Assembly (NCBI GenBank): GCA_014727915.1
Contig: WJMO01000006.1
Span: 192,001 to 256,000 of the forward strand
Reading direction: 5' to 3'
Source of the DNA: Candidatus Altiarchaeales archaeon
GTDB lineage: Archaea > Altiarchaeota > Altiarchaeia > IMC4 > SCGC-AAA252-I15
DNA length: 64,000 bases
Notes under the pieces: model-generated
What the model was told of the DNA's origin: nothing
Databases searched by the model: none
The model's input: the letters and a program-made list of their open reading frames with translations, nothing else
Part shown: one piece after another, positions 1 through 64,000 of the stretch
How the letters are laid out: every line of letters begins with the position of its first letter
Position numbering within the stretch: the first letter of the stretch is position 1
Program-made: the position numbers and the translations under genes

Positions 1-3000
1 TAGCCTCATTGTTTTGACGTCTAAGGTGGCGTTTTCGATGATCTCTGAGATGTTGTATGTCCACCATCCCATGGAAAAATCCCCGTATTCCAGTGCGCTG
101 CCTGTTGCTCTTATAAGATTGTCTCTTAAGTCGCTTCCACTGCAGTTGTTTTTATCGCAGCTTTGGAAATCTAGTTCTTCTACATCGTTGTATTCTTGAA
201 GGGGTTTAATAGTCGGGTCTATGATGATGGGATATTCTGCTTCCAATAGCCATTTTTTCGGGAGATTCAATCGTAGGATCGTATCTCCCAACTCTTTGTA
301 GATTGTATATGATGTGTCGAGTTTTTCACTGTGGTTGTCTGTGATGAACGGCCTCTGTATTGTGAAATACGATAATTCCACTGGTATTCTGCCTTGTTGT
401 TTCTTTAGTTTGAATGGAATATCTTCTTCAACGAGTTTTTCACTGCCATCCCAGTTTATACCATTGACAATCGGGGTTAAGTGCTCTGGATAATCAAGGA
501 TATATGTTATTTCAAAGTCCTGTGTTGAAGATGCAAAGAGATTTGAAGAGTCTACAATGATGGATTCCTTTAGCAAATCGTCTGTTAGTTCATACTTGAT
601 GTCAACACCTTCACCAAGAATATTCGCATAAAATGGTTCGTCGTTAAACATGGATAAGCTGTTTGAATCATAGAATAATTTTTGATTAGTGGTTGGCTTT
701 ATTTTAAAGGATAGTGTTGTGTCTAATGCTGTGAAATCAACGGTCTTATCCATGTGGAATACTGCACTATAGTGTTTTTTCTCGTATTTAATGTCCTCTT
801 CGGCTGAAACCAGGGTGGTTGTGGTTGTTGAGGTGTCCATTGTTGTAGTGGTTAGTTCAATTAGGGTGGTGGTTGTAGTTTCAATTGTCGTGGTTGTGGT
901 CTCTGCTGGGAGGGTTGTAGTGGTTGAGGATGGTTGGAGTGTGATAGTTGTTGTGGTATCTAATAATGGAATGGTGGTGGTTGTCTCACTCGTGGAGGTA
1001 GTTGAGGATGTGCTTGTTGTGCTTACCAGGATTTTGCTTTCATCCTGTGTTGATGAGGCCAGATCTGGATCCAGGATTACGGTAACATTACCACAGTCGT
1101 CTACCAGGCATGTCACGTTCACGGTAAAATCAAAGAACTGATTTTGGTAAACTATTTCAGAAGATACCAAAGGATCAAGAATAGATATATCTACTTTTGG
1201 AAGTGCAAGGACCGTGTAATTGAATACTGCTACGTTGTTGGTTTCGTCCAGTTCTTCGACAGAGTCTTTGCTGTCTGCTATCACGTATACATGGTTGGTT
1301 CCTGTGTTGTTTGTGACGTTCCATGTTAAATCAACAAGATAATCTTCTCCAACGTCAAGCAGGCCCATTGATGAATTATATATTTCTTCTGCTCCGGTGG
1401 GTGTTGCTACTATAATGCTTATTTCCGCGCTTGAGGTAGTTGATGCTAGTGTCCCGTCATTTGTGACCGATGCGTTTATAGTGATGATCTGGTTTTCATA
1501 GAGGTTCTGTGGCGTGACATTCAAGGTTGAGTTGAAGTCGGGCATATCCGCACCGATTGCCGTGAAAATTGTGTTATGATCAATGAGCGCCCATACGTAT
1601 TTATTGATGGTATCGACTCCAGTTATTGCTTCTTCAAGCCATTCTGAAGCGGTTTCATTCCACCAGTGAATTTTTAGAGTTTCTTCTGGAACGGTTAATG
1701 CACTGGAATTATAGGGGATTTTCAACAAGAAATAATTGAATGATCCACTGATCTCAACATTCACATATTTACCTATGCTACTGTTATCACCGCCAGTTGG
1801 AGCAGAGATTATATCAAATCCTGAGAAATATGCAAGGGAATCCAAACTGTTTAGGATTCCAAGTATGCCCTCTGTTTCGTTAGTTGGTGGTTCTGGTTTT
1901 ACTAGTATTGTTGCATAAGCCTGGTTATTTGCTTCATCAGTTTCTTCAATATCATCTTGGGAGTCTATTTCTACAAATATTGTATGGTTATTTGCATCGG
2001 GGATATTCCATGATACGCCAACTTGTTTACTTCCTCCTGCTTCGACAACATCCGCAATGCTTGAACCTATGTATACTCCTCCATCACTTATGTTACCATC
2101 ATAAAAACTAACATTAACGTCATATGCATTGCTACTACCCTGGTTTTCAACTGTAAATGTAAGGTTAACTAACTCCCCATCATAGTATCTAAAACAGTCC
2201 TGTAGTTGTGTGGTTAGGGATTTGCCATCATATTCTCCCATATTGAAATTCATAAGATCGGCGAGTGTGGGGGCCATATCCAGAACACTGTAGTTAACGT
2301 CTCCATAGCTACATCCGCCGAACCGTGGAGAAATGTACATCATCGGAACAAAGGTATCTGTGCGATAAAGTCCCCCGTGCATGCCCTCTTTTTCTTCGTT
2401 CATGATGTAATAGCCTGATTCGACATTGGATAGAATGATTATGTCCCCTGCCCGTTGAGGATAAAGCATATTGACCCTATCAGCAAAGGGGTAGTCTGAG
2501 GGATCAAGAGAATCCAGGCTTGCAGAATTATTATTTCCTGTATAGACTTTATACTCTGATTCCCCCTCATATCTCACCAGTACCTTGTCTATTCCATCCA
2601 TATCATACAAAGCCTGAGCAGCACGGTTAACTGTGGCATTAGTCGGATAAGCATCCCAGGGTATTGAATAACTAGTTTGATTAAACTTCAGATATACATA
2701 AGCGGAATTACCAATGGTTGCGACAACCGCAGTAGTATTACTATAATCATTTAAAAGAAGATAATTAGTTTTTGGTTCAGTGGCAAAATCTTCACCCTCA
2801 AGAACACTCTCGATATCTTCACGAGATATGGCTAATGACGAATTCACATCACTTTGTCCATGATCACTTATTACAACAATTAAAGTGTCCTCACTCTTAT
2901 TGAGACTCATCAATTTTCCATAAATACTATCGACTACATTTATCTCATTCAATATCATATCATTAGCATCATCAGTATCGGTCCCAGAATAACCACTGAC

Positions 3001-3633
3001 ATCATGATAGCCCTGAAGATAAACAACAGTAATATTGTAAGGGCTAGAAAGATGTTCTCTTGTTAGAATACCCATTCCGTTTTCAGCTTTTATGACCCAG
3101 TTTTTTAATTGTAATTTTGCTGAAGCCAATGAAATACCAACCAGACCATATGCTTCATAGTGTATATGTGTAGCATCTTTCTCTAGAAATTCTCCAAATA
3201 ATTGACTTGTTAATTCTGAATTGTCTGCTTTTTTATATATTGTATCCGCTAGCAAATCATTGTTAACACCTAAAAAAGGAATAACTAAATCCGTTTCTAA
3301 TCCAATATTATATGTCCTATATGTTGAACTTGTCCTGTCAAACCAATTTATACCATTTGAACTGTGATTTCTTGGATATCTCCCAGTAAATATGGATGGG
3401 TGCGCAGCTGGCGAGCTCCCTGGAAAGATGGTTGTTGTATTTACGAAGTATACTGAATTTGAAAAAATACGATTTTCACTATTTTCATAACCCCAATATA
3501 GTCGTTCTGAGGGGATTGCATCAATTAGGACGATTACAACATTTTTGAATTGAACATTTTCTGCATTCACAACTGGCAGGAATAATAGGAATACCAAACC
3601 CAAGATTAATAATTGAGTTTTGTATTTTTTCAT
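1..3633 (-). CDS. Large secreted surface protein (>1211 aa, runs off the left edge): alkaline-phosphatase-superfamily (NPP-like) head, two CARDB domains, Thr-rich linker, YP-x-x-IDPT domain
   Basis: Not in the ORF track because there is no stop in the window. Manual translation from ATG 3633 (MKKYKTQLLILGLVFLLFLPVVNA signal peptide) is open to base 1. Motifs VVIVLIDA, FPGSSPAAHPSIFTGRYP, ISDHG, MHGG; CARDB-type VENQG...IEETDEANN and VTNDG...VEELDETNN. Confidence 0.85.
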   Translation of the reverse strand, partial: MKKYKTQLLILGLVFLLFLPVVNAENVQFKNVVIVLIDAIPSERLYWGYENSENRIFSNSVYFVNTTTIFPGSSPAAHPSIFTGRYPRNHSSNGINWFDRTSSTYRTYNIGLETDLVIPFLGVNNDLLADTIYKKADNSELTSQLFGEFLEKDATHIHYEAYGLVGISLASAKLQLKNWVIKAENGMGILTREHLSSPYNITVVYLQGYHDVSGYSGTDTDDANDMILNEINVVDSIYGKLMSLNKSEDTLIVVISDHGQSDVNSSLAISREDIESVLEGEDFATEPKTNYLLLNDYSNTTAVVATIGNSAYVYLKFNQTSYSIPWDAYPTNATVNRAAQALYDMDGIDKVLVRYEGESEYKVYTGNNNSASLDSLDPSDYPFADRVNMLYPQRAGDIIILSNVESGYYIMNEEKEGMHGGLYRTDTFVPMMYISPRFGGCSYGDVNYSVLDMAPTLADLMNFNMGEYDGKSLTTQLQDCFRYYDGELVNLTFTVENQGSSNAYDVNVSFYDGNISDGGVYIGSSIADVVEAGGSKQVGVSWNIPDANNHTIFVEIDSQDDIEETDEANNQAYATILVKPEPPTNETEGILGILNSLDSLAYFSGFDIISAPTGGDNSSIGKYVNVEISGSFNYFLLKIPYNSSALTVPEETLKIHWWNETASEWLEEAITGVDTINKYVWALIDHNTIFTAIGADMPDFNSTLNVTPQNLYENQIITINASVTNDGTLASTTSSAEISIIVATPTGAEEIYNSSMGLLDVGEDYLVDLTWNVTNNTGTNHVYVIADSKDSVEELDETNNVAVFNYTVLALPKVDISILDPLVSSEIVYQNQFFDFTVNVTCLVDDCGNVTVILDPDLASSTQDESKILVSTTSTSSTTSTSETTTTIPLLDTTTTITLQPSSTTTTLPAETTTTTIETTTTTLIELTTTTMDTSTTTTTLVSAEEDIKYEKKHYSAVFHMDKTVDFTALDTTLSFKIKPTTNQKLFYDSNSLSMFNDEPFYANILGEGVDIKYELTDDLLKESIIVDSSNLFASSTQDFEITYILDYPEHLTPIVNGINWDGSEKLVEEDIPFKLKKQQGRIPVELSYFTIQRPFITDNHSEKLDTSYTIYKELGDTILRLNLPKKWLLEAEYPIIIDPTIKPLQEYNDVEELDFQSCDKNNCSGSDLRDNLIRATGSALEYGDFSMGWWTYNISEIIENATLDVKTMRL

Positions 3634-4103
3634 TATCATATTAAACCCCACACCATAACAATTGGAATAAAAATCAAACATGAATAGAAAATCAACAAAA
3701 TAGATAAGAGAATTATTTTATAGTTAGGTGAGTGATTAAATCTTTTTTCAAACAAGTATAGCATTCCTAAGAAAATAGGAGTGTAAAAAATACCATTAAT
3801 GCCTACAGTAAGCATTGACAAAATAATAAAAAGATATACTCCAAGTAAAGAGAGTGTATTCAGTATTTCATTATTGGTATTAGAGATGGCATTTAACACT
3901 GGATCGAAAAAAGTCATTATATGACCAAATAGTTCAAAAAAAAGACTAATTACAAGCCCATATTGAAAAACTAAAATGAGAATGAAGATTGTTTGAGATA
4001 CTAGTAAAATTATAAAAAAGAGGATAGATGTTAAATGTCTCAACCAGTTTTCTTTTATATCCTTTTGTATAGTGGCTAGTGTCTTGTTCATCTTATTCTA
4101 AAA
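2188..4103. repeat. 7-bp direct repeat TCTAAAA (2188-2194 and 4097-4103) flanking a putative 1.9-kb inserted cassette
   Basis: Both copies encode Phe-Arg in the same codon phase on the minus strand and lie at the two halves of one split CARDB domain. Confidence 0.55.
3636..4091 (-). CDS. Small multi-pass membrane protein, unknown function
   Basis: 151 aa with several hydrophobic segments, very AT-rich; overlaps the upstream stop and ends 2 bp before the downstream ATG. Confidence 0.7.
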   Translation of the reverse strand: MNKTLATIQKDIKENWLRHLTSILFFIILLVSQTIFILILVFQYGLVISLFFELFGHIMTFFDPVLNAISNTNNEILNTLSLLGVYLFIILSMLTVGINGIFYTPIFLGMLYLFEKRFNHSPNYKIILLSILLIFYSCLIFIPIVMVWGLI

Positions 4104-5797
4104 AATATTATGTTTGCGTTTTTTGCGACTAGGTCTGGGTTTCCTTGTTGGCAGCCGCTTGGGTCATTGCATACGTATCCGGGGTCGCATTCTATGATGT
4201 TTCCGAATGTGCCTGATGTGCATTGTTTGTATGCTGTGGTGTTGTAGCAGTGTTTGTCTCCTTCGTTGTATATTGTGCTGTCGTGTACGCATTTGTCTTC
4301 TTCATCGCAGAAGTATCCTATCCCGTCGTATTCATCTAGCACGCATTCTTCGTAGTCGTGGGGGCAGGCTTCCTCGTCGTCGTTGTCTGCTGTTACGTTT
4401 TCACATGGGTCTCCGTAGTCTAGGTCTCCTTCGCACATGTATGTGATGTTGCAGAATTCGTCTGCGAAACAGTTTCCTGTCGAGGACGTGCAGTTTATGG
4501 CGTATTCTATGAACAATTGTGTCCCGCCTTTGTTGATGCCATAATAGTAATCATGGTCGTTTTGGCCTGGTTGCTCGTCCTGAGGCAATTCAGGGGCTAT
4601 GTCTGTCTTGAAGGCTAGGTATTCGTCTCCGTTTAATGCGTCTTGAAATATGTCTGTTATGTCGAGTGTTTGGCTTCCCTGCTCTGAGCATGTGTCCTCG
4701 TACATGAGGGTGACGAGGCTTGAACTGGTATTGACATCTGCGTTGTTTGAGCAGTCTGGCGTTTCTGTGAATGAGTTGACTCGGAATAGCTGGATATTGT
4801 ATCCAGAGGGCATGTATTCTTCTCCTACGCATGAGCCATAGTAGTGTAGTGTGGCGTGGTGTGCTGTTTTCCAGTTAAGGTGTGAGACGTTGAATCTGAA
4901 TAGTGGCTTTGAGACTCCTTCGTATGCGCTTCCCCAGCAGAAGGGTTGTGTTTTGAATTGTATGTAGTCTGGCTCTTCAAAGATGTCCTCGCATGCGTTC
5001 GTGTTCGTGCTGCAATTGTTCAGGTTCTGCCATTTGAAATAGTTTTCATCGCCGCCAATCTTGACTGTTGGATCTATCTCTATTGGATACTGGGCCTCGT
5101 TAAGCAGTTTATATGGTATTTCTAGGCTTAATTTTATCTTTTCTTTTTCTTTTGTGAGCCGGTAAACTAGAGGTTCAATCTTTCCAGTGTTGTCTTCGAT
5201 TGTAGGTGCCTCTATCAAAAATACTGTCGGGTCTTGGTAGATAATCCCCTGTTTTGTCTTTAGCTTGAATGGAATGTCTTTGTTGGTGGTTATTTCGTTG
5301 CCCATCCATTTTTTCCCTTCAACGTATATGTCAGTGTCTTCAGAGTATATCAAAGTGAAGTCGATGCTTACCGTGGAAGACGACAAGGAGGGTATGCTGT
5401 TTTTTTCATCGATGATTATCTTTTCCTTGACTTTATTTGGCAGCATCTGGTATTCCATGTCGATTCCTTTTCCGAAGACATCATAGTATGTGACCTGTTC
5501 GGAGTCTGTAAAGTATGGGTTGAATGAAGGGGATGTTCTTTCGAGAGTATTCAATGAGTCTGGCTTGAATTGAAGATTGCTATTGCCAACAGATACTTGC
5601 ATGCCCCTGTCTTCGGGGCTTGATTTGAAGATTATATTGTAGGTGTTTGTATTCATGCCATAGTCTGTTTCAATCCTCATGCCCTCATAGCTAGGCGTGA
5701 TATCGGGTTCAGGGGAGGGGGCACCAAAGACCGTAGAAACAGAGAGAATAAGAAAGGTGCAAAGAATCCACGATACACATTCTCGCTTAAATCGCAT
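4088..5797 (-). CDS. Secreted surface protein (YPIEIDPT domain, Cys-rich tail) ending in the first strands of a CARDB domain
   Basis: Signal peptide; KVKEKIII...YPIEIDPT block paralogous to the block near 210-640; C-terminal NPDLVAKNANIIF. Confidence 0.8.
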   Translation of the reverse strand: MRFKRECVSWILCTFLILSVSTVFGAPSPEPDITPSYEGMRIETDYGMNTNTYNIIFKSSPEDRGMQVSVGNSNLQFKPDSLNTLERTSPSFNPYFTDSEQVTYYDVFGKGIDMEYQMLPNKVKEKIIIDEKNSIPSLSSSTVSIDFTLIYSEDTDIYVEGKKWMGNEITTNKDIPFKLKTKQGIIYQDPTVFLIEAPTIEDNTGKIEPLVYRLTKEKEKIKLSLEIPYKLLNEAQYPIEIDPTVKIGGDENYFKWQNLNNCSTNTNACEDIFEEPDYIQFKTQPFCWGSAYEGVSKPLFRFNVSHLNWKTAHHATLHYYGSCVGEEYMPSGYNIQLFRVNSFTETPDCSNNADVNTSSSLVTLMYEDTCSEQGSQTLDITDIFQDALNGDEYLAFKTDIAPELPQDEQPGQNDHDYYYGINKGGTQLFIEYAINCTSSTGNCFADEFCNITYMCEGDLDYGDPCENVTADNDDEEACPHDYEECVLDEYDGIGYFCDEEDKCVHDSTIYNEGDKHCYNTTAYKQCTSGTFGNIIECDPGYVCNDPSGCQQGNPDLVAKNANIIFFRIR

Positions 5798-5879
5798 TCA
5801 AAACCACCACAATTAGCTATTTGATGAGGATAATATAAAGCCCTTGAATATGTTTAAACATGGGATTACGGTTGTTTGA

Positions 5880-7952
5880 TTAGGTTATCATACTGATCAC
5901 TTTTTTGATTATTTTTTCTGCCGCTGGAGGTATTATTCTTTTGGGTGTTTTTTGGAGGCATTCTTTTGACATTGTGGTGTTTGTTATCTTATGACATAGT
6001 ACTCTATCTTTTTTATGTAATGCATTGTCCCAGTAGCATACGTTCCTGTTCCATTCGCCGTTGATTTTTTCGCATAGGGTGTGGTTTCGGAGTTCACGGC
6101 TTGTTTCCAGGTAACACCAGTCATTGTCTATTTCTGTTTGCTTAATCTTGTCGCATAATGAGTAGTTATTGTTTTTTATGGCGACGTTTCGGTAGCATTG
6201 GTCTTTTTCGCTTTGTTTTGCCATCTCATCGCATATTGTGATGTTGTTTGTTTTTTCGGCTATTTTTGTCTTGCACCCGAACCTCCAGTTTGGCGGTTCC
6301 ATGTTTGCACATATTGTGATGTTGGTTGTTCTTTCAGCAATATCTGATAAGCAACCGACCTTTGAGAAGGCATTTTTACATATGTCTGGATTGTTTGTCT
6401 TTTTAGAAATTTCCAATAAGCAATCGTTTCGTATTGATACGTTGAAAATATCAAAGCATATTGTGTGATTGTTATTCTCTATCGCTATCCTTTTAATGCA
6501 CCGATCTGTCTTGTCTTTGGTGGTTGCTATCCTGCATTGAGTTATGTTTTTTGTTCTTTCGGCCTGCCAGTCAAAGCATGATCTCACAATATCCACATTG
6601 TCTATTTCATGGCAGTCGAGTGTGCGGTTCAGCCATTCTTGTATTTTGCTGTAACACCATGTCGCATCATTTTCTTCAGTTATGTACTCGCAGGTTTTGC
6701 TGTTGTTTAATGATATCACTATCCGTTCATAGCAGTATTCCCTGTCCCATCGGTGGCTTATATTCTGGCACAAGGTTATGTTGTTTGAGTTCACGCTAAC
6801 GTCCTCGTAGCATTGACTCCTGTCATACCTGTCCTTGACTTTGTCGCATAGGCTGCTTTCGTTTAGGTTTTTTGCAAGTCCAGAATAGCAGGAGTCTACT
6901 TCCTCTTGCTCCACTATTAGGGTGCATAAACTAGTGTTTAACAGGTTGTATGCTGCATAATTGAAGCACCAGTCCCTGGTTTCAGTGTATGTGGGTTTGT
7001 TGCAGAGGTCAAGGTCTTTGAATCCATCATGAAGAATAAAGTAACCATAGCAACTGTTTCTTGTTCTATTGTCTAGGACTATCCTATCACATAATGACGA
7101 GTTTTTCGTAATTCTTGCGAGAGTGTCATAGCACCTAAACCCAGCCAATTCAATGTCTTGTATTTTGTTGCAGAGAATTGAGTTGTTTGTTAACCTGGCG
7201 TAGCATATGCTGCTGTAGTCGTTATCTCTGATTTTTTCGCAGAGTGAGAGATTATTGGCTTCGATGGCAGGGAGGAGATAACACATTCCTTGTATGCTGG
7301 AATTCTCGATCTTGTCGCAGATCGTGGTATTTTTTGGATAGTGGGAGTACAGGTAGCACCTGTCCCGTTTATTGTTGTCTAATATCTCGTCGCATATGAC
7401 GTATGTTCTTTTTTGGCTGCAATATCTGATGTAGCATTCATCCCGTTCAGCATGCTCGTTTATGTTGTTGCATATTCTGACATCATTTGTGTTCACTGCT
7501 ATATGGGAAATGCAGTTATTTTTTGACGTATTAAGGTAGTCGTTTTCGATGATTGTCCAGTTGGGCAGTTGCTTGCATAGGCCGATGTTGTTTGTCTTGT
7601 GTGCAATACCTTCTATACAATAGTCCTTTATTTCCTGGTTTTCAATAAGTGTGCACATGGACGAATCATTAAGTTCCTGTGCAACATGCCGGATACAATA
7701 TCCTCTCTTCCCGGAATCACTTACTTCCATGCATTTGCGCAAGCTTAAATCCTTTTTGCCCTCCTTGTAAAAGCATGCATCTCTCAGTTCTTCATGGGGT
7801 GTTACCCAACAGTATGATAAGCGGACTGTTAACTCCCTGGAAACGGTAGGTATCAGCCAGAGAATGCTGAATATCAGGACAGCCAATATTATCGATACTT
7901 GAATCCAGAGCTTCCAGCCCTTCATGCATTTGATTATTCGGCTATTTTTCAT
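5880..7952 (-). CDS. Membrane-anchored Cys-repeat protein (about 25-aa C-x2-I-x5/6-D-x-C-Y repeats)
   Basis: 690 aa, N-terminal TM helix, more than 20 two-Cys repeats, many N-x-S/T sequons. Confidence 0.85.
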   Translation of the reverse strand: MKNSRIIKCMKGWKLWIQVSIILAVLIFSILWLIPTVSRELTVRLSYCWVTPHEELRDACFYKEGKKDLSLRKCMEVSDSGKRGYCIRHVAQELNDSSMCTLIENQEIKDYCIEGIAHKTNNIGLCKQLPNWTIIENDYLNTSKNNCISHIAVNTNDVRICNNINEHAERDECYIRYCSQKRTYVICDEILDNNKRDRCYLYSHYPKNTTICDKIENSSIQGMCYLLPAIEANNLSLCEKIRDNDYSSICYARLTNNSILCNKIQDIELAGFRCYDTLARITKNSSLCDRIVLDNRTRNSCYGYFILHDGFKDLDLCNKPTYTETRDWCFNYAAYNLLNTSLCTLIVEQEEVDSCYSGLAKNLNESSLCDKVKDRYDRSQCYEDVSVNSNNITLCQNISHRWDREYCYERIVISLNNSKTCEYITEENDATWCYSKIQEWLNRTLDCHEIDNVDIVRSCFDWQAERTKNITQCRIATTKDKTDRCIKRIAIENNNHTICFDIFNVSIRNDCLLEISKKTNNPDICKNAFSKVGCLSDIAERTTNITICANMEPPNWRFGCKTKIAEKTNNITICDEMAKQSEKDQCYRNVAIKNNNYSLCDKIKQTEIDNDWCYLETSRELRNHTLCEKINGEWNRNVCYWDNALHKKDRVLCHKITNTTMSKECLQKTPKRIIPPAAEKIIKKVISMIT

Positions 7953-8153
7953 TAGTGTTTATCCTTGCCTCCACAAGATTATTCGTTTTCATGATTTAAA
8001 CGGCTTGTCTTGTTTTTGGGCTTGTTGGCTGTACTTTTCGTTTTTGGAGGGGGTGAAATATACAGTTTTGTAAAGGCTTTTGTTGGCTTTTGTTTTTTGT
8101 TCTGGGTGTTTTCGCTGTACATGGCTGTACAGTCAACAGCGGTTTGGCTTTGT

Positions 8154-9745
8154 TTATTGTTTTGGGCGTGATTCATCCTCTGTTTGTTGTCCTGGGCTTG
8201 ATTCATCCCCTGTTGTGAAGTATGATTTTATCTTTTCTGTGACTCTTATGCGGGTGATTGTTTCTCCGTATGGTTCGTATTGTGGGCTGTTTTCGTAGTT
8301 TGTGAGTATGAAGAACCATCCGTCGTATTTTTGGAGTACGCTGTGTTTCAAGTCCAATTGTTTCTTGGTTTTGGCTGATTTGTCGGTTTCTATTTCTACA
8401 GCGATTTTTTCCCCTTCTTCTGTTGTGAAGACTATGTCCGGTTCTTTAGTCAGATTCTCGACGTATGTGGCGTTGTATTTTTGGAGTTCTTCGCAGATGA
8501 GGTATCGCAGTATGAAGTGTTCGTCGGATTCGACTGTCGTATTTTGCACGAGGTAGACAGATCCGCGGCCTCTGACGAATCCTGGGTCTCGGACTTCCTT
8601 GAAGCCTTCCCTGTGGAGGATGTCTATCTGGCCCGTGTCCAGGTCGGTTTTCAGGTGCACTTTGTTGTCTATGTCGAATCGCTTCTTGGGTGACGCAGGG
8701 ATTTCTTCTTGGGGTTTCTCCTCTGGCTTGTTTTTCCTTTCCAGGCGCACGAGGTCTGCGGGCTTGGTTGTGACGAACTCGTATTCCCGAGGCGATGCTA
8801 TGACTTTGAGGGGTATGTGGTTGTTGTAGGCCATTAGCAGGCCTTCGCCTGGCTGGGCGTTCATCAGTAGCATGGTTTCCCCGTAGTTGAGCTTGAAAGT
8901 CCGTGTTATGCTGTCTATTACTGACGGGTCTTGCCGTAGCAGCAGTTTCCATGCTGTGTTTGCGAGGACTGATTTCCCGGCACCGCTTGAGAGGAGGTCG
9001 TTGACTTCCTGGGTTATGATGATGAAGCTCAGGTTGTATTTCCTGCTGGTCTTGACTATCTCGAATATGCGTTCTGCTGCCTGAGGGTATTGGAGAAGCA
9101 GCCAGGCCTCGTCGATGACGAAGACTTTCCGTTTCATGTTGTCTTTCATCTTGTGCAGTATATATTCTAATATAGTGTACATCATGGCCGGCTTGGCGAG
9201 CTTCGGGACTTGGCTTACATCGAATGTGACCATGCGGTTGTCGAAGTCAAGCACTGTCTGCTTGTTGAGGAATTTCAGCGAGCCTTCTGTGAACATCCTC
9301 AGCCGGTTGGTCAATGCCATTGCCGAGGTTCTTGTGAAGTGGTTTTCATCTGACTCTTTGGCTTTTATGGCTGAGTAGAGTTCACTGAATGTGGGTGGTG
9401 TGTTTTTCCATGTGCTTTTTTCCTCGGTGATTCCCGCATCATAGTAGATTTTTCTGAATGCATCGTCCAGGAGAGCCCGCTGTGACGGCGAGATGTCCTC
9501 GATTATCGTGAACATCAGAGAGTGCAGTGACGCTATCTTGTCTGCATAGTCCATCCCCATCATGTCAAACGGGTTGATGACAGTGTCCGAGTCCTTGGAT
9601 ATCTTTATCGCCTGCCCCTTGTAGGCTTCCGTCAGCTTCGTGTATTCGCCCTGGGGATCGAGGTTGATTACGTTCGCATCCATCAGAAGCTGCCGTATCT
9701 CGAAGACTTTGACAAAGAAGCTCTTGCCAGCCCCCGAGGTCGATG
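8154..9745 (-). pseudogene. VirB4/TraC/HerA-like ATPase with a C-terminal PD-(D/E)xK-like domain; probably 5'-truncated
   Basis: Walker A TSGAGKS, LDPQGEY, INPFD, Walker B VFVIDEAW, SRKYN, ITQ; tail EPDIVF...IAVEIET. Sequence upstream of Walker A is not a P-loop beta strand, and the track's start at 9935 lies inside the tRNA. Confidence 0.75.
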
Positions 9746-9905
9746 AAGCCCTTGGAGCGATAGAAAAGGAAGAGAAGGAAGCCAGTAAATTCTTCGTGCA
9801 GTTATTCAAGAACACGCAGTTCAGAAGTTGGCTAGAGAAGACGTTCACAGCCCCGAGGATTGAGGCGGGATTGAGTTTGCCCTTTTTTTCGGTTGTCGGT
9901 TTCGA

Positions 9906-9979
9906 AGCCCCAGGAGGGATTTGAACCCTCGACATGCAGATTACAAGTCTGCCGCTCTACCAGTCTGAGCCACTGAGGC
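9906..9979 (-). tRNA. tRNA-Thr(TGT), no intron
   Basis: GCCTCAG/CTGGGGC acceptor, GCAGA-CTTGTAA-TCTGC anticodon arm, GGTTCAAATCC T arm. Confidence 0.97.
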
Positions 9980-10064
9980 GTGTGTTTTTTTATTGTTTTT
10001 CTCCTTAATGTGCGTGGCACCGTATGGTGGCACCCGCGGAGCGTGTGCACGGAGCTAGCCGTGT

Positions 10065-10093
10065 AGTCTGAGCCACTGAGGCGTGTGTTTTTT
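10065..10093 (-). repeat. 29-bp duplicate of the tRNA-Thr 5' end (nt 1-18 plus 11 upstream nt)
   Basis: agtctgagccactgaggcgtgtgtttttt is identical at 9962-9990 and 10065-10093. Confidence 0.95.
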
Positions 10094-10185
10094 GGATGTC
10101 TAATATTTAGGGTGATTTTGGAATATAAGTGCTATTTTGGTTTTTACGGTTTTTTGGTAGGGTTTTGGGTGTCCTTGCCCCAGTA

Positions 10186-11187
10186 TTATCGCTGGTGTAG
10201 CAGGTATTCCCGCAGGATTTGGTCGTGTGCGAATTTGGGCTTGAGCATGTGGTTCATCATTATGTTGGTTTCCAGGGGTATTGAGCTGTAGCAGGTTGAG
10301 CATTTGAAGTCGGGGATTGAGTGGAATGATTGGGCTCCGTTTTTACCTGCGTTGCAGTCCTCCCGTCCGGCACATGATGCTAGGGTGTCGCAGCAGGGTG
10401 CAACATGGCCGGAGGGGTCTATCGCGCAGGATATGCGGCCGGCCCAGCATTTCTCCGCTGGCATCTTGTCGGGCCAGCAGTCTCTCATATGCTCCAGGTA
10501 TTTAGTTGATGATGCGACCGGCCGTACCTGCTTCTTAGCGTTTATCAATTGGGTGGTTGCTTCCCTCATCTGATCTGGTGTTGGGAAGTACATCTTTGAT
10601 TTGCCTTCAGTATCTTCTTTTTGCACCCGTATTGGCTGGAAGAAGACGCGGGTGCCATATGCTTCGGCGAATCCTAGCACATCATCCAATACGTTGATGT
10701 TGTGTTTTCCTATCACAGTCATTATGTTGTTCTGTATGTTGTTTGAGTCTAAAGCGTCCATTCCTTCAATTATCTTGTCGAAGCTTCCGGGTCTTGATTC
10801 CTCCTGGATCTTTCTGGGTCCGTCCAGGCTTATGGTGACCATGTCAATGTCTCGTAGGTCGTTTATGCGTTCTGCCACGAGGGTGCCGTTGGTGGCCAGT
10901 GACGTGATGAACCCCAGTTTACGGCCGTATGTTATGAGTTCTCCTAGGTCGTCCCTCATGAGCGCTTCTCCGCCGTTGAAGCTCCAAAAACGAGTGCCAG
11001 CTTCTCGGAAGGACTTCATCAAATCCATGACATCCTGTGTGCCGAGTTCGTTTGTGTCATAGTGTCTTGAGCAGTAGCTGCAGTCGAGGTTGCAATTGTA
11101 GGTTATCATATGGGTCACGCGCAACGGTATCTTGGAACCTGCTTTTACTTTCAGGACAGAGGGTATCGAAAGTGCGGTTTTGATCAT
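10186..11187 (-). CDS. Radical SAM protein with a C-terminal SPASM/twitch-like Cys cluster
   Basis: CNLDCSYC, GGEAL, TNG, ISLDG, CWAG...IDPSGHVAPCC. Confidence 0.9.
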   Translation of the reverse strand: MIKTALSIPSVLKVKAGSKIPLRVTHMITYNCNLDCSYCSRHYDTNELGTQDVMDLMKSFREAGTRFWSFNGGEALMRDDLGELITYGRKLGFITSLATNGTLVAERINDLRDIDMVTISLDGPRKIQEESRPGSFDKIIEGMDALDSNNIQNNIMTVIGKHNINVLDDVLGFAEAYGTRVFFQPIRVQKEDTEGKSKMYFPTPDQMREATTQLINAKKQVRPVASSTKYLEHMRDCWPDKMPAEKCWAGRISCAIDPSGHVAPCCDTLASCAGREDCNAGKNGAQSFHSIPDFKCSTCYSSIPLETNIMMNHMLKPKFAHDQILREYLLHQR

Positions 11188-12629
11188 TCATATCCCCCGT
11201 CAGGGAGCTTCGACTTGACTTCGAGGAGGTCGGGGTCCTGGAGCCTGTCGTAGAGGATGCTGTGTTCCTGTCTGCCCTGGACTATCTCGGAGGCTTGGAA
11301 GCCCATGAGCATGGCGTCATCCATGAAGATGTAGTCGAAGAGGCCCTGGCGCCCGCATGATATGAGATTCCCGTACTTTTTGAGGTGTTCGAGGAGGCCG
11401 TCCCTGTTCTGCCGGTAGGTCATAGAGTAGACGGGGTAGGATTGGATGGCGTCTGTGGTGTAGTAGTCGACGACATTATCCTCCAGGTCCAAGCCCATGT
11501 CCTTCAAGTCCACCATGCAACGTTCGAACAGCTTCTTATCGTCCATGGTCCATGTTTCATCGCCGACCGTGCAGGGTATCTCCAGCATCACGGACGTCTT
11601 ACCCTCGGGAGCGCTGTATCTGCTTCGCCTCTTCGGCTCCTGCAACCGGGTGGCCGCGTAGCCGCCGTCCTGGAGGTACCACCAGGTGTTGTCGCTGATG
11701 TCTTCGATACCGTCCAATGGTATGTTCATGAACCTTAGGGAGCGCAGCTTCAGGTCGTCGGCCATGGCCAGCACCTCCGCTGCCGGCTTGGGATGCATCA
11801 TCTTCACAAGATCGGGTAGTAGCAGTGTTGATATCAGCTTCTCGCATTCTATTTTTTTCTTCACCCCGTCGAGTTCATACTCCACGGAGGTGACGGTGTC
11901 ACCTTCCAGGTTCACCGCCGTTACCCTGGCGTTGTAGACTATCATGCCCCCCAGACGTTCGACTTCGGCGGCGAGCACGCGGAACATCTGCCCTATTCCC
12001 TCACGGGGGTAGAAGTATTTGAGCGCGTAGGTGCGGGGCTTGGACTTCCGCAACCCCAACACCCGCAGTATGACGTCGGATAGGTTCAAGAGCGATATCC
12101 TCTGGGACGCCCACTCGCTGGATATCTCCCTTGGGCTGACACCCCAGAGCTTCGTGGAATATGGTTCGAAGAATATCTGGTAGAGCCTCCGCCCGTACCT
12201 GTTGACCAGCCACTCCTCGAAGTTATCGTCGGGTTGGGGGTTCAACCGGTTCAACAGCCGGGACTTCACATAGCTGAGGAAGCAGGCGGAAGACAGGAGG
12301 GGGTTCATGTTCACTAGGAGGTCGCGGGCGTTCAACGGGTACTTGTAGTTCTTGCCCTGGAAGCGGATAACGCTCTTCCGGGTTGAGACCAGCAATTCCG
12401 AGCCCATGAGCTTCTGCACGCGGTCGATGAGCCCCTGGTCCCTGCTTATGAAGCGGTGGCCGCCCAGGTCGAACCTGTAATCGCCACGCTCTGAAGTCCG
12501 GCACAAACCCCCGGGCTCGCCGAGCACCTCCAGCACGGTCACCTTGTAGCCCTTCTCCAGCAGGTCCCACGCAGCGGACAAACCGCAGGAACCAGCCCCT
12601 AAGACCAGCACATCCCCTCTACCGTTCAT
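11184..12629 (-). CDS. FAD-dependent oxidoreductase (protoporphyrinogen oxidase/UDP-galactopyranose mutase-like)
   Basis: GAGSCGLSAA dinucleotide-binding motif, GGLCRT, FDLGGHRF, GRQGLFDY-x-x-MD. Confidence 0.85.
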   Translation of the reverse strand: MNGRGDVLVLGAGSCGLSAAWDLLEKGYKVTVLEVLGEPGGLCRTSERGDYRFDLGGHRFISRDQGLIDRVQKLMGSELLVSTRKSVIRFQGKNYKYPLNARDLLVNMNPLLSSACFLSYVKSRLLNRLNPQPDDNFEEWLVNRYGRRLYQIFFEPYSTKLWGVSPREISSEWASQRISLLNLSDVILRVLGLRKSKPRTYALKYFYPREGIGQMFRVLAAEVERLGGMIVYNARVTAVNLEGDTVTSVEYELDGVKKKIECEKLISTLLLPDLVKMMHPKPAAEVLAMADDLKLRSLRFMNIPLDGIEDISDNTWWYLQDGGYAATRLQEPKRRSRYSAPEGKTSVMLEIPCTVGDETWTMDDKKLFERCMVDLKDMGLDLEDNVVDYYTTDAIQSYPVYSMTYRQNRDGLLEHLKKYGNLISCGRQGLFDYIFMDDAMLMGFQASEIVQGRQEHSILYDRLQDPDLLEVKSKLPDGGYE

Positions 12630-12657
12630 CTAAGGGATTAAGAAAACAGCATATAAA

Positions 12658-15624
12658 TTATACTACGACTTCTTTGGTTATCCAGACTCTTAGGCTGTTG
12701 CTGTCTATGTCTATGACGCCGAATTTGACCTCCCAGTATTCGGCGTTCTCCCAGAAGCTGACTTTGAACCTCTGGCTCTTGTCGTAGGGGTCCCATATGC
12801 GCACCCATGCGCCGTTGTAGCACTGGCGGTCCCAGACTATGCGGTCGAGTTTCAGCTTGAAAGACTGGTATTCTATTACATCCGTTGCGGTGAGGTTGAG
12901 TATGTCGTATTGTGGGGGCTTGGATGCGCAGGTCTTGCAGGGTCCGCCGCAGTCTATGCCGAGTTCTCCCTGGTTCTGGATGCAGTCGTAGCAGTTGCCC
13001 TGCCCTGGCAGGCCTCCCATGCAGTCGTCCTGTCCTTCGATGCACACCTCCCACTGGTCGCATACCTCGATAACCTCCACGGTATCCTTTACAGTGCAGT
13101 TGGCGGTGTACTCCCCCGGGTTCTCGCATATGTTCCGGGTGCAGTTCAGGGAGGGGTTGTTGGCGTGGTTGCAGTATGGTGCGCCGCACACGTCCACGCC
13201 GCAGTCCTCGTTCACCAGGCACATTGTGTCGTTTTCGTCGCATGGGGGGCAGGGTCCGCCGCAGTCCATCCACACCTCCCCCCTCTCATAGTCCCTAACG
13301 TCGTTTCGGCAGTGGTCTGGGTAGCATTCTCCAGCGTAGCAGTATTCGCTGTCCTCGCATGTTTTCACGAGGCGTGGGTTTACGGCCACTGACTTGCAGT
13401 ATGAGTCGGGAGTGCCGGGGTGTATGCAGGTGAACTTGACGTCTGGTGTTTTGACGAACCGGTCGTCGCAGAATGGCCGGTATGGTATGGGCTCCTCGCA
13501 CATGCTGGTGTTGTAGCATCTGACCTCCAATGTGGTGGTCGTGGTCGGGTTGGTGGGCAATGTCAGGGGCGGGAGGGTCGACTGGGTTGTCACTGTGGGT
13601 TTCAGCGTGGTTGTGGTCGGGCACATGCTCCTCTCCATGACCCATTTGCCGTCGTAGCACTGGTATAGGACTGCGGGCTTTGTGAATGACGCGAGTGCAG
13701 AGCTGACGTGGCCTTCCACGTAGGGGTACGCGAATAGTATGACCACCCCCCCGACCGCGATGAGTATGATGAAAACTACGCCTGCCATTACGAGCTTCAT
13801 AACAGGGGATTTTCCCCCGGGTTCTGTTTCTTCCGCAGGGGAGGGGAAGTCTTCCTTGTCTTTCTCGGTCTCCTCCAACGGTTCTAGGGTTGGCTTGGTT
13901 TTCTTCTTTTTCCCGAAGAACTGCTCCCTCAGGCCGCCCTCCTTCTTCGGTTTTGGCTGGGTGGGTGATTGCTCGCCCCCTGCAGGCGACCAGGTTATCT
14001 CCGATCCGCCAGCGGGTTCCCCCCCGGGAGGGCTTGTTCGGCCACCGGGCTTGGAGGGGGTTCCATCCGCTGTCCTGGGAGGGGATGGCTCTTCTTTGGA
14101 TGTTCCGGCATCAGCAGCATCCGACTCCCCTGTGGGGGGTGCCTTTGCCTGGGTGGTGGGAGCATGAGCTGGGGGGATGGGAGTCGGTGGAGTGGGAGGA
14201 ACTGCAGATTTTGCAGCCGGTGAAGGAGCCGGCGGTCTCTCCGGTGATTGGGCAACTGGGGGCTTACCAGCAGGCGAGGATTCAATAGGCTGCTTTTCAG
14301 GGGGGTATGGTGTGGCTGGCTTGAAGGTGGGGGGCTTTTGGATGTTGTCTGGCTTCACGCCTCGCATGTGAGGCGCTGTCATGTCTGTGGGGGAGGTTGA
14401 TGACGGGCCTGCAGTAGTAGGGGTGGATGGGGTTTTTGTGGGCGTTGTGGCGGGCCTTGGAGGTGTAGCAGGCTGCTGTTCCTGAACGGGTACAGGAGTC
14501 CTAGCGGCAGGCGAAGGCGGTGGTTGCCTTTCAGAGGAGGGAGGAGTAACCGGTTGGGGTGTTTTCTGAACCTGGGGTTGCGGTGGTGTAACAGGTTTTT
14601 GAGTTTGAGCCTGGGTTGATGGCGGCACATCGGTTTTTTGGAGTGTAGGCTGGGGACGAGCAGATTCAGAGGGCTTTTGAACTGGAGGAGTTGGAGGCCT
14701 GGCAGGAGGTGACTGTGGCTTTTCAGGGGTGGAATCCGAAGTTCCGGGGGTTTTAGGTGTTTGAGGGGGTGTACTTTCTGGTGTTCTGAATCCGGGGGGT
14801 TGATATGTTTCGGGAACGGGGTTGGGCTTTGTTTTTTCAGCTGTCCCTGCCGGAGGCTGGGCGGTAGTTGAGGGTTTATCAGGGGCTGCTGGCGCAGTCT
14901 GCTTAGCAGCCGGTGAAGTGGGTGCGGGCGGCTTCTGAGCCTCTGGCGTTTGAGTAGCAGGCTGCCTGGCCGGCGTCTGCGGTGCCTTGGCTGTTGTTTT
15001 AGGCTCTTCACGGCGGGGAAACCCCGGCCTTGAAGGCTTAGATAGGGGCGTCTCAGCTTGTTTCTGAACCGGGGAGACAGGTTCTAACCCGGCAGTCTTC
15101 TGAGCCGGCGAGGCTGGAGGCCTGGCAGGGGGCGTAGTAGACCTGGCAGATGTGGGTTGATCTGGCTCTTCTTGAGTAGACGAGGGCGGAACCGGCTTCT
15201 CAGGCACTGTAGGAGTCTGAGGCTTAGCGGCTGGTGAGGTAGTAGCTGTTACTGGAGGCTTCTGAGCCTGAGGTTGTGTGGGCGCTGCCGGTTTTTGAGT
15301 TTGAGTTCCGGGCGGGGTGGGAGTAGGTGGTTGGACCGGCTTCTGAGCTGGGGGAGTAGCAGGAGCCGAAGGCACAGTCGGCTTCTGAACTGGAGGAGCA
15401 GAGGGACTAGCGGGTGCAGAGGGCGAAGGTGGTTTCTGGGCTTGCGGAGCGGGGGTAGAGGGTGTTTTTTCCGGGGTTGTGGGTGTTGGGTGATCGGTCT
15501 TCTCCGCCTCGGCATCCTGTTGGATCTTATGGCGCTCCCGTTCTTTTCTCAGTTCCTCCTTAAGCTTGTCGAGTTCGGCCTGGTCTATGTCTTCAGAGCC
15601 ATCGTCATCGGGCATGGTAAACAA
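12658..15624 (-). CDS. Single-pass membrane protein with a ~600-aa Pro/Thr/Gln-rich N-terminus and a Cys-rich C-terminal domain
   Basis: 988 aa, TM LVMAGVVFIILIAVGGVVILFAY, two GE-x-x-x-DCGGPC motifs. Confidence 0.8.
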   Translation of the reverse strand: MFTMPDDDGSEDIDQAELDKLKEELRKERERHKIQQDAEAEKTDHPTPTTPEKTPSTPAPQAQKPPSPSAPASPSAPPVQKPTVPSAPATPPAQKPVQPPTPTPPGTQTQKPAAPTQPQAQKPPVTATTSPAAKPQTPTVPEKPVPPSSTQEEPDQPTSARSTTPPARPPASPAQKTAGLEPVSPVQKQAETPLSKPSRPGFPRREEPKTTAKAPQTPARQPATQTPEAQKPPAPTSPAAKQTAPAAPDKPSTTAQPPAGTAEKTKPNPVPETYQPPGFRTPESTPPQTPKTPGTSDSTPEKPQSPPARPPTPPVQKPSESARPQPTLQKTDVPPSTQAQTQKPVTPPQPQVQKTPQPVTPPSSERQPPPSPAARTPVPVQEQQPATPPRPATTPTKTPSTPTTAGPSSTSPTDMTAPHMRGVKPDNIQKPPTFKPATPYPPEKQPIESSPAGKPPVAQSPERPPAPSPAAKSAVPPTPPTPIPPAHAPTTQAKAPPTGESDAADAGTSKEEPSPPRTADGTPSKPGGRTSPPGGEPAGGSEITWSPAGGEQSPTQPKPKKEGGLREQFFGKKKKTKPTLEPLEETEKDKEDFPSPAEETEPGGKSPVMKLVMAGVVFIILIAVGGVVILFAYPYVEGHVSSALASFTKPAVLYQCYDGKWVMERSMCPTTTTLKPTVTTQSTLPPLTLPTNPTTTTTLEVRCYNTSMCEEPIPYRPFCDDRFVKTPDVKFTCIHPGTPDSYCKSVAVNPRLVKTCEDSEYCYAGECYPDHCRNDVRDYERGEVWMDCGGPCPPCDENDTMCLVNEDCGVDVCGAPYCNHANNPSLNCTRNICENPGEYTANCTVKDTVEVIEVCDQWEVCIEGQDDCMGGLPGQGNCYDCIQNQGELGIDCGGPCKTCASKPPQYDILNLTATDVIEYQSFKLKLDRIVWDRQCYNGAWVRIWDPYDKSQRFKVSFWENAEYWEVKFGVIDIDSNSLRVWITKEVVV

Positions 15625-15675
15625 TGAGAATAAAAACTAAAAAGCCGTTTTAACAGCATGGTTTGAATACATACC

Positions 15676-16113
15676 ATGGACGAGCACATGACCACGGCGT
15701 GGGAGGAGGCTAAGAGGGGTTTGGAAGAGGGCGGGATACCCATAGGGAGCGTTCTGGTAGTCGGCGGCCGGGTAGTCGGCAGAGGCCATAACAGGAGAGT
15801 CCAGGGGGATAGCAGCGTGCTGCACGCGGAGATGGACTGCCTCGAAAACGCCGGACGGCTAACATCCAAGGACTACGGCAGGTCAGTCCTCTACTCAACC
15901 CTAAGCCCGTGTGACATGTGCGCCGGCGCAGTCCTACTATACAAGATACCCAAAGTCGTGGTCGGCGAGAACGTGAACTTCAAAGGAGCCGAAGAACACA
16001 TGCGAAAACGAGGGGTTGAAGTCGAAGTGTTGAACCACCCGGCTATCATAGAATTCTTCAGGAACTGGGTAGATGAAAACCCGGAACTCTGGAACGAAGA
16101 CATCGGCGAATAA
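15676..16113 (+). CDS. Cytosine/nucleoside deaminase (zinc-dependent CDA fold)
   Basis: PIGSVL, HAE, LSPCDMC, terminal WNEDIGE as in yeast-type cytosine deaminases. Confidence 0.9.
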   Translation: MDEHMTTAWEEAKRGLEEGGIPIGSVLVVGGRVVGRGHNRRVQGDSSVLHAEMDCLENAGRLTSKDYGRSVLYSTLSPCDMCAGAVLLYKIPKVVVGENVNFKGAEEHMRKRGVEVEVLNHPAIIEFFRNWVDENPELWNEDIGE

Positions 16114-16115
16114 GG

Positions 16116-16343
16116 TTAGTAACGATTGGCTAGATATGTGTAGATTACTACGAGCAATATTGGTCCAGCAAGTGAGAATAGTCCATAGTGGACAATTGAT
16201 TCTAAGGGACAACTAGACTTGTCGGAAAGACTAGAACAGTAAACAATAAATCCTCCTGCGACACCACCTATTATTGCCAGATACCAAGCAACTAAGATAT
16301 GGAAAATATCTTTGGTAGATAATTTCTCTAATTTAAGGTCCAT
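16116..16343 (-). CDS. Small two-TM membrane protein
   Basis: AT-rich 75-aa ORF from ATG 16343 with two hydrophobic segments. Confidence 0.5.
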   Translation of the reverse strand: MDLKLEKLSTKDIFHILVAWYLAIIGGVAGGFIVYCSSLSDKSSCPLESIVHYGLFSLAGPILLVVIYTYLANRY

Positions 16344-16469
16344 TTTGTAGTGGACTCTGGGGGATTGTAAATCCCCCTTCCGCTTCGCGTGTGAACCCGA
16401 AGCAAGCAAAGCTTGCTAGGGTTGCTTGAACAGCATAACTGTTCATCGCAACGGAGCGAGCCGTTCGTT

Positions 16470-16592
16470 TGGGGCCGCCGAGATTCGAACTCAGGTCGCC
16501 AGCTCTCCGTTTCACAGCAGGGAAAATTAATGGGTTCCCCTTGCTTGACGAAGCCCCGAGCTGGAAGTATGGCCAAGCTAACCCACGGCCCC
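16470..16592 (-). tRNA. tRNA-Pro with a 49-nt anticodon-loop intron (about 16505-16553); anticodon GGG (CGG in an alternative register)
   Basis: GGGGCCG/CGGCCCC-A acceptor, CCAGC/GCTGG stem, GAGTTCGAATCTC T arm; the intron folds into a hairpin but the BHB is imperfect. Confidence 0.85.
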
Positions 16593-16645
16593 AAAATGGA
16601 CTGGATACTTTAGGATTTACTCGTTTATATAGGTTCTGGGTGGGT

Positions 16646-17206
16646 TCATGCGTCAAGTTCCTTTATCTGGTAGCATCTGCCCTCCGGTTCATACAGGCAG
16701 AGGTCGCTGTCCGCCGCGACCAACGCAGCAGCGGCTAGTTTCAGGTTCTTGGATATCAACGCGGTTATGAGGTTGTCGGGTATGGCCTGGGTCACCCAGG
16801 CGTATCCCCTGGCTTTTTCCCCAGCATCCCAGTATTCACGGTATCCGCTCAAAAGCTTAACATCCTCTGAAAGGACGTAGACTATCCCGTTATCGCTGAA
16901 GTTCCCCGCGTATTTGACCGCTGCGTTCTTGCGTGATAGGTTAGTGGACAGTGTCATGCTCGAGTCCCTGCAGCTGAGACCCATGCAGACCTGCCATTCA
17001 TTGTCTATCTCGTTGCCGTCAGCCTGATGCGGTGCCAGGCCATATTTCAATATGGCAACGTGGTCGCCTTCGCTCCCGTGCATTATCATACCCGGCCGGT
17101 CGATGTCGATTTCCGGGTCGTCAACGGATTCGATGGCATAGAGGGTCTTGGACAGGCCGAAACGTCCCCGGTATTCTGAAAGGTCGATGACGTCAATAGA
17201 CACCAT
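16646..17206 (-). CDS. Hypothetical protein with ADP-ribosyltransferase/Tpt1-like fold motifs
   Basis: Start moved to ATG 17206 because the track's start overlaps tRNA-Ala; MHGS...ILKYGL, LST, AVKYA, IVYVL, IP-x-x-LI. Confidence 0.55.
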   Translation of the reverse strand: MVSIDVIDLSEYRGRFGLSKTLYAIESVDDPEIDIDRPGMIMHGSEGDHVAILKYGLAPHQADGNEIDNEWQVCMGLSCRDSSMTLSTNLSRKNAAVKYAGNFSDNGIVYVLSEDVKLLSGYREYWDAGEKARGYAWVTQAIPDNLITALISKNLKLAAAALVAADSDLCLYEPEGRCYQIKELDA

Positions 17207-17247
17207 AGTGATAGTATTGGAGCAGAAGCAGAAATAAAAAAAAGATT

Positions 17248-17349
17248 TGGACTCGTCGGGATTTGAACCCGAGGCCTCCGCCACACTGGAAAACCCTGCT
17301 TTTTGGTTTTTTGCCAAGGCGACGATCTACCGGACTGATCTACGAGCCC
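17248..17349 (-). tRNA. tRNA-Ala(GGC) with a 28-nt intron at 37/38
   Basis: GGGCTCG/CGAGTCC-A acceptor with G3:U70; canonical BHB with TTGG/CCAG central helix, 3-nt bulges and AAAACC/GGTTTT intron helix. Confidence 0.95.
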
Positions 17350-17435
17350 ATGTCTGGAATATGTGATTATAAGTATATTATTTCTTTGGGGGGTGAGGCA
17401 CCTTTTCTTTCACCAAAAGAAGGGGGGGTCAAGGG

Positions 17436-17456
17436 CTGATCTACGAGCCCATGTCT
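17436..17456 (-). repeat. 21-bp duplicate of the tRNA-Ala 5' end (nt 1-15 plus 6 upstream nt)
   Basis: ctgatctacgagcccatgtct is identical at 17335-17355 and 17436-17456. Confidence 0.95.
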
Positions 17457-17555
17457 ACAAATTACTGCACCAACGGTTAAATAACAGCAAACACAAAATA
17501 TTTGGGTTATTTTACGTATAATTTAAAGATTTTTTTGTATTATTTAAAAAGTGGT

Positions 17556-17639
17556 CGCAGAGGTCGGGATTTGAACCCGAGCTCCCGAAGGAACAGGATT
17601 AGCAGTCCTGCGCGTTAAACCATGCTCCGCCACCTCTGC
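17556..17639 (-). tRNA. tRNA-Ser(GCT), no intron
   Basis: GCAGAGG/CCTCTGC-G acceptor, CAGGA-CTGCTAA-TCCTG anticodon arm, long variable arm. Confidence 0.97.
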
Positions 17640-17654
17640 AAGATGATAGTTTCC

Positions 17655-17831
17655 TTATTGTATCTGTTCTGCTTCGTCCACCAGCATTATCGGTATGTTG
17701 TCTTCTACCTTGTATTTGAGCTTGCATTTGTGGCATGTGAGGCTCTCCTCTTTCTCCGAGTCCTTGTATTCGAGGTCACCCTTGCATTTGGGGCATGCCA
17801 GGATGTCCAAAAGCTTCTTGTCGAGTGTCAT
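17655..17831 (-). CDS. Trm112 family methyltransferase activator (58 aa)
   Basis: Below the track's length cut-off; MTLDKKLLDILACPKCKGDL...LTCHKC...YKVEDNIPIMLVDEA. Confidence 0.9.
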   Translation of the reverse strand: MTLDKKLLDILACPKCKGDLEYKDSEKEESLTCHKCKLKYKVEDNIPIMLVDEAEQIQ

Positions 17832-17913
17832 ATTCAGCTATAAGAGAGGAAATATTTGAATAAAAATGGTTTTTAAGGTTTGTTCTGGTAATATGGTAGG
17901 TGTCATGTGAGGG

Positions 17914-19149
17914 TTGGGCTATAGAGTGGATGTGAAGTCTTTTTTTGTGGAGTATGTGGGGTGCACCCGGAGGATGATGGATGCTGAGAGGATCAAACAG
18001 TATCTTCTGGCGAACGGTTTGGACTACACGGACAACCCCGGAGAAGCGGATTACATTTTCCTAATAACCTGCGGTCTCAACAAGGTGAACGAGGACCGTT
18101 GCGTAGACTTCATAAAAGACTATAAGCAGATGAGTGGGGAGTTGGTTGTGTGCGGTTGCATGCCCTCCATGAACCCGCAGAAGGTCAAGGCAGTATATGG
18201 CGGGAGGGTCGTCCACACCTACGACCTGGACGGGATAGACGGCCTGTTCCCGGAGTTCACGGTAAAGTTCGGGGATTTGCCGGACGTTAACAGGGGTTTT
18301 ACGAGGGGTTTGGCTGTGAAGAGGAAGCTGAGGAAGATGCGCGAATCCGGGTTGGGCCTTGCATTGAAGGATGTGTTGGGCCACCTGTCTTTCAGGTATC
18401 ATGGTTTCATGAGCCGCCACAGCAACCCTGTGGTGTTCAACAACGATTACCTGAGCCTGCGGATATCCTATGGGTGCCTCGGGAGCTGCAGCTACTGCAA
18501 CATAAAGAAGGCCATTGGGAGGTTGAGGAGCAAGCCCGTGGACGTGTTGTTGGAGGAGTTGAGGCGAGGGGTTTCAGAGGGAAGATTCATGGTGAATATC
18601 ATCTCCAGCGACACCGGAGCCTATGGGCTGGACATAGGAGAGACCTTCCCCGGTTTGCTGAAGGCGATATTGGACGAGGACGAGCGGGTGACCGTCGAGT
18701 ACGTAGAGGACTTGCACGCCAACTGGGTTGTAAAGTATAGGAGCGAGCTCGTCGACCTGGTTGGGACAGGGAGGGTGAATTCCATTCTTACGGCTGTGCA
18801 GAGCGGAAGCGACCGTCTGCTGAAGCTGATGAGAAGGCACACCAGCTTGGAGGAATACAAGAAGGCGTTGGATATGATGAGGGAGGCCAACCCTGAGTTG
18901 AAGCTCAGGACGCAGGTGATAGTTGGTTTCCCGACCGAGTCCGAGGAGGACTTCCAGGAGACCATCGGATTTCTGAGGGCTGCAGGGTTCGACGAGGTTG
19001 ACGTTTTCAGGTACTATGAGGTGGAGACCATGGACTCCGCGGTAATAGAGCCCAAGGTCCCGGAGGATGTTGTGGTCGATAGGATGGACAGGATAGAGGA
19101 GCTCTTCTCAGAGGGGGAGTTGAAATGCTCTTATAACATCTACCGGTAG
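17914..19149 (+). CDS. MiaB/MtaB/RimO-like radical SAM methylthiotransferase (no TRAM domain evident)
   Basis: N-terminal GC...TC...GC cluster, GCLGSCSYC, QSGSDRLLKLMRR, IVGFPTE. Confidence 0.85.
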   Translation: MGYRVDVKSFFVEYVGCTRRMMDAERIKQYLLANGLDYTDNPGEADYIFLITCGLNKVNEDRCVDFIKDYKQMSGELVVCGCMPSMNPQKVKAVYGGRVVHTYDLDGIDGLFPEFTVKFGDLPDVNRGFTRGLAVKRKLRKMRESGLGLALKDVLGHLSFRYHGFMSRHSNPVVFNNDYLSLRISYGCLGSCSYCNIKKAIGRLRSKPVDVLLEELRRGVSEGRFMVNIISSDTGAYGLDIGETFPGLLKAILDEDERVTVEYVEDLHANWVVKYRSELVDLVGTGRVNSILTAVQSGSDRLLKLMRRHTSLEEYKKALDMMREANPELKLRTQVIVGFPTESEEDFQETIGFLRAAGFDEVDVFRYYEVETMDSAVIEPKVPEDVVVDRMDRIEELFSEGELKCSYNIYR

Positions 19150-19151
19150 GG

Positions 19152-20114
19152 TTAGCTGTTTTTTGACGTCCAACTCTGGGGGTATGTGTCAGGGTGCATC
19201 ACATTCCTTTCCGGGGATGCTACTTCCCCCTTCTTCAGGGACATGATCGACGCGCTGTCCTTCAATGCCTTGGCCAATCCTATTATCTCGTCGCGGAGTG
19301 TGAACAAGGCGGTGAGGTCGTCTTCTACAATGTTGTCGGTTAGTTTCGCGACTCCGGGGGCGTTCAAGGGGGCGCCGTGGCATAGTGCGCTTACCGCCGA
19401 GTCCTTCACCCATATCTTGGGGAGGTGGTCGACCATGGTCTCCATCGGCTGTATGAGCTTCCTCAGCTGTTCCTCGTCCCTGGTCTCCCAAGCGTCCCGG
19501 AGGTCGTGGAGTGACACTAGCTTGTCTTCCGTGTAGGGTCCTGCCTGGATCCTCCTTAGTTCTTGCATGTGGGCTCCCACCCCCAATAGCAGCCCTATGT
19601 CGTGGCAGAGCTTCCTTATGTAGGTGCCTGCTTCGCAGTGGACGTTGAACAGGACATAGGGGCCGTCGCGTTCGATGTACTGTATCGAGTATATGGTCCT
19701 AGTCCTCAGCTCACGTTTAACCGCGCACTTCTGCGGAGGCCTCTGGTATATGGTGCCCTTGAAAAGGCTTAGTGTCTTCTTTATCTGGCTGTTGGTCGTG
19801 TCCCCATGGAGCTTCATCAACGTTACGTATGTCTTCCCTGAGAGCAGAAGGGCTTGGAGCGCCTTTGTCCCGTCCTCCAATGCGACGGGCAGCACCCCCG
19901 TTACCTTGGGGTCCAGTGTTCCGCTGTGGCCGGCCTTCTTCAACCCCATCATCTCCTTGACCCACGCTGTCACCTGGTGCGAGGTTGGACCGGAGGGCTT
20001 GTCGATGTTGACTATGCCCTTGCGGATGTATTCTTCGATGGGTCTCTCACATGGGGGGCTGCCATAGTCTGGGCTTCCCTCCTCCTCGGACTTCACTAGA
20101 ATCCTTCCATCCAT
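19152..20114 (-). CDS. cbf5: H/ACA RNA-guided pseudouridine synthase Cbf5
   Basis: DKPSGPTSHQV, GHSGTLDPKVTG, GTYIRKLCHDIG, PUA domain. Confidence 0.97.
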   Translation of the reverse strand: MDGRILVKSEEEGSPDYGSPPCERPIEEYIRKGIVNIDKPSGPTSHQVTAWVKEMMGLKKAGHSGTLDPKVTGVLPVALEDGTKALQALLLSGKTYVTLMKLHGDTTNSQIKKTLSLFKGTIYQRPPQKCAVKRELRTRTIYSIQYIERDGPYVLFNVHCEAGTYIRKLCHDIGLLLGVGAHMQELRRIQAGPYTEDKLVSLHDLRDAWETRDEEQLRKLIQPMETMVDHLPKIWVKDSAVSALCHGAPLNAPGVAKLTDNIVEDDLTALFTLRDEIIGLAKALKDSASIMSLKKGEVASPERNVMHPDTYPQSWTSKNS

Positions 20115-20146
20115 GCAGAACCACCTCCCACAGCTTATTCGGAGGT

Positions 20147-20362
20147 TTAAGCCAGGCCAAGGCTTGAAAGCTCCTTAGCCGGGTCTTTGGCGTCCACAAC
20201 CCATGGTGTGGGCTCCAACTGGCTGCCTGAAACCTTCTTTTTCCGGGCTCTCGCTCCCTCTACCGTGAATTTCCCGTCTGTTTTTCCGGTGATCACGCAG
20301 AATTCGCCTGCATCGCGGCCTCGAGTCTTCTTGCACACCCTGCCAACATCCAATAATGCCAT
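20147..20362 (-). CDS. rpl14e: 50S ribosomal protein eL14
   Basis: VGRVCKKTRGRDAG-x-x-CVI...LEPT; conserved adjacency to cbf5. Confidence 0.9.
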   Translation of the reverse strand: MALLDVGRVCKKTRGRDAGEFCVITGKTDGKFTVEGARARKKKVSGSQLEPTPWVVDAKDPAKELSSLGLA

Positions 20363-20606
20363 CTTCGTGCACAACATTTAGGGATTAATGGTATATAAAG
20401 CCGTTAAAGAGGTGTTTCGTGTTCATGTTGTAGAGCGTTTCCTGACGTTGTCTGCCATGGTAGCGGACATAGTAGGGAGGGCAGATGCTTAATCCCGGGG
20501 GGTATATTCCCTTCCCATTCCATTTGTTTTAGAATCTGCCACTGCATATTTCCAAGGCAGGCAGGGGCCGGGCAGTATTTACCTGGATTTATTTAATCCT
20601 TTAAGG

Positions 20607-21914
20607 ATGAGATATGTTGTTTTTGTCCTGGTGTTCCTGGTGGTCGGGGGATTGTATCTCCTTGCGGAGTATCCATCCATATCCGGCTATGGAGACGCTC
20701 CAATGTGCGAAGGGTGCAACCTGGTCCTTGTTACGATGGACACCACACGAGCAGACCATCTCGGACTGTACGGTTACGACCGTGACACTTCACCCTTCCT
20801 CGACTACCTTGGAAACAGGTCCATAGTGTATGAGAGGTTCTACGCCCCAATACCCGAGACGAACCCCTCCCACGCTACCATGTTCACCTCCAAGCTGCCG
20901 TACATTCACAGGCTCCAGTTCAACGGGCAGAAGCTCAGGGACAGCGAGACCACCCTGGCGGAGATACTGAGGGGAGAAGGCTATGATACCGTGGCTTTCA
21001 CAAGCGCCAAACACCTGAACCCGAGAACAGGCTTGGGTCAGGGGTTCAGGGAATTCGACTACCCCAAGCAGAAGGAGAGAAAGGCGACGATAACCACCGA
21101 CATCGCCCTGGACTGGCTGAGAGAGAAAGAGCAGGGGAGGTTCTTCATGTGGGTGCACTACTTCGACCCACATTACGGCTACGAACCGCCAACGCCTTTC
21201 AGCTTCTACGAGGAGGGGATGGACGAGAACACGGGGAAGATCGCGAGATACGACGGTGAGATAAGGTATGTGGACTCTGAGGTCAGGAGGCTGTTCGAGT
21301 ACTTGGAGGACGAGAACCTGCTGCAGAACACCGTTTTTGTGGTCACTGCAGACCATGGGGAGGGACTCGGAGAACACGGTTACTTCTGGGATCACGGGGA
21401 CCTGCTCTATGAGGACCAGTTGTGGGTTCCACTGCTGATATACGTGGACGGGACGCGCTTCAACTCCGGAAGGGTTGGCCAGAACACCCAGCTTATGCCC
21501 ACGTTGCTAGAAATCCTTGACATAAGGGATGAGCACTCGGTCGCTCCATCCCTCTTCTCGGAGGAGGGTCGGGGGATGCTCTTCTTCGAGAGCGACAGGT
21601 GCGAAAAGCAGAAGGTAAGCGGGTGCTTTCCAGGAAAGAGCATCAAGGGAAAATCCGTCGCCGCCCTGAAGGACGACGTTAAGTTCATCGCCACACCCGT
21701 GAGAGACGGGATGAGGGAGGAGCTTTTCGACCTTCGTAAGGACCCTGGAGAGGGCATCAACAGGATATCAAACCCAGGATACGAGGACATCAGGGAGGAG
21801 CTTAGGACGAAGGCATTGTCTGTCATGAAGGAGGTGCACAACAGCGACAGGGACTACATCGAGGTCGACAATGAGACCCTGGAAGTGCTGAAGTCCCTAG
21901 GGTATGTGAACTGA
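20607..21914 (+). CDS. Membrane-anchored sulfatase-like hydrolase/transferase
   Basis: DTTRADH, TNPSHATMFT, HYFDPH, YDGEI, ADHGE, C-terminal LKSLGY. Confidence 0.88.
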   Translation: MRYVVFVLVFLVVGGLYLLAEYPSISGYGDAPMCEGCNLVLVTMDTTRADHLGLYGYDRDTSPFLDYLGNRSIVYERFYAPIPETNPSHATMFTSKLPYIHRLQFNGQKLRDSETTLAEILRGEGYDTVAFTSAKHLNPRTGLGQGFREFDYPKQKERKATITTDIALDWLREKEQGRFFMWVHYFDPHYGYEPPTPFSFYEEGMDENTGKIARYDGEIRYVDSEVRRLFEYLEDENLLQNTVFVVTADHGEGLGEHGYFWDHGDLLYEDQLWVPLLIYVDGTRFNSGRVGQNTQLMPTLLEILDIRDEHSVAPSLFSEEGRGMLFFESDRCEKQKVSGCFPGKSIKGKSVAALKDDVKFIATPVRDGMREELFDLRKDPGEGINRISNPGYEDIREELRTKALSVMKEVHNSDRDYIEVDNETLEVLKSLGYVN

Positions 21915-21999
21915 ACCAGCATAGTATTACTGCTGGTTTTTCGGCGTGGGCCGAAGATAATGTCATTAGGTTATTAAAGCATCTGGAAAATATTAAGAT

Positions 22000-23004
22000 A
22001 TGGCGGACAGGAGCCTGTTGATACTGGCAGGGTTGATAGCGGTGATGTCGCTTTTAGTGTTGCTAACCGGCTCGAAATCCCATGATGGGGGTATGGTGGG
22101 CGGTGACTGCGGGACTGTGAGCCCGGAGGGCAGGGACGAATGCTGCGGCAGAAAGAACGCGGACACGCCTCATGACACGTGCGTGGGAAGCTGGAGGTAC
22201 GACGGCAAGGAAGGCAAGTGCGAGTACGTCTGCCATGGCAGCATTACCAACTTCCAAGAGTGCGCTGACGCAGGATATCCGGTCATGGAAAGCTATCCGA
22301 GAAGGTGCAGGGGCCCCGAAGGGAAATCCTACACTGAGGTGATAGACGAGCCATTGGACCCCCCCAAGCCGATAGGGGGGGACCGTGACGAACACGGCTG
22401 CCTTACGCCCGCAGGTTACTCATGGGATGGGGAAATCGGAGCCTGCACCCGGAGCTGGGAGATAAAGGACGAGAACGTCAGGAGGGCTGCGACAACCGCC
22501 GTTGACCACGTGGGATGGGACGACGGTGTGACCGTGGTAGGGGTCGAGGCCGGAGGATGCCCTGGATGCTATTATGTCACCGTTGAGAAAGGCAGTGACA
22601 GGGTGGAGGTCGAGCTGAACAACTGGACTGTCAGGGACCGATCGATCACCCCGGAAGAGTGCAGGCTAAAGGGAGGCGAGACCGTCAGCACAGTAGGCGA
22701 AAGCGGGGAGGACCCCTGCAACGGCAGGTACAACATGGGAGAGGTGACGGGGTTGATATCACCCCACGTATGCTGTGACGCCGGTCCGAGGCCCATATCC
22801 TCAGAGGAGGCTGTGGACGTGGCATGGGAGAGCGAATGCGTGGAGGTCGGGGCTTTGACTGACCGCATGTACAGGAACGAGGACACGAGAACATGGTGGA
22901 TAGACCTGGACGCTGAAAAAGCAGGTTGCAGCCCCGCATGCGTGGTCTATGAGGACACGATGACCGCGGAAGTCAACTGGCGGTGCACGGGGCTAGTCGC
23001 CTGA
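22000..23004 (+). CDS. Membrane-anchored Cys-rich surface protein
   Basis: N-terminal TM; modules ITNFQEC-x3-GYPVMESYPRRC, IGGDRDEHGC, CSPACVV...EVNWRCTG. Confidence 0.8.
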   Translation: MADRSLLILAGLIAVMSLLVLLTGSKSHDGGMVGGDCGTVSPEGRDECCGRKNADTPHDTCVGSWRYDGKEGKCEYVCHGSITNFQECADAGYPVMESYPRRCRGPEGKSYTEVIDEPLDPPKPIGGDRDEHGCLTPAGYSWDGEIGACTRSWEIKDENVRRAATTAVDHVGWDDGVTVVGVEAGGCPGCYYVTVEKGSDRVEVELNNWTVRDRSITPEECRLKGGETVSTVGESGEDPCNGRYNMGEVTGLISPHVCCDAGPRPISSEEAVDVAWESECVEVGALTDRMYRNEDTRTWWIDLDAEKAGCSPACVVYEDTMTAEVNWRCTGLVA

Positions 23005-23601
23005 AGACTCCAGGACCAAATGGTTCAGCTCCTCCTTGAACTTCGGCACAACAGCCTTTGAAAGAAAGTAGAGGCCATTTTTGTCAGGGGTGAGGCCGCG
23101 GCCTCTGAAGCGGAGGTTCTCATAGAAGAGCCGGGACATGGGAAGCTGTGGCTCCGCATGGACTCTCCCCTCCAAACCGGTCTTTTCGCTCACTATTACC
23201 GCGTGTTCCATCAGCCTGGAGCCGACGTGAGAGTACTCTCTGCCTTCGGTCCCGTGCATGTTCCACGATGCAGAGTCTATGCGCTCTATCGAAAGCGACT
23301 TCGCCCCATGGTATCTACCAGGCTTCACGCACAAGGCTCCCTCAACACGTTCAACACCTCCGGTTTTGGTTGCGAGAACGTATATCCGATGTTCCCCGGG
23401 GATGTCAGTGTTGTATCCGGGGCTCAATTCCCTCAATGCCTCCTTGTCAGCGGGGATGGCCTTCCTTATGATGGCGGGGGTCCGCTTCCTCGTTAACGCG
23501 TCGACTATGAAGGTCTCCCGCTCGACCAATTTCCCGACTATGGGGCCCACGGGAGGCAAAGCCGCATCGGCCGGGGCTGATTGGCCAGCTACGACAGGCA
23601 T
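22993..23601 (-). CDS. Hypothetical protein, GNAT acetyltransferase-like
   Basis: IRKAIPAD, HVGSRLMEHA (motif A-like), FYENLRF. Confidence 0.6.
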   Translation of the reverse strand: MPVVAGQSAPADAALPPVGPIVGKLVERETFIVDALTRKRTPAIIRKAIPADKEALRELSPGYNTDIPGEHRIYVLATKTGGVERVEGALCVKPGRYHGAKSLSIERIDSASWNMHGTEGREYSHVGSRLMEHAVIVSEKTGLEGRVHAEPQLPMSRLFYENLRFRGRGLTPDKNGLYFLSKAVVPKFKEELNHLVLESSGD

Positions 23602-23750
23602 GATATAACATAGGTAATCATCGGGGAAAAATGACGCGGACCGCAGGCTAACCTTATTTTAAAAAATGATAGGAATAGTGCGGGATCTGCCGGGTCATTT
23701 TTTTGACTGTTAAAGGAGGTCTGGCAGGAACCCGGCCGTTGAAAACCGGC

Positions 23751-23945
23751 TTATATTACCTGGACTTTCTCTGCCTTGGGCCCGCGCTCGCCTTCAACTA
23801 CTTCGAAGGATACCCTGTCGCCGTCGCGGATCACGTTGTCGCCTTCTATCCCGCTTCGGTGGACAAAGTAGTCTTTCCCGTCGTCTCCGGTAATGAACCC
23901 GAAGTTCTTTTCTGTGTTAAAAAACTTAACTACGCCTTCAACCAT
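23751..23945 (-). CDS. csp: Cold-shock protein
   Basis: GVVKFFN-x-x-KNFGFI, DYFVH, GPKA; upstream GGAGGTGA ribosome-binding site. Confidence 0.95.
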   Translation of the reverse strand: MVEGVVKFFNTEKNFGFITGDDGKDYFVHRSGIEGDNVIRDGDRVSFEVVEGERGPKAEKVQVI

Positions 23946-23985
23946 GGTTTCACCTCCTTTACTTTGTTTAGATTAGAAATATGGC

Positions 23986-24351
23986 TTACCTCCACTTGGA
24001 GTTCCTCAACATTAGCTTTTTGATCCTCTCCGCGAGCTCGTCCGGGAGGGTGCTCTCATTCCTGAGTCGCTCCACGTACTCTGATGCCCCGTCAAAGGAT
24101 TGGTTCATGAGCTTCGTCTGTATGTTGGCTGATATTGTGCCCTTGTTCTCGGGTGTTCCGATCTCGTCTAGCATCTCGTCCAAGTCCATCCGGAAATATT
24201 TGCTCTTCCCAACGTCCAACAGCCGTCGCTTCTTGCCCCCCTTGTTCTTTTCGTTGTGCCTTGAGCGGAAGCTCCTCTTACCGCCCATCTTGGGTTTTTT
24301 GGGTCCTCTCGCCAAACCGATCCGTCTCCATCGCCTCCAATCCACTGGCAA
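23986..24351 (-). CDS. Small basic hypothetical protein (start may be ATG 24288)
   Basis: Host-like codon use, co-oriented with csp. Confidence 0.55.
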   Translation of the reverse strand: MPVDWRRWRRIGLARGPKKPKMGGKRSFRSRHNEKNKGGKKRRLLDVGKSKYFRMDLDEMLDEIGTPENKGTISANIQTKLMNQSFDGASEYVERLRNESTLPDELAERIKKLMLRNSKWR

Positions 24352-24495
24352 GCCGAAAGCCTCTTCCGGGGGGGTAGCATGTAGAACAAGAAAAACCTTG
24401 GCGGCAAATCTTAGACTACAAACGACTTACTCTAGGATAGAGATTGCTGAAAGAGTATAAGCAATACAAGCTTAAAAAGGAGGGTATGAGGGGTT

Positions 24496-24690
24496 TCAAC
24501 CCTCTGAGAGCATCTTGTCCGCTTTTTCCATGAGCATCCTCTTCTGATCCTCGGACATCGCCGCCATCACATCGGCATGCTCTTTCATGCCATGGTCCAG
24601 CAGGGCCTTCTTAACCTCCTCAGCCGTCTCCCCCGTGGCTTCGAATTCGCATTCCAAGCCGCTGAGTTCGCTGCACTTCAATGACTTCAT
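24496..24690 (-). CDS. DUF1059-like small metal-binding protein
   Basis: C-x6-C-x-F-x-A-x-GET-x-EE...H-x3-H. Confidence 0.85.
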   Translation of the reverse strand: MKSLKCSELSGLECEFEATGETAEEVKKALLDHGMKEHADVMAAMSEDQKRMLMEKADKMLSEG

Positions 24691-24827
24691 CTCATATCAC
24701 CCAGGTAAGGGATGAGTTTAAACGCATAAAAGACAGGCAGTAACTTGCAGGAAACCGGATGTCCTGGGCAGCAGAGGGCGGTTTTTGTTAATTTTAATAA
24801 AACATATATTAAATGAGGTGTTTTAAT

Positions 24828-25553
24828 ATGGAGGACAGGTGCCCAACGGGTATCATGGGATTCGACAATCTGGTAGGTGGTGGTCTGCCCAGGTCCAGGA
24901 CGGTCCTCGTTAATGGGACCTGCGGGACTGGTAAGACTGTGTTCTCGACGCAGTTCCTATACAGGGGTGCCGTAGACTACGGGGAGCCCGGGATACTGGT
25001 CATGCTGGAGCAGGACGCCGAGGAGTTCAAAGACGACATGCGGTCGTTCAACATAGACCTGAAGAGGCTGGAGGACGAAGGTAAGCTGATAATAATAAAC
25101 GCCAAGCTCACCCACAGGGAGGGTAACTTCCTGGAGTTGAAGTCGGAAACCCACGACATAAACCCGGACATGGCTACGGTAGACAATTTGACAGAGGTTA
25201 TCAGGGGTGCGGTGGATCAGATAGGCGCGAAGAGGGTTGTGTTGGACAGCCTCAGCTCCATGACGTTGTCGTTCGAGGATTCCAGGAGCCTCCGACATCT
25301 CATACTGAACCTGAACTACACTTTGAAGAGCCTGGGTTTGACGACCTTGATAATCTCGGACGAGATAGCCGGGGACGTGACTGAAGCGGCTGAGAAGTAC
25401 GTCGTAGACGGTGTGCTGACGTTGAGGTATGTGACTGTCGGACCGGACCCGGGGAGGACCCTGGTCATCGACAAGATGAGAAAGACACGCCACAGCGAGA
25501 ACATCCACACACTGAGGTTCGGGGACGATGGGATAGAGATACTTGAAGAGTAA
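24828..25553 (+). CDS. KaiC/RAD55-like RecA-superfamily ATPase
   Basis: TGIMGFD, GTCGTGKT, RVVLDS, KMRKT. Confidence 0.92.
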   Translation: MEDRCPTGIMGFDNLVGGGLPRSRTVLVNGTCGTGKTVFSTQFLYRGAVDYGEPGILVMLEQDAEEFKDDMRSFNIDLKRLEDEGKLIIINAKLTHREGNFLELKSETHDINPDMATVDNLTEVIRGAVDQIGAKRVVLDSLSSMTLSFEDSRSLRHLILNLNYTLKSLGLTTLIISDEIAGDVTEAAEKYVVDGVLTLRYVTVGPDPGRTLVIDKMRKTRHSENIHTLRFGDDGIEILEE

Positions 25554-27057
25554 AATGAGCCGGAGCGCAGCAACCGCAGCCCTTTTCCTGATCATTTTCT
25601 CCGCCGTTAATGCGAGCGGTTTTGGGGAAGGGGACGTATACCGGATACTCATGAAAGGAGTGTGTTTGAACTCAGAGGAGGGCATGCCCTGCAAGACCCC
25701 GGGGGATATGGAGGAAATGTTCTATGGGGTCTGCTGTTCGGGCGTGTGCAACGTCAACGCCGACGACTGCAGCGAACGTGGTGAGATGCGTTTGGAGATC
25801 GTCAGGACGATATCACGGAAGATGTGCGAGCAGAGATATGATGGAACGGAATGCTACATGCCGGACCTGTTCCAGAAGGTTGAGGGCACGGAATTCTTCG
25901 GGGTATGCTGCCGGGGGGAATGCAACTGGGGTGAGAGGAAGTGCGTCAGCTACTGCGGGGACGGATACTGCACGAGCCAGGAGCAGAGGGAGGGGAACTG
26001 CGCTGAAGACTGCGGGAAAGCCATGAAGGACGATAAGGAAGAGGTCAGGATGAGCACGGAGGAGATGATGGAGGAGATGAGGGTGATAGGGTGCCTGGGC
26101 ATCGAGGAAGGAGGGAATTGCGTCTTCCCCGGTGACTTCACCCAATGGACCAACATATCAGGGGTGTGCTGCGGGGGTAAATGCCAGTTCAGAAAAGAGG
26201 CATGCATCGAAAAGGCAGTTGACGCGAACAAGCCCGACCTCATCGTTAAGTCCATCGACATCTCGCCCGAAAAGCCAGAAGCGTACGATAAGGTGAACGT
26301 TACCGTTACCGTGGAGAACACGGGCCGGGAGAACGTGTTGGAGAGCTTCTGGATACTGTTGGAGATACGCGACAGCGGGGTTCTTTTGACGGAGGACAAC
26401 CAGGAGGTCAACGAGACCGTATTAAGGGGTTCGACCATAACGCACACGTTCACAGACAACCTCGGGCTTGGGAGGTCGGGTTCGTTCCGGGTCACGGTCG
26501 ACGTCGACGCCAACTCGAACTTCCCCCACCAGAACAACCTGATAGACGAGGTCGACGAGGACAACAACGGCGGTTCGAAGGTGTTATACGTCCTCGACGG
26601 CGTGAGGGGCGTCTGCGGCGACAGAATATGCAGCGAATCAGAGTTGAAAAGGGGGGATTGCACCGTCGACTGCGGTGGGGACGAGTACTGCGGAGACGAC
26701 ATATGCAGTGACGCGGAAAGGAAATCCGGCTCCTGCAGTACGGACTGCGGCACATCCGTTGGAGGAGATGGCGGATATCCCCTGAAGATGATTATCGCAG
26801 GAGCGGCAGCTGTCATAGTCGCTGCCATAATCGTCTTGTACAATTTGACGGGAAGGCGTCAGGGACCAGAAGTCATTGAGACTGCAAAGTCCCGGGAGGA
26901 CCTGGAGCGGGAGAGGGACGAGCTCGAGAAGATGACCGCCCTAGCCAAGGCCAAATACCATCGGAGGGAGCTGGACGAGGAGAGCTTCCGGGAGATCGTC
27001 CGGGACAACCAGAGGAAGATAATCGAACTGGAGCTGAAGATGAAATCCATGAGATAG
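25543..27057 (+). CDS. Cys-rich surface protein with CARDB domain, C-terminal TM and coiled-coil tail
   Basis: GVCC-x-G-x-C and CGD-x-x-C repeats; PDLIV...VENTG...EVDEDNN. Confidence 0.82.
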   Translation: MKSKMSRSAATAALFLIIFSAVNASGFGEGDVYRILMKGVCLNSEEGMPCKTPGDMEEMFYGVCCSGVCNVNADDCSERGEMRLEIVRTISRKMCEQRYDGTECYMPDLFQKVEGTEFFGVCCRGECNWGERKCVSYCGDGYCTSQEQREGNCAEDCGKAMKDDKEEVRMSTEEMMEEMRVIGCLGIEEGGNCVFPGDFTQWTNISGVCCGGKCQFRKEACIEKAVDANKPDLIVKSIDISPEKPEAYDKVNVTVTVENTGRENVLESFWILLEIRDSGVLLTEDNQEVNETVLRGSTITHTFTDNLGLGRSGSFRVTVDVDANSNFPHQNNLIDEVDEDNNGGSKVLYVLDGVRGVCGDRICSESELKRGDCTVDCGGDEYCGDDICSDAERKSGSCSTDCGTSVGGDGGYPLKMIIAGAAAVIVAAIIVLYNLTGRRQGPEVIETAKSREDLERERDELEKMTALAKAKYHRRELDEESFREIVRDNQRKIIELELKMKSMR

Positions 27058-27085
27058 GCCGGCCGGGTTTGAAAGGGGGGTTAAA

Positions 27086-28291
27086 TTGAAAAACGTCGTT
27101 TTTTGGAAGTTGACTTTGGCTCTTGCAATTGCCATCACCGTTTCATATATCATCATTTTGGCGGGAATCCCAGCCTATGGGCACCCTGAGGACTCTGAAG
27201 AACGGGGGCCTGTTGATTCCAGCGATGCCACAGCCAAGCTCCTATCCCTAGGCTACTTGAGCCACGCGAGGGAAAGCCATGACCGGGGGGTGGGTGTTAC
27301 CGTCTACGACCGGGTTTCCGCATACGATGGTTTGAATCTGTTCACGAATCTTTGGACGAGTGAAGTGCTGTTGATGGACATGAACGGAAGTGTGAGGCAC
27401 ACGTGGACTTTGGACGGCAGATACTGGCATCATGCCGTAGAGGACAACATGAGCCTTGTTGGTTTGGCCTACCGGGTCGTCGACGGTGATGTAGAGGGCA
27501 GCATAGTAAGGATGGACAAGGGTTCTAACATAATATGGAAGTCCCCGGGCACATACCATCATGGGGTATGGGTGACTGACGACGGTAGAGTGTATTCCAT
27601 TGACGGTTCCAAGACGATGCCCGGGGAACGTAGGAACATAACAGTAGGGGGCAGGGGTTACATGATAGTCGACAACCACATCGTCGAACTATCGCCTTCG
27701 GGCGAGGTCGTTGATTCTGTCTCTGTCTTTGACCTGGTGGAAGACCTGGTGAACAACGAGACCATGGCCGAATACGGGGATTATCTCCCGTTCGAAGCGG
27801 TTGAAGTGCTCCACACAAACTACGTCGAGGAGGTCCGTGAAGACCTGGGATACGCGAACGAGGGTGATGTCCTCTTCTGCGTGAGGAATCTGGACCTCAT
27901 CGGCATAGCAGACATGGACGAGGAAAAGCTGGTCTGGCATTGGGGCCCCGGGGTTTTGGAGCACCCCCACAGCCCCAGCATATTGGACGGGGGTAACATT
28001 CTCGTCTTTGACAACGGCGTTCGCAGGGGATATTCCAGGGTGTTGGAGTTGGACCCTCGTACGGGAGAGGTGGTCTGGGAGTATGAAGGAAGCCCGCCGG
28101 AGTCGTTCTATTCGGAGAGTAGGGGTTGGGCTCAGAGGCTTCCCAACAACAACACGCTGATAACAGAATCGGACATGAGCCGCGTGTTCGAAGTCACAAG
28201 GGAGGGCAGGATTGTGTGGGAGTACTGGAACACACACGCGGACGATGAGAACCGGACAGCAATAATCTGCTCTATGCAGAGGATAGGATGA
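27086..28291 (+). CDS. Arylsulfotransferase (ASST)-like beta-propeller protein
   Basis: YHH, LHTN, HPH, ILVFDNG, AQRLPNNNTLITES. Confidence 0.85.
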   Translation: MKNVVFWKLTLALAIAITVSYIIILAGIPAYGHPEDSEERGPVDSSDATAKLLSLGYLSHARESHDRGVGVTVYDRVSAYDGLNLFTNLWTSEVLLMDMNGSVRHTWTLDGRYWHHAVEDNMSLVGLAYRVVDGDVEGSIVRMDKGSNIIWKSPGTYHHGVWVTDDGRVYSIDGSKTMPGERRNITVGGRGYMIVDNHIVELSPSGEVVDSVSVFDLVEDLVNNETMAEYGDYLPFEAVEVLHTNYVEEVREDLGYANEGDVLFCVRNLDLIGIADMDEEKLVWHWGPGVLEHPHSPSILDGGNILVFDNGVRRGYSRVLELDPRTGEVVWEYEGSPPESFYSESRGWAQRLPNNNTLITESDMSRVFEVTREGRIVWEYWNTHADDENRTAIICSMQRIG

Positions 28292-28370
28292 GGACAGGAC
28301 TGATGTATAAATGCTCCCAGCCAGGACACCATCAAAAGGCAAAAAGAATGCATTCCTGGGGATGATGGTT

Positions 28371-29930
28371 TTAATTCACGTAACCGAGTGACTTAAGCTG
28401 ATCTTTGACTGTTTCAGGGGTCTCGATAATATTTTCTTCCTGGAGGTCCTTGAAGGAGTAGTCCAATAGCATCTGCTGGAGATGGGCGGCGCAATTGTCG
28501 CATCCAAGTTGAAGGTTCCTCTGTTCGAACGGGTCGGATGAAAGGTTGTAAACTTCCATCCTGTAGGGTAGTTCGAGCACCTGTTCCTGCCTTACCATCA
28601 GGAATTCCTCGTTATACGAGTTGACCCTGGACCTGATGTACTTAATCTCCCCGTCTATGAGCATGTCCCGCCCATATCTGCCTCCAGCGTAGATGTAGGG
28701 TTTGTCATAGGATAGGTTGAAGAAGTTCATGCCCTTGAAGGTCGAAGGAGCCTCAACCCCCAATAGGTATAGTGTCGAGGGCGCAAGATCTATCATCTCG
28801 ACCGGCTTTTTTACGACTAGGCCTTTATCAAGGCCTGGCTTGTAGAAGAGGAGGGGGACCTTAAGCTGCTCATTGTATATCGTGTATACGTGGAATCTGC
28901 CTCCATGCTCGAAAAACTCCTCTCCGTGGTCGGCGGTAAAAATAAAGAGGGTGTTCTCATCGTATTCTGAGATCTTCCCCATGAGATTGGATATCATATA
29001 GTCTGTGTATGCGATTTCTTGGTCGTACTTGCATATCTGAAGTCGTTGGAACCGGCGCTTTGAAGGCAGCAAACCTCCCCCGGGATCGCAAAACATGCTA
29101 TCATAGGGTTTTGGAGCTATGAAGGGATAGTGTACGTCCATGTAATGGAGATATAGGAAAAACTTCTCTGGTCTTTCCTCTTTCAGCCATTTAAGTGCCT
29201 TTTCCTCTATCTTGGATGCTGTTTCGAACTTCTCAACCTCTTCATCGCCTATGAAACCCCGACTGTTGACATAGTATGTGTCAAATCCTTGACCAAGGTT
29301 TTTACGCTCGTGCATGAAGGGGTTCAGGACGAATGCTGCGGTCTTATAGCCTTCGAGGGAAAGCACCTCAGCGAGTGTGGTATGGTCGTCGCTTAAGCGG
29401 TTTTCAAAGGGCACTTCGATTATTCCGTGTGATTTGGGATATTCTGAGGTGAATATCGAGGCTACCGAGGGGGTTGTGTAGGCCTCCTGGCTGTATGCAT
29501 TGGCAAAGTTGACAGAGGCTAGTGCAATATTGTCCAGGTTGGGTGTGGTGTTCCGGGGATAACCGTTGAAGCCCATATGGTCAGAGCGCAGGGCGTCTAC
29601 GAGGAATATCACAACATTGCAGTCTTCACAGATTAAATCGCCTATCAGACCATCATAGGACAAGTTGCTCGAGTGATCAAATTCTCTCCTGGACAGAGGA
29701 TGTTCTACATTGTAGGATTGGAAGAAAGGTTGATAGTATTCGCCGGTTAGGACCATTTGAGTGCGTATGTCCAGGACCCTGTTGGCGGTGTCGCTCCTGA
29801 GGTGATCCGGGTTGAATAGTGGGTAAAACTCGAATCCGGTGGCAGCCTGATAGGATATGTAGGGGATAATGACGAGGAGTATGGGAATCAGATAGACTAG
29901 GATATACCTCCGAAAATCCCATTTTGACAT
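28371..29930 (-). CDS. Membrane-anchored sulfatase-like hydrolase/transferase
   Basis: DALRSDH, TTPSVASIFT, HYMDVH, ADHGEEF, C-terminal LKSLGY; start taken as ATG 29930. Confidence 0.88.
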   Translation of the reverse strand: MSKWDFRRYILVYLIPILLVIIPYISYQAATGFEFYPLFNPDHLRSDTANRVLDIRTQMVLTGEYYQPFFQSYNVEHPLSRREFDHSSNLSYDGLIGDLICEDCNVVIFLVDALRSDHMGFNGYPRNTTPNLDNIALASVNFANAYSQEAYTTPSVASIFTSEYPKSHGIIEVPFENRLSDDHTTLAEVLSLEGYKTAAFVLNPFMHERKNLGQGFDTYYVNSRGFIGDEEVEKFETASKIEEKALKWLKEERPEKFFLYLHYMDVHYPFIAPKPYDSMFCDPGGGLLPSKRRFQRLQICKYDQEIAYTDYMISNLMGKISEYDENTLFIFTADHGEEFFEHGGRFHVYTIYNEQLKVPLLFYKPGLDKGLVVKKPVEMIDLAPSTLYLLGVEAPSTFKGMNFFNLSYDKPYIYAGGRYGRDMLIDGEIKYIRSRVNSYNEEFLMVRQEQVLELPYRMEVYNLSSDPFEQRNLQLGCDNCAAHLQQMLLDYSFKDLQEENIIETPETVKDQLKSLGYVN

Positions 29931-30087
29931 GGATAAGGGATAAGAGTGAGTGTATAATAACTGAGTGATTATGGGGGCGGTTTCGACCGATATGATGTTT
30001 AGCTGGCCGGGCATAGCAGCCTGGAGGGGATGGAGCGACCGAAGAAGACAGGCATATTGGAGGACGGGAAGGGAAGCCCGGGAGGGG

Positions 30088-30381
30088 TCATACTTCCATG
30101 CAGTCGTGGTAGCTTTTGTCCCGGGTGTCGTATTTGCAGCATTCCCTGACTCCGACTTCAGCGGAGTTCACGTTGCAGTATGGCCTCCTAGCGGGACAGA
30201 CATACAAGACCTCCTTGGTGTCCCATTCGATTATCTTCTGGGGCCAGCTCCACTCGCAGTAGTATATCCGGTCGCCGGAGGTTTTCTCCTCCGACGGTGA
30301 TAGGGTGACTTCCACGTTGGTTCCCATGCACACGCACCCGGAAGCAAGCAGGACCAGGACAACCAGTATGAGAGAGCGCAT
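30088..30381 (-). CDS. Small Cys-containing lipoprotein
   Basis: Lipobox LASGC after a hydrophobic signal. Confidence 0.65.
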   Translation of the reverse strand: MRSLILVVLVLLASGCVCMGTNVEVTLSPSEEKTSGDRIYYCEWSWPQKIIEWDTKEVLYVCPARRPYCNVNSAEVGVRECCKYDTRDKSYHDCMEV

Positions 30382-30420
30382 GGTAACACATGAAATTACA
30401 CCAATATAAGGGAGCAAGTG

Positions 30421-31416
30421 TTATTTTCTCCTTTGGAGAACGTGGTATCTGCTTCCCGAGATGAGCATCACCGCGTTGTTGAATTTCTCCAGTTGCACGC
30501 CAGGCAGGTTGTTTTCCATCTTCATGTCGGATAGGGGTATGTTATGTATCTCAGGAGGCCGGGCTGGATTCACAGTCGAACCTATGCTCTCGTATCCTAT
30601 TTCATGGAGTGTTTTAAGGGTTGTCTCCTCGTGTTCGGCCACGACCGCAACGGCATCGGAGGCTAGGTGGTTATGGTCGAGTTTACTGACCCAACTGGTT
30701 ATCTCCTCCTGGCCAAGGTCCTCCCTGAGGAACCGGTGGTATTCCATCCCCTTGAATATCGCATAGTCGAATTTCCCGCCGCCCAATATGTTTGAAAGTA
30801 TGGTCTCGTCGCCCGACACCGAAGGTATGAAAGTAAAGTGCTCCCATGTGAGGTACCTGCCCATCTTACGCCAGTCTCTCTCGCCTATGCTATATCCTAT
30901 ACGTTCATGGGCGTATTTGATCCTCCGGATGCCCTCCCCGTGCTCGGATGTTATAGGATATTGGAGGGCTTCTTCTATGTCTCTGCGTATAGGCCCTGAC
31001 TTTATGAAGTTCCCGAAAACCATTGAGGGGTCTAATTTGAGCGCTTCCAACAGTCCGGCTCCTGCTATCATCTCCCCCTCGTGCATGCACATGCCCACGA
31101 GCCGGCCCTGGGTGCATGTGTTGACAAGCCAGAGGGTGTCGGCTCCCATCTCAGGGTAGAATCCCAAGCCCGTGAATATTGGCTTCCCGTCGGATCTGCG
31201 AATCCTAGAGAGTTCGCTCTGCTGTCTCAGCTGCTCGTGTAGGCATCCCAGGCCTGTCTTGCCCGTGTGTTTGGCAAGCCAGAAGACGGGATGTTCAAGT
31301 ATTTCAGTTTCGGGAGGTTCAGACAGGGGGATCGGCTCGCCGGCCAGGAACTGGAGGGGGTCAGGCACCATAGGGCCGGGGATAGATTTATTCGTCAACT
31401 GGCCTGGAACCACCAT
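30421..31416 (-). CDS. Hypothetical protein (orphan)
   Basis: 331-aa ORF filling the intergenic space; no recognised motif. Confidence 0.65.
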   Translation of the reverse strand: MVVPGQLTNKSIPGPMVPDPLQFLAGEPIPLSEPPETEILEHPVFWLAKHTGKTGLGCLHEQLRQQSELSRIRRSDGKPIFTGLGFYPEMGADTLWLVNTCTQGRLVGMCMHEGEMIAGAGLLEALKLDPSMVFGNFIKSGPIRRDIEEALQYPITSEHGEGIRRIKYAHERIGYSIGERDWRKMGRYLTWEHFTFIPSVSGDETILSNILGGGKFDYAIFKGMEYHRFLREDLGQEEITSWVSKLDHNHLASDAVAVVAEHEETTLKTLHEIGYESIGSTVNPARPPEIHNIPLSDMKMENNLPGVQLEKFNNAVMLISGSRYHVLQRRK

Positions 31417-31464
31417 CCTATTAGTAGAACAGGGAAATTATAGGTAATAAGTCTGTGGGTTTTT

Positions 31465-32487
31465 TTATGCTATTTTTTTGAGCCCATCCTCGATCAACTC
31501 CTGGAATTGGATGTAATCCTTGTCGCCTTCTAGGGGTTTTCCGTTTATGAAGAACTGGGGTGTGCCGCTTACTCCCACGTTTGAGCCGTCAGCGATGTCT
31601 GCCATCACTTCCTCAGTGTTTTCTCCGGAGTCGAGGCATTGGTTGAATTCTCCCATGTCCAATCCTATGTCGCGGGCGTATTTTCTCAGGGAGTTCACGC
31701 CGAGTTCCTGCTGGTTCTGGAAGAGGAGGTCGTGGTATTCCCAGAACATGCCCTGGTCGTCGGCGCACTCGGCAGCCTCCGCAGCCTTCATTGCGTGATC
31801 GTGTTTGCTCAGCGGGAAGTCGCGGAACACCAGCCTGGCTTTCCCGGTGTCAATGTATTCTTCCTTCAACTTCGAGAGGGTGTCCTGGGCGAATCTCCCG
31901 CAGAAGGGGCATTCGAACTCGGAGAATGCGATTATGGTGACGGGAGCGCCGGGGTCTCCGAGGACGGGGTCGTCGTCCTCGCCCGGCGGCTCTATGAACC
32001 TGCCCACCTTGGACGCGGAGGGGTTTATGACATACCTGCCGCCCACCTTAACCAGGAGGCTGCGGGCGTTGCTGAACTCCCCCGCACCTTCTACGCTGGC
32101 GTTGAAGATGTACGCGGGCAGGGTGTTGAGACCCAACTCTGACAGCAGCCGCTTACCCCTCTCGGATGAGATGTCAACCTCCTCGACTTCGACCGTGGGG
32201 AATATCTTGGTTTGGGTGGTCTGGACTATCTCCCTCGTATCGCACGCACTGCAGGTCCGGTCGTTCAACACGATCATGAGTATGGGCGGGTCACCCACTA
32301 CTGGAAGTGGAGGCTGTGTGGTGGTGGCCGCCCCAGCCAATGTGGTTGAGGTCACAAAATTGTTGGGGCTTTCACTGGTTTGAAGTAGCAGATAGAGGAC
32401 TATGAAGAACACCAGGACTCCGCCGAGCCACCGAAGCCTCCCAGGGTCAAAGGTGAACCTGACCTCAACATCTCTTTTAGAGGGCAT
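31465..32487 (-). CDS. DsbA-family thioredoxin-fold protein, membrane-anchored
   Basis: CSAC domain followed by FSEFECPFC, RDFPL, GVSGTP. Confidence 0.9.
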   Translation of the reverse strand: MPSKRDVEVRFTFDPGRLRWLGGVLVFFIVLYLLLQTSESPNNFVTSTTLAGAATTTQPPLPVVGDPPILMIVLNDRTCSACDTREIVQTTQTKIFPTVEVEEVDISSERGKRLLSELGLNTLPAYIFNASVEGAGEFSNARSLLVKVGGRYVINPSASKVGRFIEPPGEDDDPVLGDPGAPVTIIAFSEFECPFCGRFAQDTLSKLKEEYIDTGKARLVFRDFPLSKHDHAMKAAEAAECADDQGMFWEYHDLLFQNQQELGVNSLRKYARDIGLDMGEFNQCLDSGENTEEVMADIADGSNVGVSGTPQFFINGKPLEGDKDYIQFQELIEDGLKKIA

Positions 32488-32556
32488 TTTAACAGTCAGA
32501 AAACTGTTATGATTAGGAGGGTGAGGGTATATAATTGGGGGGCCGCAGTTATGACG

Positions 32557-33873
32557 CTAGCTGGCGTTTTCCTTTTTCATGAGTTTTTCCATTACGAGAC
32601 ATGCCGTCAGATCTCCCGTGACGTTCACGGACGTGCGGGCCATGTCCAGTATCCTGTCGACGCCGAGTATGAGGGCTACGCCGACCGCCGGTATGCCGAC
32701 AGACGTAAGCACGATGGAGAGTATGACTATGCCCATTCCAGGGGTGGCTGGCGAGCCTATCGAGGAGCCAACGACCGTCGCTATTATCAGGAGTATCTGG
32801 CTGATGCCGAGTTGGACGTCGAATACCTGCGCCAGGAACACTGCGGCGACGCCCTGGTATAATGCCGTCCCAGCCATGTTTACGGTCGCGCCCAGGGGTA
32901 TTATGAACTGGCTAAGTGATTTCCTGACTCCCAGTTTCTCCTCGGCAGTCTTGATTGACAGCGGCATCACAGCCGCTGAGCTTGAGGTGGAGAACGCTAG
33001 TAGGAGTAGCTCCCTGGTGCGGGTCAGGAACGTTAATGGCGATATACGTGCCGCGGCAAATGATATCAGCGTGTATGTTGTGAGTAGGAGGAGTAGGCCT
33101 GCGAGTACGGTGCCTACGTACACCGCCATGCCCAGGAGAGCGTCTAACCCGAGTTGGGTTGTTAGTTTCGCCATCAACCCGAACACCGCCACTGGCGCGA
33201 GCACCATAGCCCATTTCACTATCTGTATGCAAACCTGCTGTAGGGAGGCGATTAGTTCGAGTATGGGTTTGGCTTGTTCTACGGGGATGGATATCACCGC
33301 CAACCCTATGACCATGGCGAACAAAACGACCTGCAGCATCTCGGTTTCCACCATCGAGTTCAACGGGTTAGCAGGGACTAGGGAGCCTATGGCTTTAGGT
33401 AGGTTACCGAGGTCTAAGGCCTGTTGTGGGTTCTCCGAGGACTCCGGCTCTGACGCGGTTTCTGGGGCGGTGACGTATTCTCCGGGCTCCACGACGTATG
33501 CGAGCGCCACACCCACGGCTATCGCATAGGATGTGGTTACGACAACGAACACCAGCAGCATCAAACCGACTTTCCTCAGTTGCTCCAGGTTCTCGCTTGA
33601 CGCTATACCCCCTATGATGGAGGCGAAAACCAGGGGGACAACGATCATCTTAAGGAGTCCGAGGAACACCTGCCCGGGCACAGCCAGCCAGTCTCCCACT
33701 ATGGATGCTGTGGAAGGCTCGACTAACCCGGCGCTTGGGCCTAACACCAGCCCCGCCAAGAGGCCGGTCACCATGCCCAACAGTATCTTCAGCCATAGCC
33801 TACCCGCCACTAGATCCTGCAAATGGCTGTTGAGCCGCTTCAACGGCTTCGGATACAAAAGTTCAAGAGCCAC
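32557..33873 (-). CDS. Dicarboxylate/amino acid:cation symporter (GltP/DAACS family)
   Basis: FSTSSSAA, PLGATVNMAGT, DRILDMART-x-x-NV-x-GD; start GTG 33873 inferred. Confidence 0.92.
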   Translation of the reverse strand: MALELLYPKPLKRLNSHLQDLVAGRLWLKILLGMVTGLLAGLVLGPSAGLVEPSTASIVGDWLAVPGQVFLGLLKMIVVPLVFASIIGGIASSENLEQLRKVGLMLLVFVVVTTSYAIAVGVALAYVVEPGEYVTAPETASEPESSENPQQALDLGNLPKAIGSLVPANPLNSMVETEMLQVVLFAMVIGLAVISIPVEQAKPILELIASLQQVCIQIVKWAMVLAPVAVFGLMAKLTTQLGLDALLGMAVYVGTVLAGLLLLLTTYTLISFAAARISPLTFLTRTRELLLLAFSTSSSAAVMPLSIKTAEEKLGVRKSLSQFIIPLGATVNMAGTALYQGVAAVFLAQVFDVQLGISQILLIIATVVGSSIGSPATPGMGIVILSIVLTSVGIPAVGVALILGVDRILDMARTSVNVTGDLTACLVMEKLMKKENAS

Positions 33874-34128
33874 AGTAGGAGAAAAAAGAAGACAGACATA
33901 TAAATGCTGACTGTCACACAGTGAGAATGCGAAGGATCGGGGGGGAAGCTTTCGCCGCTGGCATGCGAGAACCTGGCGCTGACACAGGATAACAGAACTG
34001 GAAACCTCGGGGAGAATGGACCCGGCCCCATTTGCCAGACCGGGGAACATCAAGGAGACGAGAGGGGCTGAAGTGATGGGTTCCCAGGGTGTCTTGTTAT
34101 AAATTCACTCAGGATAATTGTTTTTTAC

Positions 34129-34581
34129 ATGGAGATTTTCAGGAGATTCCGGCTTTACGCCCGGGAGGAAGGCCTGCACCAGGTCGGCCTCTGCCCGGAC
34201 GCGGGCGAGTTCGCAGATAGGATCGCGTGCAGGTGGCATCGGGGGGAGCGCCCAAAGCTAGGCATGATTAACGTCGCATGCTTTGGGCTGTTTAAGCTGG
34301 AGAATGTGGACGTGCAGTTGCTAAAAGGGGGGAAAGCCGACGGTGAGAGGAAACCCGCTATACTTGCGCATGACCGGTCAAAGGGGAGGAAATTCCTGAT
34401 CATGAGGGAGGACGATGACGCCCCGAGATTCGGATTATATGCAAGGGAGAAGGATGAGAGGTTTGCTCCGGGCGAAAAGAGATATCCTATGGTACAGGTG
34501 GAAAAGGAGGGGGAGGTGATAGATTACCTTCCCAAATCAGGGGAGATCGTTCCCATCGCCGAGTTAAAAAAACTGAGATGA
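34129..34581 (+). CDS. Hypothetical protein
   Basis: 150-aa ORF after an AT-rich promoter-like stretch. Confidence 0.55.
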   Translation: MEIFRRFRLYAREEGLHQVGLCPDAGEFADRIACRWHRGERPKLGMINVACFGLFKLENVDVQLLKGGKADGERKPAILAHDRSKGRKFLIMREDDDAPRFGLYAREKDERFAPGEKRYPMVQVEKEGEVIDYLPKSGEIVPIAELKKLR

Positions 34582-34671
34582 GCAGGAGAACCCCGCAGAC
34601 TAACCAAGAAAAAAGCACCACACCAGAAGACCAGAGAAATCCTGCCACCATGATAGGAAAACGGAGGCACA

Positions 34672-34935
34672 ATGAGTGCAAAAGCTACAAAATACTACGT
34701 CTACCTCCTGGAATGCAGCGACGGCAGCTACTACTGCGGCCAAACCAACAACCTACAGAAGAGGCTACGACAGCACAACGAAGGGGAAGGCGGACGATAC
34801 ACGAGAACACGCACACCGGTCAGACTCGTATACACGGAACAGCACAAGACACGCAAGGAAGCCCTGAAGAGAGAGGCAAAGATAAAGAAGATGACAAGGG
34901 GGCAGAAAGAGGAATTAATAGGATGGGTGGTTTAG
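34672..34935 (+). CDS. Small GIY-YIG nuclease (UPF0213/YhbQ type)
   Basis: YYVYLLECSDGSYYCG-x-T-x-NL-x-KR-x-x-QHN-x-G-x-GGRYTR...ALKRE-x-x-IKK; upstream GGAGG. Confidence 0.92.
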   Translation: MSAKATKYYVYLLECSDGSYYCGQTNNLQKRLRQHNEGEGGRYTRTRTPVRLVYTEQHKTRKEALKREAKIKKMTRGQKEELIGWVV

Positions 34936-34983
34936 GCGGGCCTTATTTTAAGAAGGGCCACTTACTTTAGCATTTGTCCATTA

Positions 34984-35131
34984 GATACGAGTAAATCAGG
35001 CAGAAGTAAGGTGATTTTGAAGAGACTGGGGATGATGGGCCTGAGGAGACGAGTATCATGGAATGATACGAGTACATCAGGCAGAAGTTGGATGATGCTG
35101 GTATAGAATGTAGGTGATGGGCCTGAGGAGA
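34984..35131. repeat. Diverged tandem duplication (period 81-82 bp) that includes the tRNA-Ile2 3' end
   Basis: 24-mer at 34984-35007 and 35065-35088 (23/24 identical); tgatgggcctgaggaga identical at 35033-35049 and 35115-35131. Confidence 0.9.
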
Positions 35132-35278
35132 TTCGAACTCCCGACCACTCGATCTCCCAAACCCCTCCTCTTTCCATCCCTTTATTTTTCTTTTGGGGAT
35201 GAAACACCTTTTCTTTTTTTCTAAAAAGAAAAGGGGTTCTATGAGTCGAGCGCTCTAACCGGACTGAGCTACAGGCCC
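35118..35278 (-). tRNA. tRNA with CAT anticodon, most likely tRNA-Ile2, with an 86-nt intron (35154-35239)
   Basis: GGGCCTG/CAGGCCC-A acceptor typical of archaeal Ile tRNAs; BHB with CTCA/TGGG central helix and AACCCC/GGGGTT intron helix. Confidence 0.92.
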
Positions 35279-35381
35279 GTGTATGTGTGTTTTTTTCCTA
35301 GCCTTTGGGCTAGTGCATTTTTTGTTCGGGGGGGGCCTTAGCGGAGCGGAGGTCGCACATTTGTCGTCGGCAAACTCCGAC

Positions 35382-35395
35382 AGCTACAGGCCCGT
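35382..35395 (-). repeat. 14-bp duplicate of the tRNA-Ile2 5' end (nt 1-12 plus 2 upstream nt)
   Basis: agctacaggcccgt is identical at 35267-35280 and 35382-35395. Confidence 0.88.
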
Positions 35396-35492
35396 TAAGT
35401 GTTTGTATTAGGGTGTTTGTTTTTTAATAAGGTTGGTTTTTTAATTATTTTGAGTTTTTTTTAAATAGTTTATGTTTTTGTTTGAATATTTT

Positions 35493-36239
35493 TTATTCTT
35501 CGGTTTTGAAGGCGCGGGTTCCGGCGAGGGTGGTCAGGGTCGCGGCTGTTATGAGGGCTGCTAGGTCTGTTAGGAGGTTGTTGTGTCCTGCGCCGGTTAG
35601 GATGATCCGGAGGGCGTCCACGCCGTATGTTAGTGGGTTCACTGTGGTCAAGGGTTTCATCCAGGAGGGTATCTGGCCCAGGGGGAATATTGCGCCGCTT
35701 AGGAAGAACATGGGCATGACGAGGAATGTCATGAGGGTTTGAAATCCTTCGAAGCTCCTCATGAACGATGATATGATGAGCCCTATGCTCACGAGGCTTA
35801 TGGAGGTGAGGAACATTATCGCAAGTGAGAGGGTGAATGATATGGTGTTGACGTGGGCTCCCAGGAGCAGTCCGAGGACGAGTATGATGGCTCCCTCAAG
35901 CACTGCTGACACTGCGGTGCCCGCTATCTTGCCTGCCGTTATGTTCAGGCGGGAAGAGGGTGATACGAGTATCTCCTTCATGAACCCGAATTCACGGTCC
36001 CATATGACGGATATTCCCGAGCGCATGGAGGTGAACAGGAGCGACATGGCGACCACTCCGGGGAATAGGAACTCCCGGTAGTCCATGTTCAACCCGGCGA
36101 ACCGGGCGGCTCCGAAGCCGCTGCCGAATATCAGGTACCATATGATCGGCCGGGATATGCTGCTTACGAGGTTGGCCTTGTTCCGGAGGTTAACCTTCAA
36201 CTCCCTCAACGCGATGGTTCTGAGGGCCCGGAATGTCAT
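35493..36239 (-). CDS. ABC-2 type exporter permease (DrrB-like)
   Basis: FLFPG, WDREFGFMKEILVSP, PMFFLSGAIFP, NPLTYGVDALR; start ATG 36239 overlaps the ATPase stop. Confidence 0.93.
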   Translation of the reverse strand: MTFRALRTIALRELKVNLRNKANLVSSISRPIIWYLIFGSGFGAARFAGLNMDYREFLFPGVVAMSLLFTSMRSGISVIWDREFGFMKEILVSPSSRLNITAGKIAGTAVSAVLEGAIILVLGLLLGAHVNTISFTLSLAIMFLTSISLVSIGLIISSFMRSFEGFQTLMTFLVMPMFFLSGAIFPLGQIPSWMKPLTTVNPLTYGVDALRIILTGAGHNNLLTDLAALITAATLTTLAGTRAFKTEE

Positions 36240-37219
36240 CGTCCCCCCCTCCTCCTCATCATAGACTTCATACGGTCTCTGCTGTTGGCGTTTTCCTCCC
36301 GGAGCTCCCTGCCCACATGGTATAGGAATACGTCGTTCAACGTGGGGGTGCGCAGTTCCAGAGACCTCAATTTTATATTGTTCTGGGTGGCGAATTCGCA
36401 TATCCTGGGTGTGGCCTCGGCCCCGTCCTCCACCACCAGGCGGACTGTCTCCCCGACCTTGACGTTCTTCACGAAGGATAGTTGTTTGAAGGCTTCGGCC
36501 CTTGACTTGTCCCCTAGCTTCAACGACACTATGTCCTCGCCTATGTCCTTTATCAGTTGCCTGGGCTGCCCTAACGCCACTATCCTCCCGTGGTCGATGA
36601 TGCCCACCCTGTCGCACAGCATTTCGGCCTCTTCCATGTAGTGTGTTGTCAGGACTATTGTTATGTTCTCCTCAGAGGGGAGTTTCCGTATGTACTCCCA
36701 TATCTTGCCCCGGGTCTGCGGGTCCAACCCCAAGGTGGGTTCGTCGAGGAAGAGTATATTGGGCCTGTGGATCAGGCCCCTGGCGATCTCCAGCCGCCTT
36801 TTCATCCCGCCGCTGTAGTTTTTCACCGGTTCGTCCGCGCGGGAGGTTAGCTCAACCAGCTCCAACAATTCTTTTATCCTCTTCTTCTGCATGTGCCTGT
36901 CCACGTTGTAGAGTTCGGCATGCATCTCCATGTTCTCCCGGCCGGTGAGCCGGTTGTCCAGGCTCGGGTCCTGGAAGACTATCCCGATAGACTTCCTCAC
37001 ATCAGAGGGTTCATCGGTCACGCCGTGCCCGTTCACGGAGGCGGAGCCGGATGTGGGCTTCAATATCGTGCATAATATGCTGAGGGTTGTTGTCTTGCCA
37101 GCGCCGTTGGGGCCCAGGAGGCCGAACACCTCCCCGGATTCCACTCTGAGGTTGAGGCTGTCCACTGCCGTTACGTCCCCGAACCTTTTGGTCAAATCGA
37201 CGGTTTCTATGGAGCTCAT
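36236..37219 (-). CDS. ABC exporter ATP-binding protein (DrrA-like)
   Basis: GPNGAGKTT, YSGGMKRRLEIA, LFLDEPT, TTHY. Confidence 0.96.
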   Translation of the reverse strand: MSSIETVDLTKRFGDVTAVDSLNLRVESGEVFGLLGPNGAGKTTTLSILCTILKPTSGSASVNGHGVTDEPSDVRKSIGIVFQDPSLDNRLTGRENMEMHAELYNVDRHMQKKRIKELLELVELTSRADEPVKNYSGGMKRRLEIARGLIHRPNILFLDEPTLGLDPQTRGKIWEYIRKLPSEENITIVLTTHYMEEAEMLCDRVGIIDHGRIVALGQPRQLIKDIGEDIVSLKLGDKSRAEAFKQLSFVKNVKVGETVRLVVEDGAEATPRICEFATQNNIKLRSLELRTPTLNDVFLYHVGRELREENANSRDRMKSMMRRRGGR

Positions 37220-37308
37220 CCTACTACAACACCATAGATATGTCCTGTCAGGGGATAAAAAGCTTTTGGTCTGGTGGATTTAAGGTTTGGCGAGTATTTT
37301 TTTCTTAT

Positions 37309-37623
37309 ATGGACTCGGAAGGTTGGGTTGAGCTGCGCCCGGGCGTTATGCGCCGGCCTTTGGCTGTGAATGAGGGTTGGGGCCTGCAGGCCGACCTGAT
37401 TAGGATCGGCGGGGGCGTGACGGACCGGCCGCACACCCACGACGACATAGAATGGGTTTATGTGTTGGAGGGGTCCTTTGAAGATCAGGCTGGCATGCAC
37501 GTGAAAGGAGATTTTGTTGTTAACAGCAGCGAGGGCGTTCACCAGGTGACCACCGGCCCCGGGGGATGCCTGCTTTTCATCGTGTGGAGTGGCAGTGTGA
37601 GCGAAGTCGACGATGGAAGATAA
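37309..37623 (+). CDS. Cupin (ChrR-like) protein
   Basis: PHTH-x3-E-x-x-YVLEGSF...GD...H. Confidence 0.8.
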   Translation: MDSEGWVELRPGVMRRPLAVNEGWGLQADLIRIGGGVTDRPHTHDDIEWVYVLEGSFEDQAGMHVKGDFVVNSSEGVHQVTTGPGGCLLFIVWSGSVSEVDDGR

Positions 37624-38002
37624 TCAACCTATCACCTGGCGGCATTTCGCCTGGGATATCATAGTGTTCTTCGCGGTGCTGGCCAGCATAGTGTCCGTGT
37701 CACTGGAGTATGTCCTGGAATTGGATGAGAGCGAGATTGCCGTGTTGTATGTGATAGACGTTGCGGCTCTGACAGTGTTCATCGCCGACCTCTGGATGCT
37801 ATGGACACACTTCAACGGGCCTCTCCGGGAGTTCGTCTTCAGGAACTGGCTGGACGTGCTGTCAGCGATCCCGGTGTTCAGGATAATCAGGATCGCCAGG
37901 TACGGTCGGCTGCTGAAACTGGCCCGGATGAGAAGGCTCAGCAAGCTCAGGAGGGTGGTTGAGGTGGAGGAGAAACTGGACAGGGAGCTGGTGAGGGAAT
38001 AG
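37613..38002 (+). CDS. Stand-alone voltage-sensor-like (S1-S4) membrane protein without a pore domain
   Basis: F-x-x-D in S2, NWLDVLSAIP in S3, FRIIRIARYGRLLKLAR in S4. Confidence 0.7.
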   Translation: MEDNQPITWRHFAWDIIVFFAVLASIVSVSLEYVLELDESEIAVLYVIDVAALTVFIADLWMLWTHFNGPLREFVFRNWLDVLSAIPVFRIIRIARYGRLLKLARMRRLSKLRRVVEVEEKLDRELVRE

Positions 38003-38034
38003 TCTTATTAACCGGCTGGGTTTAATGTGTTTCT

Positions 38035-39321
38035 ATGTCAGACGCCGAGGCGCTAGTCGAAGAGGGTTTGAAGGCTGCCAGGGAGAAAAGGTTCGACGAC
38101 GCTGTTCTGAAGTTCAGGCAGGCGTTGGACTCCGACCCGGACAACATAGGAGGGTTGTTGGGTTTGGCTTCCGCGCTGTCCAGCCTGGGCGAGTTCGACG
38201 AGGCGTTGGACACGCTTAGCAAGGTACTGCAGCTGGAACCAGGAAATGGGATAGCCCACCTGGACACTGGGAAGGTCTACTACAGCAGGGGGAATTTCCC
38301 AGCGGCCGTTGAGCACTTCAACAAGGCCATAGGATCCGATGATAGCATGGTAGACGCGTATGTGCGTGCTTCGATGGCCCATCAGAAGATGAGGGATTTC
38401 GACTCTGCGCTGAGGGTCCTGGACAAGGGCTTGAAGAAGGCGGGGGAGGAGAGTGACCTATACTATGAGCTCGGGGAAACTCACTTCCTGAGCCGTAACC
38501 TGGGGGAGGCCATCAGGTCCATGGAGAAGGCGGTGGAGATTAAGCCTGACAACCACAAGGCCTACTCCGAACTTGGGTACATGTACGAGGCAGAAGGCCG
38601 GCTGGAACGGGCCGCAGAATGCTGGGAGCGATCCTATGAGATCATGCCATACGCACGGTACAAGAAGAAGGCCCTGCTGACCCGGAAGAGGCTGGAGAAG
38701 GGGGACACGTCCACGGTGGACGCATACGATCATTTCATGCAGGCGGAGATATTCAGAAAGGGGGGTAAAACAGAGGAGGCATTGGACCAGCTCTCCAAGG
38801 CCTTGGAGAAAGACCATGGTTTCTCGGAGGCTTACATGCTCGGGGGATTCATCAGGTTCACAGGGAAGAACTATGTGGAGGCGATCGAAGACTACCTCAA
38901 GGTTTTGGAGTTGGACAGCCGATGCCAGCAGGCCCACTATTTCATCGGGGAATCCTACAGCAGGTTGAGGGATGACAGGACCGCGTTGAAGCATTTGGAG
39001 AGGGCGGCGGAACTGCTTCCGGACGATGCCAGAGTATACAGCGCCAAGGCCAAGATCCACATAGGAAAGGACTACCACAGGGCATATGAGGAGATCAGCG
39101 CGGCCGTTAACCGCAATCCAACGTCAGCGACATACCACACCCAGAAGGGCATGATACTCGAACGGCTTCACCGGCTGGACGAAGCCCGGACAGCCTACGA
39201 GCGCGCAATCAAACTCGACCCCAAGTCCAAGACCGCCACTTTGAAGCTGTCAAGGCTGGGCAAGGAAACCGCGACAGTCCACGAGGAGGACAAGGAAGAG
39301 CACCTCGAGGGATACAGGTGA
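38035..39321 (+). CDS. Tetratricopeptide repeat protein
   Basis: Repeated 34-aa TPR consensus (LG...EA...KA-x3-P). Confidence 0.92.
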   Translation: MSDAEALVEEGLKAAREKRFDDAVLKFRQALDSDPDNIGGLLGLASALSSLGEFDEALDTLSKVLQLEPGNGIAHLDTGKVYYSRGNFPAAVEHFNKAIGSDDSMVDAYVRASMAHQKMRDFDSALRVLDKGLKKAGEESDLYYELGETHFLSRNLGEAIRSMEKAVEIKPDNHKAYSELGYMYEAEGRLERAAECWERSYEIMPYARYKKKALLTRKRLEKGDTSTVDAYDHFMQAEIFRKGGKTEEALDQLSKALEKDHGFSEAYMLGGFIRFTGKNYVEAIEDYLKVLELDSRCQQAHYFIGESYSRLRDDRTALKHLERAAELLPDDARVYSAKAKIHIGKDYHRAYEEISAAVNRNPTSATYHTQKGMILERLHRLDEARTAYERAIKLDPKSKTATLKLSRLGKETATVHEEDKEEHLEGYR

Positions 39322-39325
39322 GGAG

Positions 39326-39787
39326 ATGAAAATAACCGAGAGATTCCGATCATGCGCAAAGACTGCTGGAAGGGCCCATTACATATTTATCGGGTTGTTA
39401 ACCGCACAGTTTTTGACTGGGTTGTCCATGATCCTGACGGGAGCGTTCTCCAATGTGGGACTAGTCATCTTGCCATTTATTGGGATGGTGATTGGACTCC
39501 TTATGTTCGGTTCCGTAGCCTACATAGGCTTCAAGCTTGCTAGGAGCGGGCTGGAGTTTCAGGAGATAATCGTGGCAGGAGCAGCCTACGGCCTATTGAT
39601 GGGGGTTTTACCCTCAATTTTCTTCGTTTTGGTGTTTTTATCTCCGGGGTCTCCGTTCTCCGACAGCCCTCCAACCCTAACCACGCTCATAACGGTTATG
39701 TTCATACCCCTAAACCTGTTCTTCGGAACATTCTGGGGTTTGGGCCTGGCCCTGGTTGGGGGGATAGCCGGGAGAAACCGACCATAG
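39326..39787 (+). CDS. Four-TM membrane protein
   Basis: Hydrophobic 153-aa ORF 4 bp downstream of the TPR gene. Confidence 0.7.
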   Translation: MKITERFRSCAKTAGRAHYIFIGLLTAQFLTGLSMILTGAFSNVGLVILPFIGMVIGLLMFGSVAYIGFKLARSGLEFQEIIVAGAAYGLLMGVLPSIFFVLVFLSPGSPFSDSPPTLTTLITVMFIPLNLFFGTFWGLGLALVGGIAGRNRP

Positions 39788-39793
39788 GCGGAG

Positions 39794-40996
39794 CTAGTAC
39801 TGGTCCAGCTCCACCTTGGGTATTGTTATCTCGCACCGGTTCTCGATGTCCCAGAGGCTGTAGATCTCCCGGGAGGTTATGAAGGATATCGCCTTCCCGG
39901 TCTTGCCGGCGCGGCCTGTGCGGCCTATCCGGTGGACGTAGCTCTCCGGGTCCTGGGGTATGTCGTAGTTGAACACGTGGCTCACGTCGTCTATGTCCAA
40001 GCCCCTCGCGGCAACGTCGGTTGCGACCAGGAATTTGAACTTGTTCTTCCGGAAGCCTTCCATCACATGCTCCCTCTGCTTCTGGCTGAGGTCTCCGTGT
40101 ATGGCCTTCGCGTCCAAACCCCTGCGCTTCATCAATTTGATGAGCGTGTCAGCCCACCGTTTGGTGTTGCAGAAGACTATCGCGCTGGAGGGGTTCTCCT
40201 TCTCGACAACGTCGATGAACACGTCCAGTTTCTCGTCCTGGCCGATCTCATAGTAGCACTGGTCTATCTCGTCCACGACGAGGTCGTCCTCTCCAGTCGA
40301 GATGTTCAGGGGGTTCCGGGTTATCGACTTGGCGAGTTCCTTTATCTTCTCACCGATGGTCGCGCTGAACAGCATCGTCTGCCTGTCACGTGGCGTGTGG
40401 GATATTATCCTGCGTATGTCGTCGATGAATCCCATGTCCAGCATCCTGTCCGCCTCGTCCAATACGAGCATGCGCACGCCATCCAGGCGGAGCGCCCTCC
40501 TGTTAACCAGGTCGAGTATCCGCCCGGGAGTGCCGACAACGACTTGCGGGCCCTTTCGGACCATGTCGGCGTGCGCGTTAACGCTCTTGCCACCGTAGAC
40601 GCAGGCTACATTAACTCTTTTTTTGTAGCCGATCTTCTTGACCTCGCCGGCGACCTGTATCGCCAACTCCCTCGTGGGAGCCACTATCAAAGATTGAACC
40701 CTCCTCTGCTGGGGGTTTACGCCCTCTATGATGGGTATGGCGAAGGCGAGGGTCTTGCCCGTGCCCGTCTTCGCCTGCGCTATCATGTCACGGCCCTCAA
40801 GCAACGACGGGATCGCCTCGCTCTGTATGGGCATGGGAGTCTCCATCCCATGATAGTTAAGGTCCTTCATTACATTGGTACTGAGGTCCAAACCGTCAAA
40901 TCCACTGCTTCTGTCTGCTTTACCTATATTATCCGTATTTTCCGCTACGTGTCCTATAGTTTCCATTCTAATCTCTACATTGTCCATAGTGTCCAT
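39794..40996 (-). CDS. DEAD-box RNA helicase
   Basis: AKTGTGKT, PTRELA, GTPGR, DEAD, SAT, ARGLD, HRIGRTGR. Confidence 0.97.
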   Translation of the reverse strand: MDTMDNVEIRMETIGHVAENTDNIGKADRSSGFDGLDLSTNVMKDLNYHGMETPMPIQSEAIPSLLEGRDMIAQAKTGTGKTLAFAIPIIEGVNPQQRRVQSLIVAPTRELAIQVAGEVKKIGYKKRVNVACVYGGKSVNAHADMVRKGPQVVVGTPGRILDLVNRRALRLDGVRMLVLDEADRMLDMGFIDDIRRIISHTPRDRQTMLFSATIGEKIKELAKSITRNPLNISTGEDDLVVDEIDQCYYEIGQDEKLDVFIDVVEKENPSSAIVFCNTKRWADTLIKLMKRRGLDAKAIHGDLSQKQREHVMEGFRKNKFKFLVATDVAARGLDIDDVSHVFNYDIPQDPESYVHRIGRTGRAGKTGKAISFITSREIYSLWDIENRCEITIPKVELDQY

Positions 40997-41204
40997 TCTA
41001 TTCTATTTCTCAATTTTTTACACGTAGAATCAGGGTTCCTTCCTCACTTGCCTAGTTTTTCAGGTGAAAGTGATACGAATTATCAACAATCTGATAAGTC
41101 TGAATCCAAATTCTACTCAACTACAAACAAAAAGGAAAGACTAGCTTATAAATCAAACAAAAAAAAGGGAAAAATGAACGTTCATATGATAAGGTATGAA
41201 AGTT

Positions 41205-41348
41205 CGCCCCCGCAAGGACTTGAACCTTGGACCACTCGATAGCTGCAACCTGTTACCGGAATGCTGTTTTCCGTCAACGCTTTTGCCCCGCGTAGCGGGG
41301 TAAAAGGGTTGTAACAGTCGAGCGCTCTACCAACTGAGCTACAGAGGC
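41205..41348 (-). tRNA. tRNA-Asn(GTT) with a 71-nt intron (41241-41311)
   Basis: GCCTCTG/CGGGGGC-G acceptor, CTCGA/TCGAG stem; BHB with CTGT/GCAG central helix and AACC/GGTT intron helix. Confidence 0.95.
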
Positions 41349-41457
41349 GTGCGTGTAGCTGGATGTTTGTTCTTCCCAGTTTATTATGGCTGGTGCATTG
41401 GTCTAAAATATTGGGGTAGTCCCTCCTTAAAAAAAGTATATGGAGGGAACATTACCA

Positions 41458-41540
41458 AGGTCATCGAGGACCGTGGGTCCGAAGACCCAGGAAACGCGGA
41501 CGTTTCTGGGCGCAGAGACCGAAGGTCTCTATCGTGACCT
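41458..41540. repeat. Multi-hairpin palindromic element between rpl15e and tRNA-Asn
   Basis: Outer AGGTCA/TGACCT enclosing GGGTC-CGAA-GACCC, GAAACG-CGGA-CGTTTC and AGAGACC-GAA-GGTCTCT. Confidence 0.7.
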
Positions 41541-41559
41541 AATCGTTGACGGATTTCCG

Positions 41560-42147
41560 TCATTTGGCGAGGTTTTTGTTGGCTCGGAGGCTTGGCCTTA
41601 CTTTCTCGGCTCCTTTGCCCTTGTTCCGCTGTCCCCTGCCTTTTTTGCCGGCGGGTGTTTTCCCCCGGAATACCCTGCCCCGGTCTTGTTTGCTCATCCA
41701 CCCTATTTTCCTGTCTTTCTGTATGGCCGGGTGGCTTGGGTCTACGAGTATTACCTCATACCATTTGTTTTTGCCGTCCTCCAGCACCCAATATGAGGCT
41801 AGGACTTGGAGGTTGGGGTAGTGTTTGGCTGCCCTCTCCTCCGCTATCCGCTGGATGCTCTTGGCGGCTGTGATCTTGCGGACTCCCATGCGCTTGGGCT
41901 TCCGGCCGCGTGTGGGCCTGCTCTTCCGGAGGCTTCCCCGGCGCACTTTCACCCGGGCGACTATGAATCCTTGTTTGGCCCGGTATCCGTAGTGGCGTGC
42001 GCGGTCTATCCTAGTCGGGTTCTCCACGCGCACTATTGGCTTGTCCTTCCGCCAGGCCTTCTTCCTCTCCACCAGCACGTCCCCCATCTTGTCCTTCATA
42101 GTGTCCTTGGACGTGTATAGTTCCTTGACGTATTTGCTGTATCCCAT
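41560..42147 (-). CDS. rpl15e: 50S ribosomal protein eL15
   Basis: PTRIDRAR-x-x-GY-x-AKQG, IAEERA, NL-x-VL-x-SY, YEVILVDP, RGRVFRG. Confidence 0.97.
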   Translation of the reverse strand: MGYSKYVKELYTSKDTMKDKMGDVLVERKKAWRKDKPIVRVENPTRIDRARHYGYRAKQGFIVARVKVRRGSLRKSRPTRGRKPKRMGVRKITAAKSIQRIAEERAAKHYPNLQVLASYWVLEDGKNKWYEVILVDPSHPAIQKDRKIGWMSKQDRGRVFRGKTPAGKKGRGQRNKGKGAEKVRPSLRANKNLAK

Positions 42148-42162
42148 AGTATCTCACCATTT

Positions 42163-42210
42163 TCCCGCTCGGATTCACGGCCTTCTGTGCCGCACACCTC
42201 CGACCCCCCA
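42163..42210 (-). promoter_or_regulatory. Candidate structured eL15 ribosomal leader
   Basis: TCGGA...CGGC-loop-GCCG-TGAA-TCCGA stem just upstream of the rpl15e ribosome-binding site; eL15 leaders are known in Euryarchaeota. Confidence 0.45.
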
Positions 42211-42289
42211 TGTTTAGGGAGGTTTTGGGTAGGGAATATATACTGCACCCTCGTTTAAAAATGCTATTTAAGGGGTTTTTCCAAAGTAT

Positions 42290-42919
42290 ATGGTAATGCC
42301 TTGGAAGAAGTTCGTGAAGTGGTTCAAGGGGATGTTCGGCAAGCGCAAGATCATACGATTAGGCCTCTATGGGCCGCCTAATTCTGGCAAGACCACGTTA
42401 GCCAACAAGATATCCGTCGACTGGACGGGGGAGCCCCTAGGCCCAGCTAGTGAGGTGCCCCATGAGACCCGTGAGGTGCAGAGGAAGGAGCATGTTGTGG
42501 TGGAATCGGACGGGCGGAAGATCGAGATGAACCTGTTGGACATGCCTGGTATCGCCACCAAGATAGACTTCGAGGAGTTCCTAGAGTATGGGATGAGCAA
42601 ATCCGACGCCCAGAAGAGGGCGAAGGAGGCGACCAAGGGGGTTATCGAGGCCATCAAGTGGCTGGAGAACGTGGACACCGCATTGGTGGTGATGGACAGC
42701 ACCGAGGACCCGTACACGCAGGTGAACATCACCATAATCGGGAACCTGGAGGCCCGGGACATACCGGTCATAATAGTCGCCAACAAGATAGACTTGGAGG
42801 ACGCGGAGCCGGAGAAGATAAGGGAGGCGTTCCCCCAGCACCCGGTGGTCGAGATATCCGGTTTGAAGGGGGATCACGTGGACGACCTATACAAGGCGAT
42901 AGCAAAGCATTCAAGGTAA
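42290..42919 (+). CDS. oapA: Era-like GTP-binding protein (OapA)
   Basis: GPPNSGKTTLAN, PHETR, DMPG, NKID; first gene of the conserved archaeal three-gene cluster. Confidence 0.9.
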   Translation: MVMPWKKFVKWFKGMFGKRKIIRLGLYGPPNSGKTTLANKISVDWTGEPLGPASEVPHETREVQRKEHVVVESDGRKIEMNLLDMPGIATKIDFEEFLEYGMSKSDAQKRAKEATKGVIEAIKWLENVDTALVVMDSTEDPYTQVNITIIGNLEARDIPVIIVANKIDLEDAEPEKIREAFPQHPVVEISGLKGDHVDDLYKAIAKHSR

Positions 42920-42920
42920 G

Positions 42921-43310
42921 ATGAGCGTTAAACTCGAGTTCGTTTCGGCGAACGTGCTGGCGGGCATGAGCAGGGGGGAGAAGATGAGTTACATACTCGA
43001 CCATGTGAAGGAGGACAAGATACTCGTGATAGAGGAGGGCATGAGCGCCGTCGAAGAGGGCGAGCTGATAACCGCGACGATGGAGTTGGTCGACAAGAAG
43101 TTCTCGGGCATAGAAGTCAGCACGCTGAGGGAGAAGAGCGAGGAGGGCATAAGGGAGAAGCTGATAAGGATGCTCGGCGGTCGGACGGGAGGTTTGACAG
43201 TCATCGGTCCGTCAAAGCTGGTCAGACAGATCAAGAAGGACCCAAGGCACATATCATTGCTGGCAGGCGAAGACGAGGAGCGGGAGAAGAGCAGCAAACG
43301 GAAAAAGTAA
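42921..43310 (+). CDS. oapB: DUF2073 family protein (OapB)
   Basis: ILVIEEG...LI-x-x-TM...FSGIE...LTVIGP. Confidence 0.88.
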   Translation: MSVKLEFVSANVLAGMSRGEKMSYILDHVKEDKILVIEEGMSAVEEGELITATMELVDKKFSGIEVSTLREKSEEGIREKLIRMLGGRTGGLTVIGPSKLVRQIKKDPRHISLLAGEDEEREKSSKRKK

Positions 43311-43364
43311 CTCAGAGGATACCAGCAGGCTTTTTATGCAAAGCATTTAATAGTACATTGTACT

Positions 43365-43745
43365 ATGCCACATAAGTGTGCGCGCTGCTCCAGGATATTC
43401 GAGGACGGGGCACCGGAGCTGAGCGAAGGCTGCGGATGCGGCAGCAGGGTATTTCTCTATTTGAGGGCTGACTACGCAGGGACCAAGGAGGAGACCATCA
43501 AGGTCCTGGAGGAGAAGGAGATAAGCGAGAGCGACCTTGAATGGCTGGATGACGAGTTCAAGGACCGGCTGAGGGAGACTGGGAAGCCGGTAAGCCTGGA
43601 CATAGAGAACGTGCTGAGGGTCGACGAGGGCAAGTTCCACCTGAACCTCCAGAGCCTCATGCGAGGAGAGCCGGTCGTCATAAAAGCAGCTGAGGGAGTC
43701 TACTACATCGACATACAGTATGGGATGAAGCCTAAGAGGAAGTGA
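43365..43745 (+). CDS. oapC: Zn-ribbon DUF2072 family protein (OapC)
   Basis: MPHKC-x-x-C...GC-x-CG...F-x-Y, G-x-Y-x-ID. Confidence 0.88.
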   Translation: MPHKCARCSRIFEDGAPELSEGCGCGSRVFLYLRADYAGTKEETIKVLEEKEISESDLEWLDDEFKDRLRETGKPVSLDIENVLRVDEGKFHLNLQSLMRGEPVVIKAAEGVYYIDIQYGMKPKRK

Positions 43746-44549
43746 TCACCTAATGCGCTTCCGGGCTTCTTCCAGCATTATCTGCGCCACGAACCAAGCG
43801 AGCCTGCGGTCGTGTTTGTGGGAGTAGCCGTTGTCGTTTGGCATGTACTCTTCCTCATATTGTATCCTGTCCGCCGGCTTGTACCTGGGGTGGACTCCCC
43901 GGTCATCCCTGACCAGGTAGCCGATGCCCGTCGACCTGGCAGCAGAGTCCAGGAACACCGCAGCCCTGTGTATCATATCACGGCGCTCACGGTTTCCGCC
44001 CTCAACCCCTGGGAAAAGCTTGTTGTATCCGTCAACTTCCGAGCTGGAATATAGAAGAAACTTCTCGGACCTGCCCGCGCCGACGAAGCTGGAGAGGAGG
44101 GAGGGTATCGACCCTTCCATGCCGCTGTCCAGGAAAACGTAGCCGCGTGCATCTTCTGGCGTGACGTTCCTGCCGGCAAGGTAGTCGACGACCAGGTTCT
44201 CGCCGCCCTCCCTTTGCAATGCCTCCATCAGAACCTTCTCAGGCAGGTCCAAAAGGATTATGTCATCGCGTGGTATGCCATGGTTGGGAGCTAGCTTCCT
44301 GCCCACCAGGTAGGGCAGCCTGCACGCCCCTCCTATGTGCACCATCTTCCTCCCTCTGAAACGTTCTAGGACGTGCTCTTCGAAGTCGCAGACCACCGGG
44401 GCGCTCTTCTTCGCCAAGGCTATGGTTCCTGCGAAATCCACCTGATCCAGCCTGTCAGGCATTTGGAGGTGCACCTGGCCTATGTAATCCTCAAGGGATT
44501 GGTCGGGCGCTCTTCCGATGCCAGGCCAGTTCTGTATAACCCTCGTCAT
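43746..44549 (-). CDS. Hypothetical protein (orphan)
   Basis: 267-aa ORF with a VFLDSGMEGSI motif of unknown significance. Confidence 0.65.
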   Translation of the reverse strand: MTRVIQNWPGIGRAPDQSLEDYIGQVHLQMPDRLDQVDFAGTIALAKKSAPVVCDFEEHVLERFRGRKMVHIGGACRLPYLVGRKLAPNHGIPRDDIILLDLPEKVLMEALQREGGENLVVDYLAGRNVTPEDARGYVFLDSGMEGSIPSLLSSFVGAGRSEKFLLYSSSEVDGYNKLFPGVEGGNRERRDMIHRAAVFLDSAARSTGIGYLVRDDRGVHPRYKPADRIQYEEEYMPNDNGYSHKHDRRLAWFVAQIMLEEARKRIR

Positions 44550-44617
44550 CCTAGGATATACTCTAGGAACCTGGATAATTTATTTGTCTTTTAATCGCTG
44601 ACACATAGTATATTGAG

Positions 44618-45949
44618 ATGATCCACCCCATAGAAGGCCGCTACGGACGCGCTGAAGTGAAAGCTGTTTTTGAGGAGGAGAACAAGCTCCAGCGGATGCT
44701 CGACGTCGAAGCCGCGCTTTCCCGGGCGCATGCGGCGGTTGGGAACATCCCGAAGAAGGACGCCGACATAATATCCCGGAAGGCCAAGACAAGGCATGTC
44801 AAGGTGGCGAGGGTGAGGGCCATAGAGCGGGAGATAAACCATGATGTGATGGCCGTGGTGAAAGCGCTGTCAGAGCAGTGCGGGGAGTCCGGTAAGCACG
44901 TCCACCTTGGAGCCACATCCAACGACATAACGGACACCGCGCTCGCATTGCAGCTGAAGGACTACATCGCATGCTTGGAGGACGCGCTTAAGGGCGTGAG
45001 GAAGGAGCTAGCAAGGCAGGCGAGGAAGAACATCGACCTTGTCTGCGTCGGCCGCACACACGCACAGCATGCGGTCCCCACAACATACGGTCTGAAATTC
45101 GCCATATACGCCCTTGAAGTCCAACGACACGTCGAAAGGCTGCGGGAGGCCAAGAGGAGGATACTGGTTGGTCAGATGACCGGCGCAGTCGGCACCCAGG
45201 CAGCCTTCGGAAAGCACGCCGTCAGGATACAGAGGCACGTGATGAAAGACCTGGGGCTCAGGACGGTGGAGGTCAGCAACCAGGTCATACAACGGGACAG
45301 GCACGCGGAGTTCATGCTTTTGCTCGCGCTGATAGCCGAGACATTGAACAAGGTCGCCACGGAGATACGTAACCTGCAGAGGACGGAGATAGACGAGGTC
45401 CGCGAGGGGTTCGGCAAGAAGCAGGTGGGCTCGTCGACCATGCCGCATAAGATGAACCCCATACACGCGGAGAGGATAGGCGGCATCGCAAGGGTCATAA
45501 AAGCCGACGCCATGGCAGCATTGGAGAACATCCCATTATGGCATGAGAGGGACCTCACCAACAGCAGCTGCGAGAGGATCATAATACCCGAGGCCTGCAT
45601 ACTCACAGACTACATGCTACAGCTCACCATAGACCTGGTGAAGAACCTGGCGTTCAACAAGGCCAACATAAAACGGAACCTGGAGATGACCCAGGGCCGG
45701 ATAATGGCCGAGTCGGTGATGATAAAGCTCTCGGAGAAGGGGTATGGGAGGCAGCGGGCCCACGCGGTGGTCAGGGACTGCGCCCTGGAAAGCTACCGGA
45801 AGAACATCCACTTCAAGGGCACGCTCATGAAGAACCGGACCGTCACAAAATACCTGTCAGAGGACGAGATAGACAGGGCACTTGACCCTGAACGCTATGT
45901 TGGAACCTCGAAGCAGCAGGTAAAAGCTGCGCTGAAGAAGCTCAGATGA
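44618..45949 (+). CDS. purB: Adenylosuccinate lyase
   Basis: HLGATSND, GRTHAQHA, GSSTMPHKMNP, WHERDL. Confidence 0.97.
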   Translation: MIHPIEGRYGRAEVKAVFEEENKLQRMLDVEAALSRAHAAVGNIPKKDADIISRKAKTRHVKVARVRAIEREINHDVMAVVKALSEQCGESGKHVHLGATSNDITDTALALQLKDYIACLEDALKGVRKELARQARKNIDLVCVGRTHAQHAVPTTYGLKFAIYALEVQRHVERLREAKRRILVGQMTGAVGTQAAFGKHAVRIQRHVMKDLGLRTVEVSNQVIQRDRHAEFMLLLALIAETLNKVATEIRNLQRTEIDEVREGFGKKQVGSSTMPHKMNPIHAERIGGIARVIKADAMAALENIPLWHERDLTNSSCERIIIPEACILTDYMLQLTIDLVKNLAFNKANIKRNLEMTQGRIMAESVMIKLSEKGYGRQRAHAVVRDCALESYRKNIHFKGTLMKNRTVTKYLSEDEIDRALDPERYVGTSKQQVKAALKKLR

Positions 45950-46874
45950 GGAATATCTTCTTCTTCAACACCACATAGGAAACTTCACTACCCTGGGAGA
46001 CCCCGTCCGTCGCCTTCACATCGTGGTTCTCATAGTCTTCCAAGTCCATAATCTGCACCCCGTCCGGCCGGACCTCGGTCACGATCGCCCTGCGGACGCC
46101 ATCGGAGGTCGCGAGCACCTTCGAATCCAACAGCTTGTTCATTGTGGCCGACTTCACCTTCCCAGATGACAAGTCCAGGGTCTTAACCGTCTTGCCAAGC
46201 TCCAAGACCCTCACCAGGCGCGAGCCATACTCGAGGAAATCCCCCACGCCAAAATGGGGGCTCTTTATGCTGAAATAATGCCGGTAAACATCCTTACCGT
46301 CCCTTTTCCCATATAGTTTGGAGGATTCTTTCACAAGGTAGCCGTCTCGTATGAGGTCGTTCACTTTCTCCCGAGCATAGGCCAGTGAGGTCAGATAATG
46401 GTCTACGCCCCCCTTGACCTTCTCGGCCTTCATCAGCTTATTGTAGTCTAGGTCAAGGTCCAATCCGTCCGTCCGAACCTGCAAGACCGCCTCGAAGTAT
46501 CCTGTGCCCAGCTTCCGGCAGGTGTCGCAGGTCACATGCTCCGGCACCACAGACCACTCCAACACCTCCTTCGCCTTCGCACCCTTGTAGGATACCTTAA
46601 CGTCCGCAACAAGTTTGGTCTTCCCCTTGGCGTGCTCGTGCTGGACCCTGGCAACCCTCACCTCAGCCCCGGGTGGAGCCTTCAGGCTCCGGACCACTAG
46701 ATCCTTGAACATCTCCTCCTCGTTGTCGTACCACCTGCCCTTGAAGAACTTCAAACCGCACCCGCAGAGCCTGTAACCCTGTTTCCTAATGGAAAGAGGG
46801 TGTTCCCTGAGGTAGCAGGACGCGCAGACTCCAGTGGACGGTTCGCCGCATACGGGGCACTTCAAACCTGTCAT
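45942..46874 (-). CDS. nmd3: NMD3-family ribosome biogenesis protein
   Basis: CPVCG...C-x-x-C, CDTC...GYFEAVLQVR, SKLYG-x-x-DG-x-x-VYR. Confidence 0.85.
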   Translation of the reverse strand: MTGLKCPVCGEPSTGVCASCYLREHPLSIRKQGYRLCGCGLKFFKGRWYDNEEEMFKDLVVRSLKAPPGAEVRVARVQHEHAKGKTKLVADVKVSYKGAKAKEVLEWSVVPEHVTCDTCRKLGTGYFEAVLQVRTDGLDLDLDYNKLMKAEKVKGGVDHYLTSLAYAREKVNDLIRDGYLVKESSKLYGKRDGKDVYRHYFSIKSPHFGVGDFLEYGSRLVRVLELGKTVKTLDLSSGKVKSATMNKLLDSKVLATSDGVRRAIVTEVRPDGVQIMDLEDYENHDVKATDGVSQGSEVSYVVLKKKIFLI

Positions 46875-46913
46875 GGCGTATTTATAAGGGCATTTACCCT
46901 ATAAAGTAGGGCT

Positions 46914-47069
46914 ATGGCCAGGAACAAGGAACAAGGCAAGAAGGAGGAGCTCGTGAAGGCCAACAGGGTCAGGAAGAGGGCTCCGATCTGGGTTTTCGCC
47001 AAAACCAACAGGGGCACAAGGGACAGCCCCAAGAGCAGGCGAAACTGGCGCAGAAACAGCCTATTCTAA
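46914..47069 (+). CDS. rpl39e: 50S ribosomal protein eL39 (51 aa)
   Basis: Below the track's cut-off; MARNK...APIWVFAKTNR...RRNWRR. Confidence 0.92.
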   Translation: MARNKEQGKKEELVKANRVRKRAPIWVFAKTNRGTRDSPKSRRNWRRNSLF

Positions 47070-47074
47070 ACCTC

Positions 47075-47671
47075 TTAATCCAGTTTTCTGAGCATAAGCT
47101 TTCGTGTTATCAGCGAATAGGGGCTGTGATGTGTGTCACTCCCTGGATTTCCTATCGCCAGCGTGTTCAAAACCATGTTCTCAGCGCTCGACGCAAGATT
47201 CGAATCTCCAAGACCGTCAAATAGTGCGTTTCCAAGGTATCCCCCCCATGAGCCATATAATGCCTGAGCCACGCTCAACCCCATCCTTGTGCGGTCGTCT
47301 GCTGACCGCATCCTTGACGTTAAAGGCCTTAACTCATCCACCGGCTTCCTGTCACCGGCGAAATCATCAGGTATGGCGCCTGCAACAGCGCTTAGAAGCG
47401 TGTGAGGGGGAAGACGCTCAAAGACGCCCCTGGCATCGGTCAGGCTCCTCACAGGATAGTCACGGCCAGCATTGAGCTCGTCAGCGGCACGGTTCTGGCG
47501 GTCCTCTCCAAGCCCCTTAAGAAGGTCTGACACCTCAGCAGCACGCACGCCAACAACCAACGTCCCATCATCTTTCAACTCGACAGTAGGGTGCTTCACA
47601 GTAGGGGCGGGTTTAGGTTGAGCCACTGTATAAGCTATAAGGAAGGGGTTGTTTTTAACCTTGCTTGACAT
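47075..47671 (-). CDS. Hypothetical protein (orphan)
   Basis: 198-aa ORF overlapping the trxB stop. Confidence 0.55.
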   Translation of the reverse strand: MSSKVKNNPFLIAYTVAQPKPAPTVKHPTVELKDDGTLVVGVRAAEVSDLLKGLGEDRQNRAADELNAGRDYPVRSLTDARGVFERLPPHTLLSAVAGAIPDDFAGDRKPVDELRPLTSRMRSADDRTRMGLSVAQALYGSWGGYLGNALFDGLGDSNLASSAENMVLNTLAIGNPGSDTHHSPYSLITRKLMLRKLD

Positions 47672-48539
47672 GGACGTATGCTCTCAGCGCTGCAGTCGCA
47701 CCCTCGCCGACCGCCGTAGCGATCTGAGGGACACCACCCGTAACGTCACCAGCCGCATAGACCCCGGGTATGTTCGTCTCCATGTCACGGTTGACCCCGA
47801 TGAAGCTGCGCTCATCCAATTCAACACCGGACTGTTTTGCCAACTCAGTTGAGGGGGTGCTGCCCTGGCAGATGAACACGCCGTTAACCTCCAGGTCCTT
47901 GCCCGACTTCAGCCTAACGCCCTCAACAAACTCTGAGCCGACTATCTCAGAGAGAGAATCCTCCAAGACCTCAACGCCTGACTTCTTAAGGCGTTCTTGC
48001 AGACTCTCCTCGGCTTTGATCTCATCCGCTACCAGGTAGGTCTTTGAAGACAGGTCGTCAATGTACACCGCATCCTCAACTGCCATGTTGCCCCCGCCCA
48101 CGACCGCGACAGCCTTTCCCTTGAAGAGGGGACCATCACAGGTTGCGCAGTAGCTCACGCCCCTGCCGCTGAACTCCTCCTCGCCCTTGACCGACGCCTT
48201 CACCGTCTGACCTCCGGTGGCTAGTATCACGGCCTTGCATGAGAGCTCACGGTCGCGTAAGGTGACGTTCTTCACATCCCCCGCTAGGCCGAGCATGATC
48301 GCCTCGTTGTAGACGAACTCCACACCCAATCCTTTTGCATGGTCGGACATCCTCTTGGACAGTTCCTCGCCTGTCACGTGCCTGTCGCCAGGCCAGTTCT
48401 CAATCTCCGAAGCCATTAACACCTTACCGCCGAGTGACCCACGCTCCACGACCAAAGCCTTCAAACCCCGGCGTACACAGTATATCCCGGCTGTAAGGCC
48501 CGCTGGGCCGCCCCCGATGATGACAACGTCATAGTCCAT
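47655..48539 (-). CDS. trxB: Thioredoxin reductase
   Basis: GGGPAG, GVSYCATCDG, GGGN-x-A, GVYAAGD. Confidence 0.93.
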   Translation of the reverse strand: MDYDVVIIGGGPAGLTAGIYCVRRGLKALVVERGSLGGKVLMASEIENWPGDRHVTGEELSKRMSDHAKGLGVEFVYNEAIMLGLAGDVKNVTLRDRELSCKAVILATGGQTVKASVKGEEEFSGRGVSYCATCDGPLFKGKAVAVVGGGNMAVEDAVYIDDLSSKTYLVADEIKAEESLQERLKKSGVEVLEDSLSEIVGSEFVEGVRLKSGKDLEVNGVFICQGSTPSTELAKQSGVELDERSFIGVNRDMETNIPGVYAAGDVTGGVPQIATAVGEGATAALRAYVHVKQG

Positions 48540-48551
48540 TCTTCAAAGGCA

Positions 48552-48968
48552 CTATTTGACCTCCAATCTTATTAGTACCTCACCGCCTTTAACCAGCTCG
48601 GCTACCAGGTCCCTGCCTAGGTCGCATGCAGCCTTGTCCGCATGAACAGCCAATGTCCTAGAGCAGACATAAGGGCTCTTCCTTATGACGAAGTCTGTCG
48701 GATGGTCCAATGTAAGGCCCGGATGCCCTTGGGCTGTGACCTTTTCCGTCAACCCGCCGCACTCTATGGCAATCTCCAAAACCGCATCCTCTCCCCTCAG
48801 AGAATCCCTGAACTCGGGTGATAGGTCAGCCATTGCCTTGCCGGATGATACCGCGAATATGCAATCCCCCCGTTCAGTAAGATTGCCTTCGCAGGTGAAC
48901 TCCAAAGTGGACCTATGGAGGCACAGGACGTTCGGGTGGCCCCTTGCACGGACCAGCTCACCTGGCAT
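48552..48968 (-). CDS. DUF371 family protein
   Basis: ARGHPNV-x3-H-x-ST-x-E-x-T...GDCI...VIRKS...RTL. Confidence 0.9.
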   Translation of the reverse strand: MPGELVRARGHPNVLCLHRSTLEFTCEGNLTERGDCIFAVSSGKAMADLSPEFRDSLRGEDAVLEIAIECGGLTEKVTAQGHPGLTLDHPTDFVIRKSPYVCSRTLAVHADKAACDLGRDLVAELVKGGEVLIRLEVK

Positions 48969-49707
48969 CCAACACCCCCTTCAACGCCGTCCCATAGTCG
49001 GCTTCAACCCCGAGTTTGCTGAAGTAGTTGACTATGTTCCCGACGTCCCGCTGGAGGAACTCCATGGAACGAGGATGATCCAATAGAACTCCGGCGCTGA
49101 AGTCTATGACCACCGCCCCCCCATAGTCGAGTATGTTATACTCTGAAAGGTCCGCGTGGACGAGGCGGAGCTTGTACATCTCACCCACAAAACCCATCAC
49201 CTCACGGTAGCATGCCCCAGGGTCGGATGGGCCCTCTTCCTTCAGCTTCGGGGCTGGAACGCCCCCATCACCGATGAACTCCATGACGAGAACGTTCTTA
49301 TGCTGTTCTATGGGCTTGGGACACCTCACCTTCTCGCAGACCCTGCTCAGGTTCTTATACTCCTTCTGAGCCCACATCTGAACCAGCTGCCGCCGGTTCT
49401 TCCAAGACGCGAAACGAGGATCTCCACGGATGTACTTGCTCATATGCCTGAAATCTGAGGTCTCGTTCTTGTATATCTTCAAGGCGACATCCTCACCGTC
49501 CCTGAGGCCATGGTATACGCTGGCCTCCTTCCCGGTCGAAACCACGCCCGTTATCTCGGTGAAAGCCTCCTTCTTAGCGAGCTTGTACAATGCCATCAGA
49601 GTGTCCTTGTCGAAGACCGACTCGCTGATCTTACGGCTGGAAGACCTCTGCCTGGCGCTCTTAAGGCCTGTGACGTCGAACCTCTGGAACAGATCGGCTT
49701 CATCCAT
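48958..49707 (-). CDS. rio1: RIO1 family Ser/Thr kinase
   Basis: STGKEA-x-VY, ALKIY, WAQKE, LVHADLSEYNIL, IDF. Confidence 0.95.
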   Translation of the reverse strand: MDEADLFQRFDVTGLKSARQRSSSRKISESVFDKDTLMALYKLAKKEAFTEITGVVSTGKEASVYHGLRDGEDVALKIYKNETSDFRHMSKYIRGDPRFASWKNRRQLVQMWAQKEYKNLSRVCEKVRCPKPIEQHKNVLVMEFIGDGGVPAPKLKEEGPSDPGACYREVMGFVGEMYKLRLVHADLSEYNILDYGGAVVIDFSAGVLLDHPRSMEFLQRDVGNIVNYFSKLGVEADYGTALKGVLDAR

Positions 49708-49741
49708 TTAGAATAGGAATTACAGCTTCCGAATAAAAGAA

Positions 49742-50080
49742 TCAGAAATCCTCAATGCCCTCGAGATGCCCGTTCTTCCTCAGCCAGTCAGCCTGCTGGT
49801 TCGTGTAACGCCAGAGAATGTCCCCCCGCTCCTTGGCTTGAACCTCCCAAGGCTCGACAAGGACAATGTTCCCCTCCTTTATCCATATCCTCCTCCTTAT
49901 CTTGCCGGGGATACGGCATAGGCGGGTGTTCCCGTCCGTGCACTTGACGCTCATCCTGCGGTCGCCGAGCAGCTGCTCGACCTCGCCCAGCAGCTGCCCC
50001 CTACGCGGCAGGCGAACCCTGACTATCGGCTGGCCGTCAGCGCCGACCTCCACTCCATTGCGATTATGCCCGTTAGACAT
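49742..50080 (-). CDS. eif1a: Translation initiation factor aIF-1A
   Basis: RLCRIPGKIRRRIWI-x-EG...RGDI-x-WRY. Confidence 0.96.
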   Translation of the reverse strand: MSNGHNRNGVEVGADGQPIVRVRLPRRGQLLGEVEQLLGDRRMSVKCTDGNTRLCRIPGKIRRRIWIKEGNIVLVEPWEVQAKERGDILWRYTNQQADWLRKNGHLEGIEDF

Positions 50081-50113
50081 CGTGCTTAATAATAACGACC
50101 TTTATTAATTAAT

Positions 50114-50509
50114 ATGACCATCTGGGACGAGCTGAAAACCAGGACTGTGGACGGGATAGAAGGCCTTATAACCGTTATAGTCCAGGATAAAGACAGCAGT
50201 GAAGTGCTGATGCTCGCATACGCAAACAGGGAAGCGCTCGAAAAAACGGCCGAAACCGGCCTGGCACACTATTACAGCACAAGCCGCAAGAAGCTCTGGC
50301 TGAAGGGCGAGAGCAGCGGGAACACCCAGAAGGTGAGCGAGATACTCGTGGACTGCGACGGAGACGCCGTCATATACAAGGCGGAGCAGAAGGGGGGCGC
50401 ATGCCACAGAGGATACAGGACATGCTTCTACAGGAAGATAACAGAGGAGGGTTTGGAGACCGTCGGCGAGAAACTCTTCGAACCTGACGAGGTATATAAG
50501 AAAAAATAA
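50114..50509 (+). CDS. hisI: Phosphoribosyl-AMP cyclohydrolase
   Basis: [17 protein letters not shown]-x-G-x-x-TCF. Confidence 0.96.
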
Positions 50510-50539
50510 GCTTTTATAGTAAGGAGAAAATATTTTACC

Positions 50540-50941
50540 ATGAACAAGTTGAGCCTATTAACAGCTGTCTTGGCTGTGTTTCTTTTCCTGGGATGCATCA
50601 GCGGACCAGAGCCGGTAGTGGTGACAACAACACAACCCACAGGGGATACCATCAAGAAGCCGGTGACAACGACGTTGAACGAGGTCGTTAAAGACTACAG
50701 GAAAGCAGTATCCGAGTCTGACGTGAGTTCATGCGACAGGATGGACAACCCCAGGCTTAAGGACATCTGCATAAGGGACATAGCAGTCAAAGAGGGTAAG
50801 GCCAGTCTATGCAGCAAGATTGAGACAGCCAACCTGAAAGACATATGCTACTACAAGATTGCGGTTAACAACAAGGACAACACCGTCTGCAACAGGATAA
50901 GCACGGAATTCATCAAGAAGTCCTGCATGGAAAAGACATAA
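50540..50941 (+). CDS. Lipoprotein with three Cys-pair repeats
   Basis: FLGC lipobox; the same C-x2-I-x5-D-x-C repeat as 5880-7952. Confidence 0.8.
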   Translation: MNKLSLLTAVLAVFLFLGCISGPEPVVVTTTQPTGDTIKKPVTTTLNEVVKDYRKAVSESDVSSCDRMDNPRLKDICIRDIAVKEGKASLCSKIETANLKDICYYKIAVNNKDNTVCNRISTEFIKKSCMEKT

Positions 50942-50944
50942 GGT

Positions 50945-52432
50945 TCAGGCGATGTTGTTAAGGGAGCCGCCTTCCTTAAGTTCCGAAAGGATCAGCTTGG
51001 GGTCTTGATGGTAGAGGTGGAAGAACTTCAGGACGTCATTGTGCCCCCTGATGCCCTTCGCCATCATGTACTTCAGGACCTTCTCCCTTATCAGCAACTC
51101 AGTGTTTAGCCTCTTCTTGGTTATCCCGCACTCCTTGGCGATCCTCTCCGTCAAGAGTATCGGATAGTCTGTCCTCTTTATCACGTCGTTGTTCAGGTCA
51201 TGGTAGAATATGTCCCCCAACTGGACGACATCACCTTCTATGCCGGAAACCTCGGATACCTGGGTGACACGCCGCAGCATCCCCTTCTTACGGTCGAATA
51301 TCCTGTTGGTGACAACGATCAGGTTCAGCAGTGGCATCATCCTCAAGGGCACGTTCATGGGCTCGTCCATCAGGCGTATGGTCGTCTCGCGGGCGTTGTT
51401 GGCGTGCAAAGTACCCATGCTGCCGTCCAATCCTATGTCCATTGCCACGAACAGGGTCTCAGCCTCGCTGCCACGGACCTCTCCGACTATGACCCGGTCC
51501 GGGCGCATCCTCAGGCTGTTCTTCAACAGGCTGTGCATGCTCAGCCGGTGCTCGGGGGTGATGACAGACGGGGAAGCCTCCATGGGAACCCAGTTGTCTA
51601 TGAACTCGAAGTTCAGCTCCAGAGTGTCCTCCACGGTAACGACACGCTCGGTCTTGGGTATGAACATCGCCAGCGCATTCATCAGAGTCGTCTTGCCCGA
51701 ACCAGCCCCTCCGGCTATTATGATATCAATCGGTGACAGGCCGAAGCCTTCGACGCACACCCAGAGGAACGCGGCCAGTTCAGGGCTCAAGCTCCCGAAC
51801 TCGATGAGGTCAAGCACTGTGAAGGGGACGCGCTTGAACTTCCTTATCGTAACGGCAGGACCATAAGGTGCTGCGGGGGCTATGGCAACGTTCGCCCTGC
51901 TGCCATCGGGCATGTGAGCGTCCAAAAGCGGGTTCGCCTCGTTCAACTCCCGCCCGGCATAGTTGGACAGCCAGTGTATGAAATCCTCAAGGGGGCCGTG
52001 GGAGTCGTAGGTGAGGTTGGTTATGCACATGCCATGCCGCCTGTGAACGACGAAAACGGGTGTGTTAACGCCGTTTACCATTATCTCCTCCAGCTGCTCG
52101 TCGCGCATCAACGGCCCAAGACGCCCGTAGCCGAGGAACAGCTCGTCCATTATGGAAGACGTCACATATTCAAGGTTTTCCGGGGTGACATTCCTCTCTA
52201 TCAGCCTCTGCTGGAGGTATTCGCGCAGGTACTCCTCCTTGCCTATGCTCGTGTGTATCTTGTCAAGCTCGGCCTTTATCTGGTTGTAGTCGCCGACGAA
52301 ATCGCGGGAATCAGATATCACCCTCCTCTCATCCTCGGTCAGCTCCGGGGTAAGGGAGATGTAGTATGGGATCTGCCCTGACTCACCCTCCATTATCTTC
52401 ACGTTACCATAGGATTCAAGCAGTTCAGGCAT
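50945..52432 (-). CDS. Type IV pilus/secretion ATPase (CpaF/VirB11/ArlI family)
   Basis: EEIMVNG, TIRKF, GGAGSGKTT, EDTLEL, LRMRPDR-x3-GEVRG, TLHAN. Confidence 0.94.
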   Translation of the reverse strand: MPELLESYGNVKIMEGESGQIPYYISLTPELTEDERRVISDSRDFVGDYNQIKAELDKIHTSIGKEEYLREYLQQRLIERNVTPENLEYVTSSIMDELFLGYGRLGPLMRDEQLEEIMVNGVNTPVFVVHRRHGMCITNLTYDSHGPLEDFIHWLSNYAGRELNEANPLLDAHMPDGSRANVAIAPAAPYGPAVTIRKFKRVPFTVLDLIEFGSLSPELAAFLWVCVEGFGLSPIDIIIAGGAGSGKTTLMNALAMFIPKTERVVTVEDTLELNFEFIDNWVPMEASPSVITPEHRLSMHSLLKNSLRMRPDRVIVGEVRGSEAETLFVAMDIGLDGSMGTLHANNARETTIRLMDEPMNVPLRMMPLLNLIVVTNRIFDRKKGMLRRVTQVSEVSGIEGDVVQLGDIFYHDLNNDVIKRTDYPILLTERIAKECGITKKRLNTELLIREKVLKYMMAKGIRGHNDVLKFFHLYHQDPKLILSELKEGGSLNNIA

Positions 52433-52462
52433 CAGTAAAGTATTACACACCGGGATTAAATA

Positions 52463-53308
52463 CTAGAGGCCTGACAGGTCCATCAGACGGCCTATTTGAG
52501 CATCATCCAAGCCGATCAGGGGCATGTAAACCGGCAGAGAAACGCCCGAGCAGGGTCTATCGGCCAGTGATCCGAGATTATCCGAGGATACGACGCCGTG
52601 GACGCCGGATGCCAGGGCATCATCCAGCGAACCAATGCATTCCACGTCGGGGTTGCTGTAGTAGCTCAGCCTGCCCGCATATTCACGGTCGCCTGCCACC
52701 AACATCTTGCAGCCCCTGCGCATCATCATCCAAGCAGCCAGCGCATCACGAGGACTCCTGACCTCCGCAGCCAACAGCCCCTGCGAGCCATATGGCAGGC
52801 CTCCCACACCGTCAAACAACCGGGTGTACAGGTATGCGGCATCACCGTGGATCTCAACCCCGACGAGCGCGTCAGGGCTGGATAGGTCAACGCCGTTGCC
52901 GTGTTCTTCCTGTATGAGAGAGCCAAGCTGCCGCTCCAGATCCATCGTTGACATCGGATATCCGCCGCCGGGCTTCTTGACGCGAACGGCAAAGGAGCCT
53001 CCACCCTCGAGGAAAGGCTTCGCGAACTCGACAACAGAACCCGCTAGCACACCATAGTCGGAGCCCACCTCCGCTGCGGGGCTGGTGGAGTGCACGCCAA
53101 AGACCTTCGACGCCCGGACAGCAACGTCGGACGCGCGATCAGACGATAGGAATATCCTATGCCTTTTCAGATGGGTCTTGGCTTCCAAACCGGAGGACTT
53201 CAGCGCATGGCTTATGTTGGAGACTAGGCGCTCGGTGAAGCTGCGCCTGACGTAGTCGCTCTTCAGGAATATCTCCGCGTATCTCACGATCACAGAGTCG
53301 CATTCCAT
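52463..53308 (-). CDS. THUMP-domain ThiI-like protein with a degenerate catalytic domain
   Basis: VRYAEIFLKS, THUMP domain, GVGGLPYG, AAWMMMRRG; the SGGxDS PP-loop is absent. Confidence 0.8.
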   Translation of the reverse strand: MECDSVIVRYAEIFLKSDYVRRSFTERLVSNISHALKSSGLEAKTHLKRHRIFLSSDRASDVAVRASKVFGVHSTSPAAEVGSDYGVLAGSVVEFAKPFLEGGGSFAVRVKKPGGGYPMSTMDLERQLGSLIQEEHGNGVDLSSPDALVGVEIHGDAAYLYTRLFDGVGGLPYGSQGLLAAEVRSPRDALAAWMMMRRGCKMLVAGDREYAGRLSYYSNPDVECIGSLDDALASGVHGVVSSDNLGSLADRPCSGVSLPVYMPLIGLDDAQIGRLMDLSGL

Positions 53309-53311
53309 GTC

Positions 53312-53665
53312 TCAACCGGAACCTGGAGGCTGTATCATCTGCTGCAGCTCGCCGCGCATCTCGTTGAGCTTCTCTACCAATTTCTTCTCCTGCTTCTCCA
53401 GCACCTTTATCTTGGCGTCAGCGGACTCGGACTCGTCAGAGAGGTTCTTCAACCCGTCCTCCTTGCTGGTCTCAACCAATATGGGGCCGACCAGGCGGTA
53501 GACCTTGCCCTTCTCGAACGCCTCCAACTCCTTCCTCGCATTGCCGATGTCGGTGTTCTGGAGCATAAGCTGCTGCTTCTGCATGGAGATCAGCTGAACC
53601 TGGTTCTGAAGGTTCTGGAACTGCGCAAGCTTGTCCTGCACATTCTTAGGAACGTCCATAGCCAC
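53312..53665 (-). CDS. pfdB: Prefoldin beta subunit
   Basis: Coiled coils flanking VYRLVGPILVE; usual position at the end of the exosome superoperon. Confidence 0.93.
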   Translation of the reverse strand: MAMDVPKNVQDKLAQFQNLQNQVQLISMQKQQLMLQNTDIGNARKELEAFEKGKVYRLVGPILVETSKEDGLKNLSDESESADAKIKVLEKQEKKLVEKLNEMRGELQQMIQPPGSG

Positions 53666-53692
53666 AATACATATGAAAGAAGACTATAAAAG

Positions 53693-55375
53693 TCAAGTCC
53701 ATCTACGGGGGTCCTTGCTCATTTGTTCAGAGATCAGATCCAAAGCATAAGTGTACAGGTGGTAGTCGTAGGGGTCGAGGGAGTCGGCCATACGGGTCAT
53801 GCTCCTCCCAAGCCCTCCGTTAACAGCATCTAATGAAACAGGTCCCTTGTGCTCCTCTCCCATTTCAGCCATGTCCTCCCTGAACATTGCTGACTCACGT
53901 GGAGTGAGCACCTCGCCGGCTATTAGTTTCCTTCGGAGCTGCCGCATCCTGAAAGCCCTGCTAAGCAAACCGATGCATTCGGCCTGTTTTTCCTCGTCCA
54001 AGCCGAGGCTCCTGACAGCGACGGACAACGCATTCGACTCCATAAGCCGATCATATTTCTCAGGTCCGATTTTTCCACTGTCCCGGTCCTCTGCAAAACC
54101 GATCATGTCCTCCATCCCGGAACCAAGCAACCGGTATACGTTATCATGGACCCTGGTCTTCCTCTCATCCCGGTCGATAGCCTCTGCGAACTGCCGCCAC
54201 ATCCTCTCCTCCTGGGTCGGCCCGGTCCGGAGCGTCGATTCGAATATCCTGAAGACTGTGGGCACATGGTCTTTGACCTCTTCAACGGATACTTCCCCCG
54301 GATATTGCGCTCCCACAACAATTGAAGAGGTCAACCGGGGTATTCCGTCGATTGTGACATCAGGCCTCTCAAGCCTGGCCCATATGCCGTCAGCCAGCTC
54401 CCTGTCATTTCCCTGCTGCTGAAGCTGTTCCGTGAACTCGCCTTGAGTACTACGGAGTAGAGCAAGATACCATAGAGGACAGGACGGGCCGAAACCAACA
54501 CTGTGAGCCAGGGCAGACTCCATACCACGCAGCACTGAACGAGCTTGAACCACCTTGCCACCACCCCTAAGTTCAATCAACATAGGCAGCTCATTTGAAG
54601 TGTCCACTGCCGCGCGGAAGCATGGCATCAGGTATTCTCCGGCTTTTACGCTGCTTTCAGGATCGCCTGTTGAAGATATGTCCGCGGCCCTGCCCCAACT
54701 ATCCCCTCCAAGGCCCCGCACGTGAGCCCTTATGGACGCGTCACAAGCTATAGCAGACAGCTCAGGGAGTATGTCATTATATGGCACCGGCTTCACATGT
54801 TGTTTGCCAGACCCTTCATTGTATGTTGAACGCTGTGAGAGCCTGTCTCCCAAGGCATTGATTATGCACTGGTTGAGGGATGGCCCAGCAGGATGACCGG
54901 TCTGGTGCAGCCAACGGGAAAGCTGAAGGGCCTGCGCGACCGTAACATCCTCGGTATTCACCCGTTCAACGGAAGCTTCACTATGGAGTATGCCACCGTA
55001 TCTGCCTTCATAGAAGAGGCGCCGCATATCCTCGTCCATGGGGACTTTAGTCCTGTATAGAAGCCTGCCTATGACGGGGGTTATGTCGTCGACATCGGCT
55101 GTGAACTGCCCCTCCCTCTCAATTGTTTCCCTCACGCCCTTGACGAACTGGGGCATGGCATCACTTCCTATACGCACAAGGTGAGGTGATGTTATGGGCA
55201 GCCTCAGCTCCCGCAGCCCATGTTGGTCGAATTTAGGAGCAATAAAGGCTATGATGGACTCCCTCCTTATCTCATTCAAGTCAGTACCCATTTGACCCCT
55301 GAACTGAGCGCCAGATTCCCATGCAAGACGCCTGTCCGGACCGTCAGGAAGGCCGCCCTTCTCCTGCTCAACCAT
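53693..55375 (-). CDS. Hypothetical protein (orphan, 560 aa)
   Basis: Long ORF, no recognised motif. Confidence 0.7.
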   Translation of the reverse strand: MVEQEKGGLPDGPDRRLAWESGAQFRGQMGTDLNEIRRESIIAFIAPKFDQHGLRELRLPITSPHLVRIGSDAMPQFVKGVRETIEREGQFTADVDDITPVIGRLLYRTKVPMDEDMRRLFYEGRYGGILHSEASVERVNTEDVTVAQALQLSRWLHQTGHPAGPSLNQCIINALGDRLSQRSTYNEGSGKQHVKPVPYNDILPELSAIACDASIRAHVRGLGGDSWGRAADISSTGDPESSVKAGEYLMPCFRAAVDTSNELPMLIELRGGGKVVQARSVLRGMESALAHSVGFGPSCPLWYLALLRSTQGEFTEQLQQQGNDRELADGIWARLERPDVTIDGIPRLTSSIVVGAQYPGEVSVEEVKDHVPTVFRIFESTLRTGPTQEERMWRQFAEAIDRDERKTRVHDNVYRLLGSGMEDMIGFAEDRDSGKIGPEKYDRLMESNALSVAVRSLGLDEEKQAECIGLLSRAFRMRQLRRKLIAGEVLTPRESAMFREDMAEMGEEHKGPVSLDAVNGGLGRSMTRMADSLDPYDYHLYTYALDLISEQMSKDPRRWT

Positions 55376-55552
55376 GATATGAAAATATGGGCAGGAAACG
55401 GATAAAAGACATCAAAACTCAAAATATCATGAGAAAAGTATCAATAGTTTATAATATTCTTTAAATAGTTGTGGTTTTTTGGGTTCTTGGGGCGTGGGCC
55501 CCTGCGGCCTGTTCAGCCTCCTCCCCCCCTTTAGGAAGCCTCTGCAGGCGTT

Positions 55553-55663
55553 CTAACGCGCATCTATCGAATGCAGCGGGATCAGAACCCTGGGGATCCT
55601 CGCTATTGCGGACTTCATCGAAAGGACTTCCCGGACCATCCGGTCAAATTCTTCCTCGTTCAT
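55553..55663 (-). CDS. Possible 36-aa small protein
   Basis: MNEEEFDRMVREVLSMKSAIARIPRVLIPLHSIDAR preceded by GAGGTGA. Confidence 0.35.
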   Translation of the reverse strand: MNEEEFDRMVREVLSMKSAIARIPRVLIPLHSIDAR

Positions 55664-55801
55664 CACATCACCTCAAAATATCACATCACTCCAAGGCCCA
55701 CGCCTCGAACATACATTACTAAACCCAATAAAAGAAGATGATGACAAAATAGGGCCAAAAAAGGGACTAGATAGGGGAAACCAGCCCTGGGTTTATATCG
55801 G

Positions 55802-56944
55802 ATGGATGTGAAAGTATATGTGATGGCCAGCAGGGAGAAGAAGGCTGAAAGGGTTGATTTGAGGCCTCCTGACCACGCTACGATAGTGGGCACGTGGAGG
55901 TCCACCGAAACCGAGGAGGCAGTCAGAAGGAGGCATGAGCTGATGATCCGCGGCCGGGACGTGGACCATGACATCAGAACGCCATTGCAGGGTGTGGTCA
56001 TCGGGTCGATGCTGGTGCCCAGGCTGGCGCGGATGAGCGACGAAGAGCAGAGGAGGATAAAAGAGGGCGCAGACAGGCTGAACTCCACGGTGACAGAGGG
56101 GCTGGCAGAGTATATGGCTGCCATCCCAACGGAGAGGCTGGACGTCGAAGGATACAGGAGTCTAGGCCCAGATAGGAAGGCGGTGATATACGGCGCATGC
56201 CAGCGGCTGGCGGGAAGGCTCGGAAAGGCGACGCCAATGCTCGAGGCAGTCCGAGAGGATGTGATGTCGGTCAAACCAGGGGAGACGGAGATGGAAGTCC
56301 AGGTGAGGTCAAGCCAAAGCCAGTTCGCCAACGCATGCGAGCACATGAAGAGGATGATAGACGACTACGGAAGATTATACAGGGGTGAGAGCCTCGAACA
56401 CCCCCACGTGCCGGTGAACGTGAACCAGATGCTGCGAGGATTCGAGACAGGGAACCTGATAGGAGAGGGGACTGCACTCTGGTCCCCAAGGCATCTTGGA
56501 TATCCACAGCAGGCCATGATATCAAGCGAGTTCGCATACGGGGACGTCAGGCCGCCCTCCGGCGACAGGATAGAGCTGGAGGAGGCACTGTCCAACCTGG
56601 CGAGGAACAGCCGGGACTCCCTGGGTGAGAGACTGCACCATGAGCGGCGGGCTGGGTCCGATTGGCAGCCGAGGATAAGGGTCGAGACACGACAGGCGGA
56701 GGGCATGACCGAAATACGGTTCTCAGACAATGGAGTCGGCATAGACCCCGCAAGGGGAGACAGCATCTTCGAATCAGGGGAGACCACGAAAAAGGAGGGC
56801 AGCCACCAGGGCGCGGGGTTGGACATCACCAGGAGGATAATAGAGGGGCATGGGGGGTCCATAACCTACGAGAGCAGCGGGAGGTTCACGGCAGGTGACG
56901 TGAACAGCGGAGGAGCGACCTTCATAATAAGACTGCCATCCTAG
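55802..56944 (+). CDS. Soluble histidine kinase-like protein (HisKA plus HATPase_c, no sensor domain)
   Basis: HDIRTPL H-box, NLARNS N-box, DNGVGI, F-x3-ETTK, GAGL, HGG. Confidence 0.85.
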   Translation: MDVKVYVMASREKKAERVDLRPPDHATIVGTWRSTETEEAVRRRHELMIRGRDVDHDIRTPLQGVVIGSMLVPRLARMSDEEQRRIKEGADRLNSTVTEGLAEYMAAIPTERLDVEGYRSLGPDRKAVIYGACQRLAGRLGKATPMLEAVREDVMSVKPGETEMEVQVRSSQSQFANACEHMKRMIDDYGRLYRGESLEHPHVPVNVNQMLRGFETGNLIGEGTALWSPRHLGYPQQAMISSEFAYGDVRPPSGDRIELEEALSNLARNSRDSLGERLHHERRAGSDWQPRIRVETRQAEGMTEIRFSDNGVGIDPARGDSIFESGETTKKEGSHQGAGLDITRRIIEGHGGSITYESSGRFTAGDVNSGGATFIIRLPS

Positions 56945-57168
56945 CCGGTGAGTCTCAAGCTCATGTCCAGCCAGCGTATGTACGTGTTGGCGGCGGCGCG
57001 CATGGCATGAAGGTCTTTGGCTGTTACGGTGAGAATCAGCTCCTTATCATATTCAAGCTTCACAGACGACCGGTCGTGTAGTTCGGAGTCTATCTCAGGC
57101 TGTATGGAAGAAAGGCAGGCTTCGGCCTTGTCCGCTGGGACAGATAGCCGAACCTCTAACGTGTTCAT
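56941..57168 (-). CDS. pcc1: KEOPS complex subunit Pcc1
   Basis: SI-x-PE...RS...AKDLHAMRAAANTYIRW; superoperon position. Confidence 0.9.
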   Translation of the reverse strand: MNTLEVRLSVPADKAEACLSSIQPEIDSELHDRSSVKLEYDKELILTVTAKDLHAMRAAANTYIRWLDMSLRLTG

Positions 57169-57317
57169 CTTCCGATGACTACCTTGGTTATGTTCTCGGG
57201 GCGCTTCTTGATCCAGATGTTGCTGCGCTTCTCGCTGCAGCTGTTGCACTTCATCTTGCTCCTGAGCAGCTCCTCATACTGGAACTCGGCGCCGCATTCT
57301 ATGCATACGTAGGTCAT
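57165..57317 (-). CDS. rpoP: RNA polymerase subunit P (Rpo12)
   Basis: YVCIECG...KCNSC...IWIKKRP; position after rpl37ae. Confidence 0.9.
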   Translation of the reverse strand: MTYVCIECGAEFQYEELLRSKMKCNSCSEKRSNIWIKKRPENITKVVIGR

Positions 57318-57562
57318 TGCTCCTCCTCCATTGACATGCGCCTGAAAACAGGTATGTGCGTTCCGCCAGTGAAGGTGTGCTTGCAGGTCCTGCACCTCCA
57401 GATGCCCGCCGACACCCTCTTGAGCTTTCCCCTGCTGCAGCTTGGGCAGCCGCTGGACTTCCGGGACTCCACCTCTATCTTGGCGGCTTCGTTCCGGATC
57501 TTACGGCCTACCCGGGTGCCGTACCTTCCAAGGCTCCCGACCTTCTTGGTGTGACTGTACAT
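57314..57562 (-). CDS. rpl37ae: 50S ribosomal protein eL43 (L37Ae)
   Basis: TKKVG-x-x-GRYG-x-R-x-G, CPSC, GIWRC-x-x-C-x3-FTGG. Confidence 0.95.
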   Translation of the reverse strand: MYSHTKKVGSLGRYGTRVGRKIRNEAAKIEVESRKSSGCPSCSRGKLKRVSAGIWRCRTCKHTFTGGTHIPVFRRMSMEEEQ

Positions 57563-57601
57563 TTTGGCATATTCTTTAGGGAGGAAGGGCTTAAAAAACA
57601 C

Positions 57602-58378
57602 CTACCCCTCCAGTATTTTGCGTATCTCAGGCGCCTTTTTGAAGGCTTTGGACACGCAATCCTTCGCCTCCTCCGGTTTGAAGGAGCCGTTACCTCCCTT
57701 CTGCATCGCGTTAACCGTGTCGGTGGTCGTGACGGTAAGCCTGGTGTCCAACGCATACTCCTCGTCCGAGCACGGGTCCAGCAGGATGTTGGAGCCTATC
57801 TTGCCGAATGTGAAGGATACTGGAGTGCATGTTACGGGAAGCTTCCCATCCCATTCGCCCCTGACTATCGTACCATCCTCGATCTTTGGCAGGCGGCTGT
57901 CGCGCAATGCTGCCGCGGCAGCGTAGCTACATGCGTCGAATAGGTTCCCGTCAAAGTTGAGAATGTGCAAGTCCATGAAGACTATCCACACCTTGCCCTC
58001 CTCTATGAGGAGCGAATCAACGTCTATGGCGCCCGACTCGCGTATCCCGCGGTCCACGACACGCGCCACCTCGATGCTCTCCTCCCTTGGAGGGCCGCTC
58101 TCGAAGTAAGGCGAGGCTATGGGCCTCAGTTCCGTTGACGTGGTCATGACGCCAGAGGTCGGCGAGTCAGGATATGGCTCTCCCATGTCCATGCTTATTC
58201 CAGCCAACACTTCAGTCTTCCCCAGTCTGACATAAGCTGATCCGCTGGACTTCTCGCCAACGTATCCTTTCTCTATCTCAAGCTTCCTCATGTCGTCGAA
58301 GCCCCTGCCGTCTGTTCGGCTGCCCTCTGACACGATGCTCTTGACATAGTCTCCCTTGATGAATGACTCTATGTTCAT
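57602..58378 (-). CDS. rrp42: Exosome subunit Rrp42
   Basis: [35 protein letters not shown]. Confidence 0.96.
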
Positions 58379-59097
58379 TTCTGCACCTCCGACAACGCCT
58401 TCTTCTGGATCTCATATACCTTCATGCAGCCCTCGTAAGCCAGGTCGAATGCCTTGTTGAACTCTTCCTCTGACAGTTTGCCGTCCATCTGCAACAATAC
58501 GACATCGCCTGTCCTCGGCACTATCGCCAAGGGAACGTCAGCTTCGCCGTAGTTGTCCTCCTCCTTCATCAGGTCCACTACGACCTCTTCCCCTATCTTG
58601 CCTGCCGCACAGGAGGCTACCAGGTCCTTCATGGGTATGCCAGCGTCGGCCAAGGCGATGGAAGCGGCCGTCAAGCCCGCGCACCTTGTTCCCGCGTCAG
58701 CCTGCAGTATCTCCACGAACACGTCTATGGCCGCGTTGGGATACATGTGGGTCTGGACAACGGAAGTCAGAGCCTCACTGCATATCTTGCTTATCTCGAC
58801 GCTCCTCCGGTCCGGTCCGGGCCGTTTCCTGTCGTCAACGCTGAACGGCGCCATGTTATATGTTACCCTTACAGTCGCTTCGGTGGGGTTCTGCAGCCTC
58901 TTAGGGTGCATCTCCCTCGGGCCGTAAACGCCAGCCAAAACCTTGTTGTTACCCCATTCGAGGTAAGCTGACCCCTGGGCATTATCCAAGACGCCCACTT
59001 TCATCCTTATCTCTCTAAGTTCATCTGGTTTGCGGCCGTCCAATCTCACGCCGCCGTCGATCAACTTCATATCTGATTTTCCGCTCATTTGAATCAC
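58375..59097 (-). CDS. rrp41: Exosome subunit Rrp41
   Basis: [36 protein letters not shown]. Confidence 0.97.
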
Positions 59098-59813
59098 TTC
59101 GCTCTTTTCGATCTTGATTTTAGGAATTCGGTGACCCTGTCCGTCAGACCGGATGTCTGGGCCTCCGCCTCCACCTTCTTTATGGCCTCCACGGCCAGGT
59201 TAACGTCCCCGTCCTTTATCCATATGAGGCCGTTCTGCCCCACCGATATCTTGGAGCCCGTGTAGTCTCGTATCAGGTTGATCATTGACTTCTTCTTCCC
59301 TATGACACGCGGCACTCGCATGGGCTTAACCCTGATAACCTTACCCACTCCGAGCTTCCGGGGGCCGACCACCTTGGCTTCCTTGACCTCGTCCACATGG
59401 GATATCTTGGCGCTTACCAGGTCGCCGACCTCGAACGTCTCGGGCTTTTCCATCCTCGGGCCGCCCCTGTTTCCTCTTCCACCGCCTCTGTCCCTGTTTC
59501 CTCTGCCGCCAGCCCTGCCCCTGAAGCCGCCATTCCGGTCAGGCTTCAAAACGCAGATGTACGGGCCGTCAACGTCCATGAAGTAGACTCCCCCAAAGTC
59601 ATTGGTGATAACACCGATTACCATGTCCCCTGGCTTGGGGGTATAGGCTCCGTTGGAGGGTATGATGGATACCCTGTCTCCATTCACGCGGGCAAGGCCC
59701 CTCACCAGCGAGTATCCGCTCTCGCCCTCACTGACGCACAGCCCTTCGCATCGGACTCCCTGCCCTAGCAGCTCTCCCGGGACCACGATGTCCCTGTCTT
59801 TCACGTTAATCAT
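59094..59813 (-). CDS. rrp4: Exosome RNA-binding subunit Rrp4
   Basis: VVPGE, Y-x-P-x-x-GD-x-VIG, VPRVIGKK-x-SMI, GQNG-x-[10 protein letters not shown]. Confidence 0.95.
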
Positions 59814-60504
59814 GTTTAACGACCTTCGTCTTCACTTCGCCGTGAGTCATGCTGTTGAGCCTGCTGTAGAACTCGTCCTGCATTCCGGCCGGTATCTCGA
59901 CTAGGCAGAACTGCTCTCCCCCGACCCAGTCCTCCTTCTTGACCTCCCCGAACTCTCTGAGCACATTGTACATCTTCCCAGAGTACTCTGGGGGTATCTT
60001 AACAGCGACCTCCAATTTCTCGAACTTGATGGGTATGAGGGGCTTCAAGGCCTTGAGCACCTTTTCGACCTGCTCGTTCGCGGACTTTGAGATTGTTATC
60101 TCAGCCCTTGCTTCCTCCATAGCGGACATTATCCGCTGGAGGGGGTGGGGCTTCCCCGTCTGGGGGTTAACCGCATTCATGGATATGATGGACGCGACCT
60201 GCTTCCTCCGGTCCTCCATCATATGCTTCTTCTGCTCGGTCGTCAGGTGCAGGTCTCCCTTGGAGATTATCTCCTTGAAGACCGACTCCATGTCATCGAC
60301 CTTGAAGAGTTCCATCAGATGCTCTTCACTGGCCTTGTCTCCTGCCTTAGCATCCTTGAAAACGTGGTCCGCAGCCAGGACTTCCGATAGTTCGACGTCG
60401 TCGCCGCTCTTGAACTCCAATACCTTGTCGGGGTCCACGTATACTTCGTAGTTTTCCCCGTGGGTCTTGAGGCGTATGATTATAGCATCATCCAAGCTGA
60501 CCAT
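59806..60504 (-). CDS. sdo1: Ribosome maturation factor SBDS/Sdo1
   Basis: EVYVDP, FKDAKAG, NPQT-x-x-PHP, IPAGMQ. Confidence 0.96.
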   Translation of the reverse strand: MVSLDDAIIIRLKTHGENYEVYVDPDKVLEFKSGDDVELSEVLAADHVFKDAKAGDKASEEHLMELFKVDDMESVFKEIISKGDLHLTTEQKKHMMEDRRKQVASIISMNAVNPQTGKPHPLQRIMSAMEEARAEITISKSANEQVEKVLKALKPLIPIKFEKLEVAVKIPPEYSGKMYNVLREFGEVKKEDWVGGEQFCLVEIPAGMQDEFYSRLNSMTHGEVKTKVVKHD

Positions 60505-60542
60505 CTAAATGTCACCCCACCGGTGGAATCGCACAAAATTGG

Positions 60543-61289
60543 CTACTCTCCCTTGCCATCCTGTGAGTCAAGTTCCTTTCCCAGGTGCTTAATTGATTCT
60601 GAAATCTCATCTACTGTGACAGCGGAGTATTTTCCTCCGACCTCGATAGTTATCATGTCCACGTTCTCCGCCTTTATCTTGCCCTCTGAAACGCTGTTCA
60701 ACGATATGATAGCGAGGTTAACGGCGTCCTTCCGAGGCATCTTCTCCTTGAACTTCTCCTCCAGCAGCTTCTCCACCTCCCTCTTGCCCATGCCTATGGC
60801 ACCTGCCGTGAACTCGGTGAAGGCGCCGCTGGGGTCTGTCTCGAAGAGGTGTGGCTTGTCGTTCACGCCCGCGATCAACAGCGCGGTCCCGAAGGGCCTG
60901 GCGCCCCCGTACTGTGTGTAAGCCTGCTTTATGTCGCAGAGGTCCCTCGTGAGTGCTGACACGCTTATGGACTCGCTGTATACGAGCCGGTTCCGCTGGG
61001 CCCGCACCCTCGCATCCTCGACTAGCCTCCTGGCGTCCGCGACCAACCCGGAGGTTGCCACGCCTATGTGCTCGTCTATCTGGAATATCTTCTCGATGCT
61101 CTTGGGGACTATCAGCTTGCTGGAGACGTTCTTGTCCACAGCCAATAGAACGCCCTTGTCATATATCAAGCCCACGGCTGTCGTGCCCCTCTTCACAGCC
61201 TCCCGGGCGTATTCCACCTGGAAAAGCCGTCCGTCAGGGCTGAAAACCGTAATCGCGCGGTCATATGCCGCAGGACCTTGAGGATACAT
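60543..61289 (-). CDS. psmA: Proteasome alpha subunit
   Basis: YDRAITVFSPDGRLFQVEYAREAV, RPFG, ETDPSG. Confidence 0.98.
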   Translation of the reverse strand: MYPQGPAAYDRAITVFSPDGRLFQVEYAREAVKRGTTAVGLIYDKGVLLAVDKNVSSKLIVPKSIEKIFQIDEHIGVATSGLVADARRLVEDARVRAQRNRLVYSESISVSALTRDLCDIKQAYTQYGGARPFGTALLIAGVNDKPHLFETDPSGAFTEFTAGAIGMGKREVEKLLEEKFKEKMPRKDAVNLAIISLNSVSEGKIKAENVDMITIEVGGKYSAVTVDEISESIKHLGKELDSQDGKGE

Positions 61290-61357
61290 TATTATCAGGC
61301 CTCTGTTACCTCTTCTCTAAGTACCAAAACAATATGGAGTTAGCCTTTAAAAACAAC

Positions 61358-61855
61358 CTATCCGAAGATGTCCCGTGCAATGTTCAGCCGGTCGGGAACT
61401 GTCTTGCCCTCGGCATGCTCGTAGCCCTTGGTTTCGCCCACATACTCGAGTATGTCGCTCACATGGGCTCCTGTCAGGCTGGCGGACTGGGTTAGGGATA
61501 TCCCCCTGCTGTGCATCCGGCTGGCCATCTTGATCCGCGCCTTCCAGACAAGACCCCCCTCGAAGAGGCCGTGGTCGCTGTCGAAGTCGTCCACGTCGGA
61601 GAGTATGCCTTCCAGGTCTCCTGCGGACAGCTTCTTCAACGCCGACTCGACCAGGGCTTCGGTCTTCTCCCGGAAGTGCATCTTTATGAATATCTTGTGG
61701 AAGCAGTAGGTTATCATGGAGAGCTTCACAATCTCCTCCTCTTGCGTAACAGCGGCCTTGTCGCTGTAATGCCCTGCAAGCTCCCTCAGCTTCACCGAGT
61801 CCTCTTTGGATATGGCATCCAATACCTCATTCAACCTGTTCATCCTAGGCTCCAA
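61358..61855 (-). CDS. Hypothetical protein (possible C-terminal HTH)
   Basis: KARIK-x-AS-x-x-H-x-x-GISL-x3-A-x-L-x-G...YVG-x-T; overlaps the upstream gene. Confidence 0.7.
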   Translation of the reverse strand: MEPRMNRLNEVLDAISKEDSVKLRELAGHYSDKAAVTQEEEIVKLSMITYCFHKIFIKMHFREKTEALVESALKKLSAGDLEGILSDVDDFDSDHGLFEGGLVWKARIKMASRMHSRGISLTQSASLTGAHVSDILEYVGETKGYEHAEGKTVPDRLNIARDIFG

Positions 61856-62736
61856 CCGAACCGGTCCTTCAGCACCTGGTAGGCTGCTTCAGGCGGTATG
61901 ACACCGTCTTCGGTCACGATCATGTTAACGTGCTCTTTGGGGGTTATGTCGAATGCTGGGTTGAAGACTTTCACCCCGGGGAGTTCAGCGACCTCCGAGG
62001 CGTCCCTCTCCTCTATCTCGACTACTTCCCCGTGAACGCTGAAGGGGGAGAACTTTATGCTGCTCGTGCAGACTATGAACTCGGCTCCCGAGTGCTTGGC
62101 TGTCAATGCGACCTGGCTGGTTCCGATCTTGTTAATGACATCGCCGTTCGAATACACTGTGTCGGCTCCGACAAACACCTTCTTCACGTCCTTGTGTATC
62201 ATAGTATGGTATGCCGCGCTGTCCACGATCAGAGTCACGTCTACGCCCGTGGCCTGCAGGTCTTTGACGGTTATGTGGCCCTGGAGTCTGGGCCGGGTCT
62301 CGCAGGCGTACACCTTGAATCTCTTGCCATCAGCCCATGCCCGCTTCATTATCTCAGTTACCGTGTGGCTGTTGCATATCGTGAGGAGCACGTCACCTTC
62401 TTCGATTAGGTTCGCCCCGTACTCTGCAATCTTGTCGAGGGAGCCTTCCAACTTGGATATGAAGTCGGATATGTCCGCCAACAGCATGGGCTTGGCGACC
62501 ACCGGGTCGTTGTCTTTGTGGGATTCCGCGAGGTGCAGTACGTAGTTGATGGAATTAGGCAGTGAAACCGCAGTTGGCCTGGCGTCCCTCAGGACGTCAC
62601 CTGCCCTGACCAGCTCATCATAGGATGCGCCGTTGACTAACTCCTCCTCCAATGCCCTGGCTGCCTCTACCGCGATTCGCAATGCACCGCGGACTTCCAT
62701 GGAGTTTATCTTTTCCGCAGTCTCAGAGACGGACAT
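61840..62736 (-). CDS. e2b2: Ribose-1,5-bisphosphate isomerase (eIF-2B-like family)
   Basis: MEVRGA, RPTAVSLPN, TICNS, ETRP-x-x-QG, VGAD, NKIGT, NPAFDITP. Confidence 0.9.
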   Translation of the reverse strand: MSVSETAEKINSMEVRGALRIAVEAARALEEELVNGASYDELVRAGDVLRDARPTAVSLPNSINYVLHLAESHKDNDPVVAKPMLLADISDFISKLEGSLDKIAEYGANLIEEGDVLLTICNSHTVTEIMKRAWADGKRFKVYACETRPRLQGHITVKDLQATGVDVTLIVDSAAYHTMIHKDVKKVFVGADTVYSNGDVINKIGTSQVALTAKHSGAEFIVCTSSIKFSPFSVHGEVVEIEERDASEVAELPGVKVFNPAFDITPKEHVNMIVTEDGVIPPEAAYQVLKDRFGWSLG

Positions 62737-62768
62737 GGTAAAATATATGTTTAATACTAATAATGACT

Positions 62769-64000
62769 ATGGGTGGTGGAAAAAGGGGGAACCGCGATAG
62801 CTCGCGGGCGGATTATGCCCTGCCGCTGGTATCGGTCGCTTTGGCCTATCTCCTGCTCACCTTCTTCCAGAGCCCGGGATACCAGTACCGGAACATAAGG
62901 TGCATAGACTACCTCCTAGGGGGGACATTGTATGATGGGCAGCCGGAGTGCGTGCAGCCCCCGACCGTATACTTGGCAGGGGCGGTCTTCTCCAAGATGG
63001 GTATGCTGCAGCCACTGTCGAACGCCTTCATACTGTTGTTGAACGCGGTCTGCCTGCACACCATGCTCAAGCTCATAGGAAGGGCGGATTTCAAGGTCAG
63101 GGCAGTCGTGTCGGCTGTTTACTGCCTTCTAGTGGTGCCTTTGATGCTGGGCGAGCTGGAGACCGCCTTCGCCTGCGCTTTCATGATGGGCGGCGTCTAC
63201 TACTTCTTCAAGGGTGATGATGCAAAGGGCAGGCTCGTATCGTCCACGCTGCTCGCGTTGGCGCTCATGTCCAAGGTCACGGTCCTGTCCGCTGTGGCGG
63301 CGCTGTTCTCCCTGATGGTCATAGAGCACATTAGACGAGGGTGGGAGAGCGACGACTGGGAGTATGAGACACGGCTTGCAGTTAGGGATTCGCTCCTGTT
63401 CATCGGCCCGTTAATGACGGCTTTCATCATCATGAAGCTGTTGTTCCCACAGTTCCTCGTATACACTCTGCTTAGCCACGCGCACAGCGAACAACTTGGC
63501 TACTTGGAGGCCATCACAGGGATAGTGGGTACGGACCCGTTCTCGGACTGTGACCTTTTCGTCTTCTATGTCTTCACTGCCGGCGTGGGAGCCTACTTCC
63601 TAAGGTCACGGGATGATTACGCTATGCTCTATCTGGTATCGTCTGTCGTTACGTTCGTAGCGAGGTACAAGCCCATGGGAACCACCCCCGACATATTCGG
63701 GTCAAAATACGTCGTATATCCACTGTTCTTCCTTATACTGGTGGTTGGAAGGCACCTTACAAGTTTGAGGGGTGCTATGAGGTCGCGGGCGGCTGCTCTA
63801 CTGGTGGTTGGCGCGATGCTGATGGGCTCCTTCCACGTGCACGGACATCCGACCGTCAGGGAGGGCGTGTCCAGGCTGGCTGGCGGATACGACGGCCTCC
63901 AGGTTGAAGTGGCGGGTTTGAAGGAGACCTTCGACAGGTTCTACACGTTCCTGCCCCGGAACAGGGGCATAGTCCTGGTCAACGATGAGATATACCAGCT
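62769..64000 (+). CDS. Polytopic membrane protein, possibly a GT-C glycosyltransferase; runs off the right edge
   Basis: Not in the ORF track; open from ATG 62769 (MGGGKRG...LYDGQPECVQPP...) with many TM segments. Confidence 0.7.
   Translation, partial: MGGGKRGNRDSSRADYALPLVSVALAYLLLTFFQSPGYQYRNIRCIDYLLGGTLYDGQPECVQPPTVYLAGAVFSKMGMLQPLSNAFILLLNAVCLHTMLKLIGRADFKVRAVVSAVYCLLVVPLMLGELETAFACAFMMGGVYYFFKGDDAKGRLVSSTLLALALMSKVTVLSAVAALFSLMVIEHIRRGWESDDWEYETRLAVRDSLLFIGPLMTAFIIMKLLFPQFLVYTLLSHAHSEQLGYLEAITGIVGTDPFSDCDLFVFYVFTAGVGAYFLRSRDDYAMLYLVSSVVTFVARYKPMGTTPDIFGSKYVVYPLFFLILVVGRHLTSLRGAMRSRAAALLVVGAMLMGSFHVHGHPTVREGVSRLAGGYDGLQVEVAGLKETFDRFYTFLPRNRGIVLVNDEIYQ

Follow-up and report, generated by a model that had tools for sequence, protein, structure and literature searches.

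Three tRNA genes in the window (the entire 64,000-nt stretch of DNA analyzed), those for tRNA-Thr(TGT), tRNA-Ala(GGC), and a tRNA(CAT), are each preceded by an exact copy of their own 5' end, of 29, 21, and 14 nt at offsets of 103, 101, and 115, respectively, as originally predicted. All three duplications are on the minus strand, and they are probably the result of insertions of lineage-restricted mini-elements accompanied by long target duplications of variable length. The earlier view that one recurrent insertion-type process involving small, noncoding, hairpin-rich modules without inverted ends underlies the three cases is upheld, as is their separation from kilobase-sized integrase elements, the inserts measuring 74, 80, and 101 nt. 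The relevant features of the window are as follows.

9906-9979, minus strand: intact tRNA-Thr(TGT) (ARAGORN; Rfam tRNA, 69 bits)
9962-9990, minus strand: proximal copy of the 29-nt repeat of tRNA-Thr, positions -11 to +18 (C3:201962, period 103)
9991-10064, minus strand: Thr insert of 74 nt, between the two 29-nt copies
10004-10063, minus strand: X-family core in the Thr insert (nhmmer, C3:202004-202063, E = 7e-13)
10065-10093, minus strand: distal copy of the 29-nt repeat, the 5' stub, with TATA-like boxes upstream of it
16343-16466, minus strand: X module immediately 3' of a tRNA-Pro(GGG)-like gene (gene at 16469-16593)
17248-17349, minus strand: intact tRNA-Ala(GGC) with a short intron (Rfam; ARAGORN with introns)
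17335-17355, minus strand: proximal copy of the 21-nt repeat of tRNA-Ala, positions -6 to +15 (period 101)
17356-17435, minus strand: Ala insert of 80 nt, related to W introns (BLAST)
17436-17456, minus strand: distal copy of the 21-nt repeat, the 5' stub
35033-35131, minus strand: 3'-end duplication of the same tRNA(CAT) (17-nt copy at 35033-35049, original at 35115-35131)
35118-35278, minus strand: intact tRNA(CAT) (Rfam; ARAGORN)
~35157-35242, minus strand: W-family intron of tRNA(CAT), 86 nt (W motif)
35267-35280, minus strand: proximal copy of the 14-nt repeat of tRNA(CAT), positions -2 to +12 (period 115)
35281-35381, minus strand: CAT insert of 101 nt (fold z-score, -3.7)
35330-35381, minus strand: Z-family core in the CAT insert (covariance model R1, 41.5 bits, E = 2e-9)
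35382-35395, minus strand: distal copy of the 14-nt repeat, the 5' stub

The X core of the Thr insert runs from hairpin 1, ACGGCTAGCTCCGT, through a linker and hairpin 2 to a terminal GCACA; its identity to the leader of tRNA-Glu is 89% over 55 nt, and it has homologs in the Thr leaders of genomes G008 and G005. The Ala insert matches the intron of tRNA(CAT) (85.7% identity over 35 nt, BLAST E = 6e-5) and carries a TATA-like box in its 3' part, ~20 to 27 nt before the intact gene. In the CAT insert, the Z core directly abuts the distal stub. The 3'-end copy of this tRNA lies 82 nt downstream of the original, and the trailer is partly duplicated too. The copies begin at an A at all three loci, as had been noted, but this does not hold for three of five other cases: those of tRNA-Arg(TCT) and tRNA-Gly(TCC) start at G+1, and that of a tRNA-Ser(TGA)-like gene starts at a T. 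The accompanying suggestion that the repeat starts correspond to pre-tRNA starts is not borne out, as TATA-box spacing gives no tight placement of them at predicted transcription starts.

A self-match survey upstream of all tRNA genes in the metagenome-assembled genome searched (G000; 90.6% complete, 13 contigs) confirmed that the pattern recurs at other tRNAs far above chance. Exact self-matches of at least 12 nt located 40 to 250 nt upstream were found at 8 of 31 tRNA genes versus 165 of 20,000 random genomic positions; at a threshold of at least 14 nt, the corresponding counts were 7 of 31 and 70 of 20,000. A further upstream copy, of 16 nt with one mismatch, precedes tRNA-Glu. An unbiased list of exact direct repeats (at least 12 nt, spacing of 40 to 200 nt) comprises 226 entries, 16 of which touch tRNA genes; six of these 16 are 3'-end duplications, at six tRNA genes, so that the pattern is not restricted to 5' ends as had been supposed. 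Independently assembled relatives likewise contain upstream tRNA self-copies (6 of 20 tRNAs in G001), and the Thr 5'-copy architecture is also seen in the separate assemblies of G008 and G005, which belong to other genera. Over all sites, the direct repeats span 12 to 73 nt and the inserts 34 to 117 nt; at sites with Z, X, W, or V modules, the inserts are 56 to 117 nt long and the period is ~100 to 131 nt. We regard the chance that the duplications are an assembly artefact of this 13-contig metagenome-assembled genome as negligible because separate assemblies of other genera share the architecture at the same tRNA, and the repeats are 100 nt apart with unique sequence between them.

The inserts fall into a few families of structured modules of ~55 to 60 nt, designated X, Z, and W, and are not the unknown sequence that they had appeared to be but share homology with canonical introns found in tRNA genes of this and related genomes. 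In addition to tRNA leaders, modules occur as introns at position 37/38, after tRNA 3' ends, beside 3'-end copies, and at protein-gene ends. X is found in the Thr and Glu leaders, directly behind tRNA-His, tRNA-Phe, and tRNA-Pro, behind the 3'-end copies of tRNA-Val and tRNA-Ser, and at the trpE/trpG junction; a nested insertion splits the X module behind the tRNA-Pro(GGG)-like gene. Behind tRNA-His, tRNA-Pro, and tRNA-Phe, X stands immediately ahead of the start codon of small membrane ORFs. Z occupies the leaders of tRNA(CAT), tRNA-Gly(GCC), and tRNA-Arg(CCT), forms the 37/38 intron of tRNA-Thr in G005, G008, G015, and G031, and lies inside the tRNA-Leu intron of G002. The six W copies of G000 comprise five tRNA introns, three of which share 96 to 98% identity over ~50 nt, and one copy upstream of tRNA-Gly(TCC). 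For both W and Z, similar sequences serve as introns of different tRNA genes, the mark by which mobile tRNA introns are recognized. The intron copies lack flanking repeats.

The original prediction of tRNA-only targeting did not stand, since the same modules also occur at protein-gene ends, flanked there by long direct repeats. The non-tRNA sites with long direct repeats are the following.

hisF-like gene: exact repeat of 31 nt (38 nt with one mismatch)
C3:440887: repeat of 27 nt
C3:498759: repeat of 73 nt
trpE/trpG junction: repeat of 48 nt
gatE-like gene: repeat of 49 nt
3' end of the splicing-endonuclease gene: repeat of 71 nt

Modules lie in either direction with respect to the host gene, and insertions are nested within both Z and X. 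In G019, there is an array of the form repeat-Za-repeat-Zb-repeat, whereas in G036, V and Z modules alternate and contig ends hold many of the copies. The Z covariance model detects members at E <= 1e-4 in 26 of the 61 genomes of the phylum, all 26 within one order (49 genomes), with up to 31 copies per genome in an earlier search at E <= 0.01. What is conserved among copies is the module core only; in G000, each locus has its own version of hairpin 2 and of the 3' tail, and this genome thus displays no sign of recent bursts.

The empty alleles that the original prediction proposed to look for do exist, in that empty and filled orthologous sites were recovered for both the trpE/trpG junction (empty in G009 and G004; filled in G000, G001, and G002) and tRNA-His (empty in G000 and filled in G001). 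In the latter case, the native upstream region of G000 corresponds to the sequence preceding the G001 stub (59 of 85 positions identical, score 25); against the region before the intact G001 gene, it is unaligned (score -13). The stubs decay: the upstream Thr copy has A6 in G008 where the gene has G6 and C8 in G005 where the gene has T8, and the tRNA-His stub of G001 has accumulated two mismatches. At tRNA(CAT) and tRNA-Gly(GCC), G000 and G001 share their breakpoints but have different module heads, Z in one genome and X in the second, a combination that a simple one-off insertion does not predict.

These comparisons bear on the alternative that the modules serve a function as RNA in leaders, trailers, and introns, for instance as binding sites or as processing or regulatory signals, and are maintained by selection, with the duplicated gene ends arising incidentally or even contributing to that function. 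We consider this unlikely, although several observations point in its direction. The Z core contains two overlapping helices, both strongly covarying, that would constitute either a pseudoknot or a switch. Its pair 11:19 (alignment columns 11:68) is GC in 35 sequences, CG in 25, and UA in 2, never a mismatch, and the covariation score of 0.306 compares with at most 0.045 for slid partners and was reached in none of 500 shuffles. The architecture is kept across genera or families at the Thr leader, hisF, and trpE/trpG, and X stands directly ahead of the membrane ORF start codons mentioned above. At hisF (G000, G001, and G025), it is preserved across families with the repeat copies identical within each genome, which requires gene conversion or selection and makes a leader function possible. 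The second trpE-end copy of G001 has many synonymous differences yet encodes the same peptide start. Against such a role, the empty orthologous sites work without a module, the stubs decay, both orientations occur, and the nesting, arrays, and contig-end copies resemble selfish repeats. Nor is there a match to an Rfam family: at gathering score, Rfam 15 yields only tRNA matches in the whole window, and nothing credible emerges from the Thr and tRNA(CAT) leaders at E values up to 10.

We searched G000 for enzymes that might mobilize the modules. Domains of the RVT_1, Y1_Tnp (PF01797), TnpB zinc ribbon (PF07282), DDE_Tnp_1 (PF01609), and Cas1 (PF01867) families were absent from this genome, and the only tyrosine integrases are two, beside tRNA-Glu and tRNA-Asp; there is none beside the Thr, Ala, and CAT loci. 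The genome encodes RNase P RNA and has a single gene for EndA. As had been predicted, the inserts have no terminal inverted repeats, with none of 12 tested beating shuffles (fraction of shuffles reaching the observed score, 0.27 to 1.0). The proposed RNA-templated step finds no support in gene content: in addition to its absence from G000, reverse transcriptase occurs in 6 of the 49 genomes of the order without relation to Z copy number, being missing from five of the six Z-richest genomes, while the richest, G019, has three. Several known types of element were accordingly rejected: MITEs, by the lack of terminal inverted repeats and of the three transposase-related domains and by repeats that are not fixed in length; non-LTR retroposons or SINEs, by the lack of RVT_1 in G000 and of any visible A-tail; casposon- or CRISPR-type integration, by the lack of Cas1 and the variable repeat length; and SSV/pNOB8-type integrative elements, by integrases located elsewhere, inserts of 74 to 101 nt, and cores that are also present at protein genes.

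A related alternative, which we hold to be improbable, is that the repeats are att sites of tyrosine-integrase elements (viruses or plasmids) whose interior was later deleted. Such integrases duplicate tRNA ends, and in PMC3293823, this mechanism is described for SSV1, with a 44-bp repeat in tRNA-Arg resulting from att duplication. The same paper (Sugahara et al. 2012) reports that in Caldiarchaeum subterraneum, nt 1 to 27 of tRNA-Thr plus the native upstream region form a direct repeat 5' of the complete gene; the fragment lies 1.8 kb upstream, the 1,868-bp insert encodes a putative recombinase, and the authors explain the fragment in this way and tie it to intron gain. As in archaeal integrative elements, a tRNA end is duplicated and the gene reconstituted, and as in Caldiarchaeum, a tRNA 5' fragment is repeated upstream of a complete gene. 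The two integrases near other tRNA genes and an AT-rich island on the 3' side of tRNA-Thr would also fit. However, Caldiarchaeum presents one such locus of 1,868 bp, whereas the inserts here are 56 to 117 nt, noncoding, and associated with about one-third of the tRNA genes found; integrative elements, as portrayed in that source, are kilobase-sized, encode an integrase, and have one fixed target each, none of which applies here. The small inserts with their narrow period, the recurrence of the same core at many unrelated targets (four protein genes included), the missing integrase at the three loci, the wide range of repeat lengths, and the homology of the cores to introns likewise argue against att sites.

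It is very improbable that the upstream copy is instead the true first exon of the tRNA, with the stretch from there to the equivalent point of the downstream copy forming a D-arm intron that the splicing endonuclease excises at a bulge-helix-bulge motif. We scanned eight loci for two 3-nt bulges, a 4-bp helix between them, and at least one flanking helix. For a Thr cut after nt 14, all four central pairs form, with an outer helix of 5 bp and an inner one of 3 bp, and by eye, the same pairs hold in G008. Yet Thr is the only one of the eight with helices flanking the central one: at Ala, CAT, Arg(CCT), Arg(TCT), and Gly(TCC), nothing beyond a central 4-mer and helices of 0 to 2 bp can form (at Ala and CAT, the 4-mer alone), and the two Ser loci, Ser(GGA) and the Ser(TGA)-like gene, show none. 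Moreover, the Thr motif follows from a chance inverted repeat within the tRNA (nt 4 to 8 with 16 to 20), and a spliced tRNA would have A6 facing C67 in G008 and, in G005, C8 where U8 is conserved. Removal of the insert and one repeat copy would by construction restore the sequence, but the downstream gene is complete already.

Under the insertion of mini-elements that we favor, a structured module from an order-restricted family (X at Thr, W at Ala, and Z at tRNA(CAT)) would have been placed into the first 12 to 18 nt of the tRNA gene at each locus, duplicating a target that is today exact over 14 to 29 nt. The upstream copy would be the original gene start with its native promoter, now a dead stub, and the downstream copy would be part of the working gene. 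The working tRNA may be produced as a long-leader precursor that RNase P trims or, alternatively, be expressed from TATA-like boxes inside the insert, as at Ala, and the stub and module would be transcribed as a chimeric RNA. Later gene conversion or unequal crossing-over could both keep the copies alike and build arrays. It is conceivable, if doubtful, that X, Z, W, V, and Y together represent a new class of mobile elements, ~55-nt pseudoknotted RNA-like units at home in tRNA introns, that spread without a transposase of their own, possibly with the aid of the host enzymes that cut and join tRNAs and of a step at the DNA level, land at transcript ends with target duplications of 45 to 75 nt, and turn into introns wherever the flanks fold into a splice motif. 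The main hint of this is that the module 5' edge coincides with RNA-processing sites, the 5' splice site in the case of Z and the position right after the tRNA discriminator base in the case of X.

Parallels to several other systems can be drawn. IS1634 of Mycoplasma generates long direct repeats of variable length, target-primed insertion of SINEs and LINEs leaves one precise and one variable end with target duplications that vary, and Ty3 and TRE elements are aimed at tRNA genes. Like MITEs and IS1634, the modules are small noncoding insertions, in the case of IS1634 also with long, variable repeats; unlike MITEs and insertion sequences, they have no terminal inverted repeats in the 12 inserts tested, and no DDE transposase of the DDE_Tnp_1 family was found in G000. 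With SINEs, LINEs, Ty3, and TRE, they share one precise and one variable element end, variable duplications, and a bias toward highly transcribed small-RNA genes, but most module-carrying genomes have no reverse transcriptase, there is no A-tail, and the host is a prokaryote. In intron form, they resemble the transposing tRNA introns of the Thermoproteales, where, according to PMC10714607 (citing Fujishima et al. 2010), similar short intron families occur in distinct tRNA genes and are regarded as mobile. The modules described here differ from these transposing introns in also occurring outside splice motifs (in leaders, trailers, and protein-gene ends), in their 12- to 73-nt target repeats and covarying, pseudoknot-like core, and in belonging to a different phylum (records labeled Altiarchaeota).

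Dead stubs of the 5' or 3' end, along with long structured leaders, accompany about one-third of the tRNA genes found in the group and can mislead gene finders as well as tRNA-fragment and split-tRNA analyses. A 2026 preprint describes the route by which archaeal tRNA introns arrive as still open. Here, a single lineage contains the same families both as introns that can be spliced and as plain insertions bearing target duplications, and these two states, together with empty sites for comparison, make the question of intron arrival testable. The modules in leaders may help show how archaeal tRNA introns move, and a new class of elements of the kind outlined above would, if real, provide a concrete route for their arrival.

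Three tRNA genes on the minus strand of the window are each preceded by a copy of their own 5' end (here called the stub), with an insert between the stub and the intact gene, just as the original prediction had claimed. With repeat positions counted from tRNA +1 and the period taken from copy to copy, they are as follows:

tRNA-Thr(TGT), - strand: 29-nt repeat, -11 to +18; period 103; insert 74 nt
tRNA-Ala(GGC), - strand: 21-nt repeat, -6 to +15; period 101; insert 80 nt
tRNA(CAT), - strand: 14-nt repeat, -2 to +12; period 115; insert 101 nt

The pattern recurs at other tRNA genes and does so above chance: an exact self-match of at least 12 nt, 40 to 250 nt upstream, was found at 8 of 31 tRNA genes of the studied genome (G000), against 165 of 20,000 random positions. 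An upstream copy of 45 nt is present at tRNA-Arg(CCT), and tRNA-Glu, which is outside the eight, has an extra 16-nt upstream copy with one mismatch. In the sister genome G001, 6 of 20 tRNA genes are preceded, 95 to 150 nt upstream, by a copy beginning with tRNA nt 1; only 2 of 380 cross-tRNA control comparisons reach an equal score. As the Thr architecture, together with a homologous insert, is also found in two genomes of other genera, G008 and G005, an assembly artefact is unlikely. The duplications predicted at 5' ends are thus real at the three loci but are not limited to 5' ends: six tRNA genes, the window tRNA(CAT) among them, have a 14- to 19-nt copy of their 3' end 75 to 86 nt downstream, terminating at the discriminator base or within 3 nt of it. 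A comparison of the flanks upstream of the two repeat copies, which probed whether the variable 3' "filler" could be part of the duplication that has since decayed, gave 4 to 10 identities in 20 positions, about the chance level, with Arg(CCT) and Gly(TCC) as possible exceptions.

Some individual loci depart from the single-copy arrangement or are difficult to read. Upstream of tRNA-Ser(GGA) (G000:C12:332051-332290) are two full tandem units of 77 nt, each made up of a stub of 12 nt and an insert of 65 nt, and the insert holds the complement of the stub, so that each unit could fold into a long acceptor-like hairpin. The unit number is unreadable at two partly N-masked loci, namely, a Thr 5'-half duplication (L014, G021:C2) and an array at hisF (L140, G025:C133).

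The window corresponds to G000:C3:192001-256000. The G000 assembly comprises 1.81 Mb in 13 contigs and is 90.6% complete; its closest Cbf5 relatives come from metagenome-assembled genomes labelled Candidatus Altiarchaeota (62-75% identity). Its tRNA genes carry long introns. Rfam recovers five tRNA genes in the window versus two by default ARAGORN; genome-wide, Rfam recovers 27, and ARAGORN with introns allowed yields 35 candidates, of which at least four are doubtful:

C3:304297, Pro, with a 565-nt "intron"
C3:495631, His(atg)
C7:42115, Ala
C3:208469, Ser(gga)

These counts leave about a dozen of the expected tRNAs unaccounted for, some of which may have non-canonical introns.

The inserts belong to families of small structured modules that we term X, Z, and W (about 55 to 60 nt each), with a further family, V. 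The Thr insert is X, which is 89% identical to the tRNA-Glu leader over 55 nt and also occurs immediately 3' of tRNA-His, tRNA-Phe, and a tRNA-Pro(GGG)-like gene (window 16343-16466), as well as 3' of the 3'-end copies of tRNA-Val and tRNA-Ser(GGA). Z, the tRNA(CAT) insert, is present in the Gly(GCC) and Arg(CCT) leaders too; in G005, G008, G015, and G031, it serves as the tRNA-Thr intron at the canonical 37/38 position, and it is contained in the tRNA-Leu intron of G002. W is the intron family of five G000 tRNAs, including the window tRNA(CAT), and the Ala insert is related to it. The inserts are therefore not unrelated to known sequence, since the Z and W families are shared with tRNA introns; no Rfam family matched in the leaders searched. 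About 10 nt past X at both tRNA-Pro(GGG) (window 16343-16466) and tRNA-His (C3:346999-347066) lies a homologous small membrane-like ORF, the tRNA-His copy of which has an early stop.

In Z, hairpin 1, the pairing of its loop with the linker that follows (the loop-linker helix), and hairpin 2 are each backed by compensatory changes. Across 10 sequences, 79% of cells are paired, versus 39 to 46% with the partners slid. Among 64 distinct sequences, 35 have GC at core pair 11:19 (alignment columns 11:68), 25 have CG, and 2 have UA, and none is mismatched; at pair 10:20 (columns 10:69), 42 have UA and 19 have AU; and at pair 1:16 (columns 1:65), 39 have GC, 14 have CG, and 2 have AU. The covariation score of 0.306, obtained with an alignment model that left out the loop-linker helix, compares with at most 0.045 for slid partners and was reached by none of 500 shuffles. 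Because two of the Z helices overlap, the core forms either a compact pseudoknot or a switch between two states.

Orthologous sites lacking the module were found at two places. The trpE/trpG junction is empty in G009 and G004 and holds X plus a repeat in G000, G001, and G002. tRNA-His is without a leader insert in G000, and in G001 a stub (nt 1-21, two mismatches) is followed by X and then the intact gene. The native region upstream of the G000 gene aligns with the region preceding the G001 stub (59 of 85 positions identical, score 25) and fails to align with that preceding the intact G001 gene (score -13), which indicates that the stub is the old gene start with its promoter. Decay of the stub is seen as G6 to A6 in G008 and T8 to C8 in G005. 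By these sequence comparisons, the modules are probably insertions and not ancestral structure.

The notion of an element restricted to tRNA targets did not survive, as the same modules are bracketed by long direct repeats at six G000 sites outside tRNA genes:

hisF-like gene: Z past its first 38 nt, between direct repeats
C3:440887: Z, 27-nt repeat
C3:498759: Z, 73-nt repeat, within the 3' end of an ORF
G000:C11:6503-6700, outside the window: Z variant, 71-nt repeat, at the 3' end of the sole EndA gene
trpE/trpG junction: X, 48-nt repeat
gatE-like gene: V, 49-nt repeat

At the two cleanest sites, nothing but the core of 56 to 58 nt is inserted. The repeat starts at an ATG or within 1 nt of one at hisF, at C3:440887, and in an array of G019 (C98), and in the gatE-like gene it starts near the ATG, with a small deletion right behind the ATG in the second copy; such starts can also reflect faster decay of the unconstrained flank. 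The Z-variant duplication at EndA, the only tRNA-splicing endonuclease gene of G000, shortens the ORF by a few codons, and sequence similar to this site also adjoins Z in G018 and G032.

Only 61 species genomes represent the phylum in the collection. At an E value of 1e-4 or less, 26 of them have hits to the Z model, all within the organism's 49-genome order, and the 12 genomes of the two other families have none; at 0.01 or less, the copies number 0 to 31 per genome. Copies are frequently in tandem with a period of about 100 to 130 nt, and nested insertions occur inside modules. Okazaki fragments, nucleosome size, and R-loops are conceivable explanations for the period (roughly 100 to 131 nt). 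One G019 array reads repeat-Za-repeat-Zb-repeat, with two distinct Z subtypes and one identical 48-nt repeat, and in G036, V and Z alternate, with many copies at contig ends.

Among alternatives to simple selfish insertion, the one that fares best is that the leaders are functional, and we keep it alive. Between the G000 copies, only the module core is conserved. The hisF arrangement is common to G000, G001, and G025, with copies identical or nearly so within a genome and differing between genomes, a pattern that calls for gene conversion, turnover of the array, or selection. At tRNA(CAT) and tRNA-Gly(GCC), G000 and G001 share the same breakpoint with different heads (Z versus X) and a partly shared body. 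The second trpE-end copy of G001 has drifted at synonymous-looking positions while encoding the same peptide start. This relic of the trpE 3' end (L145, G001:C7) begins at an in-frame ATG, its first 13 residues equal the real trpE C terminus despite many differing codons, and it ends at a stop overlapping the trpG start; its reading frame suggests a translated mini-ORF retained for coupling.

The proposal that the repeats start at the transcription start fits poorly, the offsets from TATA-like boxes ranging, by eye, from about -8 to +9 nt. Splicing of stub to body, which requires a self-complementary 4-mer, is rejected as a general explanation: a full bulge-helix-bulge motif exists at Thr (cut after nt 14) and is lacking at the other seven of eight loci. 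The Thr copies (window 9962-10093) can pair into this motif by virtue of an inverted repeat of nt 4-8 and nt 16-20. A reverse transcriptase occurs in 6 of the 49 genomes of the order, and none was found in G036, G031, G015, G038, G008, or G000, all rich in Z copies; its role as the driver is not supported.

Searches of G000 for RVT_1, Y1_Tnp, the TnpB zinc ribbon, Cas1, and DDE_Tnp_1 found none; as predicted, no terminal inverted repeats were found among the inserts tested. G000 has two tyrosine integrases, each adjoining another tRNA gene. Separately, an AT-rich island (window 1-9900; C3:188727-201916; GC 0.31-0.48 versus about 0.55 elsewhere) lies 3' of tRNA-Thr and includes an ORF for a TraG/HerA-like P-loop ATPase (8154-9935, - strand). 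A second copy of the last 11 nt of tRNA-Thr and the 166 nt flanking them, 85% identical, is found at C3:188727-188894, and about 100 nt of this flank is similar to sequence next to the integrases of tRNA-Glu and tRNA-Asp. The island has the look of an ordinary integrated element.

Two described cases come closest. In Thermoproteales, tRNA introns are reported to transpose (work cited and summarized in PMC10714607). In Caldiarchaeum, a single tRNA-Thr 5' fragment accompanies a 1.8-kb recombinase-bearing insert (PMC3293823), a case that differs in its one tRNA and in the size and recombinase of its insert. In the literature searched, neither inserts of 100 nt accompanied by duplicated tRNA ends nor modules of this kind at protein genes were described. 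According to its abstract, a 2026 preprint on Asgard tRNA introns regards the route of intron arrival as still open.

Under the insertion reading, transcription from the native promoter would pass the stub and the module before reaching the tRNA, with RNase P cutting at +1. The stub bears the native upstream region in the His pair, the downstream tRNA gene is complete at the three loci, and G000 has an RNase P RNA (80.5 bits, slightly below the curated 84). At Ala, a TATA-like box within the insert, about 20 to 27 nt before the gene, may serve as promoter, and at Thr, splicing by the endonuclease after nt 14 might offer a second route. What stands of the predicted mini-element is its insertion-type character; it is neither tRNA specific nor unrelated to known sequence. 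The element falls within families of modules that are related to introns and come with long target duplications.

Follow-up and report, generated by a model that had tools for sequence, protein, structure and literature searches.

A hairpin repeat shared by tRNA introns and by an insertion at the 5' end of tRNA-Ala(GGC) in a Candidatus Altiarchaeota genome

How does a sequence that resembles the beginning of a tRNA intron come to lie upstream of a different, complete tRNA gene? The question is raised by the tRNA-Ala(GGC) locus of the window analysed here, a stretch of 64,000 nt from a Candidatus Altiarchaeota genome, where an initial annotation had likened the DNA ahead of tRNA-Ala to the intron of a tRNA it called Ile2, and had suggested that a single mobile palindromic sequence is tolerated as an intron in one gene and sits at a break in the D arm of the other. 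The spread of tRNA introns between archaeal genes is an open question; the available text of a 2014 review gives the mechanism of tRNA intron transposition as unknown, and presumes that it acts on DNA (PMC4090602).

A repeated hairpin sequence in and beside tRNA genes

The features compared are the following.

17378..17430, minus strand: 53-nt insert upstream of tRNA-Ala(GGC), a copy of motif A consisting of GACCCCCCC, a decayed hairpin, then CACCCCCCAAAGAAATAA
35118..35278, minus strand: tRNA(CAU) (Rfam tRNA, 55.5 bits), the "Ile2" of the initial annotation, from which that isotype label comes
35154-35239, minus strand: 86-nt intron of tRNA(CAU), CTCATA/GAACCCC...GGGAG/ATCGAG, with BHB helices of 7, 4 and 7 bp
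35183..35239, minus strand: copy of motif A at the first base of the tRNA(CAU) intron (covariance model R1, 77.7 bits; fold of -15.1 kcal/mol)

The Ala insert is a copy of the same repeat as the 5' part of the tRNA(CAU) intron; we term this repeat motif A. Both sequences quoted in the initial annotation are present on the minus strand where it had placed them, as is the exact 12-mer AAAGAAAAGGTG common to 17399-17410 and 35205-35216, of which the 1.81-Mb genome holds one more copy, also between two tRNA genes (C13:57431). Their local alignment scores 25, a value reached by none of 5000 dinucleotide shuffles of the Ala sequence (9.4 +/- 1.8) and by none of 5000 in which both sequences were shuffled (9.5 +/- 1.9), and hence the similarity survives comparison with composition-preserving shuffles. 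A profile seeded with five intron copies only, the Ala copy being excluded, returned the Ala insert as its top non-seed match genome-wide (E = 5.2e-6), and covariance model R1 matches 17377-17434 with 63.9 bits.

Motif A is about 55 nt long and is laid out as GARCCCC, a 14-bp hairpin, then CAYCCCCAAAAGAAA. At E < 0.1 the genome contains 10 distinct loci, all of them in or beside tRNA genes: six are introns at 37/38, in tRNA(CAU), Arg-UCU, Glu-UUC, Met-CAU, Arg-CCU and Thr-GGU, and of the four others two abut a tRNA 3' end and two lie upstream of a tRNA. With 10 of 10 loci linked to tRNAs, the objection that the motif might be a ubiquitous repeat without tRNA bias fails in this genome. In the six introns, GARCCCC stands at intron base 1-4 and pairs with GGGGTTY near the intron 3' end to form the inner helix of a strict BHB, with helices of up to 7, 4 and 7 bp in our BHB scan. 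The tRNA(CAU) intron, in which GAACCCC pairs with GGGGTT, is placed by the same scan as starting at GAACCCC, in agreement with the initial claim that the similarity begins at the first intron base, and the broader proposal of one repeated, hairpin-forming sequence at the start of strict BHB introns is borne out as well. The introns of tRNA(CAU) and tRNA-Arg(UCU) are 80% identical over 80 nt (E = 6.5e-10), and similarity shared across isoacceptors extends to five strong intron copies and tRNA-Thr(GGU); a second intron family is common to tRNA-Asn(GUU) and tRNA-Gly(UCC). Three relatives (G001, G002 and G004) lack the tRNA(CAU) intron. The tRNA genes were called with Rfam and with ARAGORN allowing introns, as default ARAGORN overlooks intron-bearing tRNAs. 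We note that ARAGORN misnames several intron-bearing genes, tRNA(CAU) for example being reported as "Ser-cga".

Motif A is conserved across the class, almost entirely inside tRNA transcription units. Of the 49 genomes searched in the order, 46 contain it at E <= 1e-3; for the class the figure is 46 of 61 at E <= 1e-6, and the richest of the relatives searched has 52 matches. In those 49 genomes R1 has 478 matches at E <= 1e-3, which we sampled through 47 copies, a non-random set made up of the best match per genome and of hand-picked clusters; 12 of these 47 are not near a called tRNA, and eight carry flanking repeats of 16-70 nt that stop no more than 5 nt from it, some at the 5' or 3' end of a tRNA and others away from tRNAs. 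The association with tRNAs is hence not exclusive in relatives, and neither is the architecture of insert plus duplication.

Compensatory changes maintain the hairpin. Across 58 aligned copies, 98.2% of cells are paired and 10 of the 14 pairs have changed on both sides, with 96 cells of both-side change against 28.9 in shuffles (0 of 500 reach the observed value) and at most 4 in slid controls, all measured on an alignment (A2) that was fitted to the structure of the model and thereby favours pairing. In 49 of 56 distinct copies the stem has retained a G-U pair at its base, an argument from sequence conservation for a possible role of the hairpin as RNA of that strand. A main role as transcription terminator, for which the T4CT4 runs on both strands made motif A a candidate, was rejected because most copies lie inside introns of essential tRNAs.

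The Ala copy has departed from this pattern, and two parts of the initial comparison do not hold. The two loci were said to share the same hairpin, but the fold energy is -15.1 kcal/mol for the tRNA(CAU) copy (z = -4.4, equalled by 0 of 200 shuffles) and -6.9 kcal/mol for the Ala copy (z = 0.1, equalled by 100 of 200), the family stem of the latter being broken by two T-to-C differences; the GGGGTTY partner that closes the intron helix is absent from the Ala insert. Nor is there a special link between the two, as their 72% identity falls within the 72-79% that the Ala copy shares with its 11 nearest copies, and no donor stands out among the 57 other aligned copies.

The insertion at tRNA-Ala(GGC)

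The locus reads, in the direction of transcription, as follows.

17556..17639, minus strand: tRNA-Ser(GCT), the next gene upstream; relatives share the Ser-Ala pair
17477..17484, minus strand: probable ancestral TATA box TTATTTAA, about 34 nt upstream of the orphan 5' end, with a putative function
17436..17456, minus strand: upstream direct-repeat copy, 21 nt, leader -6..-1 plus tRNA-Ala 1-15; the orphan, ancestral 5' end, exact at 21 of 21
17356..17435, minus strand: whole inserted segment, 80 nt, between the two direct-repeat copies
17431-17435, minus strand: filler CCCTT, 5 nt, the part of the 80-nt segment before motif A
17356-17377, minus strand: A/T-rich spacer, 22 nt, holding TAATATA and TTATAA boxes that look promoter-like by eye
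17335..17355, minus strand: downstream direct-repeat copy, which forms the regenerated 5' end and runs on into the remainder of tRNA-Ala
17248..17349, minus strand: complete tRNA-Ala(GGC) (Rfam tRNA, 53.7 bits)
17284-17311, minus strand: 28-nt intron of tRNA-Ala(GGC) itself, at 37/38, with BHB helices of 5, 4 and 5 bp; unrelated to motif A

The direct repeat, AGACATGGGCTCGTAGATCAG, is exact over 21 nt and corresponds to tRNA-Ala positions -6 to +15; its two copies have 80 nt between them and start 101 nt apart. This places the insert at D-loop position 15/16 and confirms both the break in the D arm and the regenerated 5' end that had been proposed. The leaders of the two copies differ beyond position -6.

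Comparison with relatives indicates which copy is the older. In G001, a genome of the same genus, tRNA-Ser is followed by an A/T-rich spacer with a TTATTTAACC box, the same box as that of our locus, which lies 40 nt upstream of an uninterrupted tRNA-Ala; the orphan upstream copy is the one behind this shared TATA-like box. Motif A is absent from the Ser-Ala locus of G001. Matches of at least 8 nt to tRNA-Ala -6..+25 were sought upstream of the gene in six relatives, one of them of the same genus, and were found in none; the repeat is single in the empty site, G001 having one uninterrupted 5' end and five further relatives no upstream copy. The duplicated stretch includes lineage-specific leader bases. 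The insertion is the derived state, a polarity of gain versus loss that rests on parsimony. We also note that recombination between the 21-nt repeats would exactly restore an empty site like that of G001. Four DNA sequencing runs covered only the tRNA exons, at 85-100% likeness and thus from the genes of relatives, and none of their reads spans the Ala insert or its joints.

The reading that we favour, and hold to be probably correct, is that the locus carries a decayed mobile hairpin element, inserted as an 80-nt segment at Ala 15/16 with a 21-bp target duplication and not spliced. On this reading the Ala insert is a defunct insertion within the leader rather than an incipient intron. Of the initial suggestion that the locus may be a snapshot of intron gain or mobility, it is therefore mobility that stands; intron gain finds no support in a decayed hairpin without GGGGTTY, nor in the BHB registers discussed below.

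Duplications at other genes and a proposed mechanism

Nine of the 35 tRNAs have an exact copy, of at least 11 nt, of their first 40 nt within 300 nt upstream, and the same search downstream found none in 35; the Ala insertion is one of at least nine at tRNA 5' ends in this genome. The break points of 11 such events fall at tRNA positions 7, 12, 12, 12, 15, 15, 16, 18, 18, 20 and 20, with a weaker twelfth at 7, and reach about 27 in relatives (by eye). The inserts of the 12 events are non-coding and 34-121 nt in size, and the repeats, which are 11-73 nt long in this genome and up to 70 nt in relatives, enclose no mobility gene. Two further tRNA genes of the window illustrate the type.

35281..35381, minus strand: 101-nt insert upstream of tRNA(CAU), unrelated to motif A and headed by the hairpin GTCGGAGTTTGCCGAC (motif D)
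35382-35395 and 35267-35280, minus strand: 14-nt direct repeats ACGGGCCTGTAGCT flanking the 101-nt insert
9991..10064, minus strand: 74-nt insert upstream of tRNA-Thr(UGU) (gene at 9906-9979), headed by motif B, ACGGCTAGCTCCGT...

The tRNA-Thr(UGU) insert is flanked by 29-nt direct repeats (tRNA positions -11 to +18). It alone among the inserts has repeats capable of a good BHB, at 14/15, the helices being of 5, 4 and 3 bp. All five copies of motif D have flanking repeats, 11-71 nt long, that run precisely up to the hairpin; two of seven copies of motif B are repeat-flanked by script (29 and 48 nt), and a third has, by eye, a 16-nt repeat with one mismatch. Duplications also occur away from tRNA genes, of 27 nt at the 3' end of a probable C/D box sRNA, of 73 nt at that of a protein gene and of 48 nt at a gene junction, the duplicated sequence being local in each. 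The duplication would belong to the insertion process, not to tRNA genes. Conservation among the inserts is confined to the left end, which bears the hairpin, and since their right ends differ a defined two-ended element is unsupported. Exact matches to two motif A patterns and one motif B pattern were absent from the viral contigs searched.

The genome, at 90.6% completeness, has no match to the RVT_1 reverse transcriptase and none to the Y1 transposase PF01797; the only recombinases found when searched for were two tyrosine integrases, beside tRNA-Glu and tRNA-Asp. To our knowledge, repeat lengths of 11-73 nt fit no transposase family. REP elements and MITEs are short, multi-copy, hairpin-forming and non-coding, as is motif A. 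Unlike MITEs, however, its repeat-flanked copies have no terminal inverted repeats, nor a target duplication that is short and constant in length (here 11-73 nt), and unlike the REP/RAYT system it is accompanied by no Y1 (RAYT-type) transposase and lies mostly within transcribed tRNA units rather than between genes generally. In architecture the inserts resemble bacterial inserts described by Furuta et al. (2010; PMC2853133), which, in the available text, have direct repeats of tens of bp and of variable length that are single in the empty site of a relative, contain no transposase or integrase, and arise by an unknown mechanism. The Ala repeat is likewise single in the empty site, and the repeats here are likewise long and variable with no mobility gene; the cargo in those cases, however, consists of kilobase-sized restriction-modification genes in bacteria, whereas here it is a hairpin-headed, non-coding segment of 34-121 nt, the host is an archaeon, and small-RNA genes are strongly preferred as sites.

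We propose that motif A is a small mobile hairpin element of about 55 nt whose usual home is the canonical intron, where GARCCCC and GGGGTTY make the inner BHB helix, on which the 14-bp hairpin stacks. In the case of tRNA-Ala(GGC), 80 nt of DNA with motif A at its head would have entered the D loop at 15/16 in an event that duplicated 21 bp of target, positions -6 to +15; we infer that the duplication arose in the insertion event, as a target duplication and not as a carried att site. The original promoter would now drive an orphan 15-nt 5' fragment, with the complete gene following the insert. Transcription of the latter could come by read-through from the old promoter or from a start at the A/T-rich box brought by the insert, and mature tRNA-Ala would be made from the downstream copy through ordinary RNase P cleavage of its 5' end.

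A wider hypothesis, which we regard as unlikely, is that motifs A, B and D are tiny, undescribed archaeal mobile DNAs that insert at the termini of tRNA, sRNA and protein genes, the gene being spared by long target duplications of variable length; lodged at 37/38, the GARCCCC end would close a BHB and make the element a spliceable intron, and the insert at tRNA-Thr(UGU) would be an intermediate. If true, such mobile hairpins turned introns would supply the vehicle that has long been sought for tRNA intron gain and "transposition" in archaea. Near-identical introns in different isoacceptors of one genome have been reported for the Thermoproteales (Fujishima et al., 2010, Mol Biol Evol; PMC4033280, PMC4090602), and the motif A introns resemble them, so far as the available text of these sources goes, in being shared across isoacceptors and present or absent between close relatives. 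They differ in occurring in Candidatus Altiarchaeota and in lying, all of them, at the canonical 37/38, and motif A is also found outside introns, after tRNA 3' ends, at orphan 5' fragments and at non-tRNA sites with duplications, for which we found no report for Thermoproteales in that text. One short sequence hence occurs in three states: as the core of strict introns in at least six isoacceptors, as an element of trailers or leaders that abuts tRNA ends, and as a fresh DNA insertion bounded by a clean duplication, its site being empty in a sister genome. This lineage also offers intron presence and absence within a genus, and the three states together with that variation make the question of DNA versus RNA testable. 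Hairpin-headed inserts with target duplications of 11-73 nt at gene ends are a form of gene-sparing insertion of which our literature searches found no description for archaea and none in this lineage.

Alternative explanations

The strongest rival, which we nonetheless consider improbable, is an att event, in which a larger integrative element with a copy of the tRNA-Ala 5' end as its attP recombined into the gene by means of a tyrosine recombinase, after which almost the whole interior was lost and the 80 nt remained. Archaeal viruses and plasmids integrate site-specifically into tRNA genes through tyrosine integrases, according to the available text of the 2014 review (PMC4090602), and our locus shares with them direct repeats that are part of a tRNA gene (21 nt, -6 to +15) and a regenerated gene. 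This genome contains such elements: two Phage_integrase genes adjoin tRNA-Glu and tRNA-Asp, near-copies of whose 3' ends lie 9.6 kb and 7 kb further on, and after tRNA-Gln come two tandem islands with defence-type genes, the last 15-16 nt of the tRNA being copied at the bounds of each. By eye, the sequence after tRNA-Glu and tRNA-Asp by the integrase genes also resembles a 44-nt piece found after tRNA-Thr(UGU). There is, moreover, a precedent in Caldiarchaeum subterraneum, where a 5' fragment of tRNA-Thr(GGU) lies upstream of the complete gene and of a recombinase-bearing insert of 1.8 kb, an arrangement read as disruption by a mobile element (Sugahara et al., 2012; PMC3293823). The Ala locus has the same order of 5' fragment, inserted DNA and complete gene of the same tRNA, but, set against the available account of Caldiarchaeum, its insert is 80 nt long, encodes nothing, and arose in an event that added no intron. 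Neither an integrase nor any other element gene lies between the repeats, both integrases being elsewhere. The break point varies between tRNA positions 7 and 20 here and reaches about 27 in relatives, so that no core position is fixed, whereas 3'-end copies always begin in the T loop. In an sRNA gene and in protein genes, members of the same insert families are bracketed by duplicated local sequence that is unrelated, and each element would therefore need its own attP. The uniformly small size of the inserts (34-121 nt in 12 events) also stands against deletion, as random remnants would vary more, and so does the inclusion of lineage-specific leader bases in the repeat.

The favoured DNA insertion must also be weighed against unequal crossing-over or replication slippage, by which a stretch already holding motif A and the start of the gene would have been duplicated with no free element involved. 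That motif A can reside between the two genes is seen in G002, where a motif-A-like element occupies the entire 55-nt spacer between tRNA-Ser and tRNA-Ala, and tandem units of 5' fragment plus insert occur at tRNA-Ser(GGA) in this genome and in G006 and G039. A tandem duplication predicts, however, a second motif A and the same leader upstream of the orphan fragment, and what we observe is a repeat of 21 nt only, with leaders that differ beyond -6, and a same-genus genome (G001) without motif A at the locus. We judge this route quite unlikely.

Less likely still is an RNA-mediated origin, in which a tRNA-Ala 5' fragment was ligated to an excised motif A intron RNA, the ends of both being acceptable to tRNA ligase, and the product was copied to DNA and recombined into the locus. 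The position of the element would suit such a history, since it stands at intron base 1-4, begins likewise after the Ala 5' fragment, and lies 0-5 nt after the repeat in eight repeat-flanked copies of relatives; the conserved G-U pair of the stem points the same way. The duplication, however, spans six leader bases here, and elsewhere up to about 50 nt of promoter region, which processed RNA would not contain; five filler bases separate the fragment from the motif, and the lack of an RVT_1 match in this 90.6% complete genome also counts against reverse transcription.

It is similarly hard to sustain that the insert functions as a non-canonical intron, at 15/16 or else at 3/4, which the splicing endonuclease would cut from a precursor that begins at the upstream fragment; we give this slightly less credence than the RNA route. 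Removal of the insert plus one repeat does restore the tRNA in 20 registers, but this is a trivial consequence of the 21-nt repeat. A 4-bp central helix is available at 3/4 and 15/16 through the palindromes CATG and GATC, and the analogous repeats at tRNA-Thr(UGU) form helices of 5, 4 and 3 bp. At the boundaries of the Ala insert, however, we found no usable BHB, that is, a 4-bp central helix, two 3-nt bulges and flanking helices: the best of the 20 registers scores (2,4,2) against (5,4,5) for the real intron of tRNA-Ala, the register at 15/16 scores (0,4,0), and four other, non-intron places in the same 231 nt score (2,4,2) or better. Single-subunit splicing endonucleases generally need strict motifs. 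The genome has one match to the catalytic domain of the splicing endonuclease (C11:6656-6916), in an open frame of 190 aa, which suggests, on domain content, an enzyme of that single-subunit kind. Splicing is also not needed, because a complete 5' end comes after the insert. The lack of a usable BHB, together with the decayed hairpin, therefore indicates a DNA insertion that is probably unspliced, and not an intron; although it belongs to a family shared among tRNA introns, the Ala copy is itself no intron, lying in the leader between the orphan fragment and the complete gene. A further candidate, that CCCTT is a relic of the Ala anticodon arm and the orphan a decayed 5' half with a motif A intron, was rejected, the match of 6 of 9 bases (by eye) being too short and the relatives showing no consistent pattern.

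Chance resemblance between two low-complexity A/T- and C-rich stretches, suggested by the purine/pyrimidine tracts in both sequences, is refuted by the shuffles, none of 5000 reaching the observed score, by the genome-wide recovery of the insert with both the profile and the covariance model, and by dozens of near-identical copies in other genomes.

The insert upstream of tRNA-Ala

In the window, the gene for tRNA-Ala(GGC) is separated from a second copy of its own 5' end by an 80-nt segment that includes a 53-nt copy of a hairpin repeat, here called motif A. We refer to this copy as the Ala insert; the flanking genes, both identified with Rfam, are:

17556-17639, minus strand: tRNA-Ser(GCT), the 5' neighbour of tRNA-Ala(GGC)
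17248-17349, minus strand: tRNA-Ala(GGC)

The interval between them consists, in order, of an A/T-rich spacer, AGACATGGGCTCGTAGATCAG, the 80 nt with the insert, and a second, identical 21-nt string joined to the gene. This repeat runs from leader position -6 to tRNA position 15, and the break therefore lies in the D loop, as the initial annotation had claimed. In G001, a genome of the same genus, tRNA-Ser is followed by an A/T-rich spacer, which contains the box TTATTTAACC, and then by a tRNA-Ala without interruption; in the window, the same box stands before the upstream, orphan copy of the tRNA-Ala 5' end. No match of at least 8 nt to positions -6 to +25 was found upstream of tRNA-Ala(GGC) in any of six relatives (G001 being searched over 76 nt upstream). 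The simplest history is a single gain of the insert on the line to the present genome; it may possibly have been lost elsewhere, by recombination between the repeats, instead of gained here.

The genome (G000) is that of an uncultured archaeon (1.81 Mb in 13 contigs, 54% G+C, 90.6% complete), and its Cbf5 protein is 62-75% identical to proteins of metagenome-assembled genomes labelled Candidatus Altiarchaeota; the genomes of relatives used for comparison are fragmentary. Of the five tRNA genes that Rfam places in the window, three have long introns, and the Rfam tRNA model confirms 27 genes in the whole genome; ARAGORN gives 35 calls, with isotype names that are unreliable where the gene bears an intron. 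The window also contains a 988-aa open reading frame (12658-15624, minus strand) that matches no Pfam family at E <= 0.001.

Motif A within and outside introns

The resemblance claimed between the Ala insert and the 5' part of the intron of tRNA(CAU), initially named Ile2, withstands both a shuffle test and a profile search. The alignment scores 25, against 9.4 +/- 1.8 in dinucleotide shuffles (0 of 5000 reach 25), and with a profile from five intron copies only, the Ala insert is the top non-seed match genome-wide (E = 5.2e-6). Both sequences are members of motif A, which is laid out as GARCCCC, a hairpin TTTTCTTT / AAAGAAAA with flanking G-C pairs, and then GTGYTTCAYCCCCAAAAGAAA. A covariance model (E < 0.1) finds it at 10 distinct loci in the genome: six are intronic (tRNA(CAU), Arg(UCU), Glu(UUC), Met(CAU), Arg(CCU) and the weaker Thr(GGU)), two adjoin tRNA 3' ends (tRNA-Gly(UCC) and tRNA-Lys), and two lie upstream of tRNAs (Ala and Gly-UCC). 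Across the order, 46 of 49 genomes have matches to the model at E <= 1e-3, the largest number in one genome being 52, and across the class, 46 of 61 genomes have matches at E <= 1e-6; exact matches to the motifs were sought in viral contigs, and none was found. In an alignment of 58 copies, whose fitting to the model favours pairing, 98.2% of stem cells are paired and 10 of 14 pairs have changed on both sides. Such two-sided changes amount to 96 cells, against 28.9 in shuffles (0 of 500 equal this) and at most 4 in slid controls. At the base of the stem, 49 of 56 distinct rows retain a G-U pair, which may mean that the hairpin is important in RNA of this strand.

A scan for the geometry of the bulge-helix-bulge (BHB) splice motif gives the tRNA(CAU) intron (35154-35239) helices of 7, 4 and 7 bp, and yields comparable motifs for the five other motif A introns. 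In each of the six, motif A starts at intron base 1-4. GARCCCC pairs with GGGGTTY near the intron 3' end to form the inner helix of the splice motif (in tRNA(CAU) and Arg-UCU, the partners being read by eye), and the final few intron bases, which vary from tRNA to tRNA, pair with the anticodon loop. The tRNA(CAU) and tRNA-Arg(UCU) introns are 80% identical over 80 nt, the likeness covering the whole intron beyond the hairpin. A second intron family, unrelated to motif A, is shared by tRNA-Asn(GUU) (41205-41348, minus strand) and tRNA-Gly(UCC) (G000:C13:57442-57590, minus strand); its layout is ACCCTTTTACC, hairpin, CAAAAGCG ... CAGGTT, and its alignment scores 29, against 7.4 +/- 1.4 in shuffles (0 of 2000 reach 29). 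Among relatives, tRNA(CAU) is intronless in G001, G002 and G004, and G011 has a motif-A-like intron. This lineage thus displays the "shared intron" pattern, like the "intron transposition" that two reviews describe for the Thermoproteales (PMC4033280, PMC4090602).

The Ala insert itself is an insertion and not an intron. Twenty registers would restore tRNA-Ala, the best with helices of 2, 4 and 2 bp and the one at 15/16 with 0, 4 and 0 bp; in the same 231 nt, four other, non-intron places equal the best of them, and the gene's own 28-nt intron has 5, 4 and 5. The insert has no GGGGTTY partner, its family stem is broken, and its fold, at -6.9 kcal/mol (z = 0.1), is weaker than that of the tRNA(CAU) copy (-15.1 kcal/mol, z = -4.4). 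The earlier view of a mobile hairpin sequence with a regenerated tRNA 5' end stands, but that of an intron in the course of being gained does not. The 11 nearest among 57 other aligned copies are all 72-79% identical to the Ala insert, and so no donor can be named. We conclude that the downstream copy is the source of mature tRNA-Ala, whose 5' end RNase P would generate; transcription would start from the old promoter or from TAATATA/TTATAA boxes inside the insert. The splicing-endonuclease catalytic domain has one match in the genome, within a 190-aa open frame.

Hairpin-headed inserts at other sites

The Ala insert opens onto what is apparently a wider, undescribed habit of this lineage, for which we found no literature on tRNA introns or on such inserts, supplementary files aside. 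An exact copy, at least 11 nt long, of the first 40 nt of the tRNA occurs within 300 nt upstream of 9 of the 35 ARAGORN calls and within 300 nt downstream of none, where two copies reach 10 nt. Counting leader sequence as well, 12 tRNAs have inserts of 34-121 nt enclosed by repeats of 9-45 nt, the two cases at 9 nt being weak. The inserts are headed by one of several conserved hairpins: motif A at Ala, motif B (ACGGCTCGCTCCGT...) at Thr-UGU and Glu, and motif D (GTCGGAGTTWGCCGAC) at tRNA(CAU), Arg-CCU and Gly-GCC. All five motif D copies in the genome lie between repeats, 11-71 nt long, that run exactly up to the hairpin. Two of seven motif B copies are repeat-flanked by script and a third, with a 16-nt repeat and one mismatch, by eye; the remaining four come after a tRNA 3' end, either the original or a copy. 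The orphan fragments have decayed to different degrees: the one at Glu has a single mismatch over 16 nt, and the one at tRNA-Thr of G001 has two over 11 nt. They therefore look like relics of different ages.

At tRNA-Thr(UGU) (9906-10093, minus strand), a 29-nt direct repeat (-11 to +18) surrounds a 74-nt insert with a motif B head. Since positions 4-8 are complementary to 16-20, these repeats can form a BHB at 14/15 with helices of 5, 4 and 3 bp, and this insert might be spliceable; by a rough estimate, one such case in nine could be chance. At tRNA(CAU) (35267-35395, minus strand), a 14-nt repeat surrounds a 101-nt insert with a motif D head. G001 (locus L154) has the same 12-nt orphan fragment and the same break, with a motif B head instead and a similar insert middle, and G002 (L152) has a third type of head; the heads seem exchangeable. 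Two orphan 5' copies carry extra segments, absent from the working genes, that represent nested inserts or else remnants of earlier non-canonical introns:

G000:C3:487974-488087: orphan copy of tRNA-Arg(UCU), with an extra 48 nt at 20/21
G000:C3:30990-31110: orphan copy of tRNA-Ile(GAU), with an extra 54 nt at 7/8

Three non-tRNA sites have hairpin-headed inserts of 58-79 nt between exact target duplications:

G000:C3:440772-440932: 3' end of a probable C/D box sRNA, last 27 nt duplicated
G000:C3:498645-498848 (L149:246-449): 3' end of a protein gene, last 73 nt duplicated; the gene now stops at a codon formed by the junction
G000:C12:225991-226160 (L148:192-361): two-gene junction with overlapping stop and start, 48 nt duplicated

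The sRNA matches Rfam sR2 at 32.4 bits, below the gathering score of 42 (E = 8.8e-5), with boxes visible by eye; the gene after the 48-nt duplication looks, by eye, like a glutamine amidotransferase at its N-terminus.

In relatives, we considered 47 motif A copies in 38 loci, a non-random set that combines the best match per genome with eight hand-picked clusters. ARAGORN tRNA calls contain 24 of the copies and adjoin 5; another 6 are at most 150 nt from a call, and the remaining 12 have none nearby. Eight of the 47 have repeats of 16-70 nt ending at most 5 nt from the motif. By eye, repeat-flanked copies occur at tRNA 5' ends (G034, G020, G006), at tRNA 3' ends (G042, G017) and at non-tRNA sites (G039, G008). 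Within two bases of the orthologous tRNA-Ser(GCT) 3' end comes motif B in G008 (L005) and a variant of motif A in G002 (L008) and G017 (L010). In G019 (L004), this 3' end leads into a motif A arm that a motif D hairpin truncates; the same junction receives different elements in different genomes.

Proposed target duplication at tRNA 5' ends, and integration at 3' ends

For the 5' events, we prefer target-duplicating insertion to the main rival, att-type integration, a process that is active at tRNA 3' ends in the same genome. Four points place the rival lower: the position of the 5' break differs between events (from 7 to 20 of the tRNA in G000), members of the same insert families sit between duplicated stretches of unrelated local sequence, every insert is tiny, and the Ala repeat takes in leader bases peculiar to this lineage. 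The orphan fragment at tRNA-Ala recalls the Caldiarchaeum tRNA-Thr locus, which also has an orphan 5' fragment; there, however, the insert is 1.8 kb long and encodes a recombinase (PMC3293823). Searches for RVT_1 and Y1 transposase found neither in the genome (90.6% complete).

That classical att-type integration operates at tRNA 3' ends follows from 3'-end copies, islands and integrase genes. Several tRNAs have a copy of their last 15-16 nt at 45-80 nt downstream, always starting in the T loop, and four of these copies are preceded by GATAAGCGAG...CGAGCGG. Two tyrosine-integrase (tyrosine-recombinase) genes lie directly downstream of tRNAs:

G000:C3:114464-114943: downstream of tRNA-Glu(UUC)
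G000:C4:3382-3873: downstream of tRNA-Asp(GUC)

Near-copies of the tRNA 3' ends stand 9.6 kb (Glu) and 7 kb (Asp) further on, and the right ends of both elements have a common ...CTGTTGGTGGTTTCG ahead of the copy. Downstream of tRNA-Gln (G000:C13:50180-57384, L105) are two tandem islands bounded by copies of the tRNA 3' end, in which no integrase was seen; their genes include a DNA methylase, a Csa1/Cas4-like nuclease, a BrxC/D-like ATPase and a DUF4143 AAA ATPase. Each island ends with a tRNA 3'-end copy, 44 nt, GATAAGCGAG..GCGAGTGGG and a further tRNA 3'-end copy.
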